DNA of 64,000 nt from a virus (lineage: Duplodnaviria; Heunggongvirae; Uroviricota; Caudoviricetes). The notes under the pieces were generated by a model. The model worked only from the letters and a program-made list of their open reading frames with translations, did not search any database and had not been told where the DNA came from. The DNA lies in the IMG/VR virus record IMGVR_UViG_3300028048_000105. The stretch is one strand, 5' to 3'. A program made the translations under genes and the position numbers. Numbering within the stretch: the stretch's first letter is position 1; every line of letters begins with the position of its first letter. Shown piece by piece: positions 1 through 64,000 of the stretch.

Positions 1-76
1 GATTTTCCGGTATTTTTTAATTTTTCTTATTTCTTTCCGTCGTAAGCATTTCCCTCTGCTTTGCTGCAATAAATTT

Positions 77-718
77 TCAAAGGTTTGCATCCGCTCTCGT
101 TAGCCTGCACCCCACGTTTACCCGGCTTTTCCCCGCCGGGATCACCCTTAAGACGGTTCCTTTCAGCCGGAACAAAGTGGGCTGCGCGGACCATCCGACT
201 TTTGTCTTAAACTGGACCTCAAGATGCATTCCTCTTTCCAGTCCAAAACCTTCATCGCACATCAAGCCTACGCCAGATCTGGAAATATCCCGAATTATGG
301 CATCTTTTGTAGTTCCGTCCATTCCAATGATTGCATCTTCCATTAACGGCAGACGGTATTCCGACCGCCTGTTATACGGTTTGACATTACCTGTACTGAA
401 CGCTATGTAGCAGTTCCCGGAATCCGGAAGGTTGATAATGATAATTTTCACACGATCCCAGATGTATGGACGTCCATCGATCAGCGCGGTCACGGAACAC
501 ACCGCTGTTTTGCTCTCGAAATTAACAACATATTCCTGTTCATAGACGATTGCAATCGGAATGTGTGACAGATTAAACGAACGTGGACACACCTGTTTTA
601 AGTATTCCCTGTCTTTTTCTGTCACTTCCAAGACACTGCTCGCAAAAGACAGGTTCTTTGTGCCATCAGAGGTATCAATCGTTATATCCGTACCTGGTTT
701 TAAACATTCAATTTTCAT
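77..718 (-). CDS. PilZ domain protein (c-di-GMP binding)
   Basis: RxxxR-like 'RRSEYR' and 'DISRSGVGL' (D-x-S-x-x-G) motifs typical of PilZ; 213 aa ORF. Confidence 0.5.
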   Translation of the reverse strand: MKIECLKPGTDITIDTSDGTKNLSFASSVLEVTEKDREYLKQVCPRSFNLSHIPIAIVYEQEYVVNFESKTAVCSVTALIDGRPYIWDRVKIIIINLPDSGNCYIAFSTGNVKPYNRRSEYRLPLMEDAIIGMDGTTKDAIIRDISRSGVGLMCDEGFGLERGMHLEVQFKTKVGWSAQPTLFRLKGTVLRVIPAGKSRVNVGCRLTRADANL

Positions 719-910
719 ACGTTTCCTTTCTTTCTACGGAGAATATCTTAAATTGCCCTCCCCCATATTAATTTGTGTCACTGAAAGTACAACGATGATA
801 ATTCCGCAGATCAGAACAAACCATTCGAGCCCATTTTCTTCCCACGAGTTCCATTTTTCTGATACTTGGCACAGTTTTCTGTCAAGGTAAGGTATTTGTC
901 ATTGTATCTT

Positions 911-1942
911 TTATTTATCTTTTATCATTTTAACTTTATTGACCGCTTCGATTTTCTTGAAAAAGTTATTTGTTGCGACAGCCTCCGACCGGATCCGCGC
1001 TTCAAATTCGTATCTTGACCTTCTGGTAATATCTTCATCGTGATACCCGATATTTACAAAAAACTGGACAACCCTTCCATCAAAGTCGTACCCACATGGG
1101 GAAATGTCCCTTACCGGGCGGCACTGTGTAAATCCATTGTCATTTTTGATCCCTGAAAGGATTAACGGTAACACACCAAGTTTCTGCTCTTCTGCAATCC
1201 GTCTTGGAATCTCCAAAAGCATACTCTCTGTAAGCGAGATTGCGGAATAAGTAGAGTATTTCGGAAAAATAAATTCCTCAATACATTTATCAATTCCGTA
1301 ATTCTGTGATGCCAGTCCTTCAAGAACATCAAATGCCACCATTACTTTAATGTCACCGTTCTTCTCTATAAAATAAATGCAGCCTTTTTCAAACCAAAAT
1401 TGCAGGTTTTCTTTTGCATATTCTGCCCCACAAAATACCCCATGCTTTTTTAAAATTTCCACATAATACTCATACAGCTTATCCAGATCACAGTATTCCG
1501 CACGCTTTGCCGTATACTTTACCTGCACAGGCTTCTTGGAATACATCATGCTCCGGATAGGCACATATGCCGAAACTGTAAAGCTATCCAGTGCAAGGTA
1601 ATTATTCCGTGAAACGAAATTAAAGGATTTCACATAACTTTCATAATATCCTTTCAGCTGCTCCATTGGCTTTTCTTTCAAATATGGAAGATACTCTTCC
1701 GGTTCAAATATCTTGTCGTCTTTCTTTTTGTTACACTCCTTACACAATGGTACAAGATTATAGCTGCGGTTTACCCCTCCTTTTGTCAACGGAATGTAGT
1801 GATCAACCGAAAACTGGTAGCCAATATAAATCGGCTTCCCGCAGTGCGCACATATTCCCCTGCTTTTCTTTAAAACATCTTCTTTTTCCTCATTTGTAAA
1901 ATTTGCTCTTTCTACTATTTTTTCCCTGTTCAAAATTTTCAC
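911..1942 (-). CDS. HNH endonuclease domain protein (N-terminal HNH, C-terminal unknown domain); GTG start
   Basis: CAHCGKP...DHYIPLTKGG...N..PLCKECNKKK HNH motif; module A promoter about 25 nt upstream. Confidence 0.6.
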   Translation of the reverse strand: MKILNREKIVERANFTNEEKEDVLKKSRGICAHCGKPIYIGYQFSVDHYIPLTKGGVNRSYNLVPLCKECNKKKDDKIFEPEEYLPYLKEKPMEQLKGYYESYVKSFNFVSRNNYLALDSFTVSAYVPIRSMMYSKKPVQVKYTAKRAEYCDLDKLYEYYVEILKKHGVFCGAEYAKENLQFWFEKGCIYFIEKNGDIKVMVAFDVLEGLASQNYGIDKCIEEFIFPKYSTYSAISLTESMLLEIPRRIAEEQKLGVLPLILSGIKNDNGFTQCRPVRDISPCGYDFDGRVVQFFVNIGYHDEDITRRSRYEFEARIRSEAVATNNFFKKIEAVNKVKMIKDK

Positions 1943-1965
1943 TTCCCTTCACTTTGTATATTGCG

Positions 1966-1994
1966 CCATTTTGCAAATCGTCAAATAGAATCAG
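1966..1994 (-). promoter_or_regulatory. Module A conserved promoter copy (TTGACG-N18-TATACA on minus strand)
   Basis: ATATTGCGCCAT..AATCGTCAAA repeat; 10 copies in the window, all in the same orientation. Confidence 0.45.
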
Positions 1995-2080
1995 CTATTT
2001 TTAATATTTTTCGCGGAAACTTTTTTTATCTCATATTGAAAATGTGAACTAAAGAAAACGCATCGAAAGGAGAAAAATTT

Positions 2081-2386
2081 ATGGATACAGAAACAAACAA
2101 AAAAATAGAAGAGCTTAAAAAAGCCTTCTATGAAGCATATAATGAGTACCAAAATCTGGAGGAACATCCCGAACTCATACAGGACATCCGGGCACTGTAT
2201 GCATTAAAACGCAAGCTGACGGTATACAGCGTTCTGGCTGACCGCTTTGGACAGGGATTATTTACCATTCGTGTCCAGAATTCAACCTACAAATGTATCA
2301 AGTATTTCCTTGATACCGAAAAAAGCAAGGTAGACTCCTTCAAAACAATGATGGAACTCTTTCTTGAGGAAGAACAGGCGTGCTAA
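2081..2386 (+). CDS. hypothetical small protein (module B upstream)
   Basis: ORF preceded by CATATTGAAAATGTGAAC..ATCGAAAGGAGA module. Confidence 0.5.
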   Translation: MDTETNKKIEELKKAFYEAYNEYQNLEEHPELIQDIRALYALKRKLTVYSVLADRFGQGLFTIRVQNSTYKCIKYFLDTEKSKVDSFKTMMELFLEEEQAC

Positions 2387-2490
2387 CAGCCTGCTCTTTT
2401 TTTTATGCAAATTTCCTCTCTCAAAACAGGAATACATATTAATGATGTAACTGGCATACAAACCCATCAGGACCATCAGGAGGAAGAAAT

Positions 2491-3457
2491 TATGTTTTTT
2501 GGAATTGGAAATAAAAAGAAAAAGCAGGTACAGACCGGCGTGGGAAATCCGCTACCTTTCTCCACGTCTGCCGCACCGGATCGGAAATCAGTAATAAATG
2601 TATCAAACCTGCAGACGAGCATCCAAATTGATGAGACATTATTGGAATCTGCTCTGCAAAAACTTGACAAAATGACAGGGCTTTCATCCATCAAGCAGGA
2701 TGTGCGCAATCTTGTCCAGCTGCAGAAACTTAATATTGAACGGGAAAACCGTGGAATGAAAACAGCACAGATCTCAAACCATCTCATTTTCCTTGGAAAT
2801 CCCGGCACTGGAAAAACAACCGTTGCCCGGATTATTGCTGATATCTACAAAGCCTTAAATGTGGTCGAGCACGGGCAGTTGATCGAGACTGACCGTTCGG
2901 GACTTATCGGGCAGTATCAGGGACAGACTGAGCAGAAAACAAAACAGATCTTAAGTGAAGCTGACGGAGGAATCCTGTTTATTGATGAAGCATATTCCCT
3001 CGCGTCCGGAGAAAATGATTACGGACAGCGGGCAATCGAAATTATCCTGAAAGAGATGGAAGATAACAGGAATAACCTTGTTGTAATTGTGGCCGGATAC
3101 CCAAATGAGATGCAGCGTTTCTTAAACTCCAACCCCGGGCTTTCCTCCCGTTTCGGGAAAACCCTGCAGTTTGAAAATTACTCACCGGATGAAATGTATG
3201 TGATCTCGCAGTCCTACGCCATGGAAAGCGGCTACATTCTCGATAATAGCTGTTTCGATGTCCTTAACAATTATTATGCATCAGAATGTAAGAAGCCGGA
3301 TTTCGCCAACGGAAGACTTGCCAGAAAGACTGTGGAATCCTGCATTAAGGCGCAGGCAGTAAGACTCACCGGAAAAAGTCCCCTAATTGCATTTTCCGAC
3401 AGAGACTTAAACACCATTGAAAAAACTGACTGCCAGAAAGCTATCCAGATGTTGTAA
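2491..3457 (+). CDS. AAA+ ATPase, CbbX/SpoVK-like
   Basis: Walker A GNPGTGKTT, Walker B LFIDEAYSL; AGGAGG RBS before the ATG at 2491 (ORF-track start 2405 is probably too early). Confidence 0.75.
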
Positions 3458-3509
3458 TTTCCAATAGGATTATCACAAAGAAAAAGCTGCGCAAAATCGC
3501 GCAGCTTTC

Positions 3510-5186
3510 TTATTCAGCAGCCTCCACATACTCCGCATTAATCTGCAGGGATGTTTTGCCTTTATACGTATTTGTTGACAGTCTGCCTACAACATTCAGT
3601 TTTTTCGGTTTTCCCATCTCCTTGTACTTTTCAGAAGCATTAAACCACAGAACATCAATTCCCTCACAAAAGAGTTTCAGATGCTGTTTTTCAGAACCCA
3701 TCTCTCGGAATAAATCACCAAATTTGTTTTCCTTGAGTTCCAACCCTTTCAGGCAGACAACCGGTTCTTCGTTTCCAACCCCGTATGGACCATATTTCCG
3801 GACATCTTTGTAAAGCGCATATAAGGTATGCACATTTCCATCAATATCATAAAATACGACGTCATCTCCAGGCTCTTCCACTTTTTCAATCAGATCACAC
3901 ATCATTTGCCGGAGCGTATCGATGTTTTCAATCTGGATGGAAGCTCCGCACGCAGCCGGGTGCCCTCCGTACTGGAAGAACAATCCGCTGCATTTATCCA
4001 TTACGGCTTTCAGGTTACACCAGTCACGGCTGCGCCCGCTACCAACGCAAATACCATTTTCCGGAGCACCAAATACAATGCTTGGAACCTTGTATTTCTC
4101 TGTCAGGTTTCCCGCAATAATTCCGCAGATACCTTTCAGAAAACGGTCATCCTGAAGCACCAGTACAGAATTGTTCATCTGTCCGGTTTCCTCGACCATT
4201 TTCTCTGCCAGTTCCGTCAGTTCCTTGCAATACGTTTTCCGCTCATCATTCATCTGTTTAACGATCTGTGCGGCATTTTTCGCTCCGTCAGATTTCCGTC
4301 CGGTATAAGATAACAATGCGGCAACTTTGCGGCTGCCTTCATCCTCCAGACGTCCAAACGCATTGATAGCCGGTACAAGGGAATATGCAATGTCTTCTAC
4401 AGAAAGTGTATCGCTCAGCTTCATTTCTTCAAGAAGAAGAGCAAGCCCGGTGGAAACACGTTTCTGCTCGATTTGTTCCATTCCTCTTCTTACAAGGAAG
4501 CGGTTTTCAGCCTTCATTGTAACACTGTCACCGACGGTTCCGACTGCAGCAAGTGCAATCATGGAAGACATGATACCGTTTAAATCAGCAGGTCTTCTCT
4601 TCTTTGCGAAAACTTCTCGCATGAAACGGTATGCCAGCCCCGCACCGCAGTAATCCTCAAAATCAGCTTCTGTGATGTGAGGATCAATCATAACATCAGC
4701 TTCTGGAAGGAACTGCTCACCATTTAAGATACGGGCTTCATGGTGGTCAAGAATGATCACTTTCATACCCTTTTCTTTTGCGGTATCAACCGCTTCATTT
4801 GCTGCGATGCCGTTATCTACGGTAATCAGCAGTCCGGACGGATCCATGTTCTCAAGATTTTTTACCTTGATTCCATAGCCGTCTGTAAAACGGCGCGGAA
4901 TAATAATGTGCGGCTTAATCCCGATGGAATTGCACCCGATGGAAATAATACTTCCGGATGTGATTCCATCGCAGTCGTAATCACAGTAAACATAGACTGG
5001 ACTGTCAATCATTGACCAGAAGAGATCAACCGCTTTATCCAGCCCTGCTATGTTTAACACGTTTTTGCACTTTCCGGAAACTTCTCTCTCCAGTTCCTGC
5101 GGGGTAACTCCAAGCCGGGATGCGACCAATTCCATAACGGAATTCGTTTTGCTTCTTTTTACAATCCTTTTCTTTTCTGCACTCAT
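3510..5186 (-). CDS. recJ: RecJ-like ssDNA exonuclease (DHH/DHHA1 phosphoesterase)
   Basis: DHH family motifs VYCDYDCDGITSG and ILDHH; 558 aa. Confidence 0.7.
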   Translation of the reverse strand: MSAEKKRIVKRSKTNSVMELVASRLGVTPQELEREVSGKCKNVLNIAGLDKAVDLFWSMIDSPVYVYCDYDCDGITSGSIISIGCNSIGIKPHIIIPRRFTDGYGIKVKNLENMDPSGLLITVDNGIAANEAVDTAKEKGMKVIILDHHEARILNGEQFLPEADVMIDPHITEADFEDYCGAGLAYRFMREVFAKKRRPADLNGIMSSMIALAAVGTVGDSVTMKAENRFLVRRGMEQIEQKRVSTGLALLLEEMKLSDTLSVEDIAYSLVPAINAFGRLEDEGSRKVAALLSYTGRKSDGAKNAAQIVKQMNDERKTYCKELTELAEKMVEETGQMNNSVLVLQDDRFLKGICGIIAGNLTEKYKVPSIVFGAPENGICVGSGRSRDWCNLKAVMDKCSGLFFQYGGHPAACGASIQIENIDTLRQMMCDLIEKVEEPGDDVVFYDIDGNVHTLYALYKDVRKYGPYGVGNEEPVVCLKGLELKENKFGDLFREMGSEKQHLKLFCEGIDVLWFNASEKYKEMGKPKKLNVVGRLSTNTYKGKTSLQINAEYVEAAE

Positions 5187-5303
5187 TTGCTTCTCCTTTC
5201 AAACTGTAGCAATTTGTTTACACAATCAATATGAAATGAGAAAAGAACCACACAAAAAAAAGAGACGCCACATAAGCGGCATCTCTTTGTAAAATTCAAA
5301 ATA

Positions 5304-6947
5304 TTAAAATTCATCCGACAGATCAAAATCCTCGATATCATCCATAACCGGGCTCTCTTCTATATCCGGCTCTTCTTTTACCGGTCTGTTAATGTCATAG
5401 TCTGGATCATCGTTGAACCGGCTGCCGTAATCACCGTTACCATAGTCGACATCCTGCTCGCGGTCCTCAATCGTAATGTCTGCACGACCCTCATCGACCG
5501 CAGGTACTTCCATTTCATACATCTGTGAAGTAAGGGAAACGGAAGAAAGATCCGTGCGGACTTTATCAACAAATCCCTGCATGTTTGAAGAATCCATCTC
5601 GATATTATTGGTTAATGCCGTCACGGTGTTATCGCTGTCATTCGTGATATTCAAAATTCCAACTTCTTCCATCACACGATAACGCCCGGCTTCAATAATC
5701 CCGGCCATATATGAAGAATTTCCATTGTATTCCATCAACGAATCATTTTCCATGTTTCTGATTTCCATATATGGCTTCCGCTTTGAGTCCGGCTCCATAT
5801 GAAGCTTCAAATCCCCGTTTTCAAAAAGATGTTCCATGTAGTCTTTCTGGATCCCGTTCATCTGCTCAATTATAGATAAAGATACATACGGCTTTGCAAG
5901 TTCTCTTAATGAAAATTCCTGTATTCTTCCTTCTGTCGAAGCGGGACAGACATAGAAATGGAATGTATCCTGCAGCTCTTTGACACATTCCGGATTTGCA
6001 AAATTCAGTTCTTTTTCAATCGCCTGATTCTTATATACGATCGCTCCTCCCGTTCTGAGGACAATATAATTTTCCGGATGTGCGGAGTCATAAATCGTAA
6101 TGCCTTTTACTTTTTCGCCGTCCATGATCCGGCTAATCGGTTCGAACGCTTTCATATTGACAGCCTGAACCTGCTCCATCGCTTTGTAAAGCTTTGTTGT
6201 CTTCTGTAAAGCTACAACCCCGACCGCTTCATTGAAGATTTTTTCTTTTTCCGGAGAACCAATATCTTTTTCTGACACAAGGAAAAGGTTCTTGTTCGGG
6301 TCTTCCCTGATCCGGGAAGCAATTCCTTTTTCAGCGAGAATAAGCTGGACCTGTTGCATCTGTGGATAAGAAAGATTTTCCATCTGACGGACAAAGCTAT
6401 CATTCATGAGATCATTTGCCTTGTCTGCATCCATGAATAAGGACTGGCTTTCAAATTTTGCTGCGATATCCATGATCTGTTCCATGTTGTCGCCGGATAC
6501 CATATAGATCGAAGTGTAATCTTGTGCATGAACCGGCATCATGACGAATGGCATATGACCTGCCGCCATTTCCCTTTCAAAATTGAAGCAGTCCCTGTTG
6601 TCCAACTGTACGAATCCGATCGAGTCACCATATTTCTCAACCCAGTATTTATCGGCTTCTTTAATTGCAAGATCTTCCGCTTCTACAACGGACAACCCTG
6701 TCTCCCTCTGAATCTCATCCTGCTTGTCCTGTTTGAACGTTTCCACATCCATGCTCTGTTTCGCCAGTTTGTCCAGCAGGTCTTTATTTGCCATCTCTGC
6801 TTCCTGCAAAAGCATAGATAACTTCTGCACCATTGTTAAATGTCTTAAAAGTGTATCGACTGATCCTGTAACTGTCCCGACAATCACGCTTGCCATTGGA
6901 TCAAGAGTTTTTATTGTGTTGTTCACCACTTTGTTTGCTTCTTCCAT
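5304..6947 (-). CDS. hypothetical protein with acidic C-terminal tail
   Basis: 547 aa ORF; no motif recognised; D/E-rich C-terminus. Confidence 0.5.
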   Translation of the reverse strand: MEEANKVVNNTIKTLDPMASVIVGTVTGSVDTLLRHLTMVQKLSMLLQEAEMANKDLLDKLAKQSMDVETFKQDKQDEIQRETGLSVVEAEDLAIKEADKYWVEKYGDSIGFVQLDNRDCFNFEREMAAGHMPFVMMPVHAQDYTSIYMVSGDNMEQIMDIAAKFESQSLFMDADKANDLMNDSFVRQMENLSYPQMQQVQLILAEKGIASRIREDPNKNLFLVSEKDIGSPEKEKIFNEAVGVVALQKTTKLYKAMEQVQAVNMKAFEPISRIMDGEKVKGITIYDSAHPENYIVLRTGGAIVYKNQAIEKELNFANPECVKELQDTFHFYVCPASTEGRIQEFSLRELAKPYVSLSIIEQMNGIQKDYMEHLFENGDLKLHMEPDSKRKPYMEIRNMENDSLMEYNGNSSYMAGIIEAGRYRVMEEVGILNITNDSDNTVTALTNNIEMDSSNMQGFVDKVRTDLSSVSLTSQMYEMEVPAVDEGRADITIEDREQDVDYGNGDYGSRFNDDPDYDINRPVKEEPDIEESPVMDDIEDFDLSDEF

Positions 6948-7032
6948 CTGTCATTCCTCCTGTAATTTTCTCCGGATATCCGGATAACAACAATATGTAT
7001 TATTATTTCTTCCGCTTGACCAGTCTGCCACA

Positions 7033-8088
7033 TCAGGATCTGTCAAGATCTTCCGTAAAATCAAGTTCCTCCCGTCCTGTTTCCTCAAGATTACTTAAAA
7101 GTGAATGCAATTCTTCACGTATCGATTCCCCGTTTTTCTGCAACTCAATCCCTTTTTCGATGCATTTCCTTTTGTAGTCACGTTCCTTGATTTCCCGTTT
7201 TAATCTTTCATTCTCCTCCTGCATCTGCTTAAGAATTTTTCTCTGTTCATTTTTCTCTCTATAAGCATCATCTCTCTGCTTCACCAGCTCTTCTGGAATT
7301 TTATTCTTTTCCTCATTTACAACCGATCCATCACCGCCATCCATAAAATCATCTTCCGCGGTCCGTCCGTCATCAAGGATTATATTTTTCATATATTCCT
7401 GTCTCTGGTTTACTTCCTTCGTAAGCTTCTCTGCATACCGGGAATTCTTTTTCAGATGTTCCGTACTCTGCCGCCTTGGGGTTTCCCCTGTGTTAAATCT
7501 TACGTGGTACTTTTCGTTGCACAGCTTTTCAACTGCCTGGTTCATTTTCAGGATATTGGTCAGGGAAGAGAAATCCTTGTTGCTTAATTTTCCATTTACC
7601 TCCGGAACAACCTGAATGTGAATGTGAGGTCTGGATACTTTAATCATTCCGTCTTTCGCATCCGTGTAAGGAGCGATCTCATCAAAGTGGCTTGTTGCGC
7701 TGATGATATTCTCATCCCCGAATTTTTCCCGGCACATATCGTAAAAATCTTGAAACAACTCCTTTGCTTTTTCATTTGTCATTCCAAGCGGTACCGGCAT
7801 TTCCAGACTTGTCATTTCAATCCGGTCATCCCTTTTGTTTGTATTTGTTGTTCTATCCAGTTCCGCAAGACGTTTTTCCCATTTTTCCCTTGATTCCTTC
7901 CATGACATTCCTGTGAAGTTTTGGTTTTGATATGACTTTGACGGATCAATCTCGATATTGCTGTGCTGCTTTGTTGGATCAGCTCGGAACGTCTGATCAC
8001 AATGTTTTAAAAGATTTACTCCGCGGATATGATCTTTTTTGCTGCATTTTGCACTTCCGTGATTGCCGCCCCAGTTAACTGAAGACAT
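7033..8088 (-). CDS. mob: MobV-family relaxase (plasmid recombination/mobilization protein, Mob_Pre)
   Basis: SHFDE...RPHIHIQVVP..NGKLS motif like pMV158 MobM HxDE/HxH; coiled-coil C-terminus. Confidence 0.75.
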   Translation of the reverse strand: MSSVNWGGNHGSAKCSKKDHIRGVNLLKHCDQTFRADPTKQHSNIEIDPSKSYQNQNFTGMSWKESREKWEKRLAELDRTTNTNKRDDRIEMTSLEMPVPLGMTNEKAKELFQDFYDMCREKFGDENIISATSHFDEIAPYTDAKDGMIKVSRPHIHIQVVPEVNGKLSNKDFSSLTNILKMNQAVEKLCNEKYHVRFNTGETPRRQSTEHLKKNSRYAEKLTKEVNQRQEYMKNIILDDGRTAEDDFMDGGDGSVVNEEKNKIPEELVKQRDDAYREKNEQRKILKQMQEENERLKREIKERDYKRKCIEKGIELQKNGESIREELHSLLSNLEETGREELDFTEDLDRS

Positions 8089-8179
8089 ATTTTATTCTCC
8101 CTCCTTACCCCTGCAACCACAATATGAAATAAAAAAAAGTTTGCGACAGGACTTTGGCAAAGTATTAGGTGCTATAGGA

Positions 8180-8800
8180 CTTTGCCCCCAGTACTTTCTT
8201 GCTTTCTCGCCTTCTTGCTTTCCTCCCAATCCTCCACCCACACCTCTCATCTGCCATCTGCTCCACGGAACCCTGTTTCCACATCATCCTTCCTTTCTCA
8301 CATCTCACCCCACATTTATCCCCTCTTTTCTTCCACGAAGTCTTTCTTGCGCTCTTGCGTTTTCACGTTTTTACGTTTTAACACTCTTGCACTCTTGTGT
8401 TCACTCTGCCCGCGCTCCGCCCAGTACTTCCTGCACAATAAGTCCGCGCTAACCTCACACTGCACCACAGTCCACTTACCCGCGCTCAGTTATAAAACCA
8501 CCGTACATAAGTCCGCGCCCACACCACTCCACGCATCAAGAAGTTTATGGAACTATCCTCCACTTTCCCCCCTATATTTCCATCTTTTTCCCCACCTCTA
8601 TACATTTTCACACCGTACAGATAAAGTATTCCCTCCACTTTGGCATATTTCTCGCATTCTTGCATTCTCGCGTTCTGCCTGCAATCCACGCCCTCACACC
8701 TCACATCTGCTACCCACACTACAGGTTCCCTGCCCGCATTTTTTTCTTGCATTCTCGCGTTGTTCCCTTGTGCTGTACTCACGCTCTGTACGCCATGCAT
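8180..8800 (+). repeat. Polypyrimidine (C/T-rich) tract with short TCTTGC / CTTGCATTCTCGCGTT repeats
   Basis: Plus strand is almost purine-free over about 600 bp; repeated CTTGCATTCTCGCGTT at about 8655, 8740, 8960, 9365. Confidence 0.6.
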
Positions 8801-8819
8801 CGCGCTACGGAAACATACC

Positions 8820-10085
8820 ACCTTAGTGATACTATTTTACACATTCCAAGGTGGTTTCCCAGTACCATCCCTGATCTTCCTATGTCCTCCTGTATTTCCG
8901 GTACCAGTAACGGTATCACCTTACGGATACTAAATGATACCACCTTGGTGATACTATTTCTTGCATTCTTGCATTCTTGTGTTCTCGCGCCCCACACGTT
9001 TTGTCCGTACTGTCTTCTTGCACGTCCTTATGAACTTTTACGGTATTCTTTCTTACCTTTCCCTTTTCCTTCCCGCATTCACCCTTCTGCGGCGCCACAC
9101 AAGCACATTTGTACTGTATATGCGCCGCAAAGCATCAGTGTCTGTAGTATCATAAAGCGGTCTGGCCGGCTCTGCCCGGAATAAAAGCACCAGATGACCG
9201 CCGGGATACCCTGCTTCTTCCTTGTCTCTCCCACGTACTCCACACGTTTTCTCTGTCCTCTACCATGTATCATATCAGTAAGGTGATACTTTTGTTTTCT
9301 TTTTACTTCCCATCCCCTCCCCCTTATGTTCAAGGTGTATCCCTGTTTTGTCCTGTTATTCCTGCTTTCTCGCGTTCTTGCGGTAAGATTTGTATCAGTA
9401 AGGTGATACTACATAGTACCAACAAGATGATACAAAATGGATTGCCACGGTCGTTTCTGTATTCAGTACCATAAAGGTGATACTATTTAGTATCAGTAAG
9501 TTGATACTTTTGAACATAAAAAATACTCCCACCATCCCCTGCCTACCGCTTCCTATACTTATTTCACAGGCTTGCGCGGAACCAGGCGCGGAACCAGGGA
9601 GAAAATGGGAAAGAAAAAGAATACCATACGGGTGATACTACTTAGTATCAATAAGGTGATACTGTTTAATATCAGCAAGTTGATACGAAAGTGACAGGAT
9701 CTGTATGTTTTCATTTATTTAGTATCATACGTGTGATACTATATAGTACCAATAAGGTGATACTATCTAATACCACAAAGGTGATACTATTTGGACAGAT
9801 TTGTAAAGGAACAGTAGTATCACCCGGTTTTCTTGTATTTCCTATGCTTCTTCCCCAACCCTTACGGTATTTGCCTAACCCCCTCGAATTCGATGGGTTT
9901 AAAATAGTATCACTGAAAAATAGTATCAGTAGCAATCTGTCTTTATCCGGATATTTCCTTATCGGTATGTGGGAGCTGGTTTACTGAAACTATTTTTGAG
10001 ATGATACTATTTTCTGTTCTTCTAGTGATGCCATTTTTGTTGTTTTTCTTTACTCCGGCCTGCTTTACTGATACTATTTTCCACC
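8820..10085. repeat. Iteron array: about 20 copies of GGTGATACTA(T) in both orientations (candidate replication origin / Rep-binding region)
   Basis: Copies at about 8826, 8946, 9283, 9401, 9425, 9471, 9495, 9641, 9664, 9690, 9738, 9762, 9786, 9820, 9905, 9925, 9997, 10066; many form TAGTATCA..TGATACTA inverted pairs. Confidence 0.6.
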
Positions 10086-10191
10086 GAAAGGCTGCTCTCC
10101 TGCTGTACTCTTCTGGGGCTTTGGAAAGCTGGTATTGGAAAATTCTGCGTTGTTTTCTTAACAGAAGGGTTTTCTGTACGGAAGCTGGTTT

Positions 10192-10221
10192 CTAACTGAT
10201 CTGCACGCGAAGACGCGGCAG
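10192..10221 (+). repeat. IS200/IS605-type subterminal hairpin (LE), CTAACTGATCTGCACGCGAAGACGCGGCAG
   Basis: Imperfect palindrome CTGCACGCG-AAGA-CGCGGCAG; identical copy at 13284-13312 and inverted copy at 12652-12681. Confidence 0.55.
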
Positions 10222-10338
10222 AGGAAAGCGCCACCTACACCTACACTTCTTTTTATATCCATACATTCATTTCTTAAATATTTATAAATTCCCATTTTTA
10301 TAGTTTATAAACAATAGATTCAGTAGTATAATTCTATT

Positions 10339-10761
10339 ATGGAAAATAAAAGAGAAAACAATAAAAGTTATGAATATCATTCATCATCCCATTTAAAATA
10401 TTTATGCCGTTATCATGTGATCTTCTGTCCGAAATACAGAAGAAAGATCTTAGTTAATGGTATTGACGAACGGCTGAAAGAAGTGTTTACAGAAACAGCC
10501 AAAGAACACGACTTCAGCATCATAGAGATGGAAGTCATGCCGGATCATGTACATCTGCTTATTGACTGCAACCCCAGATATGGGATCATGCAGTGTATTA
10601 CAGACCTCAAGTATGGATCTGCACATGTACTCGGGCGGGAATTCCCGTCCATCCGGAAAAAGATCCCTTCCATTTGGACACGCAGCTGTTTTGTAGCAAC
10701 CGTAGGAAGTGTTTCCTTTGATGTTGTAAAACAGTACATAGAATCACAGAAAGGAAAATAA
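10339..10761 (+). CDS. tnpA: IS200/IS605 family transposase TnpA (Y1 HUH)
   Basis: HVHLLIDCNPRYG HuH motif; 140 aa; typical N-terminal YHV..P KYRR. Confidence 0.85.
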   Translation: MENKRENNKSYEYHSSSHLKYLCRYHVIFCPKYRRKILVNGIDERLKEVFTETAKEHDFSIIEMEVMPDHVHLLIDCNPRYGIMQCITDLKYGSAHVLGREFPSIRKKIPSIWTRSCFVATVGSVSFDVVKQYIESQKGK

Positions 10762-10764
10762 ACC

Positions 10765-12321
10765 ATGCCGAGTTACTGTCTCGAATTAAAGTTAAAAGTG
10801 AAGAAAGACTCCGACAGGAATTACCTACAGAACTACTTTAATGCGGTGGCAAAGCTCGGTAATGAAATACGCAGGTTCGCAATCAGACAACTCGGGCATC
10901 TGAAACAGGACAGGAACTACAATTCCCTGCTTGCGGAGTACGTAAAAGTCAAAGGGGACGAAGATTCCCCGGAGCGCGAACGTCTGTCAAAAGAACTGTC
11001 TGTCATCGTAGGTTCCTACGGGCTTACAAAGTACGGACTTCAGAAATCAGCCTGTGAAATGCGTAAACATCTGAAATACGTGCATTCTGATGTTTACCAG
11101 AAACTCAGTGACAGTATCTGGCGAAGCGTAGAGAAATACCTTTACGGCAACGGAAAACAGATCCACTTCAAGAAGTGGGATGATGTCATGAGTTTTGAAA
11201 ACAAGAAGAACTCCACCGGCATCATTTATGCGGATGGAAAGGTATACATCAACTGTACGCCAAAGAGACCCAAATGCGGGATTGCCCTTGACATCATCCT
11301 CCCGCGCAACAAAGAATCCGCCCACTACATGTATGAAACCACATGTCTTACTGACAGGACGAAATACTGCCGGATCGTAAGGAAGATGTTTCCATCCGGA
11401 TGGCGGTATTACGTACAGCTGGTACAGGAAGGGATTCCTCCGCAGAAACATGAGATCGGGAAAGGGCGCGTCGGTATTGATATCGGTACATCCACAATCG
11501 CTGCGGTATCAAAAGATGGCTGCATCCTCGAAGAACTTGGGGAGCCTGCTTCCTCTCCTGCTGAAGAATGCCTGCTCCAGCGGAAGCTTGACCGGAGCCG
11601 CCGTTCTATGAATCCGAACAATTACAAGGAGGATGGCTCCGTAAAGAAAGGCAAAAAGACCTGGAAGAAATCAAAAACTTACCAGGCTGTCCAGAACCGG
11701 CTGAAATCCCTCCGGAGACAGAAGGCTGCCCGCCTGAAACAATGGCAGGAAGCCGAAGCGAATAAGATCGCCGCAATGGGAAACAAGGTCTTTGTGGAAA
11801 CGATGGATTTTAAAGCTTTGCAGAAGCGTGCAAAAAATACCGAGCGACAGGAACAAACGTCCCTTGTAAAACAGAAGGATGGAACGGAAAAGGAAGTACA
11901 TAAATACAGGAAGAAGAAACGATTTGGCAGTTCCATCGGAATGCATGCCCCCGCTCAGTTCTTATCCATACTGGAACGGAAGCTGGCATACCACAAAGGC
12001 GGGCTTTGCAGAATCAATACCTGGAAATTCAAAGCCAGCCAATACAACCATGTGGATGACACCTATGAGAAGAAGAAGCTCTCAAAACGTTACAACACCA
12101 TAGACGGCCGGTGGGTGCAGCGTGACCTCTATAGTGCATTCCTGCTGATGTGTTCGGATGATACACTTGAACACGCAGACCGGAAACGGTGTACCAGAAA
12201 CTATAAACGTTTCCTTAAAAACCACGATGCCTGCATCAATGAAATCCTCGCAGATATCCAAAAGAACCAAAAGAAAGTCCCATCCTGTTTCGGAATCAAT
12301 GCAAAAATGGCTGCCCTCTAG
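10765..12321 (+). CDS. tnpB: TnpB-like RuvC nuclease (IS605 OrfB family) apparently lacking the zinc-finger
   Basis: RuvC-I GIDIGTSTIAAV, RuvC-II VFVETMDF, RuvC-III-like WVQRDLYSAFLL; no CxxC pairs between II and III; 518 aa. Confidence 0.65.
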   Translation: MPSYCLELKLKVKKDSDRNYLQNYFNAVAKLGNEIRRFAIRQLGHLKQDRNYNSLLAEYVKVKGDEDSPERERLSKELSVIVGSYGLTKYGLQKSACEMRKHLKYVHSDVYQKLSDSIWRSVEKYLYGNGKQIHFKKWDDVMSFENKKNSTGIIYADGKVYINCTPKRPKCGIALDIILPRNKESAHYMYETTCLTDRTKYCRIVRKMFPSGWRYYVQLVQEGIPPQKHEIGKGRVGIDIGTSTIAAVSKDGCILEELGEPASSPAEECLLQRKLDRSRRSMNPNNYKEDGSVKKGKKTWKKSKTYQAVQNRLKSLRRQKAARLKQWQEAEANKIAAMGNKVFVETMDFKALQKRAKNTERQEQTSLVKQKDGTEKEVHKYRKKKRFGSSIGMHAPAQFLSILERKLAYHKGGLCRINTWKFKASQYNHVDDTYEKKKLSKRYNTIDGRWVQRDLYSAFLLMCSDDTLEHADRKRCTRNYKRFLKNHDACINEILADIQKNQKKVPSCFGINAKMAAL

Positions 12322-12700
12322 GACAGCCATAGATACAAATGTAACTTTAAACAAACACTGATATAACCTTATAAATATAGATATACGGGATCAAACTGAG
12401 TCCCTGGGCCGCATCCTGAGCTGAGTACACAGCTGTTCTCCTGATGCATAAACCGCTTTGCCGGGAGGCCCTGAAAGTTAATCCCTTCTGTAGTACGCAG
12501 GAGTGGCTGCAGCAGCAACACCGCTGTGGAGATCATCCATAAGACTACAACAAAAAGTGCGTATCGTCATCATAGGCTGACGGAGGTTCCCAAAGGGAAA
12601 ATCCAGATGTCCGGCGTACGTTTCTCAAGTGATGTCTTCTGGACCTTAAACCTGCCGCGTCTTCGCGTGCAGATCAGTTAGCTCGAAACAAAGTCATCAC
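12322..12700 (+). ncRNA. Candidate TnpB ωRNA / structured right-end region
   Basis: GC-rich, no credible ORF, ends in inverted copy of the 30-bp hairpin (12652-12681); position 3' of tnpB as expected for ωRNA. Confidence 0.3.
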
Positions 12701-13430
12701 GCAAAGTAGTATCACTTCCTGGGACGGGACTGCGTTTTTTTGGGAAACAGTACTACTAAAACAGTACCACCCGCACGAAGCAGGAAACAGAGTAAAGAGC
12801 GGAGGCAAAAAGTATGGCAGGCAGCGGGGCAGAAACCCATAGGAAAATTGGGCGGAAAGTAAGAAAAACAGGATACGCGCCCCGTGCCCCGCGCCAGACG
12901 GCTTCAAAAATCGTACCACCCGCGCTTCCATTCTGTACAATTTCCCGCACAGGAAACTATGAAAGAAGCCGTGCGGCGCACAACAAAAAACCGTGGATCT
13001 GTAATTTTTATGAGAAAATGGAGGAAAATTTATATTTGATATGGATGGCAGTGAAGTCTCACACAACCAAGGTTGCGTGCTTCCATACCCGTTTTTCTGG
13101 GGCATGGACTCGCTGACTGAAGATACAGTGAACTGCGGACATCCGGTTCCCGGATGCGTTTTCGTGGAAGCTGAGGCAGAAGCTGGTAAACAGAAGCGAA
13201 GCACCATTGGATACCACAACACCTGATGCGCAACCGCGTGGTTGCATTCCCAATGTCGGGTCCACCCGATCAGGCATCCATCGCTAACTGATCTGCACGC
13301 GAAGACGCGGCATCTTCCAGCTTAGTTTTTCGTGACAAAAAGGGCGCAGCTCCGGCCGTGTCTTTTTTTGTTCCATATTAAAGATGTAAATAAAGATGTA
13401 AATAAAAACATATCTGAAAGGAGAAAATGC

Positions 13431-13628
13431 ATGATTACGAAAGAATATATGACATCTGTTGAAGAATTAAAAGAGGAATTCAAAATTGGTTCCGTGGTCG
13501 AACAAGACGGGAAACTTCTTAAAGTCGTGGAGATTAATAACGCTCTGCCAACAACCTGTTTTGCATCTTTCCCAAGCGTGACATTCGAAGAAGTGCAAAA
13601 AGTTTCCCAGTCTGGCACCACCAGGTAA
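13431..13628 (+). CDS. hypothetical small protein (module B upstream)
   Basis: CATATTAAAGATGTAAAT(x2)..GAAAGGAGAAAATGC ATG. Confidence 0.4.
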   Translation: MITKEYMTSVEELKEEFKIGSVVEQDGKLLKVVEINNALPTTCFASFPSVTFEEVQKVSQSGTTR

Positions 13629-13747
13629 TCCGGATAAAATCCATCACACTTACAAAATGAACTTATGGCACAGCTTTGGCTGTGTCTTTTTTTTGTTTCA
13701 TATTGAAGATGTAAACCGATTTTTTAAACATCGAAAGGAGAAAAACC

Positions 13748-14590
13748 ATGAAATACGCAAGATATGATATTATCCTCCAGGAAAAGGAAGTAAACGAGGA
13801 TCTTTTAATCAGAATTGACAACAGCGAGGCATCCGGTGCGATCCCGCTTGAGCTGCCGTCACATGACCGAAAGGAAAAAGTTTCCGGTTACATGAACTTT
13901 CAGGGAGCGAAAGCTCTCGGATACAACCTGTCAAACAAGGAGCTGCTTGACAAGCTGAGTTTTCTCATCTTCAACACCCGCTCCGATTCCAGGTGCAGCT
14001 CGTATGACGAATACGAGCTGGGAGATCTTAAGGTGCTGGTATTCCGCCATATGGATCCAGAGGAAATTCCGGAAGATATGAGGGCAACAGACTCTGTATC
14101 TGAGATTTTCCCGAACTGCATCTGGCACAAGTTCCCAGATGGGTCCGGGTATCTTGATGGACCACGGAAAGGCCAAAAGCTTATCCAAGGTTACGACCTC
14201 TCTACTAACGAATTCAAGTATCGCGGAAACTGGTACTTTTTCGCTGACACTGACTCTGGACACTATATTACCTGCCAGGAGGCGATCAGCCAGATGGAAG
14301 TCCTCTTGTATAAAACACCAGATACTTTCGTCCGGCTTTACATCAACTGGTATGGCTCCTGCAACGAGTATGCACTTGAAGCAGAAGCGGAAACCGGAGA
14401 AAATGCAGGTGCGCTTGCCCTCCAGAAATTCCTCGAAACCGCAAAGGAAGAGGAACTGGTTGGATACATGCTCTATTCAACAGGCGGCCGTCAGGATGAG
14501 ATGTTTGATTTCCTGATGACCGGGCTCCCTGGGGTATCCGGGAAGAAGAAGGAAAATATCAGAAAAATTATGGAGAAAATGTACGCTTAA
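13748..14590 (+). CDS. hypothetical protein (module B upstream)
   Basis: 280 aa ORF; TTTCATATTGAAGATGTAAAC..ATCGAAAGGAGAAAAACC ATG. Confidence 0.55.
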   Translation: MKYARYDIILQEKEVNEDLLIRIDNSEASGAIPLELPSHDRKEKVSGYMNFQGAKALGYNLSNKELLDKLSFLIFNTRSDSRCSSYDEYELGDLKVLVFRHMDPEEIPEDMRATDSVSEIFPNCIWHKFPDGSGYLDGPRKGQKLIQGYDLSTNEFKYRGNWYFFADTDSGHYITCQEAISQMEVLLYKTPDTFVRLYINWYGSCNEYALEAEAETGENAGALALQKFLETAKEEELVGYMLYSTGGRQDEMFDFLMTGLPGVSGKKKENIRKIMEKMYA

Positions 14591-14668
14591 CCGCGGACAC
14601 GCAAAAGAGCTGCAAAAATCTGCAGCTCTTTTTTACTGTCTGTCTTTTCCCACTTTTTTTCTGCAATT

Positions 14669-14757
14669 TCCATCCATGCGCCTCATAAGGCGCAACAAGC
14701 CGGTAGCATCCGCAGCCTGATTGCATTTTAACCCATACATCCCATAAGGGATGCAAC
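14669..14757 (-). CRISPR. Satellite mini-array: 2 repeats (degenerate TTTCCATCCATGCGCCTCATAAGGCGCAAC and TTTTAACCCATACATCCCATAAGGGATGCAAC) + 28-nt spacer
   Basis: Same family and orientation as the main array at 21722-22148; hairpin stems GCGCC/GGCGC and CATCCC/GGGATG. Confidence 0.5.
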
Positions 14758-14926
14758 TGTAAATATACTTACTACATAAAAGATAGGTGTTATTCTTTCG
14801 CTTTTTGGCTTTTCTTCTATTCATTTTTAATCATCCTCTTTAAATTCTTCTACGTTTTCCAACATGATCACTCTCGGTCTCACCAGTCCCGCCCACCGGC
14901 AGATATGTTCCAATTTATTTTATAAC

Positions 14927-15331
14927 CTATGTGTCTTTCTCTGAGGACTGTTTATTCAACTCTGCCTTAATCTTGTCTATAATTTCATTTATCGGTAATG
15001 CTGAAAAATACTCATCAAGTGTTATGCTGACTGCATCATTTCTTTTCCCGTAAAGTTGGAAAATAATATTTGTCTCTTTATCCATGTACTCTCCAAACTC
15101 TATAAGCTGATCTGAATACAGATAAACACACTCTTCGATTATGTATTGCTGCAGCTCATCATGTTCCTTTGGAATATTACTTTCCCACACGCATGATAAA
15201 GGACAATCCTGCGCATTGACTGGCTCATTATTGACTATCTTTTCATATAGTTCGGGCTCATTATCTCTTACGTTCGTAATTGTTTTATCCGATACAGTCC
15301 CATAAGTTTCATATTTCTTGAAAAGCCTCAT
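14927..15331 (-). CDS. hypothetical protein
   Basis: 134 aa ORF. Confidence 0.45.
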   Translation of the reverse strand: MRLFKKYETYGTVSDKTITNVRDNEPELYEKIVNNEPVNAQDCPLSCVWESNIPKEHDELQQYIIEECVYLYSDQLIEFGEYMDKETNIIFQLYGKRNDAVSITLDEYFSALPINEIIDKIKAELNKQSSEKDT

Positions 15332-15594
15332 ACTCCTTCAACAGTTTTTTCTGCTCAAAAATATCCTTGATAACAATTGACGCAAATACTACAAGAAGTA
15401 AAAGCGTTACGTTTGATGAATCCATAGCATATTTTTCTAATCCCGGTATAAGTCTTACTAACATAAAAATCTCCTTAAAACAATATTATACTCTCCAATT
15501 TGCAAATTTTAAATGAAAATCAAAATTAAAGGAATCAGAAATATCTTTTCAGCTAAGAAATATCAAAACACCCAAAAAAAGTTGCGGATATGTA

Positions 15595-16140
15595 TCAACC
15601 TCCAAGCTTTCCCAGTTCTTCTTCTATTTCTGCAATTTCTTTGCTAAAACTATTATAAATCTGTTCACTCACATCATCGTACTTTTGTAAATAATCCTGT
15701 AAATATATGAGTCGTTTTTCTAACCTTTCTCGTCTGCTGGAAGAATCTTGAACGGCATCTACAACCCCATCCCATTCAGCAGCTTTCTTTTCCATTTCAT
15801 TCAGCAAAGTCTGTTCAGACAATCTCTTCTCATATTCAGCGAATGCTTTCTTTATAATATCCGGAGAAAGAACAAATAACATCTGATTGCAACTAATATT
15901 ATGGAATGAAATGGATGGATCTATTACAGATTTAAAGTAGATTTCCCCTGCGTCGAACAGCCGTTTTCCAGAATGTCCAAACAAAATTGTTTTTTCCCTG
16001 TACTGGCATGTGTACACCTTAACGTACCCGGACACGACTCCATCTCTACCCCAAAGGAGATCAACAGCATACGCTTTTCCTTTCCACAACACCGGGTAAA
16101 ATGTATACCCATTGGGTATTTTTCTCTTTTGTATTCCCAT
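15595..16140 (-). CDS. hypothetical protein
   Basis: 181 aa ORF; coiled-coil C-terminus. Confidence 0.5.
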   Translation of the reverse strand: MGIQKRKIPNGYTFYPVLWKGKAYAVDLLWGRDGVVSGYVKVYTCQYREKTILFGHSGKRLFDAGEIYFKSVIDPSISFHNISCNQMLFVLSPDIIKKAFAEYEKRLSEQTLLNEMEKKAAEWDGVVDAVQDSSSRRERLEKRLIYLQDYLQKYDDVSEQIYNSFSKEIAEIEEELGKLGG

Positions 16141-16167
16141 TTTCTCTGATCCTTTCTTATTTTTGTT

Positions 16168-16389
16168 TTACGAATAATTGTATCCCAATATAATCGTTAA
16201 AACACCCCAAAAAAATGTGACAATACCGCCTATTAGACCAGCCCACCAAGAATCATCCTCATCGTCTTTAAGTTTAAATGAATTAACAACTAAAATAATT
16301 CCTAGAACAATTATGATGATTCCATGAACTGGCACTATGGAAGATAGGCAATTTTCTGCAAATTTATTGCATTTTTCGATTTGATTCAT
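16168..16389 (-). CDS. small membrane protein
   Basis: 73 aa, two hydrophobic segments. Confidence 0.4.
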   Translation of the reverse strand: MNQIEKCNKFAENCLSSIVPVHGIIIIVLGIILVVNSFKLKDDEDDSWWAGLIGGIVTFFWGVLTIILGYNYS

Positions 16390-16832
16390 TTTTCCGTTTT
16401 GACTCCTAATTCTTTACATTTTTCACAGGTTACCGCATTCAGACCTCTCCAAATTATATTCTCTGTTTGAAAATCTTCCCTATTTGAAGATCGCGAATAA
16501 CTCCATTTTTGACCACACAGGCATTCTGTCGCACACTTAGTTATATGTACAATCCCATTTAGTTTCACACATGGAATATCCCCGTAATATTTAGCCATCT
16601 TCCACCTCCAAATTTACTCAATGACAAAATCAAAATCAGTGCAGTTAAAGTCCGTTTCTTTTTCTGGAATCGGCATACATACTCCAACTGCATCTTTTAC
16701 ATATGGCACTCCGTTTATCTCAATAACTTCCATTGGATAATAACCGAAACGTCTTTTGTAACAATCAATCTTCTTGCCTACAAGTTCCTTTGCATTTCCT
16801 TGATATAATTTCACCCTGCACCTCCTAAATCA

Positions 16833-17444
16833 TCATGCTTCTGGTTTTTCGCACCGCTCAAATTCGATAACCCACACCCACGGATTTGCATCCCAACCAT
16901 ATGTATCAATGTCAGATTTCTTGACGGTGCTGTTCCAAAGAGTCGAAAACGCATATCTTTTTTCTTCTCCATTCAATGCATGAGGATATTCTACCTCTAC
17001 ACCCTCTCTGCAAATCTGCTCAGATGTAATATCCTGCAACCGCTCCACTCTCACACTCGTAACTTTAAGCCAGATACGCGCAGCTTCTTTCGGCATGTGG
17101 ATGGATGGGTGCCATATATGACTATCATTTTTAAAGCCACTTTCTGCTACTTCGTCCGCTCTAAAAACATACTGTTTATCTGAATTTAAAGCAATTGGAT
17201 ACCCCCAAGTTTCCCGGACATACAGGATATCGCCCGGCTCGCAAGGCAACTTAAAAAATTTCTCTCCATACCCATCTGCAAATGTACCTCTACACGATAT
17301 GTACCCTTTAGGTGTAAAAGCGGTATATCCCCATACTGCATCATCAGGAATAAAGCCTTTTACAATTCCTCTCGTTGCATCTTTTCTCCCGTCCAGAATC
17401 GCCCGAACCATTTCTGTATTGAATAAAATCGGTTTAATTGCCAC
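16833..17444 (-). CDS. ASCH domain protein
   Basis: N-terminal KPILFNTEMVRAILDGRKDATRG typical ASCH/PUA-like. Confidence 0.6.
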   Translation of the reverse strand: MAIKPILFNTEMVRAILDGRKDATRGIVKGFIPDDAVWGYTAFTPKGYISCRGTFADGYGEKFFKLPCEPGDILYVRETWGYPIALNSDKQYVFRADEVAESGFKNDSHIWHPSIHMPKEAARIWLKVTSVRVERLQDITSEQICREGVEVEYPHALNGEEKRYAFSTLWNSTVKKSDIDTYGWDANPWVWVIEFERCEKPEA

Positions 17445-17730
17445 CTATCACACCTGCCTTTCTTCTCGTTTCTGTCCTGTGTTTTGCATCATATCTGTTG
17501 TGGCATCTCTGGCATAACGCTCTAAGATTACTGTAATCGCAATTTTCCGGTGTATGGTCTAAATGCGCTATTGTCAGGACAACTTTTGAGCCATTTTCGC
17601 GAATAGCATAATTCTCAATTCCACAAAATTCACATTTATTATCTGCCCGCTTGAGAATGTCTTTTCGGATATCCTTCCAGTTTGCCGGATATCTTTTCCG
17701 ATTTTCTGGTTTAATTGGCATCCGATTCAC
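17434..17730 (-). CDS. HNH endonuclease
   Basis: CEFCG...HLDH...N..ALCQRCHNRYD. Confidence 0.7.
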   Translation of the reverse strand: MNRMPIKPENRKRYPANWKDIRKDILKRADNKCEFCGIENYAIRENGSKVVLTIAHLDHTPENCDYSNLRALCQRCHNRYDAKHRTETRRKAGVIGGN

Positions 17731-18094
17731 CTACTTTCTCAAAATAGAACTTAATCGGTTCTCTGTTTTCCTGCACCATACCGAATCTGACTGCGATATT
17801 GTATGTAGAAACATCTCTTTTCAGTCTGTCAGGTATCTTCTGCAACTCCTTTCTAAAGTCTTCTAAGTCCATCGTTGACTTATATCGATTGCATGAACCG
17901 CAGGACGGCATCAGGTTGCTTATGTCGTGTACGTCAATTCCGGTAAATTCTTCGGTGTACTCATAATTTCTAAGACAATGCAAATGATCTACATTAAAAC
18001 CTTTCTCCGGTATCTCACAGCCACAATAAGCGCAATGCCCATTGTATTTCGCATATACCTGTTTCCTTACGGTTTTAGGAATCGGTTTTCGCAT
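17711..18094 (-). CDS. HNH endonuclease
   Basis: CAYCGCEI...VDHLHC...CGSCNRYK. Confidence 0.7.
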   Translation of the reverse strand: MRKPIPKTVRKQVYAKYNGHCAYCGCEIPEKGFNVDHLHCLRNYEYTEEFTGIDVHDISNLMPSCGSCNRYKSTMDLEDFRKELQKIPDRLKRDVSTYNIAVRFGMVQENREPIKFYFEKVGESDAN

Positions 18095-18374
18095 CTACTC
18101 CACCGCCTTTCACAATCTCGATTGCTTCTTTCAGCACTTCAACAGCTTTTCTTTGCTGAAATTCTTCTGTTATCGTTCCGTTTTTCTTTTCATATTCAAT
18201 ACAACGTTCATGCGTCTGTATCCTCTTCTCCAACTGTTCTACAACCTTGTCTACATCATAGGCGGTTGGCATATTGTTAATCACATCTTTTACTGCATCA
18301 TAATCTTTCATGCTTTCAAGCCGTCCGCTTAAGTTGTCTAAAACCGGATCAGCGTCAATCAGTCTTCCCATCAT
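18075..18374 (-). CDS. hypothetical protein
   Basis: 99 aa ORF overlapping neighbours by a few nt (operon). Confidence 0.4.
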   Translation of the reverse strand: MMGRLIDADPVLDNLSGRLESMKDYDAVKDVINNMPTAYDVDKVVEQLEKRIQTHERCIEYEKKNGTITEEFQQRKAVEVLKEAIEIVKGGGVDAKTDS

Positions 18375-18570
18375 TCACCCTCCTGTTCCATGTTTCCTTT
18401 GCTTTTCCCTGCGCGTCCATCTTGTTAGGAAATTCTTTAATTTTTACATACGGACCAGCACATCCGCATTTACCGCATATAATCCTGTATCCTTCACTTC
18501 CCATTTTTCTTACACTCACTCTGCGGTCATGGCAGCCACAGAACGGGCATGACTTAAGTTCTTCGTTCAT
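18355..18570 (-). CDS. Lar-like restriction alleviation zinc-ribbon protein
   Basis: CPFCGCHD...CGKCGCAGP motif, 71 aa. Confidence 0.45.
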   Translation of the reverse strand: MNEELKSCPFCGCHDRRVSVRKMGSEGYRIICGKCGCAGPYVKIKEFPNKMDAQGKAKETWNRRVNDGKTD

Positions 18571-19031
18571 TCTTCATCACTCCAATTAAATTCAATTTCT
18601 TCTGCGCCATCAACACCTAACTGCTCGCACTTCGCTCTGGTAGATGTACCGCCGGAGTGGTTTGTGCCTAAAAGAAACAGTTCCTGTACAATGCGGAAGT
18701 ATGATTTTCTAAAACAAAACCTCTCTTCCTCGTCAAGTTCCTCAATCGCATCCTCTCCATGTTGCCATCTGTACCACTCTGCAAACTCATTAACCACTTC
18801 CTGCATAAGGCTAATACAGTATTCAAGAATGTGTTTTTCATCGTGACTTTCCAATTCCCTGTTGACGTTCTGTTTCTCCATTGCCGCCCGACATTCTTCC
18901 AGTGTGCCAATTGCACGGTACTGTTCAATTTCTTCAAGTGCATTGATTGCCATTTCAATCTCTTCTGGAAATGATGTTCCACTCTGTGCTCTGTAGCATT
19001 TCAAACATTCTATTGCTTCCTGCTCTGTCAT
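18567..19031 (-). CDS. hypothetical protein
   Basis: 154 aa ORF. Confidence 0.45.
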   Translation of the reverse strand: MTEQEAIECLKCYRAQSGTSFPEEIEMAINALEEIEQYRAIGTLEECRAAMEKQNVNRELESHDEKHILEYCISLMQEVVNEFAEWYRWQHGEDAIEELDEEERFCFRKSYFRIVQELFLLGTNHSGGTSTRAKCEQLGVDGAEEIEFNWSDEE

Positions 19032-19402
19032 TCTCCATCACCTACCTTTAACTGTTCTGCTATCTCATCAATGTCTTTAAACCTGATTACAGACAAATCT
19101 ACGATTAAATTTTTGACCGATTCTGCAAAATCATCAACCGCCTTGCAATATTCTTCTTTCAACATTTTCTGTGTCATATCTCCACTAAATACCGAAGCTC
19201 TGTATGATTTCAACTCTTCCAACCACTCCGCAAGCTGTTTCTCTTCTTTTTCCTTTGGAATGTAACTTTTCATGCCTAATTCTGAATTTTTTTTACTATC
19301 TTCTGCTCTTTTTTTAAATTCAGATATGGCTTCATCAATCGTCATCCTACACCTCCAACAGTTCCGAATTGTCAATTGCGTTTCCAATGGCAACAATTTC
19401 AT
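19028..19402 (-). CDS. hypothetical protein
   Basis: 124 aa ORF. Confidence 0.45.
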   Translation of the reverse strand: MKLLPLETQLTIRNCWRCRMTIDEAISEFKKRAEDSKKNSELGMKSYIPKEKEEKQLAEWLEELKSYRASVFSGDMTQKMLKEEYCKAVDDFAESVKNLIVDLSVIRFKDIDEIAEQLKVGDGE

Positions 19403-19742
19403 CTGGTCTGAATTCTCCTAAAGAAATACTTTCCGAGCTTCCAATCGCCCGTGCTTCCCAACAGAGTGAGTAATCGCACCATTCAATAACATATCTTTCA
19501 TCATCGCACTGAAAAATATCTTTTTCATAGATCCCCCTATACCCTGTGCATTGGCAGAAGGTTCCCGGAAATACCGGATAAAAAGCAATATCCTCTCCAT
19601 CCCATACCTCGATTTCTTCAATCTCGCCATCTTCATCGCAACTTGGCAAGCCTTCCACCCATTCGCCATTATCAATCCGCTTTCCGCGGAATAAATATCT
19701 ATTTTCCATGTTGTTCCTCCTTTTGACCGCAATCTGAGGCAT
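19347..19742 (-). CDS. YopX-like phage protein (start probably at the internal Met, about 19709)
   Basis: MENRYLFRGKRIDNGEWVEG N-terminus resembles YopX family. Confidence 0.4.
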   Translation of the reverse strand: MPQIAVKRRNNMENRYLFRGKRIDNGEWVEGLPSCDEDGEIEEIEVWDGEDIAFYPVFPGTFCQCTGYRGIYEKDIFQCDDERYVIEWCDYSLCWEARAIGSSESISLGEFRPDEIVAIGNAIDNSELLEV

Positions 19743-20184
19743 CTATGTTAATTCCAATTTTTTCAAAATAAAATTTAACCGGTTCAATATGTTCCCGTAT
19801 AAGTCCATACTTAATCGCCAGACGGTACTGAAATGTTTTTTGCAGGTTTCTCATTAGTGTGCTGGTTAATGCTTCACGGAAAGACTCCAGGTTACCACAT
19901 GACTTGTAGAAGTTACATTGCCGGCACGCAGGAAGCAGATTTTCTTCTGAATACATTTCCTTTTCTGTCATTGTATGACTGGCATCGGTATTAGCAAAAA
20001 CAGACTTAACATGATCCACCTGCATATCCTTGTATTCCAACTCACATCCACAGTATGCACACCGGTGGTTGCATTTTTCATACACCAGAAGCCGGATTTT
20101 CTTTGGTATCTTTTTATGTGCTGACATTATTTCACCACCCTTCATTTTTTGAATCCGTCCATCGAATTCGCTGACCGCATTCAA
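19699..20184 (-). CDS. HNH endonuclease
   Basis: CAYCGCEL...VDHVKS...CRQCNFYK. Confidence 0.7.
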   Translation of the reverse strand: MNAVSEFDGRIQKMKGGEIMSAHKKIPKKIRLLVYEKCNHRCAYCGCELEYKDMQVDHVKSVFANTDASHTMTEKEMYSEENLLPACRQCNFYKSCGNLESFREALTSTLMRNLQKTFQYRLAIKYGLIREHIEPVKFYFEKIGINIDASDCGQKEEQHGK

Positions 20185-20329
20185 TACAGATATCAGGATT
20201 GATCAAACGTGCCCCGCATGTCGGACAGGCATATACAGGCTGGGTCCACCCTATCCGATTTGCATATTTTGGAATTTCCTTATTTTTTCTTCTTTTTCCC
20301 ATTTTTATCTTTCCCCTCTGACCTGTCAA
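20132..20329 (-). CDS. zinc-ribbon protein
   Basis: CPTCGAR...CIECGQR. Confidence 0.4.
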   Translation of the reverse strand: MTGQRGKIKMGKRRKNKEIPKYANRIGWTQPVYACPTCGARLINPDICIECGQRIRWTDSKNEGW

Positions 20330-20561
20330 ATTTTATCCCGAATGTATTTTTTATAAGAATAACCATGCCATAAATTGCCAAAATGATAAGCATAACGGCA
20401 ATTATTCCGCAAAAACATATTGTTAAAAGTGCAGTAATAGCTATAAGGGCATCTATACCATATACAATAGAAAGAATAATTGACAAAATTAGAAAAATGA
20501 TGACAAAAATAAGAATCAGAAAATCTCCAAAGTTATTTTTATTCTTTATATAAATCCTCAA
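20280..20561 (-). CDS. small membrane protein
   Basis: 93 aa, hydrophobic I/L-rich. Confidence 0.4.
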   Translation of the reverse strand: MRIYIKNKNNFGDFLILIFVIIFLILSIILSIVYGIDALIAITALLTICFCGIIAVMLIILAIYGMVILIKNTFGIKFDRSEGKDKNGKKKKK

Positions 20562-20572
20562 GACCTGACCTC

Positions 20573-21295
20573 CTAATATTCCACGGTTCTTGTTTTGACA
20601 TTCTGGCTGACGGGGATTAAAATCTCACTCTTTACAGAAGTGGAATGGTATTTCTTATCGCCTGGAGCCTTGATGGCAAGATCATAAACAACTGATAAGC
20701 GTTCAGCATATGTCCCAACTTTAATAATATTGAGTTCTGTCAAACGTTTATAAGTACTGCTTACAGTTCCGAAATCTCCACATGCATACCCCCACAACTG
20801 GTAAAACTGGTCTGTGTATCCTTCTATTGCAAAAGTTCGGTAATAACTTGTTTTATTATCAATCACAAAACCGTCCTGGGTGTTTCCGTGGAAAGAATTA
20901 TCCATGGAATCCTGTGTAATACCGTTGATCTGCGGAGATGTACTTACAAGCGAGATGTCTGCATGCATATGCTCCACCATAACATCATACCCATCCGGTA
21001 AATTTTTGGTATGCACATTCATGTTAATCGACTTTGCATCCGTTACATGCCAGTTTTTCAAAGAATACTTTCCCGTATCATACTTACATATCAATGAGAA
21101 ATCTTCTCCATTTACAAGAAGATTCTGTGTTAAGTTTGGAATACTTACAGTGTCATTGCTGTTTTCGGTATTTTGTAAAACATCAGTCTGTGTATCTACT
21201 GGAACATATTCCTCCTCATAGGAACATCCTGTAAAAGCACCCGTCAAAAGTGCTGCAGAAAGTACCAATCCTATTAACTTTGTTCTTTTCTTCAT
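20573..21295 (-). CDS. lipoprotein (signal peptide + lipobox)
   Basis: MKKRTKLIGLVLSAALLTGAFTGCS; module A promoter at 21391-21420 upstream. Confidence 0.55.
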   Translation of the reverse strand: MKKRTKLIGLVLSAALLTGAFTGCSYEEEYVPVDTQTDVLQNTENSNDTVSIPNLTQNLLVNGEDFSLICKYDTGKYSLKNWHVTDAKSINMNVHTKNLPDGYDVMVEHMHADISLVSTSPQINGITQDSMDNSFHGNTQDGFVIDNKTSYYRTFAIEGYTDQFYQLWGYACGDFGTVSSTYKRLTELNIIKVGTYAERLSVVYDLAIKAPGDKKYHSTSVKSEILIPVSQNVKTRTVEY

Positions 21296-21506
21296 ATTTT
21301 TCCCTCCGTTACTGTTACTGTAATGTTTTTAAACATTGAGTTAACTAAATTAAGATTTAAAAGAACTCCATGTTTATCCATTACAATATACATATTGCGC
21401 CATCTTCCAAATCGTCAAAAGGCTTTGGAAACTTTTTTTATTTTTTTTCAAAAATTTTCCCACATACAAAAAAGCTGCCCCTGAAAGAGACAGCTTTTAC
21501 AGCGAG

Positions 21507-21692
21507 TTACTTTTGAATTTTTTGGATCAGCTCGTTAACATCCACAGTATACAGCTTCGGCTTTCCGTCCGGATCAAGTTCCTGGACCATGCTCTGCCCG
21601 ATACTGTCGGCATACACTCCGAAACAACTTTTGTACGACTGCATCCAGACCGTCTCATCCTCGCTAATAATCGGAAGATCATCCTTCAGCAA
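21507..21692 (-). CDS. truncated paralog of the C-terminal domain of lipoprotein 36119..36496
   Basis: shares ..VWMQSYKSC.G..A.SIGQSMVQELDPDGKPKLYT.D.NELI.K.QK with 36119..36496. Confidence 0.4.
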   Translation of the reverse strand: MLKDDLPIISEDETVWMQSYKSCFGVYADSIGQSMVQELDPDGKPKLYTVDVNELIQKIQK

Positions 21693-21721
21693 TTACTCAT
21701 TTTTTCTAATTTATTTTCCTT

Positions 21722-22148
21722 AATCCATATACCCCTCGCGGGGCGCGACTACCTTCCCCGAAGGTATGGATTTGTCACAATTTTTTCAACCCATGCACCC
21801 ATAAGGGATGCAACGTTTTACCATGGAGAAGATACAAAGGGCAGCAGTGATTTCAACCCATACATCCCATAAGGGATGTAACGAGTAACTCAAAAATGTT
21901 ATGATCATATTAAAAATATTTCAACCCATACATCCCATAAGGGATGTAACGAGGAGTACAAAAAACGCTCGATGCGGTATTCTCTATTTCAACCCATACA
22001 CCCCTTGTGGGGTGCAACTCGCGCTGTTTATGGATCTGCCACAGGAATTTCAACCCCTGTACCCCTCGTGGGGGTACAACGTGAAAAATATGGTGTTCCT
22101 CATTTTATATATTTGTTTCAACCCATGCGCCCCTCCACGGGGCGCCAC
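21722..22148 (-). CRISPR. CRISPR array, 7 repeats (one degenerate), type I-C-like repeat (minus strand GTTGCATCCCTTATGGGATGTATGGGTTGAAA)
   Basis: Repeats at 21722-21750 (degenerate), 21784-21814, 21851-21882, 21919-21950, 21987-22018, 22048-22080, 22116-22148; spacers 29-36 nt; repeat stems differ by compensatory changes. Confidence 0.8.
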
Positions 22149-22397
22149 TGTAAACGCGAACGGAAACCTGTTTTCCTGTCCGCCAAAATATTAAACAATT
22201 TTCCTAATTAACCCATCCACAACTGCCTCCCGTGGTTGGGATTCGCGCTCTCTTGTACATCTCGCCTTCTCTCCCCCGTGCGAACCTCCTCTGGAAACTA
22301 CGTACGTCTCCGGTTCGCACCTGGACCAGGCATCCCAATACAACCGGCAGGTGCAGCCCTCAAAAAACGGGCTGCTTTGTGGCTGCCGGAAGCACTT

Positions 22398-23309
22398 TTA
22401 AATCATGCGCGTCATCGTCACACCGCCCGGGATTGCATCCTCATGGATCTTTACGGTGTAATCAGAGTATTTGCGAGGAAACTCGACATCATCGTTCTTC
22501 TTGACATCAACTGCTTCAAATAGCTTGTAGGAAGGACAGTTGCCGAGTTCGCTGTCATGCCTGAATACAATCAGCTCACGTACCGCCATCTTCCCGCGTG
22601 CTGCGGAATGGTCATTTTCAAACATATTGATGATGGCTTTCCAGAGAAGATCCAGATCATCTTCGGAAAAACCGGTGGTCTTGCGGGCAAGGTTGGCAGA
22701 AACATATCCTTCCACGCGGTAGAGACCATAAGGGATAATGCTCTTTCTTCCCATCTCGGTGTTCTTCTTTTCCGCATCCTTTTCAGTTGTGATCGCAACT
22801 CTGGTTACGGTAATATCCTGGCTGAAAACAGGATCAATACTTTTTGCAAAGCCAATCTGTACCGGGCCGCGTACCTGTCCACAGTTTAATGCCGCCTTTG
22901 TAAAAGTGGTCATAACAGCACCGAATGTACGGATATCGTAGTAGTTGCTGCACATATAGTCACGGAGCTTAAGGTCTACGTTCTCATCGGTCTTTTTCAG
23001 TTTCTTGACATCCTCAAGTGCCTTCTTACTGTCATCAACATCAACACCAAGGTTTTCGATTGCCTTAAGATCGCTGCGGTTCAACGGAATACCCTCTTTG
23101 ATGTAGATCTTGAAACCGTCTGCATCCTCCTTTGCGGTTTCCACATAGTTGCGGATCTTTCGCTTTAAGCAGGCGTCTGTCACAAGACCGATGCCGGTCT
23201 CTGGATCAACCCTTGGCATGTTTGCGGCATCCGGATCGCCGTTTGGGTTTCCATTCTCTACGTCAAATAATACTACAAAATCATATCTGTTCTGAATCGG
23301 TTTGCTCAT
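22398..23309 (-). CDS. cas7: Cas7 (Csd2), type I-C
   Basis: MSKPIQNRYDFVVLFDVENGNPNGDPDA..VDPETGIGLVTDACLKRKIRNY is the Csd2 N-terminal signature; GGAGG RBS; ORF-track start 23468 is an upstream extension. Confidence 0.85.
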   Translation of the reverse strand: MSKPIQNRYDFVVLFDVENGNPNGDPDAANMPRVDPETGIGLVTDACLKRKIRNYVETAKEDADGFKIYIKEGIPLNRSDLKAIENLGVDVDDSKKALEDVKKLKKTDENVDLKLRDYMCSNYYDIRTFGAVMTTFTKAALNCGQVRGPVQIGFAKSIDPVFSQDITVTRVAITTEKDAEKKNTEMGRKSIIPYGLYRVEGYVSANLARKTTGFSEDDLDLLWKAIINMFENDHSAARGKMAVRELIVFRHDSELGNCPSYKLFEAVDVKKNDDVEFPRKYSDYTVKIHEDAIPGGVTMTRMI

Positions 23310-23310
23310 A

Positions 23311-25050
23311 TTAGTTTTCCTCCATCTTCTCTGCATTTGTCTGGTTGCTTTCAGGATCGCTGTCTTTTGACTTATTGCTTGTATATTCTGCCTGCATCTG
23401 GTGGTAATAACCAAGTGCGAATTTGCCCTGATCCTCATACGTGAAACGCTTCGGGAACCCCGGATCATCCGCTGTAACCGGAATCAGGCCCATCAAACTT
23501 TGGATCTTAGCCGCAAAATAATATCCTTTGCCCGGCTTTGTGCGTTTCAGCTTGCTTAAATGGCTGTTGGACAGTCTGATCAGCACCGGAAATACCGATC
23601 CTGGCGTTGTGCATGCGGAATTGTAAAACTTGTCACAGATCGTCTGGTTGATGTTATCAATTGCTTCCTTCTGTGTCCTTTCCATTACTGCAAACAGTCT
23701 GCCGAGGATATACGCACGGTCTCTGCAGTCTTCGTTTAATACTTCCATATTTTTTCCTTCCTCCCATTTATAGTTCTTTATTAAAAAAGCCTTGATGACC
23801 GCTGCTTTTCTGTAAGTAACGCCTTTGTGCTCGGCACGGATGCGGGACAGCACTCCTGCATACAGGCTCTGCGGATACTTGGTATCCGAAATGACCGACT
23901 GTAACGTCATCGCAGCCATATGCGGAACCGGGGTCCTGTCTGTAAGGTTCTGGTTTACCGTCTCCATAAGCATCTGCCAGATATTGATGAATTCCTGATC
24001 CTCAAACACCGGCTTTATGATCATCATCCGGCTGGCATGTTCCAACAGGTTCTTCCAGATCACTCCGATGGCATCTTCATAGAAGAACCGGACTGCAATT
24101 CTGCCGGCATTCGGTGCAAGACAGAGCACGTACAGTTTTTCATCCGGATCTGCAAGGACATGATCTTTTTCATTGGCGCTCCCCATCATCTTCCGCAGTC
24201 TGCTTACATCATCCACATCCCCGGAATCCGTCCAGAAGACCACCATGGAATCTCCTACCTTGCTGTGGTACCCGTCCGTGGAAAGCAGGTAATTTAATGC
24301 TGTCACATATGCATACGCCACATAGGTGCTGATCGGCGCGTTATAACTTTGTGTTTTCTCATAAGACTCAAGGGACGCGCCGTTAAAGGATACAAGCGCC
24401 GCACCGGATGACTGTGTTCCCGGCACTCCTTTGACCTTCCCATGTGTGCGGGCAATCTCTGCTTCCTTCCCGGTAACCAGGCATCTTCCTGTTACCATTT
24501 CATATGGTACGCTGCTGTAATCCAGCCATGCTCTGCGCACGGTCTCATTGTCATGCACATATTTGCCGTCTACCTCAAATACGAGGTTCCCGCCTTTATA
24601 AAACTTTTCCGCAAGCTTCGCAACTGCCGGGTGATCCAGTGCCTGTTCCGGATCCCATGAACGGAAAAAGCGGCACACTGCCTGTGCTGCCGACTCATCC
24701 ACGACATCAAGGATATCAAGATGTTTCTTCCTTGCTGCTTTAAAACAGTCCAGCGTACGCGGGCTCATCTTCTCATCAATTCCAAAGAGATACTTTGCAT
24801 TTTCGCAGAGAAAGCCGGAAGCAATGTTGTTACCCCGGGTGACCATCTCTGGAACCTGCATAACTGTCGGGATTTCAACAGTCTTTTTCCCTCTCTGTAT
24901 CTCCCGCTTTACGGAAACAATATCCTGGATTATCCCATCGTGGTTTAACACCACCGCATAGGATACCTTTGCATTGCACCAGCCGGGACGGGATACTTTC
25001 CCCTGGTCTGCAAGCGTTTCATATAATTTTACAAGTGACTGCAGGATCAT
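23311..25050 (-). CDS. cas8c: Cas8c (Csd1), type I-C large subunit
   Basis: MILQSLVKLYETLA N-terminus and 579 aa size match Csd1. Confidence 0.85.
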   Translation of the reverse strand: MILQSLVKLYETLADQGKVSRPGWCNAKVSYAVVLNHDGIIQDIVSVKREIQRGKKTVEIPTVMQVPEMVTRGNNIASGFLCENAKYLFGIDEKMSPRTLDCFKAARKKHLDILDVVDESAAQAVCRFFRSWDPEQALDHPAVAKLAEKFYKGGNLVFEVDGKYVHDNETVRRAWLDYSSVPYEMVTGRCLVTGKEAEIARTHGKVKGVPGTQSSGAALVSFNGASLESYEKTQSYNAPISTYVAYAYVTALNYLLSTDGYHSKVGDSMVVFWTDSGDVDDVSRLRKMMGSANEKDHVLADPDEKLYVLCLAPNAGRIAVRFFYEDAIGVIWKNLLEHASRMMIIKPVFEDQEFINIWQMLMETVNQNLTDRTPVPHMAAMTLQSVISDTKYPQSLYAGVLSRIRAEHKGVTYRKAAVIKAFLIKNYKWEEGKNMEVLNEDCRDRAYILGRLFAVMERTQKEAIDNINQTICDKFYNSACTTPGSVFPVLIRLSNSHLSKLKRTKPGKGYYFAAKIQSLMGLIPVTADDPGFPKRFTYEDQGKFALGYYHQMQAEYTSNKSKDSDPESNQTNAEKMEEN

Positions 25051-25706
25051 CGAAACACCTCACTGTTCCCGACATCAATGATGCCATTTTTCATAACTGC
25101 ATGGTAATACATTGGCTGGATATCTCTTCCGCAGGAATAATCCAGGTCATAAAGCATCAGCCCGAAATCCCTGTCCGGAAGTCCTTCATGGCAGGATGCG
25201 ATCTTTTCATCCCCCTCGCAGAGTTTAAAGTGCGCGGGGAATTCCCTTACCCCGAAATACGGCATCGAATAGCACGCCCCTTTTCTTGCCCTGTTATTAA
25301 AGATGCTGATAAATTTCGCCGGGCTGTCCGTCGGGCTCGCCTTGTCCGTCATTTCAAAATGTGCTTCAATCACGTAGCTGACATCACGGAGGATCACGGA
25401 TGCCCTCTGGATAATATCGTCTCTTGACGAATTATACAGCTTGACATCGCCGCCGTTATATGCCTGTAACATATTTGATTTCGGTATCTTGCTGAGAAGT
25501 TCATTCCTTCTTACGCTTGTAGTGGCAATCGGATTTAATACGTGGATTTTATCTACGTACCACCGTAATCCCGGATGCCAGTAGATGGATTCCAGAATCC
25601 CCCTAGCTGCCGACGGAGTCATCACATCATAGGTATACCGTTCTGTTTTCAGTTCCGGTCTAGTGAACAATGCATAATCTCCCCAGACTTTCAGTTTCAC
25701 TCCCAT
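25047..25706 (-). CDS. cas5: Cas5d (Cas5c) endoribonuclease, type I-C
   Basis: MGVKLKVWGDYALFTRPELKTERYTYDVMTPSAARGILESIYWHP; module A promoter at 25806-25838. Confidence 0.8.
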   Translation of the reverse strand: MGVKLKVWGDYALFTRPELKTERYTYDVMTPSAARGILESIYWHPGLRWYVDKIHVLNPIATTSVRRNELLSKIPKSNMLQAYNGGDVKLYNSSRDDIIQRASVILRDVSYVIEAHFEMTDKASPTDSPAKFISIFNNRARKGACYSMPYFGVREFPAHFKLCEGDEKIASCHEGLPDRDFGLMLYDLDYSCGRDIQPMYYHAVMKNGIIDVGNSEVFR

Positions 25707-25926
25707 TCTTCTTTTTCCATTCCTTTTCATCATCATCCATACATCCGAAGATGCAACTTCTGTAATTTCTGTTATCCGGCAAGACATACATCCTGCCCTT
25801 TCAATACACATATTGCGCCATTTAAAAAATCGTCAAAAGATTTTGAAAACTTTTTCAAAAAAAATTGCAAAAAACTGCAGCCAGTTAAACTGACTGCAGT
25901 TTTTTGCGATCTTAAAAATCAATATG

Positions 25927-25958
25927 TTTTACCCATGCACCCCATGTGGGGGCGCAAC
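25927..25958 (-). CRISPR. Solo CRISPR repeat (TTTTACCCATGCACCCCATGTGGGGGCGCAAC)
   Basis: Same family and orientation as main array; lies between 25966..26838 and the cas5 promoter, next to bidirectional terminator hairpin 25875-25906. Confidence 0.5.
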
Positions 25959-25965
25959 AATAGTC

Positions 25966-26838
25966 CTACCACTGGCACTTAATGGTGCTGGCATCCGCAA
26001 GTTCATCGGATGAAAACAGAAGGTAAATGTTGGACAGAATATCCGCATATTTTTTCTTATCAAAATCGGAGTTGACCTGGCGGTCCACCAGATTTCTCAG
26101 TTTATCCGAAAACTCTTCTGACAACTGGACATTTCTGACTGTTTTCACTTCACCAACAGAAGAGTCGATCAGAAGAAGATATAACGGGACTTCGTCTTTT
26201 GCCGTAAAGTCGAAATCCGACAAATCTTTTGCAAGTTTTGCATGGTACGGCGCATCCATCCATGACAGGTCACCGGCTTTTACAGTAAACAGACCGGTTC
26301 CGTTCATCTCCGTAAAACGGATTTCCAGTCTGGAATCCGGGGAAAACTGTGCAATCTCATTTTCTGTGGGATTCCTGAAAAATACACGGATCTGCACGTA
26401 ATCCTTAACGATATCAACAACTACTGCTTCTGCATGGTTTGCAAATTCCGGATAGCATTTCCCTTGCTTGTAAGGAAACTCTCCGGATACTGCTTTCTCT
26501 GTCTCACTGGCATCTGCAGAAATTATTGATGTCTCATAATATTCTTCCGGAATACGCACTCCCAGCTTCTCACTGTATGGAACCTGGCATATTACATGGT
26601 CTTTGTACAGCCGGTATCCATTCTTAAGAACATATGCCACCGGAACCGGGCACTCGTAGTCATCCAGTTTGTCCCCTTCTCCTTCTGCTTTCTCCAACGT
26701 ATGTTCCGGTACAGCCATGATGACATGACCGGTTTCTCCATCACTCACAAAATAGTTAAATTCTCTCAGTTCTTCCGGAAGCCCCGGATAATTATCTCTT
26801 TTTGCAAAATTTCCATAATCCCTTACGCTATCTCTCAT
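25966..26838 (-). CDS. hypothetical protein
   Basis: 290 aa ORF. Confidence 0.5.
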   Translation of the reverse strand: MRDSVRDYGNFAKRDNYPGLPEELREFNYFVSDGETGHVIMAVPEHTLEKAEGEGDKLDDYECPVPVAYVLKNGYRLYKDHVICQVPYSEKLGVRIPEEYYETSIISADASETEKAVSGEFPYKQGKCYPEFANHAEAVVVDIVKDYVQIRVFFRNPTENEIAQFSPDSRLEIRFTEMNGTGLFTVKAGDLSWMDAPYHAKLAKDLSDFDFTAKDEVPLYLLLIDSSVGEVKTVRNVQLSEEFSDKLRNLVDRQVNSDFDKKKYADILSNIYLLFSSDELADASTIKCQW

Positions 26839-27161
26839 TCTCTTGCCTTCTCCTTGAATATATCTTTTATACTTTTAGTATACCACAGGTTCGGCTACGT
26901 GTACACCTCCGCGTTTCAACTCTTACACCCTACAGGTCTCAACTCTTAATCCATGTATCCAACAGCGGCAAGCACTTCGCGATACGGTGTTTCCATGGTT
27001 TTTGTGCTGCCCCACTGCGAAAGCCTGCCGTTCAAACCTGTATTGTACGGTCTTACTGCCTCGCCTCGTACCCGCAGATCATATTGGTTCCCCGCAGAAA
27101 TGCAAGCCCCTCATGGCAGGCAAGTAGATCGTGCTGGTAGTCCTCATCCTTAACCCGGTAC

Positions 27162-27698
27162 TCATCGAACAATTCCTTGTATTTTTTCCACCCCAGAGGC
27201 CATTTCTGTATTCCGGGCATCATGGCAGACGTTCTTCCTAACGAGGACAATATGAGAAATATGCTCCTCATCCGCTCTCAAAACGGCATCTGAAGCGGCA
27301 ACGTCATAGTTTAAGTTGAAGGTGCAGAAAGCGTTCTTCCCCTTAAACTTATCCAGCTCAAAGGTCGCAATATTTGCTCTGACGAAGCCTCCGTTCACGG
27401 CCAGCCAGTCGATCTTGTGCATCCGTATATGTTCTGCAACATACACTACTTCTTTTTCCATTACTTTCCATCCTATGCTTAAAAAAAAGAACATCCGGGG
27501 AACGATCCCGGAATAGCCTGTGGCTATGCACCTGCTGTCCCACAGCCTCTCCATACAATGTACGCGATGCATGGAAAAGGCATGATAAATATGAAAGGAG
27601 TATTCCTGTGCGCCGATAGTTCCCACGCCAACGCACGCTGCTGTTAATCTGGCGGTTATCGTTATTTTTGGTTCAGCGGGAAATCCCACAGGCCGCAT
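27162..27698 (-). CDS. hypothetical protein (true start probably internal, about 27467)
   Basis: ORF follows module A + tRNA-like leader. Confidence 0.35.
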   Translation of the reverse strand: MRPVGFPAEPKITITARLTAACVGVGTIGAQEYSFHIYHAFSMHRVHCMERLWDSRCIATGYSGIVPRMFFFLSIGWKVMEKEVVYVAEHIRMHKIDWLAVNGGFVRANIATFELDKFKGKNAFCTFNLNYDVAASDAVLRADEEHISHIVLVRKNVCHDARNTEMASGVEKIQGIVR

Positions 27699-27735
27699 CC
27701 GGCTGAATTTGAGAAGACCGTATGAGGCAGTTGAA

Positions 27736-27882
27736 AGGGATATCCGGGAGTCGGACCCGGAAACAGCTTACGCTGCGTCCTCACTATCCCTTTTCCGGGT
27801 ATTGCCCGGAAGCGTAAACAAATATCGAAAGGATTTCTGCCAGCCGGTAACCCTGGCAGCTCGGTTTATGGCCTTTATATGA
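27736..27882 (-). ncRNA. tRNA-like structured leader element, copy 1
   Basis: minus strand: hairpins CTGCCAGCCGGTAACCCTGGCAG, CTTCCGGG-CAAU-ACCCGGAA, CAGC-GUAA-GCUG, T-arm mimic CCGGGUCCGACUCCCGG + acceptor-like GGGAUAG/AUAUCCC. Confidence 0.45.
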
Positions 27883-27883
27883 T

Positions 27884-27915
27884 ACATATTGCGCCATATG
27901 GGGATTCGTCAAGGG
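27884..27915 (-). promoter_or_regulatory. Module A promoter copy
   Basis: ATATTGCGCCAT..ATTCGTCAAG. Confidence 0.45.
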
Positions 27916-27966
27916 AATTTTGAAAGTTTTTGAAAAAATTTTGTTTCATGTTAAATGTGACTTTAG

Positions 27967-27996
27967 TTTCAACCCATGCACCGCATAGGGTACAAC
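27967..27996 (-). CRISPR. Solo CRISPR repeat (TTTCAACCCATGCACCGCATAGGGTACAAC), degenerate stem
   Basis: Immediately 3' of stop codon of 27996..28358 gene; preceded on plus strand by a module B variant TTTCATGTTAAATGTGAC. Confidence 0.45.
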
Positions 27997-28358
27997 TATT
28001 TTCTCTCAACTACATTGAACTTCTTTGTTTTCTCAAATCGCGGCATTTCATTCTCATGGTAATCCGCGGATACATTACAGAGCATATCCCGAAGATTAAT
28101 CCAGTTAATCTTAATCACAGTCATCTCGACCGCTTTTGAACCATCGGAAACCAGTATTTTCTCTCCAAATTTGATTACCGGCGTTTCCACATCTGCATCC
28201 ATACGGAAAGTTAACTCTGTCCGGACCATTTTCCCTCTTGGTTCTTCCTCGTAATGCAGGCAGTTCCTTACGTTCTCAAAACAGCGACCTCCCTGCGAAA
28301 AGTGTTTTTTGCAGGTCAAACATTCCATTTCGTGTTTCCTCCTTCTTTCATAACACAT
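27996..28358 (-). CDS. hypothetical protein
   Basis: 120 aa; module A variant promoter at 28355-28386. Confidence 0.5.
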   Translation of the reverse strand: MCYERRRKHEMECLTCKKHFSQGGRCFENVRNCLHYEEEPRGKMVRTELTFRMDADVETPVIKFGEKILVSDGSKAVEMTVIKINWINLRDMLCNVSADYHENEMPRFEKTKKFNVVERK

Positions 28359-28465
28359 ATTGAGCCTTTTACGACTTCGTCAAAAAGTTTCCGGAAACCT
28401 TTTAAATATTTTTGTCATTTCATATTAAGAATGTAAACAAAACCATTCACGAAGGGAGAAAAATC

Positions 28466-29086
28466 ATGAAAATACAAAGAAATTTCAAATGCAAGGAATG
28501 TGGCATCTTTACAGCAGCTTACGACACCAGGGACAAAAGACTTCTTAGAATATTCCCATGCAAATGCGGGAAAGTTGAGATCAGCGCAAGAGGTATGAAC
28601 TCTTTTGCTATTTTCAAAGGAGACGATTTCGTTGAAAAGCTTCCGATCGAAGAAATCAAGCCAACCGTGGAATACTATCCGGAAGATTACCTTACGATTC
28701 CAGAGGAAATTTATGACCTGATGGAAAAAGCGGAAGGACTTGGGAACAAAATCAACGATACCAATAAACCTGGCGAATATTATAGCGATATTTCCGAGGA
28801 AGATGCTACATTTGAATTGTCTGGATTGTCGGATAACGGCGAAAGTTTAAAAATCTCCGCTAAAGGGAAATTCTTCGATGCATACAGTTGGCATTCAAAA
28901 AATCCCGAGGAAGTCATCAACCGCTTTAAAGAATCTTTGGAACGGTTCATCATTCTTGAAGAAAAAGTGCTGGCAGATGAGATCAATCTGGACAATGTCC
29001 GCAGCATCTGGGACAACGAAGAGTTTGAGTGGTCCAGTGGAAACAGAACACCACTCGATCTATATGACTACGAATTAACATGTTAA
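28466..29086 (+). CDS. hypothetical protein with N-terminal zinc ribbon
   Basis: CKECG..CKCG; module B upstream (TTTCATATTAAGAATGTAAAC..GAAGGGAGAAAAATC ATG). Confidence 0.55.
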   Translation: MKIQRNFKCKECGIFTAAYDTRDKRLLRIFPCKCGKVEISARGMNSFAIFKGDDFVEKLPIEEIKPTVEYYPEDYLTIPEEIYDLMEKAEGLGNKINDTNKPGEYYSDISEEDATFELSGLSDNGESLKISAKGKFFDAYSWHSKNPEEVINRFKESLERFIILEEKVLADEINLDNVRSIWDNEEFEWSSGNRTPLDLYDYELTC

Positions 29087-29140
29087 TTTTTAAATATCCG
29101 TCTATTTTGACGGATATTTTTATTTTTCAAATTTCCTGTT

Positions 29141-29175
29141 GACACTTCACAATCCATATGGTATTATATGTGCAT
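29141..29175 (+). promoter_or_regulatory. sigma70-type promoter TTGACA-N17-TATTAT
   Basis: Consensus -35/-10 with 17-nt spacer. Confidence 0.5.
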
Positions 29176-29182
29176 GAGATAA

Positions 29183-29265
29183 AAGAAGTGCCTGTCTTTT
29201 AACTCAGAGCTTTTCGAATGCGTAGCTTTGAGTTAAGCGACGGGCTTTTTTTATTTATCCGGCAT
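29183..29265 (+). ncRNA. candidate small RNA ending in intrinsic terminator
   Basis: Long hairpin TTAACTCAGAGC..GCTTTGAGTTAA nested in GCCTGTC/GACGGGC followed by TTTTTTT. Confidence 0.3.
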
Positions 29266-29677
29266 AATTGATTAAAATGAAAGGAAAAGAAAACCATGTT
29301 AAAGATAATGAGTTGTAAAAATTTTAATAATGATTATAGAACATATGGCGATTTCAGCAATATGTTTACTTTCTCATGCTCAAAATCAGGAAAAACATGG
29401 GGACAGAACGATTACTATACACCTTCCCGCAGTCGATTTCGATTTTAAACCAGGCACTTAAAACCGAAATATTGCAAAGCGCAGATGGCCGCGGAGAGAA
29501 GAAATTTCTTGATGCGGCTTTTTTATTGTTGAAAAAGTCATGGACAGGTAGCTGAGATGGATTAGCGAGGGACTGAAAATCCTTACAGGGTGGATCATTA
29601 CCACTCCTGTCCACTCCGCAGCGATGCGGTAAAAAACTGAATGGATAAGAGAAAACAGGCACTTCTTTTATCCGTAT

Positions 29678-29749
29678 GCATGTGAAGTGTTGTTGGCGGC
29701 ACACCTGCCTTCCAAGCAGGACGGGCGGGTTCGAGACCCGTCACATGCT
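29678..29749 (+). tRNA. tRNA-Gly (anticodon TCC)
   Basis: Manual fold: acceptor GCATGTG/CACATGC, anticodon loop CTTCCAA, T-arm GCGGG-TTCGAGA-CCCGT. Confidence 0.65.
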
Positions 29750-29750
29750 C

Positions 29751-29822
29751 TGATCCGTAGCTCAATGGTAGAGCACCCGGCTGTTAACCGGGGCGTTGAG
29801 GGTTCGAGTCCCTCCGGATCAG
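29751..29822 (+). tRNA. tRNA-Asn (GTT)
   Basis: acceptor TGATCCG/CGGATCA, D-arm TAGCTCAATGGTAGAGC, anticodon loop CTGTTAA, T-loop TTCGAGT. Confidence 0.75.
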
Positions 29823-29827
29823 CTCAT

Positions 29828-29909
29828 GCGTTGGTAGTCCAGCGGCGAAGACAGCTGACTGTAAATCAGCCACAAAGAAACACCGGAGGTTCGAGTCCTC
29901 CCCAGCGCA
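29828..29909 (+). tRNA. tRNA-Tyr (GTA), long variable arm
   Basis: anticodon loop CTGTAAA, long variable arm, T-arm GGAGG-TTCGAGT-CCTCC. Confidence 0.7.
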
Positions 29910-29913
29910 CTAT

Positions 29914-29986
29914 ACTTCCGAGGACAAACAGCAGAGTCACCGCCCTGTCACGGCGGAGATAGCGGGGTCAGCACCCGTCGGAAGTG
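29914..29986 (+). tRNA. noncanonical tRNA-like, anticodon GTC (Asp); possible pseudogene
   Basis: Good acceptor (ACTTCCG/CGGAAGT) and anticodon arm (CCGCC-CTGTCAC-GGCGG) but D-loop lacks GG and T-loop is GTCAGCA. Confidence 0.4.
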
Positions 29987-29991
29987 TTCCT

Positions 29992-30064
29992 GCTCCTGTA
30001 GCACAACTGGCAGTGCATCTGATTTGTAATCAGAAGGTTTCCGGTTCGAAGCCGGACGGGAGCT
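29992..30064 (+). tRNA. tRNA-Thr (TGT)
   Basis: anticodon loop TTTGTAA, T-arm TCCGG-TTCGAAG-CCGGA, acceptor GCTCCTG/CGGGAGC (one G-U). Confidence 0.7.
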
Positions 30065-30068
30065 TTAT

Positions 30069-30140
30069 GGATCTGTAGTATAAAGGCTATTACACCCGGC
30101 TGTCTACCGGAAAACGAGGGTTCGATTCCCTCCTGATCCG
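30069..30140 (+). tRNA. tRNA-like, anticodon GTC (Asp) with several stem mismatches
   Basis: canonical T-arm GAGGG-TTCGATT-CCCTC; acceptor with one mismatch; anticodon loop CTGTCTA. Confidence 0.45.
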
Positions 30141-30145
30141 CTCAT

Positions 30146-30219
30146 GTGCCTGTAGCTCAGTTGGCAGAGCACGCGACTTTTAATCGCGGTGGCGTCGGGT
30201 TCAAGTCCCACCAGGCACA
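30146..30219 (+). tRNA. tRNA-Lys (TTT)
   Basis: D-arm TAGCTCAGTTGGCAGAGCA, anticodon loop CTTTTAA, acceptor GTGCCTG/CAGGCAC. Confidence 0.7.
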
Positions 30220-30462
30220 CTAAATATTGAAAAATTCAAGGAAAGGAAGGAAAAACAATGATGACAACAGAAATGAGACAGTGTCCACAGAGAAGTATCA
30301 GTCAGCCGCAGTCATGCAGCTGGCGCAGTTGTCGTGCTCGTAAATACCGTCTCAAATTGAAAGAAATGTGGTCATTGCCTGGGAATTTCTGGGAAAATGT
30401 TGGAAATACTTAAGAAAACGGGGCATACATCTTTCGATTGAGAGGTGTGTGCCTTTATTTTT

Positions 30463-30545
30463 GCTGTACTGGCTCAACCGGAAAAGCAGCGGTCTTAAAA
30501 CCGCCATTCCGAAAGGATATTAGGGTTCGAATCCCTGGCACAGCG
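30463..30545 (+). tRNA. tRNA-Leu (TAA), class II
   Basis: anticodon loop CTTAAAA, long variable arm, T-arm TAGGG-TTCGAAT-CCCTG. Confidence 0.65.
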
Positions 30546-30576
30546 CTCTCCTCCCTTATCAGGGGAACCCATATAT

Positions 30577-30648
30577 GGCATCATAGCCAAACGGCTAAGG
30601 CGTCCGGTTGCAACCCGGAAGGTGAGGGTTCGATTCCCTCCGATGCCT
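30577..30648 (+). tRNA. tRNA-Cys (GCA)
   Basis: anticodon loop TTGCAAC, T-arm GAGGG-TTCGATT-CCCTC. Confidence 0.65.
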
Positions 30649-30653
30649 CTTAT

Positions 30654-30743
30654 GCAGACATATAAAGGTAACTGGTACCCCTCCACACTGCTAATGTGGC
30701 ATGCGGCACAACCGCTGTCCGGGTTCGAACCCCGGTGTCTGCG
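30654..30743 (+). tRNA. tRNA-Ser (GCT), long variable arm
   Basis: acceptor GCAGACA/TGTCTGC, anticodon loop CTGCTAA, T-arm CCGGG-TTCGAAC-CCCGG. Confidence 0.7.
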
Positions 30744-30749
30744 CTATAT

Positions 30750-30817
30750 ACACCTGTCTGATGGACAGAAAGTGGTCTCCAAAACCGCCAACGAGGGTTC
30801 GATTCCTTCCGGGTGTG
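30750..30817 (+). tRNA. noncanonical tRNA-like, anticodon CCA (Trp), shortened D-arm
   Basis: anticodon loop CTCCAAA, T-arm GAGGG-TTCGATT-CCTTC; only 68 nt. Confidence 0.4.
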
Positions 30818-30902
30818 CTCCTTTGTTCTCTTTGCTCACGGGCACGAATCGTGTGGGCGACGCCAGACTTTTCTGTAATTTCATTTAAAAAAGGGATATC
30901 CG

Positions 30903-30985
30903 GGAGTCGAACCCGGAAACAGCTTACGCTGCGTCCTCACTATCCCTCCCGGGTATTACCCGGAAGCGTAAACAAATATCGAAAG
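30903..30985 (-). ncRNA. tRNA-like structured element, copy 2 (3' half only; T-loop GGTTCGACTCC)
   Basis: Same element as 27736-27882 but lacks the promoter-proximal part; abuts the tRNA cluster in opposite orientation. Confidence 0.4.
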
Positions 30986-31091
30986 AGCTTTTAAAAAACT
31001 TACACCGTGTCCTGCTTGAGCCTTTTCAAAGTAAAAGGGCATATACCCTGAGCAAATAAGCTCTAGTATATGCCTTAAATTACATATTCCG

Positions 31092-32876
31092 TTAAATCAG
31101 ATTACCGTCAGCCTGCTCCTGATTGGAGTTATCTGCCACAGAACGAATCGTCTCTGCATTCTCTTCCGCAAAGTCAGAATCAATGCCGGAATTTGCGGTT
31201 CCATTTTCGTCCGCTTCACTCTTTGATCCACCAGAAATTGTCACCATGTCATTAATGCCGGTCAAATTAACATTGCGGTTAACCTTCGCATCGTAAGACT
31301 CAGCATTAACAATGCTTGTCAGATCAATTCCAGTCGCTTCCTTAACGCTTTCAAAGACCTTTGCCATAACAACAGGTACATTTCCGGCAACCTGATCGAC
31401 ACCATTGCCGCCCTCGCCGCCTCCGATGATTGTAATCTTATCAATCTGTCCAAGCGGCTCGGCAACTTTGGCTGCAATCTCCGGAAGCACTTTAATCATC
31501 ATTTCCGCAACGGCAGCCTTATTGTATTTCGAATAAGCTTCCGCTTTCTTCTCCATCGCCTGTGCCTCTGCAAGACCCTTCGCCTCGATCGCTTCTGCTT
31601 CTGCCTTACCTACAGCGGCAATACCTTCCGCTTCAGCTCTCTTGACCGCAAGGATACCTTCCGCTTCTTTCTTCTTCGCTTCCTTGTCTGCCTCTGCCTT
31701 AATCTGCTGGATTTCTGCTTCTTTCTCCTGCTGATATTTTTCTGCATCGGCCTGACGGGATTTTTCAATCAGATTTGCTTCTGCAGCCTGCTGTCTGCTG
31801 TACTTATCTGCATCCGCCTGCTTCTTTACCGTCGCATTAAGTGTCTGTTCTGCAACCTGTGCTTCCTTTTCTCGAAGTTCAACAGTTCTTTCCTGCTCCG
31901 CAATATCTGCATTAACCTTTGATGTTTCAATCGCCTTACGCTGTTCCTGTTCCTGGATCTTGTATGCAGCATCCGCAATCGCCTTCTTTGTGTCAGAAAG
32001 CTGTTGCAACTCTGCCTTCTTGATTGCAAGGTCGTTCTGCTTCTCAGCAATTTCCGTGTCAGCGGCAACTTTTGCATCATTTGCTTCTCTTGCTGCCTTC
32101 GCTTGCGCAATTGCAACGTCTTTGTCTGCCTCTGCCTTTGCAATACTTGCACTCTTCTGAATGGCAGCCATGTTGTCCATACCAAGGGCATTGATCAGAT
32201 CCTGCTCGTCCTCAATACGCTGGATATTGCAGGACTCGATCCATACACCAAGGGCATTCATGTCCGGCTGTGCCTTACTCTGGACCTCATCACCAAAGGA
32301 TTTACGATCCTGGCACAAAGCGCGTAAAGTCTGCGTACCAACGATTTCGCGCATATTTCCCTGTAAGGAATCCTGTAATGCCTCGATAATGTTGGATTCT
32401 TTCATATTAAGGAAATTCCGCATTGCCGCACGCGCCATATCTTCTGTAATCTTGATTGTTACGGCCTCTGTATGAGTTGAATATTCCTTATCCCCATCTT
32501 TTGTATTGCTTCCGTCAGTAATCTCATCAACGATTGTTCTGGTATAGGTTTTCTCTTTGCCTACATCCTGCATGGAAATCAGACGGATTTTTGCAATCGC
32601 ATCAATATCAACACCAATGAAGTCTTTCGTTGGAACATAACCTCCGGTTTTAATATCAATACCGATCTGCTTCAACAGAAGTTCGTCTTTTCTTTCCAGA
32701 AAAGGAATCTTAATTCCCGCCCGGCCAATTAACACCTTTGGCACTTTCTTAAGTCCGGAAATGATGTACGCCTTGTCTGCTGGCGCTTTGACATACCCAC
32801 TGGCAAGTATGCAGATAAGGATCACAACAACAGCAACAACCGCAATAATAATAGGATCTAATGGTAAACCACTCAT
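31092..32876 (-). CDS. flotillin-like SPFH/Band-7 domain protein
   Basis: N-terminal TM then SPFH domain, long EA-rich coiled coil (flotillin repeats); 594 aa; module A promoter at 33026-33056. Confidence 0.75.
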   Translation of the reverse strand: MSGLPLDPIIIAVVAVVVILICILASGYVKAPADKAYIISGLKKVPKVLIGRAGIKIPFLERKDELLLKQIGIDIKTGGYVPTKDFIGVDIDAIAKIRLISMQDVGKEKTYTRTIVDEITDGSNTKDGDKEYSTHTEAVTIKITEDMARAAMRNFLNMKESNIIEALQDSLQGNMREIVGTQTLRALCQDRKSFGDEVQSKAQPDMNALGVWIESCNIQRIEDEQDLINALGMDNMAAIQKSASIAKAEADKDVAIAQAKAAREANDAKVAADTEIAEKQNDLAIKKAELQQLSDTKKAIADAAYKIQEQEQRKAIETSKVNADIAEQERTVELREKEAQVAEQTLNATVKKQADADKYSRQQAAEANLIEKSRQADAEKYQQEKEAEIQQIKAEADKEAKKKEAEGILAVKRAEAEGIAAVGKAEAEAIEAKGLAEAQAMEKKAEAYSKYNKAAVAEMMIKVLPEIAAKVAEPLGQIDKITIIGGGEGGNGVDQVAGNVPVVMAKVFESVKEATGIDLTSIVNAESYDAKVNRNVNLTGINDMVTISGGSKSEADENGTANSGIDSDFAEENAETIRSVADNSNQEQADGNLI

Positions 32877-33188
32877 ATATTTTCCCTCACATTCTTTATG
32901 AAATTTTTAAATTGCTATATACGTATATTTTTTAAAAATTAACACTCAATAAGCACCACTGCTCCTTTCAAAGCACAAACACTGACTATTGTGCTTCCAA
33001 AATTTTATTATTTCGTCTTCATTACGTATATTGCGCCATCTGTATAAACGTCAAAATTTTTTACATATTTTTGAAAATTTTTTTAAAATAAAAAAAGAAC
33101 CTCATCCAAAGGCTCTTTTCTTACGATAAAACTTACAAGAATGCTCGTATATTCAATATACGAGATGAATTGTGCGAAGCCACACACT

Positions 33189-34722
33189 CTACGCAACAAA
33201 TACAAGCCCCTCGTTGTGTCTTATGATCCGGCATTTCTTTGCCGGGTAGTTTGTTTTCTTATCACCATACACACGAAGATACTGACCGTTTGACAACTGC
33301 CCGGACAATACATGGTATTCACCCATGTATTCGAACAGGGCACCAGGCATCAGACGGTCCGGATTGTTGTAACGTCTTGTGCTCTTCTCAACGGTCAGCT
33401 GCGACCGCATCCGGTCTGCCTCTTTCCGGCCATGACATTTAACCTGTTCTTCATACCAGCCGGAAAGTGACGGGCACTTTTGTTCAAACCGCGGTCTGCG
33501 GTTCTTTGCAATGATCTTTCCATTGAGTCTGTATGTCCTCTCCCTCTGGTTATTGATAATTGCACGGTCATGTCTCCGGAACTGTACGATTTTATGTACA
33601 TAGGTAAACCCCGGGGCTGCCGCCGGTATCAAACCGGCACCAAGGCAGGCAATGCAGAAAGCATCTGCTTCGTGCATTTGGTTATCCTTTGTCTTTTCAT
33701 AGCCAAGGGACTGTCTTGCCATGGAAGTATCCCTGCCTGTGCAGGCATTCAGGTGTTCCGTGTCGACATGTTCTGAAAGGCTGCTCCAAATATACGGGAT
33801 TGCCTGGTTTAACACACTTAAGGCACCGTACTTTTTCAGGATACCGGCTTTCAGTTTCTCAAGCCGTGCTTTTGCATCAGGACTGGTATGTACCTTTCCG
33901 TGACAGCATTCACACAGCCCGGCGATGTTCTTTAAGGTATTGGAGCCGCCCTGTGACCGTGGCACGATATGATGGAAATGTCCGATATCGTTTCCACACA
34001 GAAGACATTTGCCGTGCTGCTGGTCATAAACTGCAGCATTGACATCCCCGTAGCCTTTCAGCGGTCCGTTCTGGAAATCAATGCCGGAAGTTTCCGGATC
34101 ATCCATTAATGCAAATGCAAAACGGTTGACTTCCAATGTCACATCCGTGACCGGAAGAAACTTCTGGATTTTTTTAATCACGTTAACATGGGTTTTCACA
34201 AGCTGTCCTGCGCTCGGGGTGAGCCATCCGGCTTCCCTTACCCGGTTGCAGAACCGTGCCTGTGTATTCCGGATAATCCTGCATGTGACGAACTTATCTG
34301 CAGCGTACTGTGGAAGTTTCCGCATGACCATGCCGGCTTTCAGCATGGTGCCAAAACGTCTGGCAAGCCGTTGGCGTGCCTTGCGTTCGCCATTGCGTGA
34401 CGCCCGGCGGTGTGCCCGGCGCTCATCGACCAGCTTTTTGATGTCCTTGTTGCGGGTTTCCACAACTGCCGAGAATACAGGTTCCGCATTTTCGTTGACC
34501 ACGCTTACGCCGATGTTGGTGCGTCCCGGGTCAATGCCTGCCATAAGTGGCTGCAGAACCGGCTCATTCTCATAAAGCAGCTGTATGGTGTAAGGAATGC
34601 GGCAGGCAATCCTTGCCTTACCAGCATCAAGCAGCTTTTTGATATATCTTTTCCTTTTTGTCGGCATCTGCGGTTTCCCGTCCCTGCCAAGCACATATAT
34701 GTAGTCTGTATCCGGCATGTGA
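33189..34722 (-). CDS. iscB: IscB (OMEGA RuvC-HNH RNA-guided nuclease)
   Basis: PLMP-like N-term, RuvC-I GIDPGRTNIGVSV, Arg-rich bridge helix, HNH CLLCG..HHIVPRSQGG..N..LCECCH; start at M-PDTDYIYVL with AAGGAGGG RBS (ORF-track 34919 start is an extension through the ωRNA). Confidence 0.85.
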
Positions 34723-34995
34723 TGCCCTCCTTTTTGTTTCATTAAATGTTGCGTGCAGTACCGCCGTCCAGCGTATCGGACAGCACCGGTTGTAAACCTG
34801 TGCACACCTTGTCGTACTGTTTCCCTAAGCTGGGTGGACACTCTGCATTGTGCCGGACTGGGAAAATCCGGCAGTGCCTGCCTTGTGACACGTATCCATC
34901 CATGCTTCTGCTCAACCACCAGTCAGACTGGATGATTCAGCAGCTCCGAAGAACCGCTTCCTCATGCTCGGTTATTCAATTGCCGAGTTTGGTTG
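34723..34995 (-). ncRNA. candidate IscB ωRNA #1
   Basis: about 270 nt structured noncoding region immediately 5' of iscB, beginning at the element-end hairpin; by analogy with described IscB ωRNAs. Confidence 0.5.
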
Positions 34996-35310
34996 ACTTT
35001 TCCCTGTCATGATCTCTTCGTAAAAATAATTTTGATTAAGTAACAGCTTTTTGCTTTTCTCAATATATGTAAGGATATCCTCCAATGAATAACCACATTC
35101 CATCAACTGGAATCCAAACGAATCCATTCCCCATCCTTCACCAGCTTTGATGATTGCATTAATTACAGAAGCAGAAACACCACGCTTCAGCAAAAAGTAA
35201 TAATAATCTAAAGTGCATAACATCTGATTGCCACGCAATACAGCCAGCTGTTCTTCTGTAAATCCTTCTTTTTCTGCTTTTTCCAGTAATTTAATCTGTC
35301 CTTTTCTCAA
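34972..35310 (-). CDS. hypothetical protein; 3' end formed by IscB element insertion
   Basis: 112 aa ORF whose last codons run into the IscB element end. Confidence 0.4.
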   Translation of the reverse strand: MRKGQIKLLEKAEKEGFTEEQLAVLRGNQMLCTLDYYYFLLKRGVSASVINAIIKAGEGWGMDSFGFQLMECGYSLEDILTYIEKSKKLLLNQNYFYEEIMTGKSQPNSAIE

Positions 35311-36104
35311 TTATGGTTAATCCTTTCTTTTGCAATTTTGAAATAGTTTTCTTCAAGTTCTATACCAATAAATTTACGGTTTAGAAGTTTGCATGCTACA
35401 CCAACCGTTCCAGATCCCATACAATTATCCAGGACAATATCACCTTCATTGGAAAATGTTTTGACAAGTGTCTCACATAAAAGCAATGGTTTTTGGGTTG
35501 GATGCAAATTTGAAGTCAGACAATCTCTTTGGAATTTCCAAACTTGCGTAGGGTAACGCCACCCAGTATCATTATACTCAATTACTTTTTTTTCATTTTC
35601 ATCTGTAAGTTTTCCGAGTTTACCATTTTTTACCCTGTTTTTCCTTAGTTTCCCTTCATGCTTAACCATTTGAGGATTATATGTACATTGTTTTTTATAA
35701 AATACAGATATTGTCTCTACAGTTTTCCCAACTCTCCGTTTAACCTGATTAATATTTGTTAACCGCTCTTTTTCCCAGTAAATATCATACTTGTAATCGC
35801 TGATATTGCTTACCCTTAATAAAGAAGAAAATGGCTCCTGTCCAAACAATACGATTGCAGCATTATCTTTTGCAATACGACTATATTGATCCCACATTGG
35901 TTTAAATGGTATTACGATATCCCATTTGCACTTAGTTGTCCCATATGGCAGATCACATAAAATCATATCTATTGATTTATCAGGAATAGATTTCATTAAT
36001 TCCAGACAATTTCCATTCCACAATTCATAACTGTATTTTTCCAACATATTTAAACCTCTGTGTATCCGTATTTGACGATAAGAAACTGCCCCGGCATGAG
36101 GCAA
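35307..36104 (-). CDS. DNA methyltransferase (N6-adenine/N4-cytosine family, DPPY-type)
   Basis: DLPYGTT catalytic motif and SAM-binding MGSGTVGVA motif; 265 aa. Confidence 0.7.
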   Translation of the reverse strand: MPHAGAVSYRQIRIHRGLNMLEKYSYELWNGNCLELMKSIPDKSIDMILCDLPYGTTKCKWDIVIPFKPMWDQYSRIAKDNAAIVLFGQEPFSSLLRVSNISDYKYDIYWEKERLTNINQVKRRVGKTVETISVFYKKQCTYNPQMVKHEGKLRKNRVKNGKLGKLTDENEKKVIEYNDTGWRYPTQVWKFQRDCLTSNLHPTQKPLLLCETLVKTFSNEGDIVLDNCMGSGTVGVACKLLNRKFIGIELEENYFKIAKERINHN

Positions 36105-36118
36105 CTTTGCGGATCTGA

Positions 36119-36496
36119 TTACTTTTGGAACTTCTTGATCAGCTCGTTAATATCCCCGGTATACAGCTTCGGCTTTCCATCCGGATCAAGTTCCTGGACC
36201 ATGCTCTGTCCAATACTGATGGCATACATTCCGGATCCGGAACAGCTTTTGTACGACTGCATCCACACCGTCTTATCTTTGATATTAACAAACTCCGTAA
36301 TCACCGTCGGATCTTCATCGTTGTTATCGACCTTCTGCTCGGAAATTGGAAGAAACGTAACATCCCCGCTTAATTTATATGATTCATCAGACAATAATGT
36401 CCCTTTCGCAATATCCGGCATCCGGCATCCGCCGATGAATAATCCGCTGCAGAAAATACATCCAATGACTGCAAACATCCCAATTCTTTTCCTCAT
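36119..36496 (-). CDS. lipoprotein
   Basis: signal peptide MRKRIGMFAVIGCIFCSGLFIGGC; C-terminal domain shared with 21507..21692. Confidence 0.5.
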   Translation of the reverse strand: MRKRIGMFAVIGCIFCSGLFIGGCRMPDIAKGTLLSDESYKLSGDVTFLPISEQKVDNNDEDPTVITEFVNIKDKTVWMQSYKSCSGSGMYAISIGQSMVQELDPDGKPKLYTGDINELIKKFQK

Positions 36497-36816
36497 CTGT
36501 TTTCTCCTCCTGTTTCTGATATTTTCCCGATTTTTTCCCGCATTACCCGATATTTCTCCGCAAACGACATATATCGTTTAATAAGATTTTCCCACGGCAC
36601 ATCCACGCAATGGCGATCCCTGTGTGCTTCCCATTTTCCTTTATCCAAGGCCATTACTTCTTTAATCGTACAAAAACCACGGATTTTCTGTGACCCGCTT
36701 TCGAGAAGCGCAATCTCTTCTCCTACATGGGAAGTCCTGCATCCGCGGATCTCCAGAGTCTTTTTTCCGGACATGATTAAATCCAGCCACTTTTTCTTAA
36801 TGATAAGACCATACAT
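36493..36816 (-). CDS. ASCH domain protein
   Basis: LIIKKKWLDLIMSGKKTLEIR motif. Confidence 0.5.
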   Translation of the reverse strand: MYGLIIKKKWLDLIMSGKKTLEIRGCRTSHVGEEIALLESGSQKIRGFCTIKEVMALDKGKWEAHRDRHCVDVPWENLIKRYMSFAEKYRVMREKIGKISETGGENR

Positions 36817-37253
36817 TACGTTTCACCTATTTCCGGTTCCTTAACCTCAATCTGCTTGAATACAGCTTCGCCATCTTCAATGTAAATCAAGGTAGGATCG
36901 TAAAATTCTTCATATCTCGTGTAGCCAATGAATCCAAAGGTACAGATATGTGGTGCCAGCCAGTCAATGAACTTTTTGATTTCGGAATCTTGATTTATTA
37001 AGTTAGCCCTGATATTGACTTTCCATGTATTCGAAATATTATCGAATTTCATTTTGCTGCAGGTTTTTCCACCAAAATAATAACTGTCACAGCATGCAAT
37101 ACCGAACCATCTGTCACATTTAAAAAAATCGTGATCCGGTAATTCTGTTGGCATTTCTGTGCCTTCAATAAGGTATTGCAGAATATTCACTATTTTCTCC
37201 GGTGTATTTTCAAACATATCAAAACATACGTTAATTTCCGTGTAATTTCCCAT
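36816..37253 (-). CDS. hypothetical protein
   Basis: 145 aa. Confidence 0.45.
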   Translation of the reverse strand: MGNYTEINVCFDMFENTPEKIVNILQYLIEGTEMPTELPDHDFFKCDRWFGIACCDSYYFGGKTCSKMKFDNISNTWKVNIRANLINQDSEIKKFIDWLAPHICTFGFIGYTRYEEFYDPTLIYIEDGEAVFKQIEVKEPEIGET

Positions 37254-37289
37254 TGTAAGTTACTCCTTTTCCGACAGCCGGGATGCCGG

Positions 37290-37826
37290 CTACCATATCG
37301 TTACAGCTTTTCTCTTTCCTGCCTTTTCTCCTGCCGGATGGTATTCTCTATCCTGTTTCGACCGCTCAAAACTTTCATGCACGCTTAAGGAGTTTCCTTT
37401 GCCATACGCAAATGTATTCCCCGCACCCGTCTGGCGTTTCTGCATGGCTGCACTCGGCCGCCAAACAGCCTGTACTGTTCTGGCAGTTTGTGGAAATGTT
37501 TCCGCAGTATCAGTTGATTTGGATGATAAGCCATGGGGTTCCCCAAAAAGACGGGTATGCTGGTATTCCTTAAACTCTTCTTCCGTAAGTACGGATTTTA
37601 TAAGTACCCGGTAGATAAAAGGATGTTCCGATTTAACTTCAATTTTCCCGTTTAAAACGAGTTCCCCAAGTATGCGTTTCATTCGTGCAGGATAACTTTT
37701 CATCTCTTCGCTTAATTTTTTATATGATATTTTCTTCCAGCTGATATTTTCTCCAGTCCCGGCGCTTTTCAGGTTGTGTTCAAGTACGTATACCATTGCT
37801 TCATAATCTTTTATTGTTTCCATCAT
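37290..37826 (-). CDS. hypothetical protein
   Basis: 178 aa. Confidence 0.45.
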   Translation of the reverse strand: MMETIKDYEAMVYVLEHNLKSAGTGENISWKKISYKKLSEEMKSYPARMKRILGELVLNGKIEVKSEHPFIYRVLIKSVLTEEEFKEYQHTRLFGEPHGLSSKSTDTAETFPQTARTVQAVWRPSAAMQKRQTGAGNTFAYGKGNSLSVHESFERSKQDREYHPAGEKAGKRKAVTIW

Positions 37827-37835
37827 ATATCCCTC

Positions 37836-38135
37836 CTACGGACGAATATGGAATCCGAACGAAAAACGTTCATTGATCTCTTTTCGGATCATGTCCATTA
37901 CTTTCGGGTCATTTGTGTAGAACATTGGAATCCCGGTACCATCCGGTTTGCATTCAATTCCTTTTTTTCGGATCTTTTCTATAATCTTTTCCTTTTCACT
38001 TGCCGGAGGGATATATGATGGCACCTCCGGTGTTTCTGATGCTTTCTTTGGCATATTATATCTCCTTGCTTTATATTTTATATTCTTTTCTGTCACCATC
38101 TTTTGTGGTACCAGACAATATTTCAACCCATACAT
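37836..38135 (-). CDS. hypothetical protein (start probably internal; ORF-track start lies inside a CRISPR repeat)
   Basis: 99 aa ORF. Confidence 0.35.
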   Translation of the reverse strand: MYGLKYCLVPQKMVTEKNIKYKARRYNMPKKASETPEVPSYIPPASEKEKIIEKIRKKGIECKPDGTGIPMFYTNDPKVMDMIRKEINERFSFGFHIRP

Positions 38136-38217
38136 CCCATAAGGGATGCAACTATATCTATGCAGGCAGCGACGATTCAGTATAATATTTCAACCCTGCA
38201 CCCTTGCGGGGTGCAAC
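38121..38217 (-). CRISPR. Satellite mini-array: 2 repeats (38121-38152, 38188-38217) + 35-nt spacer
   Basis: TTTCAACCCATACATCCCATAAGGGATGCAAC and TTTCAACCCTGCACCCTTGCGGGGTGCAAC; perfect hairpins; located between two co-oriented ORFs. Confidence 0.6.
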
Positions 38218-38256
38218 TATAACAGTAGCTTAAAGCTATTCACTAACTTTGTTTGC

Positions 38257-38598
38257 CTAGTATATCAGTTTTGTTCCGCATTTCGGACAATGATTTGGAC
38301 GCTGCTCACGGTAATCGTCGATCGTTGCAACCTCATATCCGCAGAATGGACATTCAATATAATCATCCGCATCGTGCCCCTGGTAATGGACATCCATTCC
38401 ATACATAAACCTCTGCTTTAGTTTTTCAACGGATTCTTTTGCTTCCTGCAAAACATCTGCAGAATTCTCGAGCAATTCCACGGCGCCCTCGACTTCCCGC
38501 CCTGTTGATTCTTTTTCGTATGCATCAGCATATGCCCGAAGTTTCCGGATCAACTCGTCCATCTTTTCCCCTCCATATTGTTTTTTCTGTAATTTCAT
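38257..38598 (-). CDS. zinc-ribbon protein
   Basis: CPFCG..CPKCG; preceded by tRNA-like leader copy 3 and module A. Confidence 0.5.
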   Translation of the reverse strand: MKLQKKQYGGEKMDELIRKLRAYADAYEKESTGREVEGAVELLENSADVLQEAKESVEKLKQRFMYGMDVHYQGHDADDYIECPFCGYEVATIDDYREQRPNHCPKCGTKLIY

Positions 38599-38606
38599 TT
38601 AAAAAA

Positions 38607-38750
38607 GGGATATCCGGGAGTCGGACCCGGAACAGCTTACGCTGCGTCCTCACTATCCCTTCCGGGTATTACCCGGAAGGGTAAACAAATATCGAAAGGA
38701 TTTCTGCCAGCCGGTAACCCTGACAGCCCGGTTTATGACCTTTACAATAC
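38607..38750 (-). ncRNA. tRNA-like structured leader element, copy 3 (ends CCGGGUCCGACUCCCGGAUAUCCCUUUUUU)
   Basis: Hairpin + U-run 35 nt upstream of the downstream start codon (intrinsic-terminator-like). Confidence 0.45.
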
Positions 38751-38782
38751 ACATATTGCGCCATCTTAAAAATCGTCAAAAT
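38750..38782 (-). promoter_or_regulatory. Module A promoter copy
   Basis: ATATTGCGCCAT..AATCGTCAAA. Confidence 0.45.
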
Positions 38783-38849
38783 TTTTTTAAAAAAATATTG
38801 TATTTATTTTTATACATAGTATCAACCTTTTATTTTTAATATAATATTA

Positions 38850-41153
38850 TTATCCCAATTCTTCTATTTTTTCGAACGGGACACAACATTTAATTTCTCT
38901 GGATGAAGTGTCCTTTAGTTTTAATACAACACTCATGATTGTATTTGGATTAAAATAAATTTTTTCCCCATATTTTATAAGGTCTACGTTACGATCTACA
39001 AGCGTTTTTAATATAGTAATATATACACTTGCCTCTTCTGCTCCCATTCCTATATAAGGAATTTTTTTATCAACAGCCACTCCTCTGGTTTTTAATTTAT
39101 CTTTTAAATTACCAAGAAATTTTATCTGCGCATCGCTTGCTGTTTTTTTTGAACTAAAAACAGCAATATTAACTGTAATCGCCCCATTTTCGAGCATTTC
39201 TTCTTCCAAAGGCTTTTGTTCCTTTAATTTCTCTTCGTCTTTTTTCTTTTTTTCTACCAAAGCAAAGATTTTTGACTGGAATTCTCCAAACTCACTACGT
39301 CCCTGCTCTTTTGCCCTCAGTTCCTTTTCGAGTGTCTCCTTAAACATTTTCTTTTTCTTATCAATTGTTTTATCCTGCATTCTTGGTGTAATAAGCATCA
39401 TTTTCCCCTCTGCCTTCATCTTCGAAATACGAGAGGCAAGATCAATTAGTCTGGATGCTTGAAGTTTGTTAATATCGCCTTTGTAAAACCCGTCATACTC
39501 ATGCATTAGACGTCCAATTTGATTTTCAGTCGCTTTTATTTTCCCCCATTCATCTTGTAATGCCACGTCCCAGGAATATTTCATATAATCTGGAGATATC
39601 ATACAAAAATCATGAACAAATGAAATTGCATCCTGCATTTTCATTTCACCGATATAATATTTCCCGACACTAGCAGTAAGATCAAACGTAACTGTTGTAT
39701 TTCCCATAACATCTGGATCAGCAAGGTAAATATAGTCATTCCATGTAGGTTTGATACAATAACGATGTTCCGTATCCGGCATAAGTGAGTAGTCCATTCC
39801 AAGGAAATCATAATCATTTTGGAATTCATCCATTTTCTTTGAATTATATTTATCTACTGCATGCGCAAGGTCGCTTAAATCTGCATGTGGTTTTTTCCGC
39901 GCAGAAGATATAATTTCTTCCTGCTCCTGCACAAAGCGATTAACCTGCTCCAACCGATATTCATACGCCTTTGTAAGTTCTGCAAATCGTCCTGCAATTT
40001 CATCGCTAATCTCAAGCGGATCAATCTCACCTTCAAGCATTCGAGACTGTTTCTTTCCAAGAAGTTTTGCATCTATACCAAAAAGAGTAAGAGCTGTACA
40101 CAGATTTCTTGTCCCGCTGCCATCATCTGGAAGAATATCAATGCATAAACAGTTTTCCTTACCTTCATAGAGCCGGGTTCCTCTTCCGATGATCTGCTGA
40201 TACAAAGACGCGTTGCACGTCGGCCGGAAGTTGATAATGGTATCCGCAATAGGAAGATCTGTACCTTCTGTTAAAACCATGCAGTTAATAATGGCGCGGA
40301 CACTCCCGTTCATAAAACCATCAAGCATATTTTTTCTATCTTCTTCCTGTGTTTTCCCTGATAAAACAGCAACACTGCCACGTTCTTTTTCCGGGAGCAG
40401 TTTGTCAACTACTGCCTTCAGGAAATTACAGGTTCTGACAGTAGTACAATAAATAAGAATATGCCGATTCTCCTGGAGACAGTCTGTAAGAACTTTTGCA
40501 ACACTTATTACAGCTTCTTCCGTAATACAACCGTCCAAATCGGATACATTAAAATCCCCCATAGATTTTTTTACGCCTTTCAGGGAATATTTTGCACGGA
40601 CCTCCCGGCAGTGCACCGGACTTAAATATTTATTTTTAATCCCCCAACGAAGATCCTTTGCATAAATAATCTCGTTAAAAACGTCATCTAACCGTACGTT
40701 GTCGCCACGCTTCGGAGTTGCCGTGACACCGATCACACGCTTAGCGCCGGAAAAGTAATTTAAGATCTTCTTATAGGATGGCGCGGCAGCGTGGTGCGCC
40801 TCATCAATGATGATCGTGTGGAAATCGTCCGGCTTATACTGCTTAAGACGGGAGTCATGGCTGAGTGTCTGAACACTCGCAGATACTACCTCTTCCCCAT
40901 TGGAATGGTTTTCTGCCTTTTCTACGCCAAAACTACAGTCGAAATACCGTCTCGGCTGGTTGACCAGTTCATCCCTGTGTGAAAGAATAAGCACCCTTCC
41001 GTATCTCTTAAAGTGGGAGAAGATCCATGTCTTCCCAAGCCCTGTTGCAAGAGCAATCAGGAATCTTCCTTCTTTTAAGCTATCTACCTTATCAATGCAT
41101 TCCTGCTGGTATGGTCTTGATTTTTTCTCTGCTATCTTCTTATTCTGATTCAT
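38850..41153 (-). CDS. SF2 DEAD/DEAH-box helicase family protein (res-subunit-like N-terminus) with long unknown C-terminal region
   Basis: Walker A ATGLGKT, DEAHH box, helicase C motifs QIIGRGTR; 767 aa. Confidence 0.7.
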   Translation of the reverse strand: MNQNKKIAEKKSRPYQQECIDKVDSLKEGRFLIALATGLGKTWIFSHFKRYGRVLILSHRDELVNQPRRYFDCSFGVEKAENHSNGEEVVSASVQTLSHDSRLKQYKPDDFHTIIIDEAHHAAAPSYKKILNYFSGAKRVIGVTATPKRGDNVRLDDVFNEIIYAKDLRWGIKNKYLSPVHCREVRAKYSLKGVKKSMGDFNVSDLDGCITEEAVISVAKVLTDCLQENRHILIYCTTVRTCNFLKAVVDKLLPEKERGSVAVLSGKTQEEDRKNMLDGFMNGSVRAIINCMVLTEGTDLPIADTIINFRPTCNASLYQQIIGRGTRLYEGKENCLCIDILPDDGSGTRNLCTALTLFGIDAKLLGKKQSRMLEGEIDPLEISDEIAGRFAELTKAYEYRLEQVNRFVQEQEEIISSARKKPHADLSDLAHAVDKYNSKKMDEFQNDYDFLGMDYSLMPDTEHRYCIKPTWNDYIYLADPDVMGNTTVTFDLTASVGKYYIGEMKMQDAISFVHDFCMISPDYMKYSWDVALQDEWGKIKATENQIGRLMHEYDGFYKGDINKLQASRLIDLASRISKMKAEGKMMLITPRMQDKTIDKKKKMFKETLEKELRAKEQGRSEFGEFQSKIFALVEKKKKDEEKLKEQKPLEEEMLENGAITVNIAVFSSKKTASDAQIKFLGNLKDKLKTRGVAVDKKIPYIGMGAEEASVYITILKTLVDRNVDLIKYGEKIYFNPNTIMSVVLKLKDTSSREIKCCVPFEKIEELG

Positions 41154-41220
41154 TTTTTAATCTCCCTGTATTTTGTCATGTTTATGTAGTTTTTGCGCCG
41201 CTTCGTGCGGTCTTGTAAAA

Positions 41221-41365
41221 GAAGCATCCGGGAATCGGACCCGGAAGCAGCATGTGCTGCTATCCTCCTGCTCCTTTCCGGGTTTTTCCCGGAAGCGTAA
41301 ACATTTTTCGAAAGGATTTCTGCCAGCCGGTAACCCTGGCAGCCCGGTTTATGACCTTTACATGA
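41221..41365 (-). ncRNA. tRNA-like structured leader element, copy 4
   Basis: Same hairpin series; T-arm mimic CCGGGUCCGAUUCCCGG. Confidence 0.4.
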
Positions 41366-41396
41366 TACATATTGCGCCATCTGGTAAATTGTCAAA
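41366..41396 (-). promoter_or_regulatory. Module A promoter copy (TTGACA variant)
   Basis: ATATTGCGCCAT..AATTGTCAAA. Confidence 0.45.
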
Positions 41397-41653
41397 GGAA
41401 TTTAGAAAGTTTTTTAAAAATATTTTTGCAACCGTATACTGGAAAACCTCATATTTTAATTTTTGAGATAAGCTGTACACATCGTCCGCTTGCAGGCAGA
41501 AAAAGAAGGAACGGTTTCCCATTCCCCCTTAAGTGATTTGTTGCTATCTTCTCTTATCCACAACTTCCTTCGGGACATCCCAGATTTTTTCGCTGATTTC
41601 CTTCTCGATTTCATAGTTTCAAGATAAATAGGCGAGGATTCTCGGTAATTCAA

Positions 41654-43063
41654 TTACCGAGAGGAATCGCCCAGTGGAGTCCTTTTGTAACTATACCGGT
41701 AGCCATCGCCGTACTGCTTAAGCTTGCAGTTTTTGTAATTAACGGTTATGCGTTCACCTTCTGTTGTTTTTATATCAAAGTATCCACTTGCTCTTGTTGA
41801 TACGCGACCGGTATGTTTTCCTTTATATTTTCCTTTGGGTACATCTGCCGTTACGATATCTCCGTTCTGGAAACCGAAGATACGTTTTGGCGTTTTCCCC
41901 AGCTTTTGTATGATGATTCCGCATTTATTGATCTTCCCACGGAAATGGGTGCCTCTTCCCATCGCTTCTGCATACAGGAAGTAGCCGTTTGTAAGGTCTT
42001 TAAATCCTTTTTTTGGTACGGTACCGACACACAACGCATCATAATGGTGGTCTTTCGGAAGGTTTAACTTTGTACGGTTGTATTTCGTCTTCCCGCCTGT
42101 GGAACACTCCACGTCATCAAAGATTGCAAACAGCCCATTCTCTTCATACCGGCGCAGGATGCCAGCCCATGCACTGTAGCGGTTACTGTTCTTCTGCACC
42201 TTGCCATTCATGACAGCCTTGATGCCTTTTAACCTCGCCTTGTCAAGCTTCGTTTTCTTAGGCTTTACATTGATGGACTCCAGCCATTCTTCCAGCTTCA
42301 TGGAACCTTTTTCCTGATTACAGGTATGGCAGGAAAGGGTGGCATTTTTTACACTGTCACTTCCTCCTCTGGAACGTGGGATGACATGCTCCCACTCCAT
42401 GATGCTGTCATTGGATTCCCCGCCGCAGTACTGGCAGGTATGGGCGTACTTTTCCAGAAGGTATTCACGGATCTCTGTACCCGCAAGGGTTCCCTGCTGG
42501 TACTGGACACCTTCGATATCCGGGTTATCCATCAGCTGGGAATCAAACCTTACTGCCTCGAAAGAACAGTCTGTGATGTTAAAGAGCTGCTTTAACCTTA
42601 TGACCCATGAGATGACGTTATCACCGATGGAACGCTGGGATGGTGGAAGCCATCCGTCAGGACGGGAACTGTCATACTGCGGTTTCTTCCCTTCCGGGAG
42701 CTGTTTGTTTCCCCACTTCGGCCTGCGATAGCGGGTCTCCCGGTTCCTGCGGTTCCTCCTGCACTGGCTTCTTGTCTGCAGGTTCTTTTTTACCTGATCC
42801 CCGCGGTGCTCAATCTGCTGAAAGAATACCACGGCGTTGTCCTCATTCCTTACTACGGCAATCCCTGTATACTTTGCACCCGGGTCGATCTTGACCCGGT
42901 AGGTACCTTCCGGTTTGATTTCCCTTGTGTCTTTATCCTTTAAGATGATCACAAACGGAAAGGTTTTGTATACGCATGCCCGCTTCTTTTCCAACAGAAT
43001 GCGTGCCCTCCGCTCAGTGCAGACACCAAGGGGACGCTTTCTTTTATCAAGTGTTATGACCAT
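41654..43063 (-). CDS. iscB: IscB (OMEGA RuvC-HNH RNA-guided nuclease)
   Basis: PLMP N-term MVITLDKRKRPLGVC, RuvC-I IDPGAKYTGIAV, bridge helix RRNRRNRETRYRR, HNH CQYCG..HVIPRSRGG..N..SCHTCN, C-terminal TI-like domain. Confidence 0.85.
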   Translation of the reverse strand: MVITLDKRKRPLGVCTERRARILLEKKRACVYKTFPFVIILKDKDTREIKPEGTYRVKIDPGAKYTGIAVVRNEDNAVVFFQQIEHRGDQVKKNLQTRSQCRRNRRNRETRYRRPKWGNKQLPEGKKPQYDSSRPDGWLPPSQRSIGDNVISWVIRLKQLFNITDCSFEAVRFDSQLMDNPDIEGVQYQQGTLAGTEIREYLLEKYAHTCQYCGGESNDSIMEWEHVIPRSRGGSDSVKNATLSCHTCNQEKGSMKLEEWLESINVKPKKTKLDKARLKGIKAVMNGKVQKNSNRYSAWAGILRRYEENGLFAIFDDVECSTGGKTKYNRTKLNLPKDHHYDALCVGTVPKKGFKDLTNGYFLYAEAMGRGTHFRGKINKCGIIIQKLGKTPKRIFGFQNGDIVTADVPKGKYKGKHTGRVSTRASGYFDIKTTEGERITVNYKNCKLKQYGDGYRYSYKRTPLGDSSR

Positions 43064-43335
43064 AGTTACTGTCTCCTTAAAAATCCAGTTACGGACTTGT
43101 ACTGCGGCTGGCACCACGATGGTGCTGTGGTAGCCAGCTGCTTCTTCTCGTTAATGTTGAGAATGGGTTACGCGGGCAGCGCACTGTCCGGTGTCTCGGA
43201 CCTGACGACTTAGCAACCGCCCATCGGCTTTCATGCTGAAGAAGCACATACCGCCGCCTCCATCCTAACGTAGTCCCGAAGGACTGAAACTGCTCAACCA
43301 TCTATCGGACAGCTTCGCATGCTCTCGCATGCTCG
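43064..43335 (-). ncRNA. candidate IscB ωRNA #2
   Basis: Structured 270-nt region 5' of iscB, begins right after a truncated module B. Confidence 0.5.
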
Positions 43336-43449
43336 GCTATTCAATAGCCGAGTAGTTGACTTCTCCTTTTAAATATGTTTTGTTTACACCCTTAATATGC
43401 AATAAAAAAAGAAGAGCCCGAAGACTCTCCTTAATGTTATCTGCAGGTG

Positions 43450-43746
43450 TCAGGCTTTAAACCGCAGGTTACTGTGTACCTCAAAACTGGTACCTCGCAG
43501 ATCTTTCTGCAGTCTGTCCTTGATTTTCCAACCAACCTGTTTCATATCCGGCAGCTCGTATGCGGTCTTTCCCCGCACAAGCCGGTACACCGGTTCCCCA
43601 AGTTTAAACGCAGATGTCGTATGCTGGGAACACCAGAGATCAACTTCCTCATCGTTTTCAAGGAAAAGATCAAGAATGACATAAGGAAACTCCGGATGTT
43701 CTTTGATATCTTTTACCAGCTGGTCGTAAGATATAAGTTCATGCAT
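43450..43746 (-). CDS. hypothetical small protein
   Basis: 98 aa, start overlaps stop of upstream gene (ATGA). Confidence 0.4.
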   Translation of the reverse strand: MHELISYDQLVKDIKEHPEFPYVILDLFLENDEEVDLWCSQHTTSAFKLGEPVYRLVRGKTAYELPDMKQVGWKIKDRLQKDLRGTSFEVHSNLRFKA

Positions 43747-43747
43747 G

Positions 43748-44614
43748 TTAATACACCTCCCCGTATCCGACGACTTCCGCCCATGTTGTCTTATGGTTGG
43801 AGCCTTCCTGAGCGTAAAGGATGCCGCCGTCCGGCTTCCGGAAAACTTCTTCGTAGCCGTCCATGGAGGCGCGTTCCGCAGACTGGTAGGTTGCCTCGGC
43901 TGTGACCGCGCCGGCAAGCTGCGGATACTTTGCCAGAATTTCCGGGAGGTCTTCCGTCTTTGCGTATGCGATCTTTCCCCAGTCATCCCCGCTTCCTTCC
44001 GGAAGGAAAATAGCGGTCTCATCTGCATTATCAAGCAGTCCACGATTGTTGTAGTATTCTTTTTTTGCAACAATCGTCTGGTTTTTTGAATCGTGATGGA
44101 GGCTGTCCCAGCCAGGGAAAACATTGGAAAACAGGGCGCTCCGGATAGGAATCTGCTTATTTCTTTCCCATTCTTTTTCAACTCTGTTCCATTCCTTCTT
44201 ACAGTTTTCGATGAAATCTGCCTCAAAAGCCGCATCAGGCGTGACCTCTTCTTTTGTCGTAAGCGGTACAAGGTACGTCTTTGCAACATACTCCTGCAAT
44301 TTACTTCGGAAAGAAGTTTTGCACATAAAATCGCGCTGTCCGATATCCGTGTAACCTGCAATCTGCTGCATTTTTTCGCACACTTTTCTTTCAATATCGT
44401 ACCAACGATTGCTCTTCAAAAACTGGTAATTCCCCGCAAGCACTTCCATCCAGAATTCCTTGCATTTTTCTGCAAAATCGGTAATTTTGGAATCCATCGG
44501 ATTGTACTCAAACCGCTCGTAGTAAAGCGGGCACGAACCGGAATCCGCACAGGTAACAAAAATCTGTCCGGTCGTTCTCTTAAAATTAATACTTCTCACT
44601 TTGTAATAGCTCAT
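43748..44614 (-). CDS. hypothetical protein (module B upstream)
   Basis: start MSYYKVRS after GAAAGGAGATATTACC; 288 aa. Confidence 0.5.
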   Translation of the reverse strand: MSYYKVRSINFKRTTGQIFVTCADSGSCPLYYERFEYNPMDSKITDFAEKCKEFWMEVLAGNYQFLKSNRWYDIERKVCEKMQQIAGYTDIGQRDFMCKTSFRSKLQEYVAKTYLVPLTTKEEVTPDAAFEADFIENCKKEWNRVEKEWERNKQIPIRSALFSNVFPGWDSLHHDSKNQTIVAKKEYYNNRGLLDNADETAIFLPEGSGDDWGKIAYAKTEDLPEILAKYPQLAGAVTAEATYQSAERASMDGYEEVFRKPDGGILYAQEGSNHKTTWAEVVGYGEVY

Positions 44615-44705
44615 GGTAATATCTCCTTTCGATGATGTTTTGTCTACATCAGGAATATGAAACAAAAAAAGAGCCTGCACCGCTGCAAGCCCTTCTTCGT
44701 TGTTG

Positions 44706-46625
44706 TTAAATGAGTTCTTTTGCCTTGAGATCTTCGATCATGTCATGGATTGCTGCATTGATCGCTTTGCGCTCTTCTCCACGCGGCATCGCATAAACAG
44801 GATTAAGGTTTTTATCCATGCCTACACAGCTTTCTGAGTGCCCGGATAAGTAATCGCTCTTGGCGCCCTTGGCTTTCAGCATATCGGTCAGGTAGCATGC
44901 ACCAGCGCGGGCAAACATCTCAACGGTGGATGACCAGTATCCAAACTTGTCTTTGGCAGTGCAGTCATCCATCTTTTTGGATTCCTTGTAGTATTCCGAT
45001 AACATCTGCATGTCATTATAGGAAGCAGTCACAGCCCTTTCGTATCTGTACCAGGTCCAGAACAGATCTTTTCTGGATTCCTTATTGATCACACGCCCAG
45101 TCACTTCTTTTTTGTAGGAAGAAAGTGCCTCGATTGCAGCTGTTGCCGTTCCATCAATGGATATAAGATGCTCCTCTTTATCTGCGAAGATATTCCTTAC
45201 CAGTTCCGCTCTCTTTTTGACCTGCGCATCTGTAAGACCGTCTGCCGGGAAAACAGAATCGATACATTTCTGAAGAAGTTTTTCTGTATTCCCGATTTTC
45301 TTTGCCTTCTCAGCTTCGATCTCTTCTTTTGTCGCCTTGCGGTACTGCATGGTAGAAATCACATTTCGCACGCTCTCCGGGATTTTATCTTTCTCAAATG
45401 ATTCTGTCATCATCTTAGTTAATCCCAGTTTTTTCGCTACAATGTCATCAAGCGCATGAAACATTTCATGACCGAGTGACCCGGCCCCTTTCATCTTCGT
45501 AATATTAATTACCTCACGAAGCGGCTCGTAATGTGCAACTGCGGAACCCTGTCCTCTTGCACCGAAAGCGATCGCAAGACGGCCTCCAAAAGACACAGAA
45601 GATAACGGGATGCCAAGGACATCTGCAAAGTCACAGAATGCTTCATATGCCATGTTCAGGCTTGACTGAGCATCATTTTCCGTCATCCAGTTTCCGAACT
45701 CTCCGCCACGGATATTGAAATCTTTAAGGAAATCTTCTCCTACGATATCCCGTCCATTCCGGACATCAGAAAGGCCAATACGCTCAATTCGTTTAAGCTG
45801 CTTTGGAGTTGCGGAAGCCTTACGCGGTTTCTTTGCTCTAAGCTGCTTTGCGTATTCCTGACACTTACAAAGAGCCTCCTCATAACTTGGAATATTCTTT
45901 TCAATCACGGAATACCCTTTGGAAACGATGTAAGTGTCTTTGATACATCCAACTCGGCTGCGGCTGTAAAAACCATCCGGGGAATATTTTTCAATCTTCC
46001 ATCCGGCAGGTATCTTATCTTCTTTCTTCACAGCAAACTGTTCTTTTTCTGCACAGTATGCGTAGTTAGTAGAGAAAGTCTGATGACCACAGCGGATCGC
46101 ACGCAAAAGCTTTGTCTGGAACAATCCGGTATATTCCGGTTTGGTAGAGATTCTGTACCGTGCGCTACGCTCCGGATCAACAATCTGATTGTAAACAACC
46201 TGCTGTTTCTCCATAAACTCTTCTTCAGAAGAAACACCCGACATGGTATCCCTGATCATGGTCACGAATTTGACGTAACACTCCATCCGGTATTTCACCT
46301 TCTCTGGATCGTCCTGCTCGAAATACGAAACATATGGCTTTGCTGGAATTGCATTGCGCACCTCTTTGATCGCGTAAGCGACTACCTTCGGAACGCCAGC
46401 TTCGACCATCTGCTCATAATCCGGTTTCTTCCAGATATTGTCTTTCTTTACGAATTTTGCTTTCTCAGCATCATTCATATCCAAAAGATCCTCAAGATTG
46501 ATGCCTCCAGCTGACCAGAGTTCCTTTCTCGCGCCTCCGATATGTTCTCCAAAATCTCTGGAAACCTTAAGTGCCGATGTTCCGGATACCTCCGGTGTAT
46601 TGAATAAACTCATCTGTCCTTCCAT
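44706..46625 (-). CDS. large protein with zincin-like HExxH motif (ArdC/ImmA-like metallopeptidase domain?)
   Basis: GSLGHEMFHALDD; 639 aa; module B upstream. Confidence 0.5.
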   Translation of the reverse strand: MEGQMSLFNTPEVSGTSALKVSRDFGEHIGGARKELWSAGGINLEDLLDMNDAEKAKFVKKDNIWKKPDYEQMVEAGVPKVVAYAIKEVRNAIPAKPYVSYFEQDDPEKVKYRMECYVKFVTMIRDTMSGVSSEEEFMEKQQVVYNQIVDPERSARYRISTKPEYTGLFQTKLLRAIRCGHQTFSTNYAYCAEKEQFAVKKEDKIPAGWKIEKYSPDGFYSRSRVGCIKDTYIVSKGYSVIEKNIPSYEEALCKCQEYAKQLRAKKPRKASATPKQLKRIERIGLSDVRNGRDIVGEDFLKDFNIRGGEFGNWMTENDAQSSLNMAYEAFCDFADVLGIPLSSVSFGGRLAIAFGARGQGSAVAHYEPLREVINITKMKGAGSLGHEMFHALDDIVAKKLGLTKMMTESFEKDKIPESVRNVISTMQYRKATKEEIEAEKAKKIGNTEKLLQKCIDSVFPADGLTDAQVKKRAELVRNIFADKEEHLISIDGTATAAIEALSSYKKEVTGRVINKESRKDLFWTWYRYERAVTASYNDMQMLSEYYKESKKMDDCTAKDKFGYWSSTVEMFARAGACYLTDMLKAKGAKSDYLSGHSESCVGMDKNLNPVYAMPRGEERKAINAAIHDMIEDLKAKELI

Positions 46626-47395
46626 AATAAATTATCTCCTTTCAATGATGTATTTGTTTACATCAGAAATATGAGATGAAAAAAAAGCTCCGTCCTGGAA
46701 GATTTGAGGATATGGTAGATGTCCGTGAGGACTACAACGACATCGACGAATACCTCTGATGCAGCCAAGGCATTCAATGTATACAAAAAGCAGTTTCTTT
46801 CCCAGAATTTCTGGGAACGAGAAACTGCTTGCTATTTTTGTGTTAACCAGTTTTGATCAATCAAAGTACATCCTTACACAATTCTTCCTCTTTTTTCAAC
46901 CACCGGGGCATACGCCTTGGATGAATACTGTCCATACGACATGCCTCGCGCACGCGCCTCATGATTAACCTCATTAAGTTTCTCATTCGTCTTTTTCTTT
47001 CTTCTTACCGAAGTATCACTTGTTTTCATATGTTATCCCAATCCTTTGTATATTTTAATGGGGAGAATCTTAAAGACGCTCCCCTCTTTAACCTTAATAT
47101 GGAATACTGGTTTGATATGGAAATATCAGCAGACAGAAACAATAATTGTTCGACTTTTATCTGTACTGACGGACCATACTTCTTTTTCCATGATTCTCAT
47201 TTTTTCTTCCTTCGAAATCTTCTTTTCTCTTAAAAATCCGGCTCTTTTTCTCATTTCATACACCAGTAAAAGCCCTCTTGGAGCATATACATATTCTTCT
47301 TTTTCATCCAAAATTTCAAGATTCGTTCTTCCTCTTTCTGCCAACTTACAAATTTCCGAAACGAGCATGACATTACCTCCCTTCTTATGTGTACC

Positions 47396-47914
47396 TTACA
47401 ATTTGATAACTCCAAAAGGTATATCATGAAACTGCTTTAAAACCGCCAACTTTCGTTTCTCATCCGAATCAAAACTTGGAGTCGGTGGAAACTGAATTTC
47501 TCCGTTCTTCTTATATTTTCCATTTTCATCACACTCGCAGAGAATATGCACCAAATATCTGCTCTCAACAATAATATCCGCGAATAAACGGCCTTCCCGA
47601 AATTCAATTCCTGCTACATAGCCAATCCCCTTCAAAGGATAGCCAAGACCTTTAATCTGACACGATTTAACCATTTCATCTGGAATTTCCATATACTCCG
47701 GCTGATTCATATCGGTGCTGGTGACAAATTCCTTGTCAGTGTTATATGTAAATTCCAAACCCTTACACGACCATTTAAACCATGATACACTCAATAATTT
47801 CAGACTTTTCCCCTTATACTCGAATGTTTCTCCAAACTTACACGGTAATGGAATTCTCATATACAATACCTCCAAATGATCCTTTAGCAAAAAATATCCA
47901 GATAATCCAATCAT
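47396..47914 (-). CDS. hypothetical protein
   Basis: 172 aa; long leader from module A at 48290-48322. Confidence 0.45.
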   Translation of the reverse strand: MIGLSGYFLLKDHLEVLYMRIPLPCKFGETFEYKGKSLKLLSVSWFKWSCKGLEFTYNTDKEFVTSTDMNQPEYMEIPDEMVKSCQIKGLGYPLKGIGYVAGIEFREGRLFADIIVESRYLVHILCECDENGKYKKNGEIQFPPTPSFDSDEKRKLAVLKQFHDIPFGVIKL

Positions 47915-48895
47915 TCACAAATTTTTTTGTTTTGAGTTATAAAATTGTGGCGAAAACCACAGGTTTTCCTGTGGGAATTAGTGAGTTTTCCTTAAATTGC
48001 TATATTCACAGATGCGTAAAATACGCTCTGATTCTTGAACGGTTCGGGTAACCCCTGCCCCACATATCCCAGTAATTTTCTCCCGCTTTCCTTGCACATG
48101 CAATGCTTGAAACATGAGATTTTCTGTCCATCTTACGCTTCTTGGAATACGAAAACAGGACTTTCTCTCCGTTTCCATACCGGTATAGATTTTCCCGCTG
48201 TTTCTTTATTTTCCTCCCTTTCCCTCTCATCCTCTTTTTACACATACGAATTTTCCTTTCGAACGAATGCCTATTTATGTTTTTCTAATACAAATATTGC
48301 GCCATTTGGGGAATCGTCAAAGGGATTCGGGGAAAATTTATAAAAAAAGAGAGGGAAAATTTTCCTCTCTCTCATGCGAAATTTGGATAGCCTAGAAGAA
48401 CATAAGGCACAGTGGAAGCACAAAGATTGCATATAGGACCACCGTCGCAGCCATGATCGATATACATTTTGCCTTGAAAATTTTAACGTCATGAAGGAAT
48501 GCGCCTGATGATGGGTACAGCTTCTTAACCTGGCCCGTAAATATTGACGATTCCTCTCCAGGTGCGGCAATATCAGCGAATAAATTCCATTTAGTAATTC
48601 TTGAATATTCACTACTCTCAAATGACCACCCCCATATGCCAAACAAGCGTGGAAGACCGCATGAAAAATCGTGAGGATGTTTTGTTTCTCTCAGAAAACA
48701 TTTCTTTTCTTCCGGGTATCCGAAAAAAGTGGTTGAATATCACTAATTCGGATACCTTTTCTTATGTCTGTTTGGTCGCAAAAAGTGGTTGAAAAGTATG
48801 GGCGATTGTAGCAAATATACCCGATAAAAATTGTAATTAAAAAGAGCCGCTTGTTATGACGGCTCTGGTTGAAAAATCTGAAATATTTACTGTGT

Positions 48896-50284
48896 CTAAA
48901 AATCATCATCCTGGTTGAAATCATCATCTGGTTCTGGAAACGGCTCATAGTCATCCTCGTCATCGTCGTCCTCATATTCTTTCGCACTGTCAAAGCGGAA
49001 TACAGGCTGATCTTCGGGAATGATAGGACCGACTTCAACAAGTCCATTTTCAAGTATTGCTCTAAGATTTGCGTTTCTGTACAGTGTCCTTGCTCTCAAC
49101 ACTTCAAAAGAATATCCTCTGCCACGCAGATTGTTTTCACGGATAAGTCTGTTCATACATTCTGTATATCCATTTGATATAGCAATCGGGCAGTCCCAAT
49201 AGGCAAATATCTGCTCATAAAAATTATGAACCGTACCTGAAAGTTCTCTGAATTTATCGTATAGTTTATCTTCAGGAATGGACTTTTCCCATTCTTCAAA
49301 AGCTTTCTGGGCGTTATCCTTTGAGGATGGATTTTTATCATAAATATTGAAAAAATCTTCCTTAAGATCAAATGCTATGGCAAGTGGCTCTGTGTCCGGG
49401 TTGTTCCTTGCTGCTTTTATCTTTGCCGCTTCTTCCGGATCAAGGTCATCAAGCCTGGTCTTGAGTGTATATGCAAGTCCCCGCTTAGTCTTAATGCGGT
49501 CTTTTTTAGTCATATCCTTCTGTATTTCACGCCTTACCGCATCAACAGCCTCATTTGCCTTCATAACTACGTGAAAGTGATCAATAGCCCACCTTGCATT
49601 AGGCATTGCATCCCCGATACTCTTCTCAAAAGGCCTGTACATGTCAGAGCACACCCACTTTACTTTTTCCCTGTCACGCAGTTCCATGAAATATTCTGTT
49701 AGGGATTTTTGATTTCTTCCCTGAAGGATATCATACAGTGTACGATGTTCTATGTCCGTAATGACTGTCAGCTCACCAAGTTTTTTGACTTTAATCTCGT
49801 CAATTCCTATAAACTCAGGAGTCCTAAACCGGAGATTTAGCTTGTTATCATTTAGAAAGTCTACAAATACATTTTTTACAGTATTAGCTGACAGAACAAA
49901 ATCCAGTGAAGCATCTTCAAAGGTGGTGCGCATTGAATGTTCTGTAAGGCTCATAAGCGCCCTGCGGGTCATCATGTGGTTTTCGTCAACATTGTATAGA
50001 TCTGGCTTCCAGACGTGTTTTTCACCTTCATTACGACATCTTTTACGAGGAATCTCAATATCAAGCACAACAGGACATCCCTGTAGTGGGGTATCATTTA
50101 CCTGTATCCGCCTTGAACCATGCTTATACATAGGACTGCCACATACCGGGCATATATCAGGGATTCCTCCGCTGTATTTTAGAGATATAACTTTGTAATG
50201 CTTTTTTTTGTCATACTTATCTTCAATGCTCTCAATATCATAGTCCTTGATACCAAGGAGCATTAAAGCCATGTTATTAGCCAT
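48896..50284 (-). CDS. ISL3-family transposase with acidic C-terminal tail
   Basis: N-terminal zf (CPVCGSP..C..C), DDE_Tnp_ISL3-like core; 462 aa. Confidence 0.75.
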   Translation of the reverse strand: MANNMALMLLGIKDYDIESIEDKYDKKKHYKVISLKYSGGIPDICPVCGSPMYKHGSRRIQVNDTPLQGCPVVLDIEIPRKRCRNEGEKHVWKPDLYNVDENHMMTRRALMSLTEHSMRTTFEDASLDFVLSANTVKNVFVDFLNDNKLNLRFRTPEFIGIDEIKVKKLGELTVITDIEHRTLYDILQGRNQKSLTEYFMELRDREKVKWVCSDMYRPFEKSIGDAMPNARWAIDHFHVVMKANEAVDAVRREIQKDMTKKDRIKTKRGLAYTLKTRLDDLDPEEAAKIKAARNNPDTEPLAIAFDLKEDFFNIYDKNPSSKDNAQKAFEEWEKSIPEDKLYDKFRELSGTVHNFYEQIFAYWDCPIAISNGYTECMNRLIRENNLRGRGYSFEVLRARTLYRNANLRAILENGLVEVGPIIPEDQPVFRFDSAKEYEDDDDEDDYEPFPEPDDDFNQDDDF

Positions 50285-50287
50285 ATT

Positions 50288-53200
50288 TTACTCCTTGTTG
50301 TGTGTGAACTCTGATATTTCCTCGATATCAAGATGCTTCTTCTTGTTTACAAGGTCATATATGAGCTCTGCAATAGGCCTGATTGCCTGCGGATCATCGA
50401 GGATCTGCGTGGCAAGCTGTCCAAGCTCATTGTTCTTAAGCGACAGGGCAGCGACCTTGATGATATTTTCAAGCCTTCCGTCAGCGATAATGGCTTCCTT
50501 GCTGTTTGTTGAGTTTCTTATCTGGATACGGCTTACGTCATCAGCTGATACTGAATCCACAATGGCATTGACCGCTCTTGCGCCTTCAACAGCAGGAACA
50601 TCTTCACCAAATGCTTCATTCAGCTTTTCTACAATTTCTTTCAGAGATGATCTCTTTTTCTTTGAGGTGCCGGAACCCGAGCCCATAGGACGAAGGATTG
50701 CCGGATCATCGTCACCGCCGGGAAGAGGTCTGTCTACTTCGCTTATGCGGTAATCGGACAGTACAAGGCTTGAAATATCAATCTCTTCAAGGGCTGTTCC
50801 GTCAAGCCTCTTTAATAGCAGCTTTGCGAAGCCATAGAAAATCTCAAGTTCAGGCTCACCAAGGTCTACTATCTGCGAAATAAAGGTATAGGAGGAACAG
50901 TATTTCTTAAGGTCTTTCTTGAAATCAAGAAGTTTTTCCTGTTCTTTTCCAATCTCTTCCAGTTTAGTTTCTGCCTGTGCCAGAAGATCGTTATTGCCCG
51001 TTCTCTTTGCTTCTTCCTTATTGGAACTCCATGTGGCAAAGGAGTTATGGTTAGCCTTGTAAGCATTGTTCCATCTCTCGGCAGGGGCAGATACAGCCTG
51101 ATACAGTTTCTTCCTGTATGCGTCCTTTACGGATGCAGAAATAGCGTCTATGGACTTGTAACGGACATCCCGATAAATATTTATCTCATCCTGTGTATAG
51201 ACATCACGTTCATCAAGACGCTTCTTTGTGTCATATACGATTTCAAGTTTCTGGGCATGTTCCATATGTGCGCCGCGGTCATACTTATTAAAGGCTCTTT
51301 CCACGGTCTCAGGATCATTTACGAAGTCCACCACGAATACGTGATCTTTTCCTGAGAATGTACGGTTAAGACGGGAATAGGTCTGCACGATCTCGATGTC
51401 GTTACAGAGCTTCTTGTCAATGTACATAGCGCAGAGCTTTGGCTGGTTAAAGCCCGTCTGGAACTTGTCACACACGATCATGATGCGATTTTCAGGCTTG
51501 TCAAAGGCAACTTCCACCTTCTGATAACCGATATTGTTGGAATTCTCTTCCGTGTAGTCATAGTCCCTGCGGATGGCAGCAAAAGGATTCTCCTTAAGGT
51601 ACTCAAACTCCGTGATTGTGTTCTCGTCCTCATCTGTGATAGCCATAGCGCCATTTACCTTGCCGGAGAATGCCACAAGGGGTTCGCCCGGTACCTGAAA
51701 ACGGATGGCATCTTTTACCTTTTCCCTGTCATATTCAGGGTGTGCGTTAAGATACGCTTCAATAGCATACTTATAGCGGATAACAGCGGGACGGGACGAT
51801 GCTACGATCATTGCCTTTGCCTGTCCGCCAAGCATCATGGAGACATTCTTTATGAAATGCTCGATGATAAACTGTGTTTTTTGCATTACATTGGTAGGAT
51901 GCAATGACTCCCACATGGCGATGGTTCGCATTGCAGCATGTTCATCCACAAGTTTGTCCGACACGATATCCTCTTTCAGCTTATATGCGGTCTTGTAAGG
52001 TATATAACCCTGTAAAACGTCAAGGATGTAACCTTCCTCAATAGCCTGTCTCATAGGATACAGATCAAATGATTCGGGAATAGGCCTGCCGGTCTTTTCA
52101 TCAATTTTATCAGAGTCACGCCCGAATAATGTCTTTGTTTCGGGTTTTGGAGTAGCGGTATAAGCAAAGAATGATACGTTCTCAGGCCATGTGCGGTCCC
52201 CCTGCTCATTCTTGAAATAGGCAAGTATCATTTCTTCATCAGTTACAGCAGCGTCAGGATCGCCAGTTTCCTTGGATTTGTCTTTTGACGCAAGTTTAAG
52301 GGCAGCTTTCATTTTTCCTGCAAACTGTCCCGTCTGGGAAGAATGTGCCTCGTCGATAAGAACAGCAAAGTTAGCGCCTTCGAGCATATCATCAGATGCT
52401 ATCTCTTCAAGGGCAAACGGGAATGTTTGGAGGGTAACAACAATGATCTCCCGTCTGTCATGTAGAGCTTTTGCGAGCTGTTTGTTCTTCGCTCCCTGCG
52501 AACGGGTACCCTCGTCACCACCGATCATTTCAATAAGGCCGGGAGTCTTTTTGAGCTGCTTTATCGTGCCCTTGATGTTGGAATCAAGCCCTACACGGTC
52601 TGTAACAACGATTACCGAAGAAAATACCTTTTCTCCGTCAGGCTTTCTGATATTGATAAGCTCATGGGCAGTCCATGAGATCGTCTCCGTCTTTCCAGAG
52701 CCTGCGGAATGCTCTATGAGGTAGCGTCTGCCAACACCGTTATCCTTTACATCGTTAAGGCACTTTGTAACACAGTTCCACTGATGAAAGCGTGGGAAAA
52801 GCTGTGTACGGACTTCCTTGAGCCTTCCCGTGGCATCTTCCTTCTTTGATACGCTCTCAAAGATGAAATCATGAAAAATGCGGAGCCAGTTTTCCTTCTG
52901 GCATATCTCGTTCCAGAAATAGCCTGTAGGATAATCATCAGCGCCATCTTTCATTGGATCATTGCCTGCGTGACCGTCAGAGGTCCCCTTGTTGAACGGA
53001 AGAAAATGCGGTTCATCCGGTTCAAGGTTGGTGCACATCCAGATCTCATCCTCTGAAATAGCAAAATGAACGACAGCACCACGTTTGTACATCAGAAGAG
53101 GGTTCTTTCTTCTTGTGCCGGGTTCAATAGGCTTTCTTTGGGTCTGATATTCTTCAATAGCATCCTGCACTGTCTGGGTAAGCTCTGTCTTTATTTCAGC

Positions 53201-53668
53201 AGTAGCAACAGGAATGCCATTGATGAAGAATACAAGGTCAAGCGATTTATTTCCTGCGGTCTGATAGTGTACCTGGTGCATCACCCTGAGAATATTAGCA
53301 TTATATTTCTGCTTGATATTGGGAATACGGGTATCGTCAGGGTAATGGCCTGAACACTCAATGGTCTGATAGCCCGCCATTACAAAACCGTTACGAAGTG
53401 TCTGCACGGTTCCGTCAACTTCAAGAGAATTGATAAGTGCCTTTTCAAGGTTTCCTTTCCAATTTGTTCCAAATCCTTTCTGCATCTTTTCGATCTTATC
53501 AGGTGATATGGCAGTAACATAGTCAATAAAATCATCAAGAACAAGAGCAGTATTAGCATCAAAACCTGCGTCATTCTTGCTGATCTGCCAGCCATTTTTT
53601 GACAGTTCTTCGAGCTTACGGCTGATATAGTGCTCAAAGTTTGTTTCCAGTCTGATGTCTTCAGGCAT
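50288..53668 (-). CDS. hsdR: Type I restriction enzyme R subunit HsdR
   Basis: SF2 helicase motifs SAGSGKT, DEAH (LIDEAHSS); 1126 aa. Confidence 0.85.
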   Translation of the reverse strand: MPEDIRLETNFEHYISRKLEELSKNGWQISKNDAGFDANTALVLDDFIDYVTAISPDKIEKMQKGFGTNWKGNLEKALINSLEVDGTVQTLRNGFVMAGYQTIECSGHYPDDTRIPNIKQKYNANILRVMHQVHYQTAGNKSLDLVFFINGIPVATAEIKTELTQTVQDAIEEYQTQRKPIEPGTRRKNPLLMYKRGAVVHFAISEDEIWMCTNLEPDEPHFLPFNKGTSDGHAGNDPMKDGADDYPTGYFWNEICQKENWLRIFHDFIFESVSKKEDATGRLKEVRTQLFPRFHQWNCVTKCLNDVKDNGVGRRYLIEHSAGSGKTETISWTAHELINIRKPDGEKVFSSVIVVTDRVGLDSNIKGTIKQLKKTPGLIEMIGGDEGTRSQGAKNKQLAKALHDRREIIVVTLQTFPFALEEIASDDMLEGANFAVLIDEAHSSQTGQFAGKMKAALKLASKDKSKETGDPDAAVTDEEMILAYFKNEQGDRTWPENVSFFAYTATPKPETKTLFGRDSDKIDEKTGRPIPESFDLYPMRQAIEEGYILDVLQGYIPYKTAYKLKEDIVSDKLVDEHAAMRTIAMWESLHPTNVMQKTQFIIEHFIKNVSMMLGGQAKAMIVASSRPAVIRYKYAIEAYLNAHPEYDREKVKDAIRFQVPGEPLVAFSGKVNGAMAITDEDENTITEFEYLKENPFAAIRRDYDYTEENSNNIGYQKVEVAFDKPENRIMIVCDKFQTGFNQPKLCAMYIDKKLCNDIEIVQTYSRLNRTFSGKDHVFVVDFVNDPETVERAFNKYDRGAHMEHAQKLEIVYDTKKRLDERDVYTQDEINIYRDVRYKSIDAISASVKDAYRKKLYQAVSAPAERWNNAYKANHNSFATWSSNKEEAKRTGNNDLLAQAETKLEEIGKEQEKLLDFKKDLKKYCSSYTFISQIVDLGEPELEIFYGFAKLLLKRLDGTALEEIDISSLVLSDYRISEVDRPLPGGDDDPAILRPMGSGSGTSKKKRSSLKEIVEKLNEAFGEDVPAVEGARAVNAIVDSVSADDVSRIQIRNSTNSKEAIIADGRLENIIKVAALSLKNNELGQLATQILDDPQAIRPIAELIYDLVNKKKHLDIEEISEFTHNKE

Positions 53669-53682
53669 TTTTATATCCTCCT

Positions 53683-55065
53683 TTATCTGAGATAATAGGC
53701 AGCCTGTCTGCCAAGATTAAGTGTAAGTGCTTCTTCAAATCCTCTTGATACATCACTCTGTCTGCTCGAAGCATGAGTACATTCATGTATCAGGGTTCCT
53801 GCAAAGGCTTCAATAGATGAAAGCTGAGAGCGCTTTATCCATACAATGCCTTTCTTTGCATCCCATAATCCGAGTGTCTGTGATTTCTGTTCATCAGAGT
53901 ACAGCTCCTCAGATATTTTTATGCTTGAAACAACGCCCGGTAGTCCGCCCATGAAAGCTAATATTTCGGGCATTTTGTTGTAAACGTCCTGCTCGGCTTT
54001 TGTAAGCGCAGATATATCTATTGCGTCACCAGAGAAGGATTCGTTTTTCTTCTGGTTGTATTTTCCTATTGTTGTTACACTTCGGATGGAAGTAGCTTTT
54101 TCTTTGAGCTTGTCAGGAATGATAAATACCTGGTATCCGTCATCCTGAGCATCGGATATCTCCATGCGCCGATTCACCGCTTCCTCGCCCGTAACAAACA
54201 GAAGCTTGTTATTGATGCGGGATAGCTGTTCTATAACATACATCTGAACATCAATCCAGTTCATTTCATCGTGTCCGCCGCCCTTTACGACCATTTCAAG
54301 GTCTTTCATAAGAGATTTAAGAACATCCTCATTTTCGGCGCTTTTAACGATATTTTTAACGGAATCTGTATAAGCAGCACGACCCACGTTATCACGCTCC
54401 CTGTTAAGAGCTTTTCGGAGTTTTGTCGGGAGGTTTGTGATGTTGTAGGAATAGAGGAAATTGCTTTCCTCAGCTACTTTTACGCCATGGATATAGATGT
54501 TTGCAGGCTTACGAAGTGGTTTATCAAGTATCTGCCCGAAACCTGTGGATTCCAATACTATTTCATCTGAAAAGCACAGGAACAGCCTCTTTGCTGTTTC
54601 GATATCTTCATCACTACACCCCTCAAGAGAGAAGTCTGTACCGACCATTTCAGCGTCATCAGGATCAGATATCTCAGCATGAAGCGTAGTTACATCATCA
54701 AATCCTTCCTTCTGAAGCTGTTTAAGCCTAATAGTGCCATATTTTGAACGGATAACCACCTTTATGTCATGACGAAAGAACACCGCAAGGGAATCCTTTA
54801 AACCGACACCAAACTTACCGATAAGACCGTCTGCGGAGAGCTTTTCGTCATTCTCATTCTGCGTGAGATGATGATAATTAAGCCCCCTGCCATAGTCGGT
54901 AATATGCCAGATGCCATTTTCTTTATGGATACTGATATCAGCTGTTCTTGTCAGTTTCTGTTCATCGAGCGCATTTGCGATAACTTCTCTGACAGCATGG
55001 TAAACTTCCCAGTTTTCCAGTATCTTTTCTATATTGAGATCAAATTCTTTAACCATAGGTATCAA
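53683..55065 (-). CDS. GHKL (Bergerat-fold) ATPase fused to C-terminal HExxH region
   Basis: N-box EVIANALDE, G1 box DYGRGL, C-terminal LIHECTHA. Confidence 0.55.
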   Translation of the reverse strand: MIPMVKEFDLNIEKILENWEVYHAVREVIANALDEQKLTRTADISIHKENGIWHITDYGRGLNYHHLTQNENDEKLSADGLIGKFGVGLKDSLAVFFRHDIKVVIRSKYGTIRLKQLQKEGFDDVTTLHAEISDPDDAEMVGTDFSLEGCSDEDIETAKRLFLCFSDEIVLESTGFGQILDKPLRKPANIYIHGVKVAEESNFLYSYNITNLPTKLRKALNRERDNVGRAAYTDSVKNIVKSAENEDVLKSLMKDLEMVVKGGGHDEMNWIDVQMYVIEQLSRINNKLLFVTGEEAVNRRMEISDAQDDGYQVFIIPDKLKEKATSIRSVTTIGKYNQKKNESFSGDAIDISALTKAEQDVYNKMPEILAFMGGLPGVVSSIKISEELYSDEQKSQTLGLWDAKKGIVWIKRSQLSSIEAFAGTLIHECTHASSRQSDVSRGFEEALTLNLGRQAAYYLR

Positions 55066-55673
55066 AACACCTTCTGCATTCGTTGTAATGCTTCATCCCT
55101 GTTATCGCTATGGAACACTTCTTTATCAAATGTATCAAGCTGAACTTTCTTATATTCGTCAGCGTGATTGTAGTATTCAATAGCGTTACTGCATAGAGCA
55201 TAAATAAGGACACCCATATTAACAACAGGTCTGCCAAATTGCCATTTACCATCAACAAATGATTGTGATTGAATGGGATATTCAGCATTGGAATACGCCA
55301 TATCAAACAGATAATGTTCACCTTTCATATCACCTTCATGAGTGAGATTGTTTCTCAACCCGTAAAGTCTGTTTGCAAGATGCTCCATTCCGTCAGTATA
55401 CGCACTGTCTTGGGTCGGGCAGTTGTCCTTGCATACATTCATTTCTGAATTCAGATTATGACAATTCAAACAAGAGATAGTGGCCTCTATTGGGCATACG
55501 CCTTTCAGAAAATCTTTTGTCCATTGCTTATAGTGGTGTCCCACCCCTGTGTTTGGATATTCCACCTTGCCACATATATCAGGTAATGATATAGCAGCAG
55601 GAAGAACAACACGCCCAAACCCTTGCTTTCTCGCCTTTTCAATTTCTTCGCAATACTCTATGAAATGACTCAT
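55062..55673 (-). CDS. hypothetical Cys-rich protein, partner of the GHKL ATPase
   Basis: 203 aa, overlaps both neighbours by 4 nt. Confidence 0.45.
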   Translation of the reverse strand: MSHFIEYCEEIEKARKQGFGRVVLPAAISLPDICGKVEYPNTGVGHHYKQWTKDFLKGVCPIEATISCLNCHNLNSEMNVCKDNCPTQDSAYTDGMEHLANRLYGLRNNLTHEGDMKGEHYLFDMAYSNAEYPIQSQSFVDGKWQFGRPVVNMGVLIYALCSNAIEYYNHADEYKKVQLDTFDKEVFHSDNRDEALQRMQKVF

Positions 55674-56929
55674 ACAACCTCATTTCTGCAATCAATTTTG
55701 CCTGTAACAGCGTAGTAAATAAGGGATTTTTTGTATTCTTCCCATTTGTTTATAGCCTCTTGCTTTTTAGCAATAAGAGAATCAACAGAAGCGCATTTCT
55801 TATGAATGTAGTTCACAATATCCGTCTGTTCTTGCTCCGAAGGGACAAGCACATAAGTCCTAACAAAGTCCCAGTAATCAAGGCTTTGGCGCAAGCCACC
55901 ACCCATACTATAAAATACCTTTTCTATGTCATAGCAATGGAGCAGATAATGATAATATTCTGAGTTCACACCTGCCTTGGGTTTTAATGTCATATATGCC
56001 GATGTGATGATGCCGCGTTCTTTTACAAGTCCGGTTCTAAGACTTCTATGGTCATTTTGAAGATCCGTACCACGAATAACAATATCATCGGCTTCAACAA
56101 TGTTGTATCCGTCAAATGATTCCGGAAGAAGTCCCTCTTTGGTATCAATGTTTTTACGAATAATGTTTCCATAGCTGAGCGATAAAAGGTTCTTTTCCTG
56201 CAAATACTTATTTTTATTGAGTCTGCGAGAATAAAACTTGCGGAGCTGTTTAACCCCCCACATCTCCGGCACCTCACCAATCCACTCAACCCCCGAATCT
56301 TTCATCATCGTATCCGGATCAAGCCCCTTTGTCACAGCCTTTGTAATGACAGCCTTCTTGTATTCTTCCAGTTTCTCAATGGATTTCTTTGTCTTTTCGA
56401 TTGCTGTGTCGATGGCTGAGCACTTGCGGTCAAGGAAACTAGCAATCTGGCGCTGTTCATGTAATTCTGGGAATACAATATAAGAATTATTCATTATCCC
56501 CATGGTAATGAAGCCCATGGTTGTCTCATGGATTTCTGCTTTTAATGCTTCAGTAATGGTAGATAAATAATAAAAGGCAAATTTTTTATCAATGTTGTTT
56601 GAAAGAATTGCTTTCCAAATATGGTAGTGGAATATAACCTTATCCCCCGACCATATAAATGGTGCATACGACATAGACCAAGCATAAAGCAAGTCACCAT
56701 TACAACAGTATTTTTCAGGTTCCAATTCCAAACTTGATGTATACCATGTGGGATTTGTAAAAAGGTTTCCAACTCTTAATACTCGGTATTTCCCGTTTTC
56801 TTCAAACTCGGAATCTTTATACGCTCTTCCATTAAGAAGCTGTATTTCATATTTCTGTTTGCAACAATTCCAATCAGAAGGAATTTGACCTATCCATTTG
56901 ATTCCTGAATCTTTCAGCTCTCTGCTCAT
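55670..56929 (-). CDS. hsdS: Type I R-M specificity subunit HsdS (two TRDs)
   Basis: Two target-recognition repeats each beginning ..W.GQIPSDW / ..WIGEVPEMW; 419 aa. Confidence 0.8.
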   Translation of the reverse strand: MSRELKDSGIKWIGQIPSDWNCCKQKYEIQLLNGRAYKDSEFEENGKYRVLRVGNLFTNPTWYTSSLELEPEKYCCNGDLLYAWSMSYAPFIWSGDKVIFHYHIWKAILSNNIDKKFAFYYLSTITEALKAEIHETTMGFITMGIMNNSYIVFPELHEQRQIASFLDRKCSAIDTAIEKTKKSIEKLEEYKKAVITKAVTKGLDPDTMMKDSGVEWIGEVPEMWGVKQLRKFYSRRLNKNKYLQEKNLLSLSYGNIIRKNIDTKEGLLPESFDGYNIVEADDIVIRGTDLQNDHRSLRTGLVKERGIITSAYMTLKPKAGVNSEYYHYLLHCYDIEKVFYSMGGGLRQSLDYWDFVRTYVLVPSEQEQTDIVNYIHKKCASVDSLIAKKQEAINKWEEYKKSLIYYAVTGKIDCRNEVV

Positions 56930-58983
56930 ACAAACACTCCCTTCAGAGCCTCTTCAATCTCAGGCTCAAGAGCTTCCAGTTCTGCCATTATCTCTGCCGG
57001 ATCACGGGGAGCTTCATAATGGTAGAAGTATTTGTCAAAGGATATCTGCGTTCCGACAACGCCTGTCTTTTGGTCGCCCATTACTCCTGTATCAATAACA
57101 GTGTCATCAACCCATGCATCGGGCACGTAAGGATATACTTCTTTCTCCATGTATTCGTTGATGTCCTGCTCAAAAGGTACTTTTTCGACATCCTTAAGAT
57201 CAGGATCGGGTACGGGCTTGCCGTTCTTGTCGTAAACAATATCCTCATCATCCTCAGTCTTTACCCCAAATACCTTAATAAAGGCATCCTGAAGCTGCTT
57301 ATTTGTTATCTCGGGCTTATCAAGTTTATCCCTGAAATCAGATGAGTGACTGATGAACCAGTTATACTTAACAGTCTGACCGTCCATGGCTGCTACAGCA
57401 CGCTTTAATGTATCCTTGTTGGTCTCGGATAGTTTCTGCATAGCTTTTATCTCAAACAGTTCATCCCACTTTTCAAGGTCAAATGTAACCACCTGTTTAA
57501 GTGGTCTCTGTACAGTAACAGCACGGTACATGAACTCTTCAACAGGAAGAAGCTCTGACTTGCCGCCGTTATGTCCGTCAATATAGGTCTGGATGATCCA
57601 TTGCATTTTTGCATCCGGAATATCCTTACGCTTATTTCCAAGAGACTTCCTGCGAAGCTCGCCGCAATCAGAAGCATCAATGAGCTGTATCTTGCCTTTG
57701 CGGTTATCATCTTTCTTTGTGCTCAGAATCCACAGATAGGTGTTGATGCCAGTTCGGAAAAAGATATCCGTTGGAAGTTTTACTACGCAGTCAACGAGAT
57801 CGTTCCTAAAGAGCCATCTTCTTATATCAGAAGGGCCCGAACCTGCATCACCATTAAAGAGAGGAGATGCAGAAAGGACGATACCCGCCTTTGCGCCACC
57901 TTCTTCTTCAGTCTTCATGTGAGCGACCATATTCTGAATAAAGAGCATAGAGCCGTCGCTTATTGACGGAAGACCGGCTCCAAAGCGTCCTGCAAATCCA
58001 TGGTTCGCCTCGGCACGGACTTCCTCTGCCTCTTTTTCCCATTTTTTACCGTAAGGCGGATTTGAAACACAGTAGTCGAAGTGCATATCTTCGAATTGGT
58101 CGTCCGAAAGTGTATCAGCGTTCAGGATATGAGCTGACAAATCTTTTGTCTGATCGTATACATCTTTCTCCGTATCAGAAACATTTCTGATAAGAAGATT
58201 GGCCTTACCCATAGCCCATGTAACGCCGGATAGCTCCTGTCCGTAAGGGACAATGACAGCAGGAGCTTTCATCTGCTTGTTTTCATGCCATTCATTAAGA
58301 AGATCCAGAGCATCAGTAATAAACCCGCCTGTACCGCATGTCTGATCATAAAGAGTTCTTACGATACCTGTATCAGAGCTCATAAGCTCATCATCATTGG
58401 CAAAGATCATACCTATAGCGAGCCTTACAATATCCTTGGGGGTCATGAAATCTTCGGCGTCCTCAGCAATCTCATCGCCGTAACGCTGTATAAGGTGTTC
58501 ATATATATCCGACATATCCCTGTCGGTAACTGTATCTGAATCAAAGGGTAAAGCAGAGAACTTCTGACATACGGAATAGAGCATACCGTTATCATGCAGC
58601 TTCTTGCAGGTATTCTCCATTTCAAATTTAAGTAAGATATCACGGGCATTTGGTGAAAAGCCGTTGATATAAGAATCAAGAGCAGCGTAGGTATCTGATG
58701 CTCCGAGATTGTTAAGCCTGAATCCGGTCACGTTATAAAACGCCTTGCCGGAATACTGACAGTAGTTGTCGGACTCACGCCCCCAGTCATCCTCATGCTC
58801 TTCAAGTGCAGCACATACGGCAGCTCTTGTTGGTTCAAGAGCGCACTCAAGCCTTCTGAGAAGTGCAAAAGGCAGGACTACCTTGTTATAGTCTGCCCTG
58901 GATATTACATCCCTAACGTAGTCTGCGATGTTCCAAATCTCATTAACATAGTCCAGATTTGTTTTCTTTTGTTCTTCAGCCAT
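56926..58983 (-). CDS. hsdM: Type I R-M N6-adenine methyltransferase HsdM
   Basis: HsdM_N signature IWNIADYVRDVI, catalytic NPPYG, SAM-binding motifs; 685 aa. Confidence 0.85.
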   Translation of the reverse strand: MAEEQKKTNLDYVNEIWNIADYVRDVISRADYNKVVLPFALLRRLECALEPTRAAVCAALEEHEDDWGRESDNYCQYSGKAFYNVTGFRLNNLGASDTYAALDSYINGFSPNARDILLKFEMENTCKKLHDNGMLYSVCQKFSALPFDSDTVTDRDMSDIYEHLIQRYGDEIAEDAEDFMTPKDIVRLAIGMIFANDDELMSSDTGIVRTLYDQTCGTGGFITDALDLLNEWHENKQMKAPAVIVPYGQELSGVTWAMGKANLLIRNVSDTEKDVYDQTKDLSAHILNADTLSDDQFEDMHFDYCVSNPPYGKKWEKEAEEVRAEANHGFAGRFGAGLPSISDGSMLFIQNMVAHMKTEEEGGAKAGIVLSASPLFNGDAGSGPSDIRRWLFRNDLVDCVVKLPTDIFFRTGINTYLWILSTKKDDNRKGKIQLIDASDCGELRRKSLGNKRKDIPDAKMQWIIQTYIDGHNGGKSELLPVEEFMYRAVTVQRPLKQVVTFDLEKWDELFEIKAMQKLSETNKDTLKRAVAAMDGQTVKYNWFISHSSDFRDKLDKPEITNKQLQDAFIKVFGVKTEDDEDIVYDKNGKPVPDPDLKDVEKVPFEQDINEYMEKEVYPYVPDAWVDDTVIDTGVMGDQKTGVVGTQISFDKYFYHYEAPRDPAEIMAELEALEPEIEEALKGVFV

Positions 58984-59205
58984 TAGTTACTCCTTTATAT
59001 TAAATGTTATTTTCAACCACTTTTTGAGGAAACACCCCTATTAAAATATATCACACATACACGTACGTTTCAACCACTTTTTGAGGAAACACTACTTATA
59101 TTATGGTAATAAAAATAGCCAGGTAGAACAATGTCTACCTGACTATATGCTTTTGATATTTCAACCACAGAGGGTTATATATTTTGCTTATTCAGATATA
59201 GGTTT

Positions 59206-59652
59206 TCAACCACTTTTTGCGGTTAGCCTTTCTTCCATTGTATCACCTGGAACCATTCCGTATCCAACATCCTTACTGAAAGCTTTGTAATACTGTCCGA
59301 TACATTCACACAGCTTCTCAAAATTTTCAACACGGCATTTCTTCCCATCGTTAGCGAAATCATACTGTAATTCGTTACATTGATTACTTGCATTGACATA
59401 CTCTTCCGCAATCATATACATTTCCTTTAATTTCTTTGAAGCAAACCCGGCTTTGAAGACACCATGGTAAAATACCAGTACAGGTCCTGCAACCAACAGA
59501 ACAATTCCTACAAGATACAAAAATCCAAGCCCAATAACAAGAAACTCATATCCAACTGCCTGAAAATATTCAGCTGCTCCAGCCCCGGTCTTTCCGACAC
59601 TCGTCATCGCCTCCGTCGCATGCTGCAACAAATCAAGATACTTGTTTAACAT
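59206..59652 (-). CDS. membrane protein, hypothetical
   Basis: 148 aa with central hydrophobic helices. Confidence 0.4.
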   Translation of the reverse strand: MLNKYLDLLQHATEAMTSVGKTGAGAAEYFQAVGYEFLVIGLGFLYLVGIVLLVAGPVLVFYHGVFKAGFASKKLKEMYMIAEEYVNASNQCNELQYDFANDGKKCRVENFEKLCECIGQYYKAFSKDVGYGMVPGDTMEERLTAKSG

Positions 59653-59775
59653 CTTCTTTTTTCCTCCTTAAATCACAAACAATTTACAATTATGCTGCAA
59701 AAACAAAAGCATGGACTGGCCACACATTTCTCATACCGCCTCTTCCTTTCTGCGGGTTTCCAGCTTTTCCACGGT

Positions 59776-60000
59776 TCAGAGAATATGCTGGCAGACAAGT
59801 CCGCGCTCTAAGATGTTGTATTCAAAATCCGTCGAGGTTCCAAATTCCGGGAAATACTGAGAACCGTGGATATAGGGAATTCCCTTCCATTTCCCGGACG
59901 TATCACACTTGATGATGCCGTAAGAGTTGAGGTCCGGGCACCACACGGGCTGCCCTTGCATGTTTTTCAATTCTTCCAAAGTTAATGCTTCTTTGCTCAT
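59776..60000 (-). CDS. small hypothetical protein
   Basis: 74 aa, preceded by tRNA-like leader variant and module A. Confidence 0.4.
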   Translation of the reverse strand: MSKEALTLEELKNMQGQPVWCPDLNSYGIIKCDTSGKWKGIPYIHGSQYFPEFGTSTDFEYNILERGLVCQHIL

Positions 60001-60002
60001 TC

Positions 60003-60224
60003 TTTTTCCCCTTTCTTCTTATACGAAAGGAATCCTCCGGACTCGAACCGGATGAACAGCCACTTTGTGTCCAGTGCTGGCAAAGCTCTGTGGACTCCTC
60101 CTGTACTGCCCCGTAACAGGAGGACAGCGCAGTCATAGATATACATTTAAAATTCGGAGGTCTGTGGAGAGACGAATCTCCACAGGAAAAGGCAGGACCA
60201 TGAATCCTTTTATGCCTTTTCAAT
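60003..60224 (-). ncRNA. tRNA-like structured leader element, copy 5 (divergent; T-arm CCGGUUCGAGUCCGG, acceptor GGAGUCC/GGAUUCC)
   Basis: Between module A (60225-60258) and the 59776..60000 start. Confidence 0.35.
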
Positions 60225-60402
60225 ACACATATTGCGCCATTTGAAAAATCGTCAAAGGATTTCGGAAACTTTTTAATTTTTTTTCAAAGTTTTTGAGAAA
60301 ATCTTTGGAAAAGAGAAAATATAGGAAAAATTGCCACGAAGGTTGCCATAAAAAAGAGCCCGTCATCAGACGAACCCTTTCATTTCATTTCATTTTATTC
60401 CA

Positions 60403-61899
60403 TTATGCAAATTTCACTATTTTCCCATCCATGTTCAAGGCTTGTAACACATACTTTTTAACAAATTTTCCAATTGCCTGGGTTACACCGTTTCCAATCT
60501 GCTGTTGTTTCGCGTTTAAGGTTGATCCGAAAACTTTGAATTCCTTTGGGAGTCCCATAAGCGCTGCCGCCTCGGATACATTAAGAATACGGTTTTCCTC
60601 TGGATGTGTGAGGTTGATTTTCCTCCAGTTTACCAGGGTAGGCGACGGCTGATCCCATGCAAGGCGTTGGTAAATATCAGAGTGCGTTGCCGGTCCAAAT
60701 TTATGGATTTCCGGAGGAACATCTTTCCAGTTACCTCCCTGCGGAACGTAGCTCATTGTCAACCGGGTGGACTCTCTTGGGAGAGTCACATCGTCCCAGG
60801 TCAACCATGTACTATCCACGTCTTTTAATGCATCCCTTACGGTTTTTACCGTTTGAAATGTTACATCTGGGAGCACAATCTCGCCAATTCTGCTTCCGAT
60901 AACAATCGCTCTTTTCCGGGTTGTGTACCCGCCAACCGATGAATCACACACAACTTTCGTTGTAATCTTATACTCCGGGAGAAAATTAAATACCTTATTG
61001 ATATACATTCCGTGTTCCTTTGTAAGAAGCTGTGGTACATTTTCAATTACAAAGACCTTCGGCTGCTTACACTTGACGATCCGGATGTAATCTTCAATCA
61101 ACAGGCGTTTCTTTTCTGCATCCTCACTTTTCTCATTTCTTCTGTTTGCCGAAGAATACGCCTGGCAGCATGGGCCACCGATAACAACATCGGCGTCTGG
61201 CACGTCTTTTGCATCAACGTTCCTGATATCATCGCACATGATATGATTTCCGATATTATTCCGGTACGTTTCACATGCATCCTTATCGAAATCGATGCCA
61301 TATACAAATCGGAACTGCGGATCTTTAAACGCATAATCTAAAAGACCTGCCCCGGAGAAAAGAGAAACAACATCATATACTTTCTGGATCTCTTTTCTTG
61401 CCTTTCTGGAAACTGTTCCAGAAGAAGCGCTACCCTTACAGTTACTGCCACAAAGATACAAAAAATACGCATCATCGCTTAATGTTGGCTTGCCAAAAAG
61501 TTTCTGCGGATAATTCGATCCCACCGCACAATCCAGAACAATTTCTCCAGTGTATCGTCCAATAACATCCTCAATTTTTACAAGATTACTCCGATGGATG
61601 ATTTCCTTTTCTGAAACCTTCTTGATTGTATGAACAACAATCTTATTTTTGCAGACCTCAACTTCCAGGTAGTCACACGCACAAACGATTTTTCGAACTT
61701 CCTTTGAACGGATATCGAAAAGTGGCTTGTAAGCATTGCCGGATTTCTTTCTGCTCACCGTCATATTTCCGTTTTTGTCCGGAATAATAAGGATTTCCTT
61801 ATTTGCCTTATCGACAATATACCGGTACTTTTCTCCGATACCAAACAGCTTTTCCCTGATTGAGAATGTAAGTCCTCTTTTTAATCTCTTTATTTTCAT
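60403..61899 (-). CDS. dcm: DNA (cytosine-5)-methyltransferase with N-terminal extension
   Basis: Motif I FSGAGLLDYAF, motif IV PCCQAYS, motif VI ENVPQL; module B upstream. Confidence 0.8.
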   Translation of the reverse strand: MKIKRLKRGLTFSIREKLFGIGEKYRYIVDKANKEILIIPDKNGNMTVSRKKSGNAYKPLFDIRSKEVRKIVCACDYLEVEVCKNKIVVHTIKKVSEKEIIHRSNLVKIEDVIGRYTGEIVLDCAVGSNYPQKLFGKPTLSDDAYFLYLCGSNCKGSASSGTVSRKARKEIQKVYDVVSLFSGAGLLDYAFKDPQFRFVYGIDFDKDACETYRNNIGNHIMCDDIRNVDAKDVPDADVVIGGPCCQAYSSANRRNEKSEDAEKKRLLIEDYIRIVKCKQPKVFVIENVPQLLTKEHGMYINKVFNFLPEYKITTKVVCDSSVGGYTTRKRAIVIGSRIGEIVLPDVTFQTVKTVRDALKDVDSTWLTWDDVTLPRESTRLTMSYVPQGGNWKDVPPEIHKFGPATHSDIYQRLAWDQPSPTLVNWRKINLTHPEENRILNVSEAAALMGLPKEFKVFGSTLNAKQQQIGNGVTQAIGKFVKKYVLQALNMDGKIVKFA

Positions 61900-61999
61900 G
61901 ATTTTTCTCCTTTCAATTGATAAAAATGTTTACACAGAAAATATGAGATAAAAAAAAAGAGCCTGCCACAGTCAGACTCTTTTATACATTTGTTTCAGT

Positions 62000-62854
62000 T
62001 TACGATTCCACTTCTCGCATTGTATAAAGCATTGTGAGAAGCCCCGCTTCGCCAATGCTGTCGCTATGGGAAATGATACCTTCAAGCTCGTTTAAAAATG
62101 GATCTCCATCCCCATGATCTTTCTGTGGGCATCTCTTAACCATTTCCGGCATCTTGACCTCAATGATGTCGTGGTCTCCCATGCCATCCACGCTTTTGTC
62201 ATCCCCACGTCCAAGAGCTACTTTTTTGCCATAGGTGATCGCTTCCTCGCGCTGCAAAGCGTTGAAGTAGTTTTGGGCTGAAATATTGTCATTATAAAAA
62301 TATTCAATAAAAAATCCAGTCCCACCATGGTTGTGTCCAAGACCAAATGTATTTATAACATACATCGGTTCTCCACAAGTTTCCCAGATGACACCGTCAC
62401 ATACAATATAAACCTCGGCCCTTTTATTCGCGGAATTCATTTTCTCATTAAAATTGCTTTCCTTAATAATGGATTCTTCTGAATAATCCTCTCCGCCTTT
62501 CCAGTATGGAGCCTGTTCCTGCAGCTTATATTTTAAAGTATCCAATGGCTCAAAGTTTGTGCTAATTGCTGCACCATGCGTAACTCGTACCGGCATATAC
62601 AATTTCCCGTCATATGTTCTGATCTCCTCTGGAAACATCTTGTACTCTCCGTTTCCGTCAAAATCGCTATATGACTTTGCCCCTTCATACACACACTTAT
62701 AGTCGTGTATTATAAAAGCAACCGGAAATTCTTCCTTACTGACTTCGCGAATATCAATATCAACATCTTTGCTGACGGCACACTCTCTTAATTTACGGCA
62801 TCTTTTATTTGGCAGATATTTTTCCTCATACCACAGTTTAATCGTCACTTTCAT
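62000..62854 (-). CDS. hypothetical protein (module B upstream)
   Basis: 284 aa. Confidence 0.5.
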   Translation of the reverse strand: MKVTIKLWYEEKYLPNKRCRKLRECAVSKDVDIDIREVSKEEFPVAFIIHDYKCVYEGAKSYSDFDGNGEYKMFPEEIRTYDGKLYMPVRVTHGAAISTNFEPLDTLKYKLQEQAPYWKGGEDYSEESIIKESNFNEKMNSANKRAEVYIVCDGVIWETCGEPMYVINTFGLGHNHGGTGFFIEYFYNDNISAQNYFNALQREEAITYGKKVALGRGDDKSVDGMGDHDIIEVKMPEMVKRCPQKDHGDGDPFLNELEGIISHSDSIGEAGLLTMLYTMREVES

Positions 62855-62983
62855 AGATTCTTTCTCCTTTCAACTTTGTAAAAATGTTTACATAAGGAAT
62901 ATGAAATGAAATTTCTTCTCATTTCTCACACCCACACACAAAAAAAGCCATGCGAATATGCACAGCTTTTTCTTCTTTTTCAA

Positions 62984-63787
62984 CTATCTGGCAATCAGGA
63001 TTTCCTGCGTCCAGCTTCCATAATTTCCTGCAGAGGCCATATCCAGCGGGAATTCCTCCTGACTGTACATGTACGCACAATTCAAATAACCAGGAGTTAC
63101 ATCTGGGTGAACACCACGAAAAGTTTGATTTGCTCGTTTTGCATCAGTAGCAAGCACCTCTGTCCAGCCACTCTGGAAAGGAAACTGGTTACTGCTTCCG
63201 TATGTGTAAAACCATTTACGATATCTAGCACGCATTAAAGCAGACGTTGTTTCAATGCGCGATACAGGGCTCTCCTCATCCAGTCCAAGTTTTTCCATTA
63301 CCCTTTTCATAATTGTGAAAGGATTGTCTCCACAAACATCCGCATATCCATCCACTGGATTCATTTCATGGTTGAATACAAGGCATTTGAAGGAAGGTTT
63401 CTCCTTATGTGGAACAACAACGTACGGGCACAAAACAAAAGACTTTTCATTAATCGAGAACGCATCCATTACCTGTCCTCCAGACATCTCAAACATATAT
63501 TTTCCGCTGAAAAGAACTTCATAGTCATCCATCGTCATATCCATCGGATGCAGAGTTAATATCTCGCCAGCTTCAAACCGTTTTTGATCCTCCGGCAAAT
63601 GAATCGTACCATATTTTTTGTCTGCATCCATACTGTAAAAGTATTGCACAACCCCAGAATCATCTTTCTCTTTCAAACCAAGAAGCAGTAAATTGGTTTC
63701 AAAGAAAACGGTGTGAACAATATCCTCATAATCGTACTCATCCTTTTTGAACTGTATTGTTCCATCTGCTGATTTCTTTACTTTCAT
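62984..63787 (-). CDS. hypothetical protein (module B upstream)
   Basis: 267 aa. Confidence 0.5.
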   Translation of the reverse strand: MKVKKSADGTIQFKKDEYDYEDIVHTVFFETNLLLLGLKEKDDSGVVQYFYSMDADKKYGTIHLPEDQKRFEAGEILTLHPMDMTMDDYEVLFSGKYMFEMSGGQVMDAFSINEKSFVLCPYVVVPHKEKPSFKCLVFNHEMNPVDGYADVCGDNPFTIMKRVMEKLGLDEESPVSRIETTSALMRARYRKWFYTYGSSNQFPFQSGWTEVLATDAKRANQTFRGVHPDVTPGYLNCAYMYSQEEFPLDMASAGNYGSWTQEILIAR

Positions 63788-63925
63788 CTTATTTTCTCCT
63801 TTCTAATTTACAAAATTACTTACATAAGGAATATGAAATAAAAAAAACACTCACAGGACGAAACTTTTTATTCCATATTAAAGACGTAAACCAAAAAATT
63901 TCATTATCGAAAGGAGATACAAAAT

Positions 63926-64000
63926 ATGAGTATGAACTCAATCATTTACTGCGGCATTGGATTTAACTGCGATTGTAAGCCAAAAAAATTCAAAGAATTT
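63926..64000 (+). CDS. hypothetical protein, 5' fragment (runs off window)
   Basis: module B + GAAAGGAGATACAAAAT ATG. Confidence 0.35.
   Translation, partial: MSMNSIIYCGIGFNCDCKPKKFKEF

Follow-up and report, generated by a model that had tools for sequence, protein, structure and literature searches.

CRISPR arrays are usually regarded as rows of near-identical repeats, and a locus in which one short array carries a different hairpin in nearly every repeat raises the question of how such an array is formed and maintained. The array lies in a 64,000-nt stretch of viral DNA (IMG/VR record IMGVR_UViG_3300028048_000105), which is termed the window throughout. The original prediction, made from this DNA alone, held that the stems had been compensated one by one under selection for hairpin structure rather than sequence, and that no recent homogenising acquisition had taken place. 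The reading preferred here, to which a probability of about 0.7 is assigned, is that the array supplies guide RNAs to a minimal type I-C system on a large gut element, and that its repeats differ through rare turnover of units, with the old units being kept.

The array was found at the position originally assigned to it, but it reads on the minus strand, where seven repeats (22148..21718) follow the genes cas5c-cas8c-cas7c (25706..22398; Table 1). The products Cas5c, Cas8c (Csd1) and Cas7c (Csd2) constitute the type I-C effector set, with Pfam and NCBIfam scores far over the curated cut-offs, and the Cascade genes are ordered cas5-cas8-cas7 on the minus strand. Cas5c was further recognised by the NCBIfam model TIGR01876 for type I-C Cas5c (2.9e-49) and could be aligned from end to end with the D. 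vulgaris Cas5c of PDB entry 7KHA (E = 1.7e-66). In this alignment, its catalytic positions read Y-K-F as against the Tyr/His-Lys-His triad, of which Lys is the sole invariant residue and for which Phe is among the replacements reported at the His position (PMC8524198); activity of the window Cas5c is plausible from these residues. The spacers measure 28-35 nt. The offset of the first repeat from cas7c is constant in all relatives bearing the same cassette type (type A, see below), and no sigma-70-like promoter was found in the leader (22149..22397), which makes co-transcription of the array with the cas genes possible.

Table 1. Features of the type I-C locus, its satellite repeats and the neighbouring helicase gene in the window.
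Feature	Coordinates	Strand	Stem (crRNA sense)	Remarks
cas5c, pre-crRNA endoribonuclease subunit	25047..25706	minus		219 aa from MGVKLKV; Pfam Cas_Cas5d 2.4e-38
cas8c (Csd1), large subunit	23311..25050	minus		Pfam Cas_Csd1 9.5e-160; TIGR01863 2.9e-115
cas7c (Csd2), 303 aa	22398..23309	minus		Pfam Cas_Cas7 1.7e-106; TIGR02589
Leader, cas7c stop to first repeat, ~250 nt	22149..22397	minus		Assigned by position only
Repeat R6, leader-proximal, GUGGCGCCCCGUGGAGGGGCGCAUGGGUUGAAAC	22115..22148	minus	GCGCCCC/GGGGCGC	Fold -17.1 kcal/mol
Spacer sp1	22081..22114	minus		Common to L087 and L092; 3-nt deletion and one substitution in other relatives
Repeat R5, GUUGUACCCCCACGAGGGGUACAGGGGUUGAAAU	22047..22080	minus	UGUACCCC/GGGGUACA	Fold -13.9 kcal/mol; one C more than relatives
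Spacer sp2, 28 nt	22019..22046	minus		Core UGUGRCARAUCCAUA common with sp6
Repeat R4, GUUGCACCCCACAAGGGGUGUAUGGGUUGAAAU	21986..22018	minus	UGCACCCC/GGGGUGUA	G·U at base of stem
Spacer spA	21951..21985	minus		Private to the window among type-A arrays; equals first spacer of the L164 type-C array
Repeat R3, GUUACAUCCCUUAUGGGAUGUAUGGGUUGAAAU	21918..21950	minus	UACAUCCC/GGGAUGUA	Equals homogeneous repeat of type-C cassette
Spacer spB	21883..21917	minus		Window only
Repeat R2	21850..21882	minus	UACAUCCC/GGGAUGUA	Same sequence as R3
Spacer sp5	21815..21849	minus		Matches in IMG/VR contigs adjoining 5'-TTC PAM
Repeat R1, GUUGCAUCCCUUAUGGGUGCAUGGGUUGAAAA	21783..21814	minus	UGCAUCC/GGGUGCA	U·G wobble or bulge; fold -9.4 kcal/mol
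Spacer sp6, oldest	21750..21782	minus		3' part is a 7-bp hairpin, UACCUUC-GGG-GAAGGUA
Degenerate trailer repeat R0, GUCGCGCCCCGCGAGGGGUAUAUGGAUUAAGG	21718..21749	minus		5' half of ordinary chromosomal I-C type (GUCGCG...)
Terminator-like hairpin, 13-bp stem and T run	21470..21498	minus		Downstream of array and of small ORF
Solitary satellite repeat S27, GUUGUACCCUAUGCGGUGCAUGGGUUGAAAC	27966..27996	minus		Abuts stop codon of 120-aa ORF
Satellite mini-array: S38a, 34-nt spacer, S38b	38120..38217	minus		Just downstream of 767-aa helicase gene
SF2 helicase, 767 aa	38850..41153	minus		Pfam ResIII/DEAD/Helicase_C

The heterogeneity of the repeats proved to be strong, as had been claimed, but R3 and R2 are identical, leaving five stems among six full repeats rather than one for each. 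All five stem types pair, although the pairing of R1 is imperfect, with either a U·G wobble or a 1-nt bulge. In the crRNA sense, the six full repeats share a 5' GU and a 3' AUGGGUUGAAAY, the R5 tail containing AGGGG; the common flank ending in CAAC on the plus strand, as initially described, is wrong for R6, which has CCAC. The leader-distal repeat is indeed degenerate, and R0 keeps only a CCCC/GGGG core. Only two of the six full repeats are modal, and the window array shows 161 mismatches per 1000 nt. The premise that CRISPR arrays are usually near-identical is borne out by 61 chromosomal I-C arrays of related Clostridia, in which a median of 96% of the repeats equal the modal one and the variants are single-base. 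A mutation rate of about 4 per 1000 nt was likewise obtained for internal I-C repeats in a published survey, in contrast with about 160 for the internal repeats here; moreover, whole stems are swapped with compensation in the present array instead of single bases, while the greater divergence of the oldest repeats is shared with ordinary arrays (PMC12839519).

Such an array might be produced by the merging of different arrays during assembly or by sequencing error, and a few related contigs do look chimeric, namely L093 with a duplicated spacer and L146 with a fusion of main array and satellite, both of which could be strain-mixture chimeras. The order of the window repeats, on the other hand, was met again in separately assembled metagenomes, on at least 12 further contigs; the ten fetched loci L087-L096 together with the metagenome loci L146 and L194 possess this array, with its different repeats in unchanged order. 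The exact Cas7c protein was encountered in 325 blocks of public assemblies, on contigs of up to 356 kb, the identifiable sample sources being mostly human gut. Orthologous spacers differ between relatives by point mutations or small indels, as in vertical inheritance, and single changes separate the orthologous repeats of different strains (the extra C of R5, G or A in R3, the length of the G-run in R0). Eight of the 12 type-A arrays examined retain the full six spacers (L087, L088, L090-L092, L094, L194 and the window), seven of them with the same spacers in the same order and the window with two different ones; the arrays of L095 and L096 stop short after the fourth repeat. The k-mer sizes usual for such assemblies exceed the repeat length of 32-34 nt, which also counts against a merged array. 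The probability of an artefact is consequently negligible, and this explanation was rejected for practical purposes on the recurrence across separate assemblies.

Folding placed a hairpin of 7-9 bp at the same position in all six full repeats, with energies from -9.4 to -17.1 kcal/mol. The repeats exhibit the I-C architecture of ~32 nt with a 2-nt 5' overhang, a stem of ~7 bp, a loop of 4-5 nt and an 11-nt 3' tail (compared with PMC8524198). Within the window array, variation affects 12 of 17 stem columns and all four loop columns, compared with neither of the two overhang columns and two of the 11 tail columns. The proposed covariation of the stems was confirmed in 13 distinct variants taken from the window and the relatives closest to it, where 94% of the cells are paired, the covariation score is reached by none of 500 shuffles, and two-sided change occurs at four of eight stem pairs (G-C/G·U/A-U, C-G/U-A, A-U/G-C and C-G/U·G/U-A). 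Over the 43 variants of the whole family, 91.9% of the cells are paired and 30 are double-sided, as against 8.5 in shuffles (0/500), and sliding the register by one column lowers the pairing to about 35%. Selection on shape rather than on sequence, as originally proposed, is thus supported, the variation being located in stem and loop while overhang and tail are kept, which fits the published rules for Cas5c (PMC8524198). The decayed upper stems of some sister-lineage fossil repeats (-2.7 to -6 kcal/mol) indicate that selection on the hairpin is not absolute.

These weak stems, together with the degenerate trailer repeat and the large share of spacers for which no target is known, would suit a decaying relic, that is, an orphan array that is losing its function and in which the hairpins are left over. 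Such decay is very unlikely in view of the strong hairpin and tail of all six full window repeats, the double-sided compensation above shuffles, the intact cas genes with a Cas7c identical across all 325 blocks, and the existence of a PAM-flanked target.

The origin of the heterogeneity was sought in related loci, where three cassette types occupy one genomic place, all flanked by the same 240-aa gene (94-97% identity). The type A cassette is that of the window. The Cas proteins of type B are 82-95% identical to those of the window, and type C is divergent from it (Cas7 56%, Cas5 51% and Cas8 37% identical), with the order cas7-array-cas5-cas8 and homogeneous repeats of the form GUUACAUCC[C/A]UUAUGGGAUGU... 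The pair R3/R2 and the spacer spA of the window match this sister cassette, and at the spA/R3 position other type-A arrays contain the spacers sp3 and sp4 and the repeats R4a and R3'. The simplest reading is that a block exchange through the common 15-nt 3' end UGUAUGGGUUGAAAU would have put R3/R2 and spA into the window. Hybrid repeats were also observed, in which the 5' and 3' arms come from different types, leaving a C·A mismatch; GUUGCACCCCACAAGGGAUGU occurs in L093 and L146 and GUUGCACCCCCGCAAGGGAUGU in seven loci. These hybrids are footprints of crossovers in the loop, and their mismatches imply that not every repeat is compensated. The spacer UUCAAUAGAAACAGAUGC... is common to satellite arrays and mini-arrays upstream of cas5, and a main array and a type-C array contain it too; the repeat types flanking the spacer UACCGCAACAAUUAAAGGC... 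differ between lineages.

Adjacent repeats resemble each other more closely than permuted orders would give (p = 0.02 in the window, 0.009 in L087 and 0.03 in L210), and this dependence of repeat similarity on array order points to a history of serial copying and/or block recombination, not independent drift. The array is an ordered mosaic and looks like a record of its past, in which the trailer end keeps an old repeat of chromosomal type and the versions become progressively different towards the leader. These results bear directly on a purely in-place compensatory evolution, in which a uniform, static array would have diverged and been repaired by second-site changes under selection for Cas5c processing. 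The G·U intermediates joining G-C and A-U states at two stem pairs, the single changes between orthologous repeats and the lack of any detected adaptation genes are all compatible with this account. It is nevertheless improbable, given the R3/R2 and spA sequences common with a different cassette, the hybrid and uncompensated repeats, the likeness of neighbours beyond chance, and the up to 12 differences among repeats as against 1-3 among orthologous spacers. The original notion of stem-by-stem compensation inside a static array was accordingly not supported, on account of the sister-cassette match, the hybrids and the order-linked similarity.

Turnover by rare events, as the preferred reading supposes, is further reflected in the growth of some arrays. 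In L089 and L093, 3-6 identical repeats accompany strain-specific spacers, and type-B arrays (L101, L207, L210 and others) have identical repeats with strain-specific spacers at the leader end, behind which six or seven repeats, all different from one another, form a conserved block. Identical-repeat blocks with strain-variable spacers signify that new units have been added in this array family despite the missing cas1-cas2, either by a host module in trans or by import through recombination. The earlier view that recent homogenising acquisition is absent therefore holds for the array of most relatives, which is frozen, but it does not extend to other parts of the family, where new units are added.

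Two spacer losses were inferred, that of sp3 in the window and that of sp5 in L089, L093 and L146, and both sit between the sole neighbouring repeat pairs differing by 1-2 nt; loss between the most similar repeats is what homology-dependent deletion predicts. This position of the deletions and the retention of six spacers in eight of the 12 type-A arrays would also be expected if dissimilarity itself had been selected, up to the limit set by Cas5c and Cascade, in order that non-renewable guides be spared homology-driven deletion, and the general idea that repeat mutations limit recombinational spacer loss has been proposed before (PMC12839519). Such selection is rather unlikely, as a passive by-product of rare turnover predicts the pattern equally, the window has two identical repeats (R3 = R2), and sister lineages tolerate identical-repeat blocks. 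If it were true, the 43 variants would map the sequence space accepted by a I-C Cascade, and the array would represent hard-wired guides against competing mobile elements that are guarded from deletion.

The predicted absence of cas1-cas2 was upheld by tblastn with five host I-C loci, which gave no match in the window and the fetched related loci L087-L217, and the same search returned none for cas4. With the ORFs located upstream of cas5 in the five host loci as queries, tblastn gave no match for cas3 in the window and related loci. Any of cas1, cas2 or cas3 could be encoded elsewhere on the element, which exceeds 350 kb. A 290-aa ORF at the usual cas3 position had no match in Pfam, NCBIfam or PADLOC, and its single-sequence AlphaFold model was unusable (pLDDT 32). 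The 767-aa helicase resembles the NCBIfam RadD family, far below the cut-off, and in PADLOC restriction helicases matched it best, besides a weak match to 'poss. alt. Cas3' (6.8e-7); it is thus a possible candidate, and only a candidate, for a Cas3 stand-in. Its pairing with a satellite array is kept in L108, L112, L169 and L212, and the satellite array of relatives comprises three repeats. The flank of the solitary repeat S27 is conserved in eight of ten related loci (L087-L089, L092-L096).

Solitary units of this kind call to mind RNA anti-CRISPRs, and S27, directly following a small ORF, resembles the acrIC5-racrIC1 operon (Camara-Wilpert et al. 2023, PMC10651486). The whole array might accordingly be regarded as a battery of decoys, whose varied hairpins would mimic the repeats of host I-C systems and titrate Cas5c and Cas7c. 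Mobile genetic elements are known to use repeat mimics, one of them of type I-C (PMC10651486), and some stems are like chromosomal types, for example GCACCCC/GGGGUGC in L056 and L080. This proposal is scarcely credible for the main array, which immediately follows Cascade genes of its own, contains regular spacers of 28-35 nt, among them one whose target is flanked by a canonical PAM, and ends its repeats in GGGUUGAAA, in contrast with GGAUUGAAA in most sampled chromosomal arrays. Racrs are characterised as repeat mimics devoid of a spacer-repeat partner or cognate cas genes, which does not describe the main array with its spacers, target and own cas genes, and S27 fits them in anatomy only.

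A target was identified for one of the six window spacers. The protospacer of sp5 is present in three IMG/VR contigs of 19-28 kb, matching the L087 version of the spacer at 34 of 34 positions and the window version at 33 of 34, and in all three contigs it lies directly 3' of 5'-TTC, the type I-C PAM, which was thereby recognised for this one spacer. The site is just behind a Cro-like HTH gene, on an element that also encodes a CI-like repressor, a replication-like protein and a serine recombinase; the sp5 target is a small temperate element. All spacers, when concatenated and compared with phage and plasmid collections, gave chance-level matches only, and exact-core scans of IMG/VR for spA, sp6 and sp3 returned no match. 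No credible self-target (TTC plus a 12-nt seed, with up to 2 mismatches) was detected in the window for any spacer or for the sequences flanking the solitary and satellite repeats, and an autoregulatory role of the CreR/CreA kind consequently had no support within the window.

In the mechanism proposed for the preferred reading, the array would be transcribed from the cas side and Cas5c would cut every repeat at the 3' base of its hairpin, yielding crRNAs that each bear the common 11-nt 5' handle UGGGUUGAAAY and a private 3' hairpin. Cas5c is reported to act on a 7-bp stem with 2-nt and 11-nt overhangs, cleaving at the 3' base of that stem, and to depend on the shape of the stem-loop, on the cut site and on the handle downstream of it, while loop changes are tolerated (PMC8524198). 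Cascade complexes would bind TTC-flanked targets in competing mobile elements, and the outcome may be target silencing or the recruitment of a nuclease-helicase in trans; the lack of a Cas3 homologue in the window and related loci points to silencing or to a nuclease-helicase from elsewhere. Units would be added or swapped rarely and old ones would not be flushed, with successive or imported repeat versions being preserved, each of them internally co-adapted because shape and tail alone would matter to Cas5c and Cascade. Three processes were shown to have built the pattern, namely point mutation, including paths from G-C through G·U to A-U, the swapping of blocks of repeats and spacers with sister cassettes and with satellite arrays via the common 3' handle, and the loss of spacers between the most similar adjacent repeats. 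It is only suspected that a drifting leader-proximal repeat was copied during rare acquisitions carried out by an in-trans adaptation module.

Among known systems, the type I-C (Dvulg) loci of Desulfovibrio vulgaris, Bacillus halodurans and Streptococcus mutans are alike in Cas5c, Cas8c and Cas7c, in the repeat form (2-nt 5' overhang, 7-8 bp stem, 4-5 nt loop and 11-nt tail ending in UUGAAAY), in the TTC PAM, and in that Cas5c, not Cas6, is the expected processing enzyme. The window differs from them in having no cas3, cas4, cas1 or cas2 and in the location of the array straight after cas7; its repeats start with GUUGCA/GUGGCG instead of GUCGC, end in the tail given above and are non-uniform, and the Cas5c triad is Y-K-F. 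Taken together, the locus is a type I-C member by its effector genes, repeat architecture and PAM, and departs from the type in Cas3, Cas1/2/4 and the uniformity of its repeats.

By its published description, a type I-C variant of huge phages is devoid of Cas1/Cas2, and a helicase takes the place of Cas3 (Al-Shayeb et al. 2020, PMC7162821). As far as that description extends, the likeness includes a large mobile genetic element with many tRNA genes, the lack of cas1/cas2 and of a recognisable cas3, and a compact array targeting another mobile element, and the window helicase adjoins a satellite array; the window helicase differs in lying 13 kb from the Cascade genes and in being best matched by restriction/RadD-type helicases. 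The same account indicates that CRISPR systems on mobile elements without adaptation genes, often without recognisable interference genes, were already known (PMC7162821). Plasmid type IV-A3 systems, which acquire spacers in trans (bioRxiv 10.1101/2023.06.23.546257), and CRISPR-associated transposons with atypical repeats (bioRxiv 10.1101/2020.07.02.184150) are outlined as likewise borne by mobile elements and effector-only, with short arrays, a dependence on foreign adaptation modules or a tolerance of non-consensus repeats, and a role in conflict between such elements. The effector families of both, as described there, differ from the present one, and neither DinG nor Tn7 genes were seen among the window ORFs scanned.

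It is long established that repeats vary in a compensatory way from one array to another. What is unusual in this locus is its degree and form, in that nearly every stem of one short array is different and each is internally paired; also unusual are the stability of the pattern across many samples and the direct evidence of exchange among sister cassettes and satellite arrays. The locus thus affords a clear natural case of an array that keeps its working anatomy though nearly all its repeats differ, as well as a natural mutagenesis series of 43 repeat variants for one Cas5c/Cascade family, in which the shape and the 11-nt handle are conserved and the stem sequence is not. It further illustrates how an array evolves without an adaptation module, through point mutation, block exchange and loss between similar repeats, and it hints at how multiplex I-C arrays might be designed to be stable against recombination. 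As the element is frequent in metagenomes of the human gut and a small temperate element is the target of at least one guide, the locus also provides a handle on the conflicts between gut mobile elements.

As to the element itself, a megablast search of the locus against INPHARED phages gave no match, a scan of IMG/VR with the repeat pattern of the family returned none, which was read as the absence of the element from that catalogue, and Rfam identified only tRNAs in the window. The tRNA at 30463-30546 was considered as a suppressor and rejected, being a type-II tRNA-Leu(UAA). The PHROGs matches of the window are confined to non-structural or unknown families. The window carries ten tRNA genes, many HNH endonucleases, a type I restriction-modification system, transposases, RecJ and a Mob_Pre relaxase, and the large gut mobile element may be a huge phage, which is the likelier reading, or a megaplasmid.

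Comparison with related metagenome loci pointed to the type I-C CRISPR array itself as a site of rearrangement. In two of the ten related loci (L095 and L096), the array was truncated past its fourth repeat (~11355-11390), and the junction was followed by a 280-aa ORF, a Mob_Pre relaxase, a 547-aa ORF and RecJ, while the window counterparts, ORFs of the same sizes and Pfam families, are situated 8-18 kb from the array (13748-14590 and 3510-8088). Judged from this comparison of sequences, the array is a rearrangement breakpoint.

Among the spacers of the array, sp6, the oldest one, and sp2, which is unusually short at 28 nt, have the core UGUGRCARAUCCAUA in common; this may reflect duplication of a unit, relatedness of their targets or a role as a structural element. 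A perfect hairpin of 7 bp (UACCUUC-GGG-GAAGGUA) forms the 3' end of sp6, and relatives preserve it with a C/U wobble substitution.

The 290-aa ORF occupies the position held by cas3 in complete I-C operons and is 86-88% conserved in the sister type-B cassette; it gave no match in Pfam, NCBIfam or PADLOC, its sole match was a PHROG of unknown function, and its single-sequence structure model was too poor in quality for use. Between this ORF and cas5c, the type-B relatives harbor an additional three-repeat mini-array containing a hybrid, mismatched repeat (L101 854-1050; also L118, L127, L143, L180, L204 and L207), and no such mini-array was found at this position in the window. On the trailer side, no gene was called in the related loci at the position of the small ORF.

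Features of the window outside the cas genes and repeats of the main array
Feature	Coordinates	Strand	Remark
Small ORF, ~45-61 aa (...MQSYKSCFGVYADSIGQSMVQELDPDGKPKLYTVDVNELIQKIQK)	21513-21700	minus	between trailer repeat and strong terminator-like hairpin
sp6	21750-21782	minus	
sp2	22019-22046	minus	
290-aa ORF	25966-26838	minus	upstream of cas5c
Solitary I-C-like repeat	27966-27996	minus	
120-aa ORF	27996..28358	minus	directly upstream of solitary repeat; function not assigned
Ten tRNA genes	29542-30818		clustered
tRNA unnamed by ARAGORN	30463-30546		
Two-repeat mini-array	38120-38217	minus	immediately behind helicase gene
767-aa SF2 helicase	38850-41153	minus	
RRXRR/HNH and HNH endonuclease genes	33189-34919, 41654-43117, 911-1942, 19699-20184		scattered
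ISL3 transposase	48896-50284		
Transposase-like ORF	10765-12321		

The stop codon of the 120-aa ORF is the start point of the solitary repeat, a layout similar to that of the published acrIC5-racrIC1 operon (PMC10651486). The flank of this repeat is 100% conserved in eight of the ten related loci (L087-L089 and L092-L096), and a search of the window with the sequence downstream of it gave no PAM-plus-seed target. The pairing of the helicase with the satellite mini-array is 96-98% conserved in L108, L112, L169 and L212, where the mini-array comprises three repeats instead of the two in the window. The helicase itself, whose C-terminal part of ~400 aa is without annotation, gave a weak PADLOC match to 'poss. 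alt. Cas3'.

The endonuclease and transposase genes suggest heavy selfish-element traffic inside a large element. The tRNA unnamed by ARAGORN adopts a type-II tRNA fold, and its anticodon loop CUUAAAA identifies it as tRNA-Leu(UAA), which rules out a suppressor.

Follow-up and report, generated by a model that had tools for sequence, protein, structure and literature searches.

A tRNA-like junction in repeated transcript leaders as a candidate RNA end-formation signal in a human-gut mobile element

In an uncultivated human-gut mobile element, some operons share a repeated transcribed 5' leader, which closes with a module resembling the acceptor/T-arm half of a tRNA followed by a run of U. Based on the structure, conservation, position and recurrence of this module, we tentatively propose that it is a candidate RNA end-formation signal, marking where the transcript may be cut or stopped. 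The carrier element contains a relaxase, a tRNA cluster, type I-C cas genes, R-M genes and HNH/IscB genes, and its ribosome-binding sites are of the Firmicutes type. Its real tRNAs have neither an encoded CCA nor a trailing U-run; their cluster lies on the plus strand and is the only locus called by ARAGORN and the Rfam gathering scan. There are tRNA clusters near leader copies.

Results

The window (the whole stretch of DNA analysed, 64,000 nucleotides) holds five copies of the leader, all of them on the minus strand and located where the original prediction had placed them. Four of the five (copies 1, 3, 4 and 5) begin just downstream of a D1 promoter-like box, a 60-nt element-specific sequence belonging to a direct-repeat family with ten members in the window (27870..27931, 38737..38798, 41353..41414 and 60213..60274, all on the minus strand). 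The box is composed of an UP-like A/T tract, TTGACG, 9 nt and ATGGCGCAATAT, with a near-palindromic conserved box (AUGGCGCAAU) between the promoter hexamers, and a tRNA-like leader is absent downstream of six of the ten boxes. The leader sets in ~10-15 nt downstream of the box and occupies the first 140-190 nt of the transcript, where two or three hairpins precede a three-way junction. This agrees with the prediction of a structured leader that is transcribed from behind "module A" (the repeated promoter) towards the genes that follow.

In copies 1-4 the order is hairpins (two in the full copies), three-way junction and U3-6. The junction is made of a 7-position acceptor-like helix (P1), a short closed hairpin (P2) in place of the D, anticodon and variable arms, and a 5-bp T stem with a 7-nt T loop. 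The T stem, closed by G53-C61, adjoins the P1 3' strand with zero nucleotides between (direct stacking), and the T loop carries U54, C56, R57 and A58. The series had been predicted to end in a T-arm/acceptor mimic and a U-run, as it does, with the T-arm mimic turning out to be part of the three-way junction; the acceptor-like helix is also present, not with the seven base pairs claimed but with six pairs and, in the seventh position, a G.A (type A, GGGAUAG/AUAUCCC). Copy 5, as well as further versions in related gut contigs, keep the architecture with unrelated sequence. Altogether, six sequence-unrelated versions (types A-F, in leaders or trailers) have this architecture and the trailing U-run in common, the top-half mimic being recognizable in all five window copies and in types D-F of the relatives, where type E is almost a cloverleaf. 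For types A, B, C and F, the distance from the preceding D1 promoter is 85-145 nt, and a ribosome-binding site follows after another 30-70 nt.

Copy 1 (HP1, spacer and HP2 at 27793..27859, minus strand) starts with HP1 (27837-27859, CUGCCAG-GGUUACCGG-CUGGCAG), which is followed by a CU-rich conserved spacer (27814-27836), HP2 (27793-27811) and a type A module (27737-27790, G1 at 27790, P2 CAGC-GUAA-GCUG, T arm CCGGG-UCCGACU-CCCGG), with UUU at 27734-27736. This copy does not stand directly ahead of an ORF, as had been assumed, but runs on as a conserved, structured ncRNA (27591..27736, minus strand) that has no Rfam match; the 8-11 homologues aligned here differ by indels, including an insertion of 29 nt. 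The transcript is non-coding for ~400 nt from its start, up to a terminator at 27484-27513, and the real ORF begins at 27461 (the listed ORF 27162-27698 is spurious upstream of this position). The terminator lies in a degenerate tRNA-like module that is now a canonical terminator (27481..27541, minus strand; UCCGGG-AUCGUUC-CCCGGA plus U8, repeat families D8/D13). Copy 2 (30893..30987, minus strand, U6 at 30887-30892) is 5'-truncated, with a partial spacer, HP2 and a type A module whose T loop is the canonical UUCGACU, and is located between a flotillin-like operon and the convergent tRNA cluster. It has no HP1 and, as predicted, no promoter, but it is not a special variant: the orthologous site in contig L232 has full promoter, leader and gene, and copy 2 is a truncated relic of such a cassette.

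In copy 3 (38607..38726, minus strand, U6 at 38601-38606), HP1 (38704-38726), spacer (38681-38703) and HP2 (38660-38678) precede a type A module (38607-38659, G1 at 38659). Its hairpin and U6 had been placed 35 nt before the start codon; they do lie upstream of the start, at ATG 38562, 38 nt after the U6, and the in-frame ATG 38598 of the listed ORF 38257-38598 was rejected as the gene start. Copy 4 (41221..41342, minus strand, U4 at 41217-41220) lies ahead of a helicase gene, with HP1 at 41320-41342, the spacer at 41297-41319, HP2 at 41276-41294 and a type B module with altered helices (41221-41274, G1 at 41274, P1 GGAGCAG/AUGCUUC, P2 GCAGCA-CA-UGCUGC). The ORF said to read through this copy (41150-41395) begins inside the promoter and is broken by 1-nt indels in L232 and L235, and is therefore not a gene. 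Copy 5 (type C, 60029..60220, minus strand, UUU at 60026-60028, gene start at 60000) has three hairpins differing from those of copies 1-4 (60187-60220, 60162-60185 and 60097-60123) and a module at 60029-60098 (G1 at 60098, P1 GGAGUCC/GGAUUCC, long P2, T arm UCCGG-UUCGAGU-CCGGA).

In a descriptor of the junction, 8-40 nt separate a first strand of 7 nt from a 5-bp stem (loop U[UCG]CRANN), which is directly followed by a 7-mer complementary to the first strand and then by UUU. It matches five times on the minus strand and never on the plus strand, whereas 200 dinucleotide shuffles yield 0.06 matches on average and at most 1. Whole leaders are more stable than shuffles (z of -2.75, -3.70 and -3.18) and, when the module is folded by itself, the predicted junction is its minimum-energy structure in types A, B, C, E and F.

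In the alignments, pairing holds in 95% of cells, compared with 28-56% when the partners are slid. Double compensatory changes occur at four of the seven P1 pairs and go back to a small number of independent events (a single switch from type A to type B, a change of G-C to A-U and the gain of one A-U pair), and HP1, P2 and the T stem have wobble changes only, with the exception of three non-standard cells, HP1 being 100% paired in the 23 homologues. U54, A58 and the UUU are invariant in these homologues, loops and single-stranded spacer are kept at the sequence level, and loop position 55 varies between U, C and G; in a tRNA, this position contacts the D loop, an arm that is missing here. Between genomes, the leader is 86-90% identical, far better conserved than the adjacent helicase gene (73-75%, with 53-56% at its third codon positions), and the copy 4 leader is retained upstream of helicase orthologues with 72-73% amino acid identity. 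The high leader identity could partly stem from gene conversion among copies and not from purifying selection. The possibility of a recently duplicated junk repeat, raised together with the original prediction, fails on the compensatory changes and on the presence and high conservation of the element in related elements.

The proposed Rfam/Infernal scan gave no family membership for the copies and only sub-threshold similarities. A tRNA gene was rejected, given that one short hairpin replaces the D and anticodon arms and that both ARAGORN and the Rfam gathering scan are silent on the copies; RF00005 has no match on any copy at E<=10, and the sole tRNA-clan match is tRNA-Sec on copy 4 (15.1 bits). 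A tmRNA was likewise rejected (none called by ARAGORN, no G3.U70, no encoded CCA and no tag reading frame), as was a Y RNA/YrlA, since there is no Ro-binding terminal helix beyond P1 and a Pfam scan of ~60 window ORFs found no TROVE domain, the mark of an rsr gene; matches to Deinococcus_Y_RNA, whose gathering threshold is 80 bits, reach 20.4 and 16.5 bits and cover model positions 43-85 only. The IscB omega RNA (HEARO) matches none of the copies, the window's match to it (RF02033, 43137-43360 on the minus strand, 51.9 bits, E 8e-10, upstream of an IscB-like ORF) being a different locus.

Discussion

In the proposed mechanism, transcription would start at the element-specific D1 promoter, and host tRNA-maturation enzymes, which would require just the acceptor/T-arm half of a tRNA, would recognize the module. 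RNase P would cut at its 5' side and RNase Z past the discriminator position, as on the CCA-less tRNAs also encoded by the element, and both cuts would free the structured leader, leaving a defined end for the downstream mRNA or the copy 1 ncRNA. The closing helix and U-run may additionally form a leaky intrinsic terminator. In Firmicutes whose tRNAs lack an encoded CCA, RNase Z cuts right after the discriminator (PMC8549757), plant mitochondrial tRNA-like t-elements in 5' leaders direct RNase Z/P cleavage (PMC1920247) and a Y RNA with a 7-bp "acceptor" is an RNase P substrate (PMC4201824). In L136 and L157, the conserved ncRNA lies between two modules, type A upstream and an intact type D downstream, whose window counterpart has lost the T-loop consensus and gained U8, so that processing and termination look interchangeable for that end. 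Against end formation by these enzymes, the minimum-energy folds extend the closing helix into flanking purines and the U-run, to 9-11 bp, which differs from the exact 7-bp acceptor preferred by RNase P and would make the RNase Z site inaccessible. Termination is the simpler account of the invariant U-run. Moreover, in L137, L147 and L232:12391 HP1 and HP2 are kept and the tRNA-like part is replaced or lost, so the module is dispensable for some operons, and the D1 promoters without such a leader also count against the proposal.

The main rival, to which we give a smaller but still appreciable chance, is a regulated attenuator, and sequence alone cannot separate it from RNase P/Z processing. 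Here, the P1-closed three-way junction and U-run would be a branched intrinsic terminator between promoter and gene, with read-through set by an antiterminator (from element or host) loaded at the promoter or leader in a lambda Q/N-, put- or LoaP-like manner, or alternatively by pairing of the CU-rich spacer with the P1 5' strand. The invariant UUU right after P1, present in all six types and missing from the real tRNAs, agrees with this, as do the leader position, which is classic for attenuators, and the terminator consensus scan, which picks out T hairpins in copies 2-4, along with the terminator at 27512, as terminator-like. Yet the T-loop consensus, G53-C61 and the zero-nucleotide junction, which a terminator does not need, are in all six versions, and the closing helix (2-3 G-C pairs, U3-6 directly after) closes a branched junction, most types having just 3-4 U. 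A switch would fit the complementarity (7-8 bp in types A and B) between the spacer AUCCUUUC and GAAGGGAU / GAAAGGA, which overlaps the P1 5' strand, and the possible extension into P1 of the hairpin before it in copies 3 and 5; however, the one informative spacer change, in L232 (UCCUUUC to CCCUUC), is uncompensated in the P1 5' strand. Lambda Q binds its promoter between the hexamers, where the D1 promoter has its near-palindromic box, but a Pfam scan of ~60 window ORFs (many without any Pfam match) found no antiterminator-like protein. Copy 2 is placed where a terminator would stop antisense transcription into the tRNA cluster, and the window homologue of type D is an evident U8 terminator. 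In L136 and L157, the conserved ncRNA lies between two modules, type A upstream and an intact type D downstream, whose window counterpart has lost the T-loop consensus and gained U8, so that processing and termination look interchangeable for that end.

It is improbable that the leader, or an excised tRNA-like piece, is a multi-copy trans-acting small RNA (a Y-RNA-like tether or decoy for proteins that bind tRNA, such as tRNA-targeting defence toxins or CCA-adding/modification enzymes, or a spacer-based anti-Shine-Dalgarno regulator). Several copies per genome under one promoter type, the sequence conservation of loops and spacer, the CCUCC / UCCUUUC motifs recurring in both leader families and the weak similarity to the Deinococcus Y RNA in its tRNA-like part would fit, bacterial and phage Y RNAs having tRNA-like domains (PMC4201824). 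Nevertheless, the topology is unlike YrlA, the scanned ORFs include no Ro/TROVE domain, the Ro-binding helix is missing and no target was identified; a cis role is also more economical, because a gene follows each copy at a fixed short distance.

More improbable still is a purely DNA-level role (a promoter-plus-hairpin cassette serving as homology patch for shuffling, or a decaying tRNA pseudogene or att remnant, with a tRNA-like fold without RNA function of its own): in related contigs the leader is joined to varied modules (at least five contexts upstream and at least four downstream), the breaks falling at the transcription start (L142), within the spacer (copy 2) and within the module (L137, L147), type E suggests descent from tRNA genes, which cluster nearby, and PeSL units set a precedent (PMC2839356, PMC4122927), but P1 is kept paired by compensatory changes, key T-loop positions are invariant, six unrelated sequences arrive at one architecture with the same U-run on the same strand, and the leader is much better conserved than adjacent coding DNA. 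The suggested tRNA-derived att remnant fails as a general explanation, the 5' acceptor strand being present and co-varying with the 3' strand and the sequence-unrelated versions retaining the architecture. Shuffling and RNA function are compatible with each other.

Regarding known systems, the lambda PR'-6S RNA-tR' unit with Q, nut/N and HK022 put all combine a promoter, a short structured leader, a terminator-like signal and genes. The D1 leaders resemble such antitermination units in the conserved DNA box between the promoter hexamers and differ in having a tRNA mimic as the terminator-like element; neither a Q/N-like protein nor a pause signal or put-like fold was recognized. The tRNA-like domain of tmRNA also combines acceptor helix and T arm without an anticodon arm, but the module here lacks the tmRNA hallmarks listed above and its P2 is a closed hairpin; phage small RNAs such as the P1/P7 C4 RNA are matured by RNase P. 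The Y RNAs (Yrn1, YrlA) share a small hairpin and a T arm with the same CCGGG/CCCGG stem, but YrlA has a permuted order (T arm, then "acceptor" stem-loop, then D arm), unlike the junction here, which is closed by the acceptor-like helix; in addition, no rsr/TROVE gene was found nearby and the score is 20 against 80 bits. YrlA-type RNAs occur in phages, mimic tRNA and may be substrates of RNase P and the CCA-adding enzyme (PMC4201824).

In terms of mobility, the leader behaves like the PeSL cassettes of T4-type phages, promoter-plus-hairpin units found many times per genome at the borders of variable modules, which apparently serve modular shuffling (PMC2839356, PMC4122927). PeSLs combine promoter and terminator in a short unit that has no tRNA-like fold, in contrast to the 140-190-nt structured leader of the gut-element cassette; the designation of PeSL-like mobile regulatory cassette is a functional analogy, with no sequence relationship. 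By analogy, the closest precedent would be the t-elements of plant mitochondria, which (together with engineered/archaeal cassettes) share a non-canonical tRNA-like fold with acceptor helix and conserved T arm. They sit in mRNA 5' leaders or 3' trailers, where RNase Z and RNase P cleave, and the cleaved pieces bear non-templated C/A 3' additions, as known from end mapping by CR-RT-PCR (PMC1920247), the gut-element modules being known from sequence. Compared with t-elements, the latter belong to a bacterial mobile element, follow a dedicated promoter at a fixed distance, wholly lack the D and anticodon arms and always have a U-run after them. Beyond the original prediction, the tRNA "top half" junction is the feature that at least six versions of unrelated sequence, in leaders or trailers, have in common.

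Structure of the leader and its promoter

When the minus strand of the window is read, the five tRNA-like leader repeats of the original prediction are found as described, at 27736-27882, 30903-30985, 38607-38750, 41221-41365 and 60003-60224 (copies 1 to 5, respectively), and four of the five start 10-15 nt downstream of a promoter-like box (D1). Copies 1, 3 and 4 share one order of elements: a first hairpin, HP1 (CUGCCAG-GGUUACCGG-CUGGCAG), a conserved spacer that is CU-rich and then AU-rich (AAAUCCUUUCGAUAUUUGUUUAC), a second hairpin, HP2 (UUCCGGG-loop-CCCGGAA), and a three-way junction (the module), which ends in three to six U. In type A, the sequence version found in copies 1-3 (junction strand UGAGGACG), the module is formed by an acceptor-like closing helix, P1 (GGGAUAG/AUAUCCC, with six pairs and a G.A), a small hairpin, P2 (CAGC-GUAA-GCUG), and a T-arm-like hairpin (CCGGG-UCCGACU-CCCGG) whose 3' strand runs straight into that of P1, with zero spacer. 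Copy 4 (type B) differs only in P1 (GGAGCAG/AUGCUUC) and P2 (GCAGCA-CA-UGCUGC), with the base pairing preserved, and copy 5 (type C) has three different hairpins and a junction of the same architecture and unrelated sequence (P1 GGAGUCC/GGAUUCC, a long P2 and the T arm UCCGG-UUCGAGU-CCGGA).

The leaders are more stably folded than their dinucleotide shuffles (z of -2.75 to -3.70). A descriptor of the junction (a 7-nt strand, 8-40 nt, a 5-bp stem with the loop U[UCG]CRANN, an abutting complementary 7-mer and UUU within 5 nt) matches the window five times on the minus strand, at exactly the five copies, and never on the plus strand; in 200 dinucleotide-preserving shuffles of the window the mean was 0.06 matches and the maximum one. 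The tRNA cluster on the plus strand is matched only when the U-run requirement is dropped, and none of its real tRNAs is followed by a U-run or has an encoded CCA. The repeat is a conserved, promoter-proximal structured leader that ends in a mimic of the tRNA top half and a U-run.

The D1 box is 60 nt long and consists of an A/T-rich tract followed by TTGACG, 9 nt and ATGGCGCAATAT, with a near-palindromic core (ATgGCGCAAT). It occurs ten times in the window, in the minus-strand sense (1942-2003, 21376-21437, 25794-25855, 27870-27931, 28341-28402, 33012-33073, 38737-38798, 41353-41414, 48278-48339 and 60213-60274), in six cases without any structured leader. A scan for the sigma-70 consensus does not score D1, while the tRNA cluster has a canonical promoter (TTGACA-17-TGnTATTAT, at 29139-29167), which suggests that D1 may depend on a regulator or sigma factor specific to this element. 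Another upstream motif, ATTTCATAT-N9-TGTAAACAAA followed by the ribosome-binding site GAAAGGAGA, is also repeated and is probably a second promoter class; its copies lie in the minus-strand sense at 5213-5247, 43379-43413, 44639-44673, 46653-46687, 61925-61959, 62883-62917 and 63815-63849.

Recurrence in unrelated sequences

Searching related contigs with the junction descriptor revealed three further versions of the module. Type F (L142 and L147; P1 GGAUCUU/GAGAUCC, a long P2 and the loop UUCGAGU) lies about 140 nt downstream of a D1 promoter, and the layout of its leader resembles that of copy 5; type D is found in L136 and L157 (P1 GGGGUAU/GUGUCCC), and type E, in L136, is almost a cloverleaf. 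For types A, B, C, E and F in isolation, the predicted junction is the minimum-energy structure, and every version is followed, directly or one nucleotide later, by 3-6 U. One architecture is thus shared by unrelated sequences and preserved through compensatory changes.

T-arm patterns searched in IMG/VR and GTDB matched genuine tRNAs, coding sequences and a single phage family, which is unrelated (L194-L231 in IMG/VR, human-gut contigs of roughly 25-120 kb). This family has a minimal motif, GGGUGU-AUGGUAUUCGU-CCGGG-UCCGAUU-CCCGG-ACACCC (e.g. L203:7417-7460), with the same unusual C55 T loop. The motif comes directly after a stop codon, and a long non-coding region rich in repeats lies behind it.

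Covariation and sequence constraint

A 22-nt probe from HP1 and the spacer recovered 27 true loci, on contigs of up to 212 kb from human-gut metagenomes, and two more diverged genomes (L232 and L235) were reached through the helicase protein; together with the window, these loci gave an alignment of 23 distinct type A and B leaders. In this alignment 95% of the cells at the proposed pairs are paired; sliding the 3' partners by 1-3 columns lowers this to 28-56%. Pairing is complete in HP1 (100%), while P2 (98%) and the T stem (99%) together contain three non-standard cells, the remaining changes being wobbles. According to the original prediction, copies lacking compensatory changes and absent from relatives would be a junk repeat; what we found is that the element is kept in relatives and that four of the seven P1 pairs have changed on both sides, three of them in the switch from type A to type B and one (G1-C72 to A-U) in L232, while the G.A at position 7 is replaced by A-U in four sequences. 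The observed covariation score exceeds that of all shuffles, with few independent events, since the leader family is shallow.

In the T loop, U54, A58 and U60 (tRNA numbering) are invariant and position 55 is U, C or G. Position 55 of a tRNA contacts the D loop, and a variable 55 beside these invariant positions is what a T-loop fold lacking its D-loop partner would be expected to show.

The promoter and type B leader are kept upstream of helicase orthologues with 72-73% amino-acid identity. These leaders are 88-90% identical to that of the window (86-88% for type A pairs), and the adjacent helicase gene has 73-75% nucleotide identity, falling to 53-56% at third codon positions. Helicase orthologues at 65% (L237) and about 45% (L238, L240 and L242) have ordinary promoters and no leader, so that the cassette is specific to one clade of elements, which puts a deep covariation analysis out of reach.

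Individual copies and their variants

Copy 1 has no ORF directly after it and leads into about 150 nt of structured RNA (27591-27736, minus strand) that is conserved and tolerates indels; this RNA has a variable 29-nt insertion in some relatives, no Rfam match and an anti-Shine-Dalgarno-like 3' end (CUCCUUUC). It is followed by a variable stretch, a U8 terminator (27484-27513) and the start of the next gene (27461). At the site of this terminator L136 and L157 have an intact type D module, so that the non-coding RNA is bracketed there by two tRNA-like modules; the window terminator is a degenerate type D homologue, with the same flanks, a lost T-loop consensus and a longer U-run. Module and canonical terminator thus substitute for each other at one position.

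Copy 2 is indeed promoter-less and abuts the convergent tRNA cluster (plus strand), as had been predicted, but it is the relic of a full minus-strand cassette, since the orthologous site in L232, just after a flotillin-like gene, holds the full promoter, a type A leader and a gene orthologous to the one after window copy 3; promoter, HP1 and gene are all missing in the window. The ORF that had been proposed to read through copy 4 is ruled out by one-nucleotide indels in the leaders of relatives, and a protein-coding reading was rejected for copy 4 and for the region after copy 1 alike, on the basis of indels and a non-conserved ORF.

Other known classes were also considered and rejected. The copies are neither tRNA genes nor tmRNA: ARAGORN and the Rfam scan at gathering score call only the tRNA cluster on the plus strand, and no Rfam family reaches gathering score on the copies; at E<=10 the sole match of the tRNA clan is a 15-bit tRNA-Sec alignment in copy 4. 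P2 and the T arm align weakly with the Deinococcus Y RNA model, over its positions 43-85 (scores of 20.4 and 16.5 bits against a gathering score of 80), but the leader has no Ro-binding helix and no TROVE gene was found among about 60 scanned ORFs; in YrlA, moreover, the order of the arms is permuted, unlike in the leader module.

Possible functions of the module

The structure of the leader and its conservation are solid, the family is narrow, and the function is something we infer from sequence. Recognition of a tRNA by RNase P, by RNase Z and by the CCA-adding enzyme relies on its acceptor/T-arm half. In CCA-less precursors the cut of Firmicute RNase Z falls directly behind the discriminator (PMC8549757); tRNA-like t-elements direct such cuts in plant mitochondrial leaders (PMC1920247); and RNase P cuts a Y RNA with a 7-bp acceptor (PMC4201824). 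The reading that we rank as most likely, although tentatively, is that the module is an RNA end-formation signal which combines tRNA-type processing with leaky termination: processing would detach the leader and set the ends of an mRNA or non-coding RNA, and P1 with the U-run would add the leaky termination. That a module and a terminator replace each other where the copy-1 RNA ends is consistent with both serving to form RNA ends.

The main rival, a regulated, branched terminator or attenuator, is rather doubtful in our estimate. The invariant UUU, the position, the possible alternative pairings and an extended A/U-flanked helix (in the minimum-energy folds P1 reaches 9-11 bp through the preceding purines and the U-run) all speak for it, but a terminator needs neither the T loop nor tRNA geometry, and the one informative change in the spacer is uncompensated. 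We regard a trans-acting small RNA or decoy as improbable.

At the DNA level, the leaders are mosaic, with at least five different upstream and four downstream contexts in related contigs and breakpoints at the transcription start, in the spacer and inside the module; the module itself is absent, with HP1 and HP2 kept, in L137, L147 and L232:12391. The cassette may be analogous, as a recombination patch, to the PeSL cassettes of T4-type phages (PMC2839356, PMC4122927), a role compatible with any RNA-level function. That it is solely a DNA-level shuffling cassette, or a pseudogene, is very unlikely. The att remnant of the original prediction does not account for an element in which the 5' strand of P1 is present and co-varies, so that it is not only a remnant or pseudogene; a remnant of a tRNA-Leu 3' half was rejected because of the co-varying 5' strand and because the element's own class II tRNAs are not similar.

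The host element

No close relatives of the window were found among INPHARED phages, PLSDB plasmids or GTDB species genomes, nor in IMG/VR by HP1 (one chance match), by the helicase protein, by the promoter pattern or by a 14-mer scan for the promoter core (single chance matches only for the last two). The genes include a Mob_Pre relaxase adjoining iteron-like repeats, Cas5d, Cas8c and Cas7 with an array, a type I R-M system, several methylases and HNH endonucleases, YopX, two RRXRR+HNH (IscB-like) proteins, IS200-like and ISL3 transposases, a flotillin-like protein and a 10-tRNA cluster. This content, together with strong ribosome-binding sites of the GGAGG type, indicates a large plasmid- or phage-like Firmicute element.

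The iteron-like direct repeats (GGTGATACTA units at 24-nt and 74-77-nt spacings, 9389-9798) lie beside the Mob_Pre gene (7033-8088, minus strand), suggesting a plasmid-type replication/mobilisation region. On the plus strand, 10339-12321 encodes an IS200-like Y1 transposase (140 aa) and a 518-aa ORF without a Pfam match; it is probably an IS200/IS605 element, because the equivalent pair in L235 is Y1_Tnp and Cas12f1-like_TNB (TnpB). The leader was rejected as an IscB guide RNA, a HEARO/omega RNA match being found at a separate locus (43137-43360, minus strand; 51.9 bits, E 8e-10, under the gathering score of 83). This match lies immediately upstream of an RRXRR+HNH ORF of 487 aa (41654-43117, minus strand), and the two look like an IscB-omega RNA unit; no HEARO match lies upstream of the second such ORF (33189-34919).

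The CRISPR array (21777-22146), which is short, is accompanied by type I-C-like effector genes (cas5d-cas8c-cas7, 25811-22398, minus strand), with no cas3, cas1, cas2 or cas4 within the window. Solitary repeats or two-repeat mini-arrays lie by promoter/leader cassettes at 14720-14771, 27956-27982 and 38115-38166; in L142 a single repeat lies between the type F module and the ribosome-binding site, and in L136 a mini-array with one spacer directly adjoins the D1 promoter. Neither ARAGORN nor Rfam calls a candidate class-II-like tRNA of 89 nt that is situated in a gap of the tRNA cluster (30654-30742, plus strand); its acceptor is GCAGACA/TGTCTGC, its T arm CCGGG-TTCGAAC-CCCGG and its anticodon possibly GCU. 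The ARAGORN 'tRNA-???' at 30463-30546 corresponds to a tRNA-Leu(taa) call in the relative L134.

Implications

Punctuation by tRNA-like structures is known from organelles and has been exploited in synthetic tRNA-gRNA arrays, and both tRNA-like processing signals and tRNA-mimicking non-coding RNAs are already known kinds. A full-text literature search returned no family of tRNA mimics lacking the D and anticodon arms that has a dedicated promoter, stands in leaders of bacterial mobile elements and brackets a non-coding RNA. As a broader and speculative idea, which we hold to be somewhat unlikely, this lineage of gut elements may use top-half tRNA mimics as general RNA punctuation, placing them after a dedicated promoter and on both sides of a non-coding RNA and hijacking the host RNase P, RNase Z and CCA-adding enzymes, in order to excise leaders, non-coding RNAs and mRNAs and to release stable mini-tRNA-like RNAs, which could double as decoys for tRNA-directed defence enzymes. 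If true, this would be a bacterial counterpart of mitochondrial tRNA punctuation, of which we found no description for phages or plasmids in the searchable literature.

If the enzymes of tRNA maturation cut the modules, bacteria would offer a natural case in which tRNA-like elements punctuate mRNAs and non-coding RNAs, and one that shows how a mobile element links its own class of promoter to RNA processing by the host; if the modules are branched terminators that need a tRNA-like geometry, they would point to a tRNA-binding factor controlling attenuation. In both cases the cassette, made up of a promoter, stabilising hairpins and an end-formation signal, is a compact regulatory part that is portable, and it marks a family of 140-210-kb human-gut elements that has so far not been classified.

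Follow-up and report, generated by a model that had tools for sequence, protein, structure and literature searches.

The window, a stretch of 64,000 nucleotides, carries two loci, termed E1 and E2, that are very probably insertion sequences of the IS200/IS605 family, non-autonomous and of the IscB (ISC) type. They are fresh examples of an already known element type and leave the homing model unchanged. IscB is an RNA-guided nuclease and the ancestor of Cas9. An earlier sequence-only reading had proposed two IscB-ωRNA elements of the IS200/IS605 kind, and this was borne out by Pfam, phmmer, the HEARO RNA model and empty sites. The comparison of flanks with empty sites that it had called for gave the exact ends of both elements, which were set by aligning empty with filled sites in related metagenome contigs (L-numbered). 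The features concerned are as follows.

33125..34997, minus strand: element E1, complete, 1873 nt, GTCAAC...TTTTATC (filled versus empty site)
41623..43360, minus strand: element E2, complete, 1738 nt, GTCAAC...CTATTTATC (filled versus empty site)
33189..34718, minus strand: iscB#1, 509 aa, OgeuIscB/OrufIscB-like; Pfam RRXRR and HNH, full-length match to 7xht
41654..43063, minus strand: iscB#2, 469 aa, divergent IscB; Pfam RRXRR and HNH, PDB IscB matches
34719..34997, minus strand: E1 ωRNA scaffold, 279 nt; HEARO 17.8 bits, fold z-score -3.2, alignable to the L044 ωRNA
43064..43360, minus strand: E2 ωRNA scaffold, 297 nt; HEARO 51.9 bits, covariation, fold z-score -3.7

Each element reads, in order, GTCAAC, hairpin, ωRNA, iscB, hairpin and a tail of 18-19 nt with a final ATC. 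The start is GTCAAC itself, the preceding AA that had been counted in being flank, and the far ends lie at 33125 and 41623, 18-19 nt past the 3' hairpins at which the elements had been thought to stop. A GAA shared in front of GTCAAC at both E2 sites was considered as part of the element and rejected, as the empty sites show it to be flank.

IscB proteins and ωRNAs

Both ORFs have the N-terminal PLMP/RRXRR region, a split RuvC with an inserted HNH and the catalytic residues of IscB; the RuvC and HNH domains had been recognised beforehand and are confirmed by Pfam and by alignment of the catalytic motifs. A PLMP motif had also been claimed for both, which holds near-literally for IscB#1 (PQMP), whereas IscB#2 has RPLG, and the start of IscB#1 moves from 34722 to 34718. 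Among solved IscB structures, phmmer matched IscB#1 to OgeuIscB with an E value of 7.5e-116 (approximately 50% identity, aligned over its full length to 7xht), with IDPG, LEVNRF, HHIVPRS and H..DA all retained. Of the genome-editing enzymes OgeuIscB and OrufIscB (7xht, 7utn, 9nvu) it is closer to the latter; their catalytic motifs are conserved in it, but it is a separate ortholog, with natural transposon ends and target sites defined. IscB#2 is related to these enzymes only distantly (E about 1e-20); its best match is TbaIscB, and its PDB IscB matches span E values from 3.6e-27, for TbaIscB, to 7.3e-19. The identical IscB#2 protein is present in at least 23 contigs. The two window proteins are 24% identical, and their catalytic motifs align.

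A structured region of about 270 nt had been predicted upstream of each gene; the scaffolds found, of 279 and 297 nt, lie directly upstream of iscB in the same orientation. The suggested covariance-model search gave matches to the whole of HEARO (RF02033) for both, at 43360..43137 for E2 (51.9 bits, E 2e-8) and, weakly, at 34997..34800 for E1 (17.8 bits), although both fall below the gathering score of 83; for comparison, L032 scores 115.6. As in HEARO RNA, which occupies the same place upstream of an HNH/RuvC ORF, the matches start at GUCAAC, here the transposon end. ωRNA-like structure and covariation are present, as seen in the fold z-scores and in an eight-sequence alignment for the E2 ωRNA, where 32 of the 54 predicted pairs show compensatory changes and pairing holds in 88% of cells, whereas slid controls reach 30-42%. 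For E1-like ωRNAs, an alignment that mixed different hairpin families was too poor for use, so the E1 ωRNA rests on the weak HEARO match, its fold z-score and its similarity to L044, whose ωRNA can be aligned with that of E1 and whose IscB is 59% identical to IscB#1.

Hairpins at the element ends

The pattern CTCGNNNATTGAATNNNCGAG has exactly four minus-strand matches in the window (33144-33164, 34967-34987, 41641-41661 and 43332-43352), confined to the four element ends, where 0.2 would be expected by chance; none of 100 shuffles reached the observed count. Each hairpin has a 9-bp stem with the loop TGA, and the central stem positions co-vary. The right-end hairpins (34967-34987 in E1, 43332-43352 in E2) fall inside the ωRNA scaffolds, and the left ends are arranged as follows.

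33125..33164, minus strand: E1 left end, hairpin 33144-33164 and 19-nt tail CATTCTTGTAAGTTTTATC
41623..41661, minus strand: E2 left end, hairpin 41641-41661, containing the iscB stop codon, and 18-nt tail AATCCTCGCCTATTTATC

The claim of near-identical terminal hairpins thus stands in so far as one hairpin family is found at both ends of both elements despite the divergent proteins; the hairpins are, though, subterminal. Left and right hairpins are similar and lie on the same strand, a layout shared by related elements, and two unrelated IscB lineages can be seen to use one common set of transposase-recognition hairpins. That E1 and E2 are alike through a recent duplication of one element within the replicon is next to inconceivable. 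GTCAAC, the hairpin family and a CATG after the hairpin are indeed common to both, but the proteins are only 24% identical, the ωRNAs can be aligned only over their first ~40 nt, and the tails and TAMs differ; the sequence-only reading had itself named duplication as what would undo it, and divergence had already refuted this.

At least 155 copies with the same ends were found in Clostridia of gut and rumen (right-end matches, genome and metagenome scans). The family is multi-copy in Clostridia genomes, and at the 36 genome loci listed the right-end flanks differ as far as GTCAAC itself. Of 32 distinct left-end tails, 29 show Watson-Crick complementarity between the hairpin-adjacent base and the first base outside the element, with all four pair types represented; neighbouring offsets score 5-14. 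Among the Clostridia copies, outside the window, there are also mini-elements of 56 nt in which a single hairpin lies between both termini. These show that the hairpins are recognition parts of a mobile unit, and that element ends can collapse to this size. They resemble PATEs (palindrome-associated transposable elements) in being protein-less with IS200/IS605 ends, and differ in that one hairpin serves both ends.

It could be argued that the shared hairpins have a role in RNA only, whether as terminator, as processing site or as stem 1 of the ωRNA, so that RNA function and not transposase binding has kept the ends alike. In the HEARO/ωRNA model the right-end hairpin forms the first stem-loop, and the 3' hairpin of E1 was listed by a simple terminator scan. 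This explanation is nevertheless very improbable: the 3' hairpins have no real U-tract, the mini-elements keep the hairpin between their termini with neither iscB nor ωRNA, the flanking target base co-varies with the hairpin-adjacent base, and other IscB lineages (L032, L044) have a different hairpin pair that they hold in common with a tnpA-tnpB IS605.

No tnpA was found inside E1, E2 or 17 complete relatives. The cognate TnpA was not found among the candidates inspected either: the tnpA of the window (10339-10761) and the L002-type tnpA-tnpB IS605 have unrelated hairpins, and the tnpA genes in L052/L123, L072 and L073 also carry other hairpins.

Filled, empty and rearranged sites

Close relatives were obtained only by exact-protein look-ups in assemblies; none was found through the helicase in IMG/VR or by megablast among GenBank phages and PLSDB plasmids. 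At E2 sites A and B and E1 site C the empty and filled alleles join seamlessly, and neither element has a target duplication or terminal inverted repeats. Three further features of the window bear on its sites.

47603..47623, minus strand: empty 'site B' within a 172-aa ORF, GGCTATGTAGCAGGAA directly followed by TTGAA; occupied by E2 in L002-L011
41456..41615, minus strand: remnant of the gene displaced by E2, compared with the genes in L016 (164 aa) and L018 (352 aa)
34972..35310, minus strand: 112-aa ORF, the 5' portion of a PcfJ-like gene of 606 aa that is interrupted at 'site D'; stop codon in the E1 hairpin loop

Site A, the position of E2 in the window, is empty in L016, L018 and L020, which read ...GAAAGGAGAA joined to TTGAAACTATG..., while in L002-L011 a copy of E2 that is 99.8-99.9% identical occupies the unrelated site B. 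The flanking DNA of these two E2 lineages is 88-99% identical. The comparison captures movement of an IscB element between sites of one replicon family in wild populations. It also captures a gene behind an insertion being silenced and then decaying: the remnant at site A has lost ~424 nt between two ATGAAA repeats and is out of frame.

Site C is filled by E1 in L034, L035, L038, L040 and L042 and empty in L037, L039 and L043 (...TAGTTAATGT joined to GTAAGAAAAGAGCC); in several relatives the E1 copies have internal deletions. The junction in the window is a hybrid. The region of the 112-aa ORF is 99.4-99.8% identical to L024-L033 up to 34998, where the relatives continue with GTAAAAATG..., so that the right-end flank of E1 derives from site D and the left-end flank from site C, with ~6.7 kb between them lost. 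It would seem likely that this arose either from two insertions whose copies then recombined or from a one-ended TnpA event.

Target motifs, guides and possible homing

In IscB elements the end that bears the ωRNA is the right end defined by TnpA, the TAM abuts the left end, 3' of iscB, and in those of the ISGst type guide production needs transcription from outside (Meers et al., PMC10055086). The corresponding positions in the window are these.

33119..33124, minus strand: TAM of E1, GTAAGA on the iscB strand, CTTAC on the TnpA strand (empty versus filled)
41617..41622, minus strand: TAM of E2, TTGAAA on the iscB strand, TTCAA on the TnpA strand (three sites)
34998..35013, minus strand: predicted 16-nt guide flank of E1, ATCATGACAGGGAAAA, at the end of the truncated PcfJ-like ORF
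43361..43376, minus strand: predicted guide flank of E2, ATATTTAAAAGGAGAA, the RBS end of module B
43361..43432, minus strand: terminator-like hairpin (site at 43432..43409) and module B ahead of E2, CATATT-N6-TGTAAAC-N14-16-AAGGAGAA

Both elements are inserted 3' of a motif of 4-5 nt that adjoins the left end and is tied to the hairpin-adjacent bases. For E2 the motif 3' of iscB is TTGAA at three independent sites (TTCAA on the TnpA strand) and for E1 it is GTAAG or GTAAA at three sites (TTAC on the TnpA strand). OgeuIscB has the TAM NWRRNA, which the observed E1 TAMs, GTAAGA and GTAAAA, fit.

Module B is a seven-copy repeat (repeat families D6/D7) whose GGAGA box is followed by an ATG 5-9 nt later in six copies; the seventh runs directly into the GTCAAC of E2. 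No sigma-70 consensus was found at the module, which is promoter-like only. E2 separates the RBS from the ATG of a gene that module B serves, and the view that it had landed directly behind a copy of the module, displacing its gene, is upheld by the empty sites in L016, L018 and L020. The further suggestion of sequence-targeted insertion 3' of this module was half right. Insertion is targeted and without duplication, but the motif is at the iscB-distal end and, since the TAM abuts the left end (Meers et al., PMC10055086), the promoter/RBS sequence by the ωRNA end is not the target motif. Recognition of the module is a poorer explanation for the position behind a promoter than selective retention: the guide needs transcription from outside, and insertions that receive it would be the ones kept.

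The 16-nt flank of E1 matches exactly the intact gene of L025, L026, L028, L029, L030 and L032, followed there by GTAAAA, and has one mismatch in L024, L027 and L033. That of E2 has one mismatch to the empty sites of six relatives, which read ATATTT[A/G]AAAGGAGAA and then TTGAAA. In the window itself there are no matches with one mismatch or fewer besides the elements' own flanks. An upstream flank that matches empty sites next to the motif is what RNA-guided homing would predict, and from these guide, target and TAM matches, guide- and TAM-dependent cleavage by IscB#1 and IscB#2 is predicted.

If E1 and E2 move by the mechanism known for IS608 and the ISGst elements, both hairpins would be bound on the plus strand of the window by a Y1 TnpA acting from trans. 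This TnpA would cleave the left end 3' of TTCAA or TTAC and the right end 3' of ..TTGAC, and move the element as single-stranded DNA, with the base at the foot of the left hairpin pairing with the last base of the motif and so setting the target. Transcription from outside, from module B for E2 and from the upstream operon for E1, would cross the last ~16 nt of flank into the ωRNA scaffold and the resulting guide would match the site in its uninterrupted form. Empty sites beside the same motif, whether left after excision or present in co-resident relatives, would then be cut by IscB-ωRNA, and recombinational repair would copy the element back.

IS608 of Helicobacter pylori is the model IS200/IS605 element, for which the target pairing rule has been shown structurally. 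It shares with E1 and E2 the subterminal hairpins and the lack of duplication, with E1 insertion 3' of TTAC, and, as far as covariation indicates, the pairing of the target with bases 5' of the left hairpin; it differs in carrying tnpA and tnpB and no iscB. Closest in kind is ISGst5, an IscB element of Geobacillus stearothermophilus (Meers et al. 2023, PMC10055086), likewise a non-autonomous IS605 type, with its ωRNA scaffold from the right end, a guide from outside that depends on outside transcription, a TAM common to TnpA and IscB (TTCAT, against TTCAA or TTAC on the TnpA strand for E2 and E1) and ends resembling those of co-resident elements. ISGst5 has another hairpin family, whereas the E1/E2 type has gut Clostridia as hosts and E1 and E2, known from sequence alone, a large unclassified extrachromosomal-looking replicon as carrier.

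A more speculative reading, which we consider possible but doubtful, is that E1 and E2 act as gene drives, natural and RNA-guided, among giant replicons of a single family that compete in the human gut. If so, lineages with E2 at site B would be armed against the empty site B of the window, and the window lineage against empty sites A and D. Homing of E1 would moreover drive a 6.7-kb deletion allele into siblings, because its guide targets the intact 606-aa gene while the other flank lies 6.7 kb away. On this reading, too, transcription from module B may start so near to GTCAAC that a guide of ~16-20 nt would arise ready-made, without processing.

Conversely, the loci might be domesticated and immobile, RNA-guided nucleases serving the replicon as weapons against rivals or as regulators, with the hairpins as relics. 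The failure to find a cognate TnpA, the placing of E2 under a carrier promoter module, the IscB#2 protein identical in at least 23 contigs and the guides matching sibling replicons would all suit this. It is improbable all the same, given that copies of the 1738-nt element at two unrelated sites are 99.9% identical and the empty alleles of these sites seamless, that the element ends obey the TnpA guide rule, that the family is multi-copy in Clostridia genomes, and that the internally deleted E1 copies of several relatives point to decay and not conservation. Under the preferred reading of E1 and E2 as mobile insertion sequences, the locus supplies two IscB orthologs with natural ends known to the base, with target motifs and with guide/target pairs; of the two, IscB#1 is close to the genome-editing enzymes. 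The locus is also a test bed for the OMEGA nuclease homing model.

As to the carrier, the 'Jug phage' paper describes group I introns, which are absent in the window, and makes no mention of IscB or TnpB. The window has a tRNA array and PHROG matches, from which a jumbo phage was considered. Given that a Mob_Pre relaxase, iteron-like repeats, type I-C cascade genes and a type I restriction gene are also present, the carrier may be a phage, a plasmid or a phage-plasmid.

Structure and boundaries of the two elements

The window carries two IS200/IS605-type elements, E1 and E2, each with one iscB gene.

34718..33189, minus strand: iscB#1 ORF of E1, 509 aa, Pfam RRXRR and HNH
43063..41654, minus strand: iscB#2 ORF of E2, 469 aa, Pfam RRXRR and HNH

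Over its full length IscB#1 aligns with OgeuIscB (7xht; E 7.5e-116), and better still with an OrufIscB construct, and it keeps RuvC-I IDPG, RuvC-II LEVNRF, HNH HHIVPRS and RuvC-III H..DA. The best PDB match of IscB#2 is TbaIscB (E 3.6e-27), with OgeuIscB at 7.6e-20, and the protein is a distant IscB. The RuvC/HNH motifs align between the two proteins, which share only 24% identity. At least 23 metagenome contigs encode a protein identical to IscB#2; wherever their record names state a habitat, it is human gut.

In the 64 kb the hairpin CTCG-NNN-ATTGAAT-NNN-CGAG is present at four places only (chance expectation 0.2), which are the four ends of E1 and E2. Ten of the contigs that encode IscB#2 (L002-L011) hold a 1746-nt stretch 99.8-99.9% identical to the window in different surroundings, at a site (site B) that is uninterrupted in the window at 47608|47607 (...GCTATGTAGCAGGAA|TTGAATTTCGG). 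Subtraction of the flank common to the window and these contigs places E2 from GTCAAC (43360) to ...CTATTTATC (41623), a length of 1738 nt, without duplication. The E2 site of the window (site A) is empty in L016, L018 and L020 (...TTTGAAAGGAGAA|TTGAAACTATGAAAGAG). The E1 site is empty in L037, L039 and L043 (...GATAGTTAATGT|GTAAGAAAAGAGCC), an internally deleted E1 is found at this same point (site C, one of the two E1 flanks) in L034, L035, L038, L040 and L042, and comparison of empty and filled sites gives E1 as 34997..33125, 1873 nt. The comparison with empty sites proposed in the sequence-only reading has therefore supplied the exact ends of both elements.

That reading also placed an ωRNA, the guide RNA scaffold, upstream of each iscB. 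The upstream regions, 279 nt in E1 and 297 nt in E2, fold more stably than shuffled sequences (z-scores -3.2 and -3.7), and the covariance-model search bears the proposal out, with full-model matches of Rfam HEARO starting exactly at GUCAAC in both elements, though the scores of 51.9 bits (E 2e-8) for E2 and 17.8 bits for E1 lie under the curated 83 bits. When eight E2-type ωRNAs, taken from bacterial MAGs and from one viral contig, are aligned, compensatory changes are seen in 32 of 54 consensus pairs and 88% of cells are paired versus 30-42% with the partners slid, values reached by none of 500 shuffles and somewhat flattered by the structure having been derived from that same alignment.

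Target motif, predicted guides and insertion sites

The IscB ωRNA scaffold comes from the transposon right end (Meers et al., PMC10055086), so the TnpA 'top' strand is the window plus strand and the target motif (TAM) adjoins the end 3' of iscB. On the iscB strand the first outside bases are TTGAAA (window), TTGAAT (L002 type) and TTGAAA (L197, a 94% identical E2 copy) for the E2 family, and GTAAGA (site C), GTAAAA (site D) and GTAAAA (L089) for the E1 family. The motif on the TnpA strand is thus TTCAA for E2 and TTAC for E1, the latter being the same as the target of IS608; GTAAGA and GTAAAA are also compatible with NWRRNA, the TAM of OgeuIscB. Under the IS608-type rule, the cleavage or target site is set by DNA close to the hairpin. 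Here the base at the hairpin foot of the left-end tail is Watson-Crick complementary to the first outside base in 29 of 32 distinct tails (G:C 14, A:T 9, C:G 4, T:A 2), as against only 5-14 at neighbouring positions. This complementarity would represent the same rule, with E1 taking G-TAA because of the C beside its hairpin foot and E2 taking T-TGAA because of the A.

Predicted guides, taken as the 16 nt that precede GTCAAC, were looked for in the window and the collected relatives. The E1 guide is found exactly in six relatives and with one mismatch in three, followed in every case by GTAAAA, and that of E2 in six relatives with one mismatch each, followed by TTGAAA. The guide of the site-B E2 is exact in the window (47623..47608) and L020, then TTGAAT, and that of the deleted site-C E1 is present in three empty relatives, then GTAAGA. 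Within the window no match with up to one mismatch was found besides the elements' own flanks. Together, the predicted guides, TAMs and empty sites form the pattern expected under the homing model.

Because the guide lies beyond the element's own end, ωRNA production needs transcription that comes in from the flank, and upstream genes are biased toward the orientation of iscB (Meers et al., PMC10055086). E2 lies behind one of seven copies of module B, a promoter-like repeat consisting of a T-rich terminator tail, CATATT-N5-6-TGTAAAC, 14-16 nt and GAAAGGAGA. In six of the seven an ORF starts 5-9 nt past the GGAGA box; the remaining copy has the GTCAAC of E2 directly behind this box. A terminator-like hairpin (43432..43409) is positioned just upstream of this copy, at which no sigma-70 consensus was found. 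Given this hairpin and the GTCAAC directly behind the module, transcription of the E2 ωRNA probably starts in module B. The gene that the module serves in relatives has 164 aa or 352 aa and starts TTGAAACT-ATG, while in the window the ATG sits past the E2 left end, ~424 nt are then missing between two ATGAAA repeats and the gene is an out-of-frame stub. The earlier view that E2 sits just behind module B and displaces its gene therefore holds, but the module itself is not the recognised motif, which is instead the TTGAA in the RBS-to-ATG spacer, abutting the other end of E2.

The flank at the ωRNA end of E1 (site D) comes from a 606-aa PcfJ-like gene, intact in L024-L033 (...ACAGGGAAAA|GTAAAAATG), and site C forms the opposite flank; where sites C and D are both empty (L025 and L036, same contig) they are ~6.7 kb apart. 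Since both junctions are proper target sites, the state of the window is best explained by one of two routes. The element may have inserted at each site, after which the copies recombined, or the right end may have become linked, in a one-ended TnpA reaction, to DNA lying 3' of a second TTAC. The site C element follows the stop codon of a 51-aa gene and precedes the terminator of that gene, again a transcribed position.

The family outside the window

In species-representative genomes the right-end pattern GTCAAC-N(1-6)-CTCGG-NN-ATTGAAT-NN-CCGAG has 36 loci (Lachnospiraceae, Ruminococcus, Blautia, Acetatifactor, other Clostridia, one Bulleidia and one Eggerthellaceae), of which many fall at the end of a contig, as multi-copy repeats would be expected to do. 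More than 119 metagenome stretches bring the matches to at least 155. The upstream flanks of the 36 genome loci are unrelated between copies as far as the last base before GTCAAC. Among the 155 matches collected are 17 complete copies, none of which contains tnpA, and about 45 mini-elements of ~56 nt, comprising GTCAAC, one hairpin and a 17-19-nt left-end tail. Mini-elements were seen in L045, L046, L048, L052, L067 and about 40 metagenome loci, with one variant (L086 type) in 20 of the fetched loci.

A hairpin pair unlike those of E1 and E2, CTCATGACTAAAGTCACGAG, bounds the IscB elements of L032 and of L044, a viral contig encoding an IscB with 59% identity to IscB#1. The hairpin of the tnpA-tnpB IS605 of L073 is one base away from this pair, so hairpin type follows the transposase system rather than IscB phylogeny, which explains why the two divergent iscB genes of the window have common ends. 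The L032 element (2661-4300; 418-aa IscB) is a third in the same replicon family, located upstream of a methyltransferase, with a strong HEARO match (115.6 bits). L016, which lacks E1, has an orphan 80-nt piece of the E1-type ωRNA 5' end (12731-12811; GTCAAC, hairpin, CATG...) adjoining CRISPR-like repeats. In L002 (1398-3439), and also L004 and L005, a tnpA-tnpB IS605 interrupts a further copy of module B between TTGAAA and GGAGAA, and the downstream C5 methylase gene has lost its 5' part; the right end of this IS605 finishes TAGTTGAC as E2 does, with a different hairpin.

The carrier replicon

Contigs of up to 356 kb, most of them with human gut in the record name, make up the carrier family; searches of GenBank phages and PLSDB gave no close match. 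Annotated IscB genes are already present in isolate phages and many large plasmids, and homing into co-infecting phages or plasmids is already listed as a mode of OMEGA elements (2026 review, PMC13565253), so E1 and E2 are well-resolved elements of a known kind. A Mob_Pre-type relaxase ORF (7036-8088) and ~14 iteron-like repeats of 22-24 nt (TATCAGTAAGGTGATAC, 9273-9792) suggest a plasmid-like origin, and the carrier may therefore not be a phage. Further features include a type I restriction gene, an ISL3 transposase and the following:

10339-10761: tnpA (Y1 transposase), Y1_Tnp E 5.6e-39
21777-25811 region: type I-C cascade genes, Pfam Cas7 E 1.7e-106, Cas8c/Csd1 9.5e-160, Cas5d 2.4e-38

Behind tnpA is a 518-aa ORF (PHROG 506 'transposase', without a Pfam match), and the pair, within 10196-12682, has 29-bp inverted repeats at its borders, each itself a hairpin (CTGCACGCGAAGACGCGGCAG) and unrelated to the ends of E1 and E2. 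An inverted arrangement of the ends is unusual for IS200/IS605. CRISPR-like 33-nt repeats (GTTGCATCCCTTATGGGATGTATGGGTTGAAAT, 68-nt period) adjoin the cascade genes, with solitary copies at 14725, 27956 and 38120, and neither Cas3 nor adaptation genes were seen among the window ORFs checked. An array of 10 tRNA genes (29542-30817, plus strand) runs opposite to nearly all protein genes. Module A, a promoter-like repeat (TTGACG..ATGGCGCAATATGT), has 10 copies, several of them followed by a conserved leader of ~150 nt (27733, 30889, 38603 and 41217, minus strand) that contains a tRNA T-arm-like GGTTCGAnTCC; a weak Rfam match to Deinococcus Y RNA (26 bits) lies at 38611-38653.

What the first reader, a model, noticed from the sequence alone, without database searches (positions are those of the whole stretch)
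48700..59230. Type I R-M island flanked by inverted families of (CAAAAAGT)GGTTGAAA repeats, with an ISL3 transposase translationally coupled to hsdR
Four repeat copies on the left (48715-48925) and four inverted on the right (59004-59225) bracket tnp + R-M. The transposase ATG is 3 nt after the hsdR stop, with its RBS inside hsdR, and there is no intervening IR. That is atypical for an independent ISL3 insertion and suggests a unit transposon or a domesticated transposase moving the R-M cargo. The right-hand pair (59004/59060, 25-nt repeat, 31-nt spacing) superficially resembles a mini-CRISPR.
Basis: seen in the sequence. Interest (0 to 1): 0.55.

Follow-up and report, generated by a model that had tools for sequence, protein, structure and literature searches.

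The report
ISKpn25-like transposon carrying a restriction system
The region is one 10.5-kb jumping gene of the ISL3 family that carries a complete type I restriction-modification (anti-phage) system as cargo; it is freshly inserted into a gene of a mobile element and belongs to an already known kind, typified by ISKpn25 of Klebsiella plasmids.

Summary
Window 48714-59228 is a single 10,515-bp ISL3-family unit transposon. It has 24-bp ISL3-type terminal inverted repeats (GGGTATCCGAAAAAAGTGGTTGAA / GGCTAACCGCAAAAAGTGGTTGAA) and a perfect 8-bp target-site duplication (TTTCTTCC). One minus-strand operon runs hsdM-hsdS-orf203-GHKL-like orf460-hsdR-tnp, with the tnp ATG 3 nt after the hsdR stop. Removing the element restores a 245-aa ORF. 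Two metagenome contigs, 98-99% identical in the flanks, carry the empty site with one TTTCTTCC copy. No inverted repeat separates tnp from hsdR.

Relatives with 34-88% transposase identity (Clostridia, Bifidobacterium, Sutterella, Klebsiella, Burkholderia, Shewanella) share the layout. In seven independent insertions the whole unit is bounded by IRs, six with a perfect 8-bp duplication and one with 7 of 8. One 8,596-bp element occurs 99.9% identical at two sites.

The kind is known: ISKpn25 (ISfinder, 8,154 bp) has been trapped experimentally as a whole unit. This element is a new, distant member with two extra cargo genes.

The four repeats per end are conserved subterminal copies of the IR core. 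They are probably transposase-binding sites, and two of them bracket the operon promoter. They are not a CRISPR. Interest is modest.

The parts
48392..48705 (-). 3' part of the interrupted target gene (245-aa predicted membrane protein of unknown function)
   Evidence: Joining 59652..59229 to 48705..48392 gives one continuous 245-aa ORF. Full-length 245-aa homologs exist at up to 89% identity, and 98-99% identical proteins read straight across the junction.
48706..48713 (.). Target-site duplication, left copy (TTTCTTCC)
   Evidence: Identical 8-mer at 59229-59236. The empty-site contigs L028 and L029 carry it once.
48714..48737 (+). Terminal inverted repeat IRR (GGGTATCCGAAAAAAGTGGTTGAA), site R1
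   Evidence: It matches IRL at 21 of 24 positions. blastn homology to relatives stops exactly at 48713/48714. It resembles the published ISPst2/ISPpu12 IR GGGTATCCGGAATTTCTGGTTGAT.
48770..48793 (+). Subterminal repeat R2 (core at offset 74 from the end)
   Evidence: The offset is conserved in L008, L016 and L022.
48843..48866 (-). Terminator-like hairpin plus T-run just downstream of the tnp stop
   Evidence: 8-pair stem with 5 G-C pairs, followed by TTTTTAATT.
48867..48874 (+). Subterminal repeat R3 core (GGTTGAAA, offset 154)
   Evidence: The position is conserved in L008 and L016 (offset 164).
48913..48920 (+). Subterminal repeat R4 core (offset 200), inside the last codons of tnp
   Evidence: The equivalent site lies at offset 209 in L008 and L016.
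48896..50284 (-). ISL3-family DDE transposase, 462 aa, last gene of the operon
   Evidence: PF01610 E=3e-50 and Zn_ribbon_ISL3. NCBIfam transpos_ISL3 equivalog 228 bits against a cut-off of 180. About 40% identical to the ISKpn25 transposase.
50288..53668 (-). hsdR, type I restriction subunit, 1126 aa
   Evidence: HSDR_N, SWI2_SNF2/ResIII and T1R_D3-like domains. 41% identical over its full length to the ISKpn25 HsdR.
53683..55065 (-). Extra cargo gene: GHKL (HATPase_c)-like ATPase, 460 aa
   Evidence: HATPase_c E=4e-4, below the curated cut-off. The orthologs in relatives carry a precomputed PF25856 hit. The family has 1,679 representatives at E<=1e-3, some fused to TPR, LRR or Sel1 repeats. 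No PADLOC or PDB sequence match.
55062..55673 (-). Extra cargo gene: orf203, unknown function
   Evidence: No Pfam, NCBIfam, PADLOC or PDB match and only 7 homologs. The same slot holds a different gene in relatives: a 224-aa Nuc_deoxyrib_tr/TIR-like protein in L002 and L008.
55670..56929 (-). hsdS, specificity subunit, 419 aa
   Evidence: Methylase_S. PADLOC Specificity_I full-length match, E=3e-90.
56926..58983 (-). hsdM, methyltransferase subunit, 685 aa, first gene of the operon
   Evidence: HsdM_N and N6_Mtase. PADLOC MTase_I E=6e-206.
59012..59035 (-). Subterminal repeat L4 (offset 211), downstream of the -10 element
   Evidence: It forms an invariant block in the alignment of five elements.
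59045..59073 (-). Predicted operon promoter: -35 TTGAAA (inside site L3), 17-nt spacer, TG-extended -10 TATATT
   Evidence: Best promoter-like match in 48600-59400, 10 of 12. Equivalent -35/-10 pairs lie in L008, L022, L026 and ISKpn25, read directly from the end sequences.
59069..59092 (-). Subterminal repeat L3 (offset 154), overlapping the -35 element
59115..59146 (-). Terminator-like hairpin (13 pairs) plus T-run between sites L2 and L3, pointing into the element
   Evidence: Equivalent hairpins are present in L008, L016 and L022.
59159..59166 (-). Subterminal repeat L2 core (offset 63)
   Evidence: GGTTG.A is invariant at this offset in five elements.
59205..59228 (-). Terminal inverted repeat IRL (GGCTAACCGCAAAAAGTGGTTGAA), site L1
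59229..59236 (.). Target-site duplication, right copy (TTTCTTCC)
59237..59652 (-). 5' part of the interrupted target gene

Best explanation
Window 48714-59228 is one autonomous ISL3-family unit transposon (a 'transporter IS') of the ISKpn25 type.

Shown:
- It consists of two 24-bp terminal inverted repeats and a single minus-strand operon, hsdM-hsdS-orf203-orf460(GHKL-like)-hsdR-tnp.
- The tnp ATG lies 3 nt after the hsdR stop and its ribosome-binding site lies inside hsdR.
- The whole 10,515 bp is inserted in a 245-aa ORF of a mobile-element-like genome, with an 8-bp duplication of TTTCTTCC. Nearly identical genomes still have the empty site.
- Each end carries three further inward-facing copies of the IR core (TGGTTGAAA, often preceded by CNCAAWAAG), at offsets conserved among diverged relatives.

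Inferred:
- The DDE transposase, made at low level as the last cistron, binds the terminal and subterminal sites, synapses the two ends and moves the entire unit.
- The predicted promoter lies between left-end sites 3 and 4, with its -35 inside site 3. Bound transposase would therefore repress the operon, and with it both its own synthesis and the R-M genes.
- The hairpin upstream of the promoter blocks read-in transcription, and the hairpin after tnp ends the operon.
- The cargo gives the carrier replicon type I restriction and modification, plus a probable accessory defence pair.
For: Boundaries and insertion:
- The IRs match at 21 of 24 positions and the flanking 8-mers are identical.
- Excision in silico restores a 245-aa ORF with full-length homologs.
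- Contigs L028 and L029 align at 98-99% to window ..59229 and continue at 48713.., with the 8 nt present once.
- Homology to all relatives ends exactly at 48713/48714.

IRs around tnp alone: none. There is no IR-like sequence between 48921 and 59010.

Relatives:
- Eleven sampled transposase lineages, 34-88% identical by global alignment, all lie directly downstream of hsdR.
- Six independent insertions show whole-unit IRs with perfect 8-bp TSDs, and one (L001) has 7 of 8.
- The 8,596-bp element is 99.92% identical in L021 and L022 with unrelated flanks and different TSDs.
- HsdM, HsdR and Tnp identities co-vary across ten relatives.

Known kind:
- ISKpn25 is 8,154 bp with ORFs hsdM, hsdS, hsdR and tnp (PMC8796155 Table 1a). 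hsdM is called a passenger gene in PMC5142620.
- It was trapped experimentally as an 8,154-bp unit with A/T-rich 8-bp TSDs (PMC8768599).
- I recovered exactly 8,154 bp between IRs, with TSD GAAATTAG, in a K. pneumoniae plasmid.

End architecture:
- Conserved blocks coincide with the four sites, the hairpin and the -10 element.
- The best promoter match and the two best terminator matches fall where expected.
Against: - Transposase binding to the subterminal sites, and promoter repression by it, are inferred from sequence only.
- The promoter and terminators are consensus matches. The promoter scan as a whole found no more sites than shuffles did (18 against 23.5).
- Mobility of this particular copy is not demonstrated. 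It is inferred from the empty site and intact ends.
- Two relatives are one-ended: L002 lacks IRL and the B. longum locus L025 lacks IRR. Not every copy of the family is mobile.
- The function of the two extra genes is unknown.
Confidence: 0.92

Rival explanations
1. An ordinary ISL3 insertion sequence (tnp only) landed by chance next to a resident type I R-M operon, and the flanking repeats are unrelated to it.
For: ISL3 elements are usually 1.2-2.3 kb and carry only tnp (general knowledge of the family; for example ISArsp7, 1,451 bp).
Against: - No IR lies on the 5' side of tnp; only 3 nt separate it from hsdR.
- The empty site lacks both the R-M genes and tnp.
- The TSD brackets the whole 10.5 kb.
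- The same gene order is bounded by IRs and TSDs at other sites.
- Cargo and transposase co-diverge.
Confidence: 0.01
2. The island is an immobile fossil. The transposase is domesticated, or merely co-transcribed, and the element no longer transposes.
For: Two relatives have lost one end: L002 has no IRL and L025 (B. longum) has no IRR. This shows that such decay happens in the family.
Against: - In this copy both IRs and all eight sites are intact and the TSD is perfect.
- The split target ORF has no further damage, and 98-99% identical genomes have the empty site. The insertion is therefore recent.
- The transposase is full length and keeps the residues invariant across the family, including D162, D235 and E375.
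- A relative moved recently, and ISKpn25 is experimentally active.
Confidence: 0.05
3. The pair of 25-nt direct repeats at 59011-59092 is a minimal CRISPR array, or a CRISPR-related RNA, associated with the type I-C Cascade genes elsewhere in the window.
For: - Two identical 25-nt repeats are separated by 32 nt.
- The window encodes Cas5d, Csd1 and Cas7 at 22398-25811 and a CRISPR-like array whose repeats also end in GGTTGAAA.
Against: - There are only two copies, and the same motif occurs inverted at the other end of the transposon and as the terminal IR.
- The 'spacer' carries a -10 element conserved among relatives that have no Cascade genes nearby.
- The similarity to the I-C-like repeat is limited to 8 nt, and the repeat hairpin is absent.
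- No Rfam family matches there at gathering threshold.
- The array's spacers do not match the transposon.
Confidence: 0.01
4. The internal repeat copies are not transposase sites. They are operators for a host or element regulator, or remnants of earlier nested insertions.
For: No binding data exist. Copies 3 and 4 at the left end flank the predicted promoter, as an operator for any repressor would.
Against: - The internal copies share the core of the terminal IR, which the transposase must recognise.
- They occur at both ends, face inward, and sit at offsets conserved across elements 59-88% identical in transposase, while the intervening sequence has diverged.
- ISKpn25 has matching GGTTGG/GGTTGA copies derived from its own IR core.
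- No other DNA-binding protein is encoded in the element.
Confidence: 0.15

Closest known systems
ISKpn25 (ISfinder; ISL3 family; 8,154 bp; K. pneumoniae pKpQIL-type plasmids, reference NC_009650)
   Same: - Same gene order and orientation: hsdM-hsdS-hsdR-tnp, with tnp starting 4 nt after hsdR.
- 24-bp GG-initiated IRs, 8-bp A/T-rich TSDs and movement as a whole unit.
- Homologous along its length: HsdM 44%, HsdR 41-44% and Tnp about 40% identical.
- Internal copies of the IR core at both ends, two of them flanking a TTGACA promoter.
   Different: - The identity is far below any isoform threshold.
- The IR sequence differs (GGCTATTTGCATTCTGAGGTAGGA).
- This element has two additional genes between hsdS and hsdR, is 10.5 kb rather than 8.2 kb, and comes from a low-GC gut-metagenome mobile element rather than from Enterobacterales.
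ISPst2 / ISPpu12 / CLJ-ISL3 (ISL3 family with passenger genes, 2,985 bp)
   Same: - Very similar terminal IR: GGGTATCCGGAATTTCTGGTTGAT against GGGTATCCGAAAAAAGTGGTTGAA.
- 8-bp TSD, and passenger genes inside the IRs.
   Different: The passengers are an ArsR-type regulator and a permease, not an R-M system. The element is much smaller.
ISL3 element of Burkholderia phage Bcep22 (annotated IS boundaries)
   Same: An ISL3 element inside a phage genome, with two small passenger ORFs upstream of tnp and co-oriented with it. tnp starts 3 nt after the preceding ORF.
   Different: No R-M cargo, about 2.1 kb, and a transposase only about 34% identical.
Type I R-M operons with embedded accessory genes (e.g. 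the prr locus with PrrC; rlo genes of Campylobacter) - from my own knowledge
   Same: Unrelated accessory genes sit inside the hsd operon. Here the slot between hsdS and hsdR holds orf203 plus a GHKL-like gene. In relatives it holds a Nuc_deoxyrib_tr/TIR-like gene, a RhuM-family gene or nothing.
   Different: Those loci are not known to me as transposon cargo. The embedded genes here have no match in PADLOC.

Membership tests
ISL3 family of insertion sequences/transposons | ISL3-type DDE transposase | tested here: met
   PF01610 E=3e-50 with Zn_ribbon_ISL3. NCBIfam transpos_ISL3 equivalog 228 bits against a cut-off of 180.
ISL3 family of insertion sequences/transposons | Terminal inverted repeats of about 15-40 bp, starting GG and resembling known ISL3 IRs | tested here: met
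   24-bp IRs matching at 21 of 24 positions. About two-thirds of the IRR positions, including GGGTATCCG and TGGTTGA, match the published ISPst2 IRL.
ISL3 family of insertion sequences/transposons | 8-bp target-site duplication | tested here: met
   TTTCTTCC on both sides. It is single in empty-site contigs L028 and L029.
ISL3 family of insertion sequences/transposons | Demonstrated transposition of this copy | not testable with these tools
   Only indirect evidence: the empty site, a near-identical relative at two sites, and experimental trapping of ISKpn25.
ISKpn25-like subgroup (ISL3 with type I R-M passengers) | hsdM-hsdS-hsdR upstream of tnp, co-oriented with it, all inside one IR pair, tnp last and abutting hsdR | tested here: met
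   compared with ISKpn25.
ISKpn25-like subgroup (ISL3 with type I R-M passengers) | Homology to ISKpn25 in both transposase and cargo | tested here: met
   Tnp 39-40%, HsdR 41-44% and HsdM 44% identity.
ISKpn25 itself (same IS or an isoform; ISfinder uses very high identity, a criterion I recall rather than checked) | Near-identity to the 8,154-bp reference | tested here: not met
   About 40% protein identity, a different IR sequence, and two extra genes. It is therefore a distinct element.
Type I restriction-modification system | HsdM, HsdS and HsdR subunits with their characteristic domains | tested here: met
   - HsdM_N and N6_Mtase.
- Methylase_S, with a full-length PADLOC Specificity_I match.
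- HSDR_N, SF2 helicase and T1R_D3-like.
Type I restriction-modification system | Methylation and restriction activity, and the recognition sequence | not testable with these tools
   Needs methylome sequencing or phage plating.
CRISPR array (for the 59011-59092 pair) | Three or more regularly spaced repeats with variable spacers, and a repeat family or hairpin matched to cas genes | tested here: not met
   There are two copies only. The motif is the IR core and also occurs inverted at the other end. The 'spacer' holds a conserved -10 element. No Rfam hit.
Composite transposon (two IS copies flanking cargo) | A second transposase or IS copy at the other end | tested here: not met
   There is one tnp only. 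The right end consists of 245 bp of non-coding sites, hairpin and promoter.

The most novel reading that the evidence does not exclude
ISKpn25-like elements may form an old, cross-phylum lineage (Bacillota, Actinomycetota, Pseudomonadota) in which a type I R-M operon and an ISL3 transposase have co-diverged as one transcription unit. Two further features would make this more than a cargo story. First, the transposase would act through four conserved sites per end, two of which clamp the only promoter, so that a transposase sets the expression level of a restriction system as well as its own. Second, the hsdS-hsdR gap would serve as a slot that collects other, still undescribed defence genes, here a GHKL-ATPase plus a variable partner. 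I found no paper describing the lineage's breadth, the multi-site ends or the slot. The held library is incomplete, so this is not proof of absence.
Probability: 0.35. Interest if true: 0.5.

Novelty: new member of a known kind. Interest (0 to 1): 0.3.

Why it matters
It documents, with an empty site, that a complete type I restriction-modification system plus two probable accessory defence genes moves as a single ISL3 transposon in gut Clostridia-type mobile elements. The same design is known from ISKpn25 on Klebsiella resistance plasmids, and here it is found across three phyla. That makes this lineage a concrete, testable route for horizontal spread of type I R-M systems onto plasmids and phage-like elements. 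It also offers a natural system for studying how ISL3 transposases recognise multi-site ends. It does not change any current concept.

Tried and rejected
- The genome-contig scan with the transposase returned only one distant locus, L001. Relatives had to be reached through exact-protein look-ups.
- A 21-nt empty-junction pattern found nothing in viral contigs. The empty site was found instead through the reconstructed target protein.
- Megablast of the 24.7 kb next to the element against phages gave only a tRNA match. The host replicon stays unclassified.
- L002, one of the closest relatives sampled, has no left end within the fetched 10 kb. The contig's further upstream sequence could not be fetched.
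- For L025 (B. longum) no right IR was found. L032 is cut at the record end.
- orf203 has no family or PDB match. The AlphaFold model from 7 sequences has pLDDT 42, so no fold search was run.
- orf460 has no PADLOC or PDB sequence match.
- I considered a link between the transposon motif and the I-C-like CRISPR repeats, which share GGTTGAAA, and rejected it. Only 8 nt are shared, no spacer matches, and relatives lack Cascade genes.
- Literature searches for ISL3 with hsdR, type I restriction or subterminal sites found nothing beyond the ISKpn25 papers.
Full report
**1. What is in the sequence**

All large ORFs between 48.7 and 59.2 kb lie on the minus strand and abut or overlap one another:
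- hsdM, 56926-58983
- hsdS, 55670-56929
- an unknown 203-aa ORF, 55062-55673
- a 460-aa protein with a weak GHKL/HATPase_c signature, 53683-55065
- hsdR, 50288-53668
- an ISL3 transposase, 48896-50284: PF01610 E=3e-50; NCBIfam transpos_ISL3 228 bits against a cut-off of 180

The hsdR-tnp junction reads AAGGAGTAAAATATG.

The 14-mer AAAAAGTGGTTGAA occurs exactly five times in the 64 kb: two copies at the left of this block and three, inverted, at the right. Allowing up to 2 mismatches gives 6 matches, and none of 100 shuffles reached that number. The 8-nt core adds one more copy on the right and two on the left, giving four inward-facing copies per end.

**2. It is one transposon, and the insertion is documented**

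- The outermost copies are 24-bp inverted repeats: GGGTATCCGAAAAAAGTGGTTGAA starting at 48714, and GGCTAACCGCAAAAAGTGGTTGAA ending at 59228. They match at 21 of 24 positions.
- The 8 bp outside each repeat are identical: TTTCTTCC at 48706-48713 and at 59229-59236.
- Deleting 48714-59236 fuses two ORF fragments into one 245-aa ORF.
- That protein has full-length 245-aa homologs at up to 89% identity. Proteins 98-99% identical read straight through the junction (...DTMEEKKCFLRETKHP...).
- The contigs encoding those proteins, L028 and L029, align at 98-99% to window 60380/60262..59229 and continue without a break at 48713... The two alignments overlap by exactly 8 nt in the contig. These are empty sites holding one copy of TTTCTTCC.
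- A 24-nt consensus scan finds no IR-like sequence anywhere else in the window. In particular there is none next to the tnp start.

**3. Relatives**

Transposases 88, 83, 80, 75, 65 and 59% identical all sit immediately downstream of hsdR in an hsdM-hsdS-(0-2 genes)-hsdR operon. They come from gut metagenomes, [Clostridium] innocuum, Lacrimispora and Bifidobacterium longum. So does a 36% relative in Sutterella.

An automated search for IR pairs plus TSDs recovered the whole unit in seven independent insertions:

| Locus | TSD | Unit length (bp) |
|---|---|---|
| L008 / L011 | ACAATATA | 10,704 |
| L016 | CTTTTTGG | 10,696 |
| L021 | AGAATATA | 8,596 |
| L022 | CTTTTTTG | 8,596 |
| L026 / L027 | ATTTTTAT | 9,097 |
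| L001 | 7 of 8 match | 9,333 |
| L030 (K. pneumoniae plasmid) | GAAATTAG | 8,154 |

- The L021 and L022 copies are 99.92% identical over exactly the 8,596 bp, with unrelated flanks. L024 is a third site.
- HsdM, HsdR and Tnp identities to the window fall together, from 93/95/88% to 44/44/40%. Cargo and transposase have therefore diverged as a unit.
- Two loci are one-ended: L002 has no IRL and L025 has no IRR. These are probably immobilised copies.

**4. It is a known kind**

A tblastn search of plasmids returned about 38% identical hits annotated 'ISL3-like element ISKpn25 family transposase'. In those plasmids tnp follows hsdM-hsdS-hsdR, and Burkholderia and Shewanella plasmids show the same layout.

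What the papers say:
- The ISfinder entry for ISKpn25 is 8,154 bp with ORFs of 684, 438, 1085 and 422 aa (PMC8796155 Table 1a).
- The 8,154-bp unit was captured repeatedly on an entrapment vector with 8-bp TSDs such as CTTTTTTG and AAAGAAAA (PMC8768599).

Published ISL3 IRs (ISPst2/ISPpu12: GGGTATCCGGAATTTCTGGTTGAT, with 8-bp direct repeats) closely resemble the IRs found here. Passenger genes placed upstream of tnp, with tnp starting 3-4 nt after them, are also seen in the ISL3 element of phage Bcep22. The layout is therefore typical of passenger-carrying ISL3 elements, not atypical.

**5. The repeats**

Aligning the left ends of five elements and the right ends of six shows that conservation is concentrated in a few places:
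- the terminal IR
- three internal copies of its core, at offsets of about 63, 154-163 and 211-219 on the left, and about 74, 154-164 and 200-209 on the right
- a hairpin plus T-run between left sites 2 and 3
- a -10 element between left sites 3 and 4

The best promoter-like match in the region has its -35 (TTGAAA) inside site L3, a 17-nt spacer and a TG-extended TATATT. The two strongest terminator-like hairpins are the one upstream of this promoter and one just after tnp. ISKpn25 shows the same design with its own core, GGTTGA/GGTTGG.

My reading is inferred and not shown. The copies are transposase-binding sites. Those flanking the promoter allow autoregulation of the operon, including the R-M genes. 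The upstream hairpin insulates the element from outside transcription.

The 'mini-CRISPR' is simply sites L3 and L4. There are only two copies, the 'spacer' carries the -10 element, there is no Rfam match, and the only link to the window's I-C-like array is a shared 8-mer.

**6. Cargo beyond R-M**

- The 460-aa protein belongs to a sizeable family: 1,679 representatives at E<=1e-3. Some members carry C-terminal TPR, LRR or Sel1 repeats, and some carry N-terminal extensions.
- Its upstream partner varies between elements: orf203 here, and a Nuc_deoxyrib_tr/TIR-like 224-aa protein in L002 and L008. Other elements hold other genes in that slot, or none.
- Neither gene matches PADLOC or PDB sequences. 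A structure model of orf203 was too poor to use.
- A second defence module is plausible but untested.

**7. Verdict**

The element is a new, distant, enlarged member of the ISKpn25-type ISL3 transposons, so it is not a new kind of system. Two things may be new to the literature I could search: the cross-phylum breadth with co-divergence, and the conserved four-site ends with an embedded promoter.

Noticed in passing
window 21718-22148 (minus strand); also 38115-38215: A CRISPR-like array of 7 repeats (31-33 nt, type I-C-like shape, ending GGGTTGAAA) with 6 spacers of 29-36 nt. The hairpin stems differ between copies through compensatory changes: GCGCCCC/GGGGCGC, GTACCCC/GGGGTAC, GCACCCC/GGGGTG, ACATCCC/GGGATGT. 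A separate two-repeat unit lies at about 38.1-38.2 kb. No Rfam CRISPR family reached threshold, and the spacers match nothing else in the window or in the fetched loci.
   Followed up: partly
window 22398-25811 (minus strand): Cas7, Csd1/Cas8c and Cas5d genes (type I-C Cascade) lie next to that array. No Cas3, Cas1, Cas2 or Cas4 was seen among the large neighbouring ORFs. This would be a nuclease-less, adaptation-less Cascade on what looks like a mobile element.
   Followed up: partly
window 29542-30818: A cluster of 10 tRNA genes, one with an odd anticodon call. Elsewhere the window holds a Mob_Pre relaxase-like gene (7033-8088), RecJ, two RRXRR-HNH proteins (33189-34919 and 41654-43117), an LPD1-domain protein, an SNF2-like helicase and several DNA methyltransferases. 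The replicon looks like a large plasmid or phage-like element but was not classified.
   Followed up: partly
window 48274-48344, 60209-60265, 25794-25863, 21373-21458, 27865-27948, 33028-33087, 38732-38785, 41348-41420: An intergenic sequence of about 55-70 nt (TTTATG..TAATACAAATATTGCGCCATTTGG..AATCGTCAAAGG..) recurs at least 8 times in the window at 75-94% identity, mostly just upstream of minus-strand genes. It is possibly a shared promoter or regulatory cassette of the host element.
   Followed up: no
window 60381-61951 (C5 DNA methyltransferase gene 60403-61899): The empty-site contig L028 is collinear with the window but lacks this 1.57-kb segment. The breakpoints lie next to copies of the repeated intergenic sequence above, so the methylase gene is an indel between close relatives.
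   Followed up: no
window 53683-55673; L002 4544-6602; L017 833-3092: A two-gene module is nested between hsdS and hsdR. It pairs a conserved GHKL-ATPase-like protein (family members are fused to TPR, LRR or Sel1 repeats) with a variable small partner: orf203 here, and a Nuc_deoxyrib_tr/TIR-like protein in relatives. It is absent from PADLOC v2 and is a candidate accessory defence system.
   Followed up: partly
L011 583-744 compared with L008 882-1188: In one contig of the C. innocuum-type element, the 145 bp between left-end sites 1 and 3 are missing. This looks like recombination between the repeated sites, or an assembly collapse. The deletion removes site 2 and the hairpin.
   Followed up: no
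L025 (Bifidobacterium longum, GCA_017312505.1) 3150-11800: The B. longum copy keeps the left IR, the internal sites and the promoter, and hsdR overlaps tnp. No right IR was found downstream of tnp. The transposase cluster has 217 member sequences, which suggests a fixed, immobilised copy in that species.
   Followed up: partly
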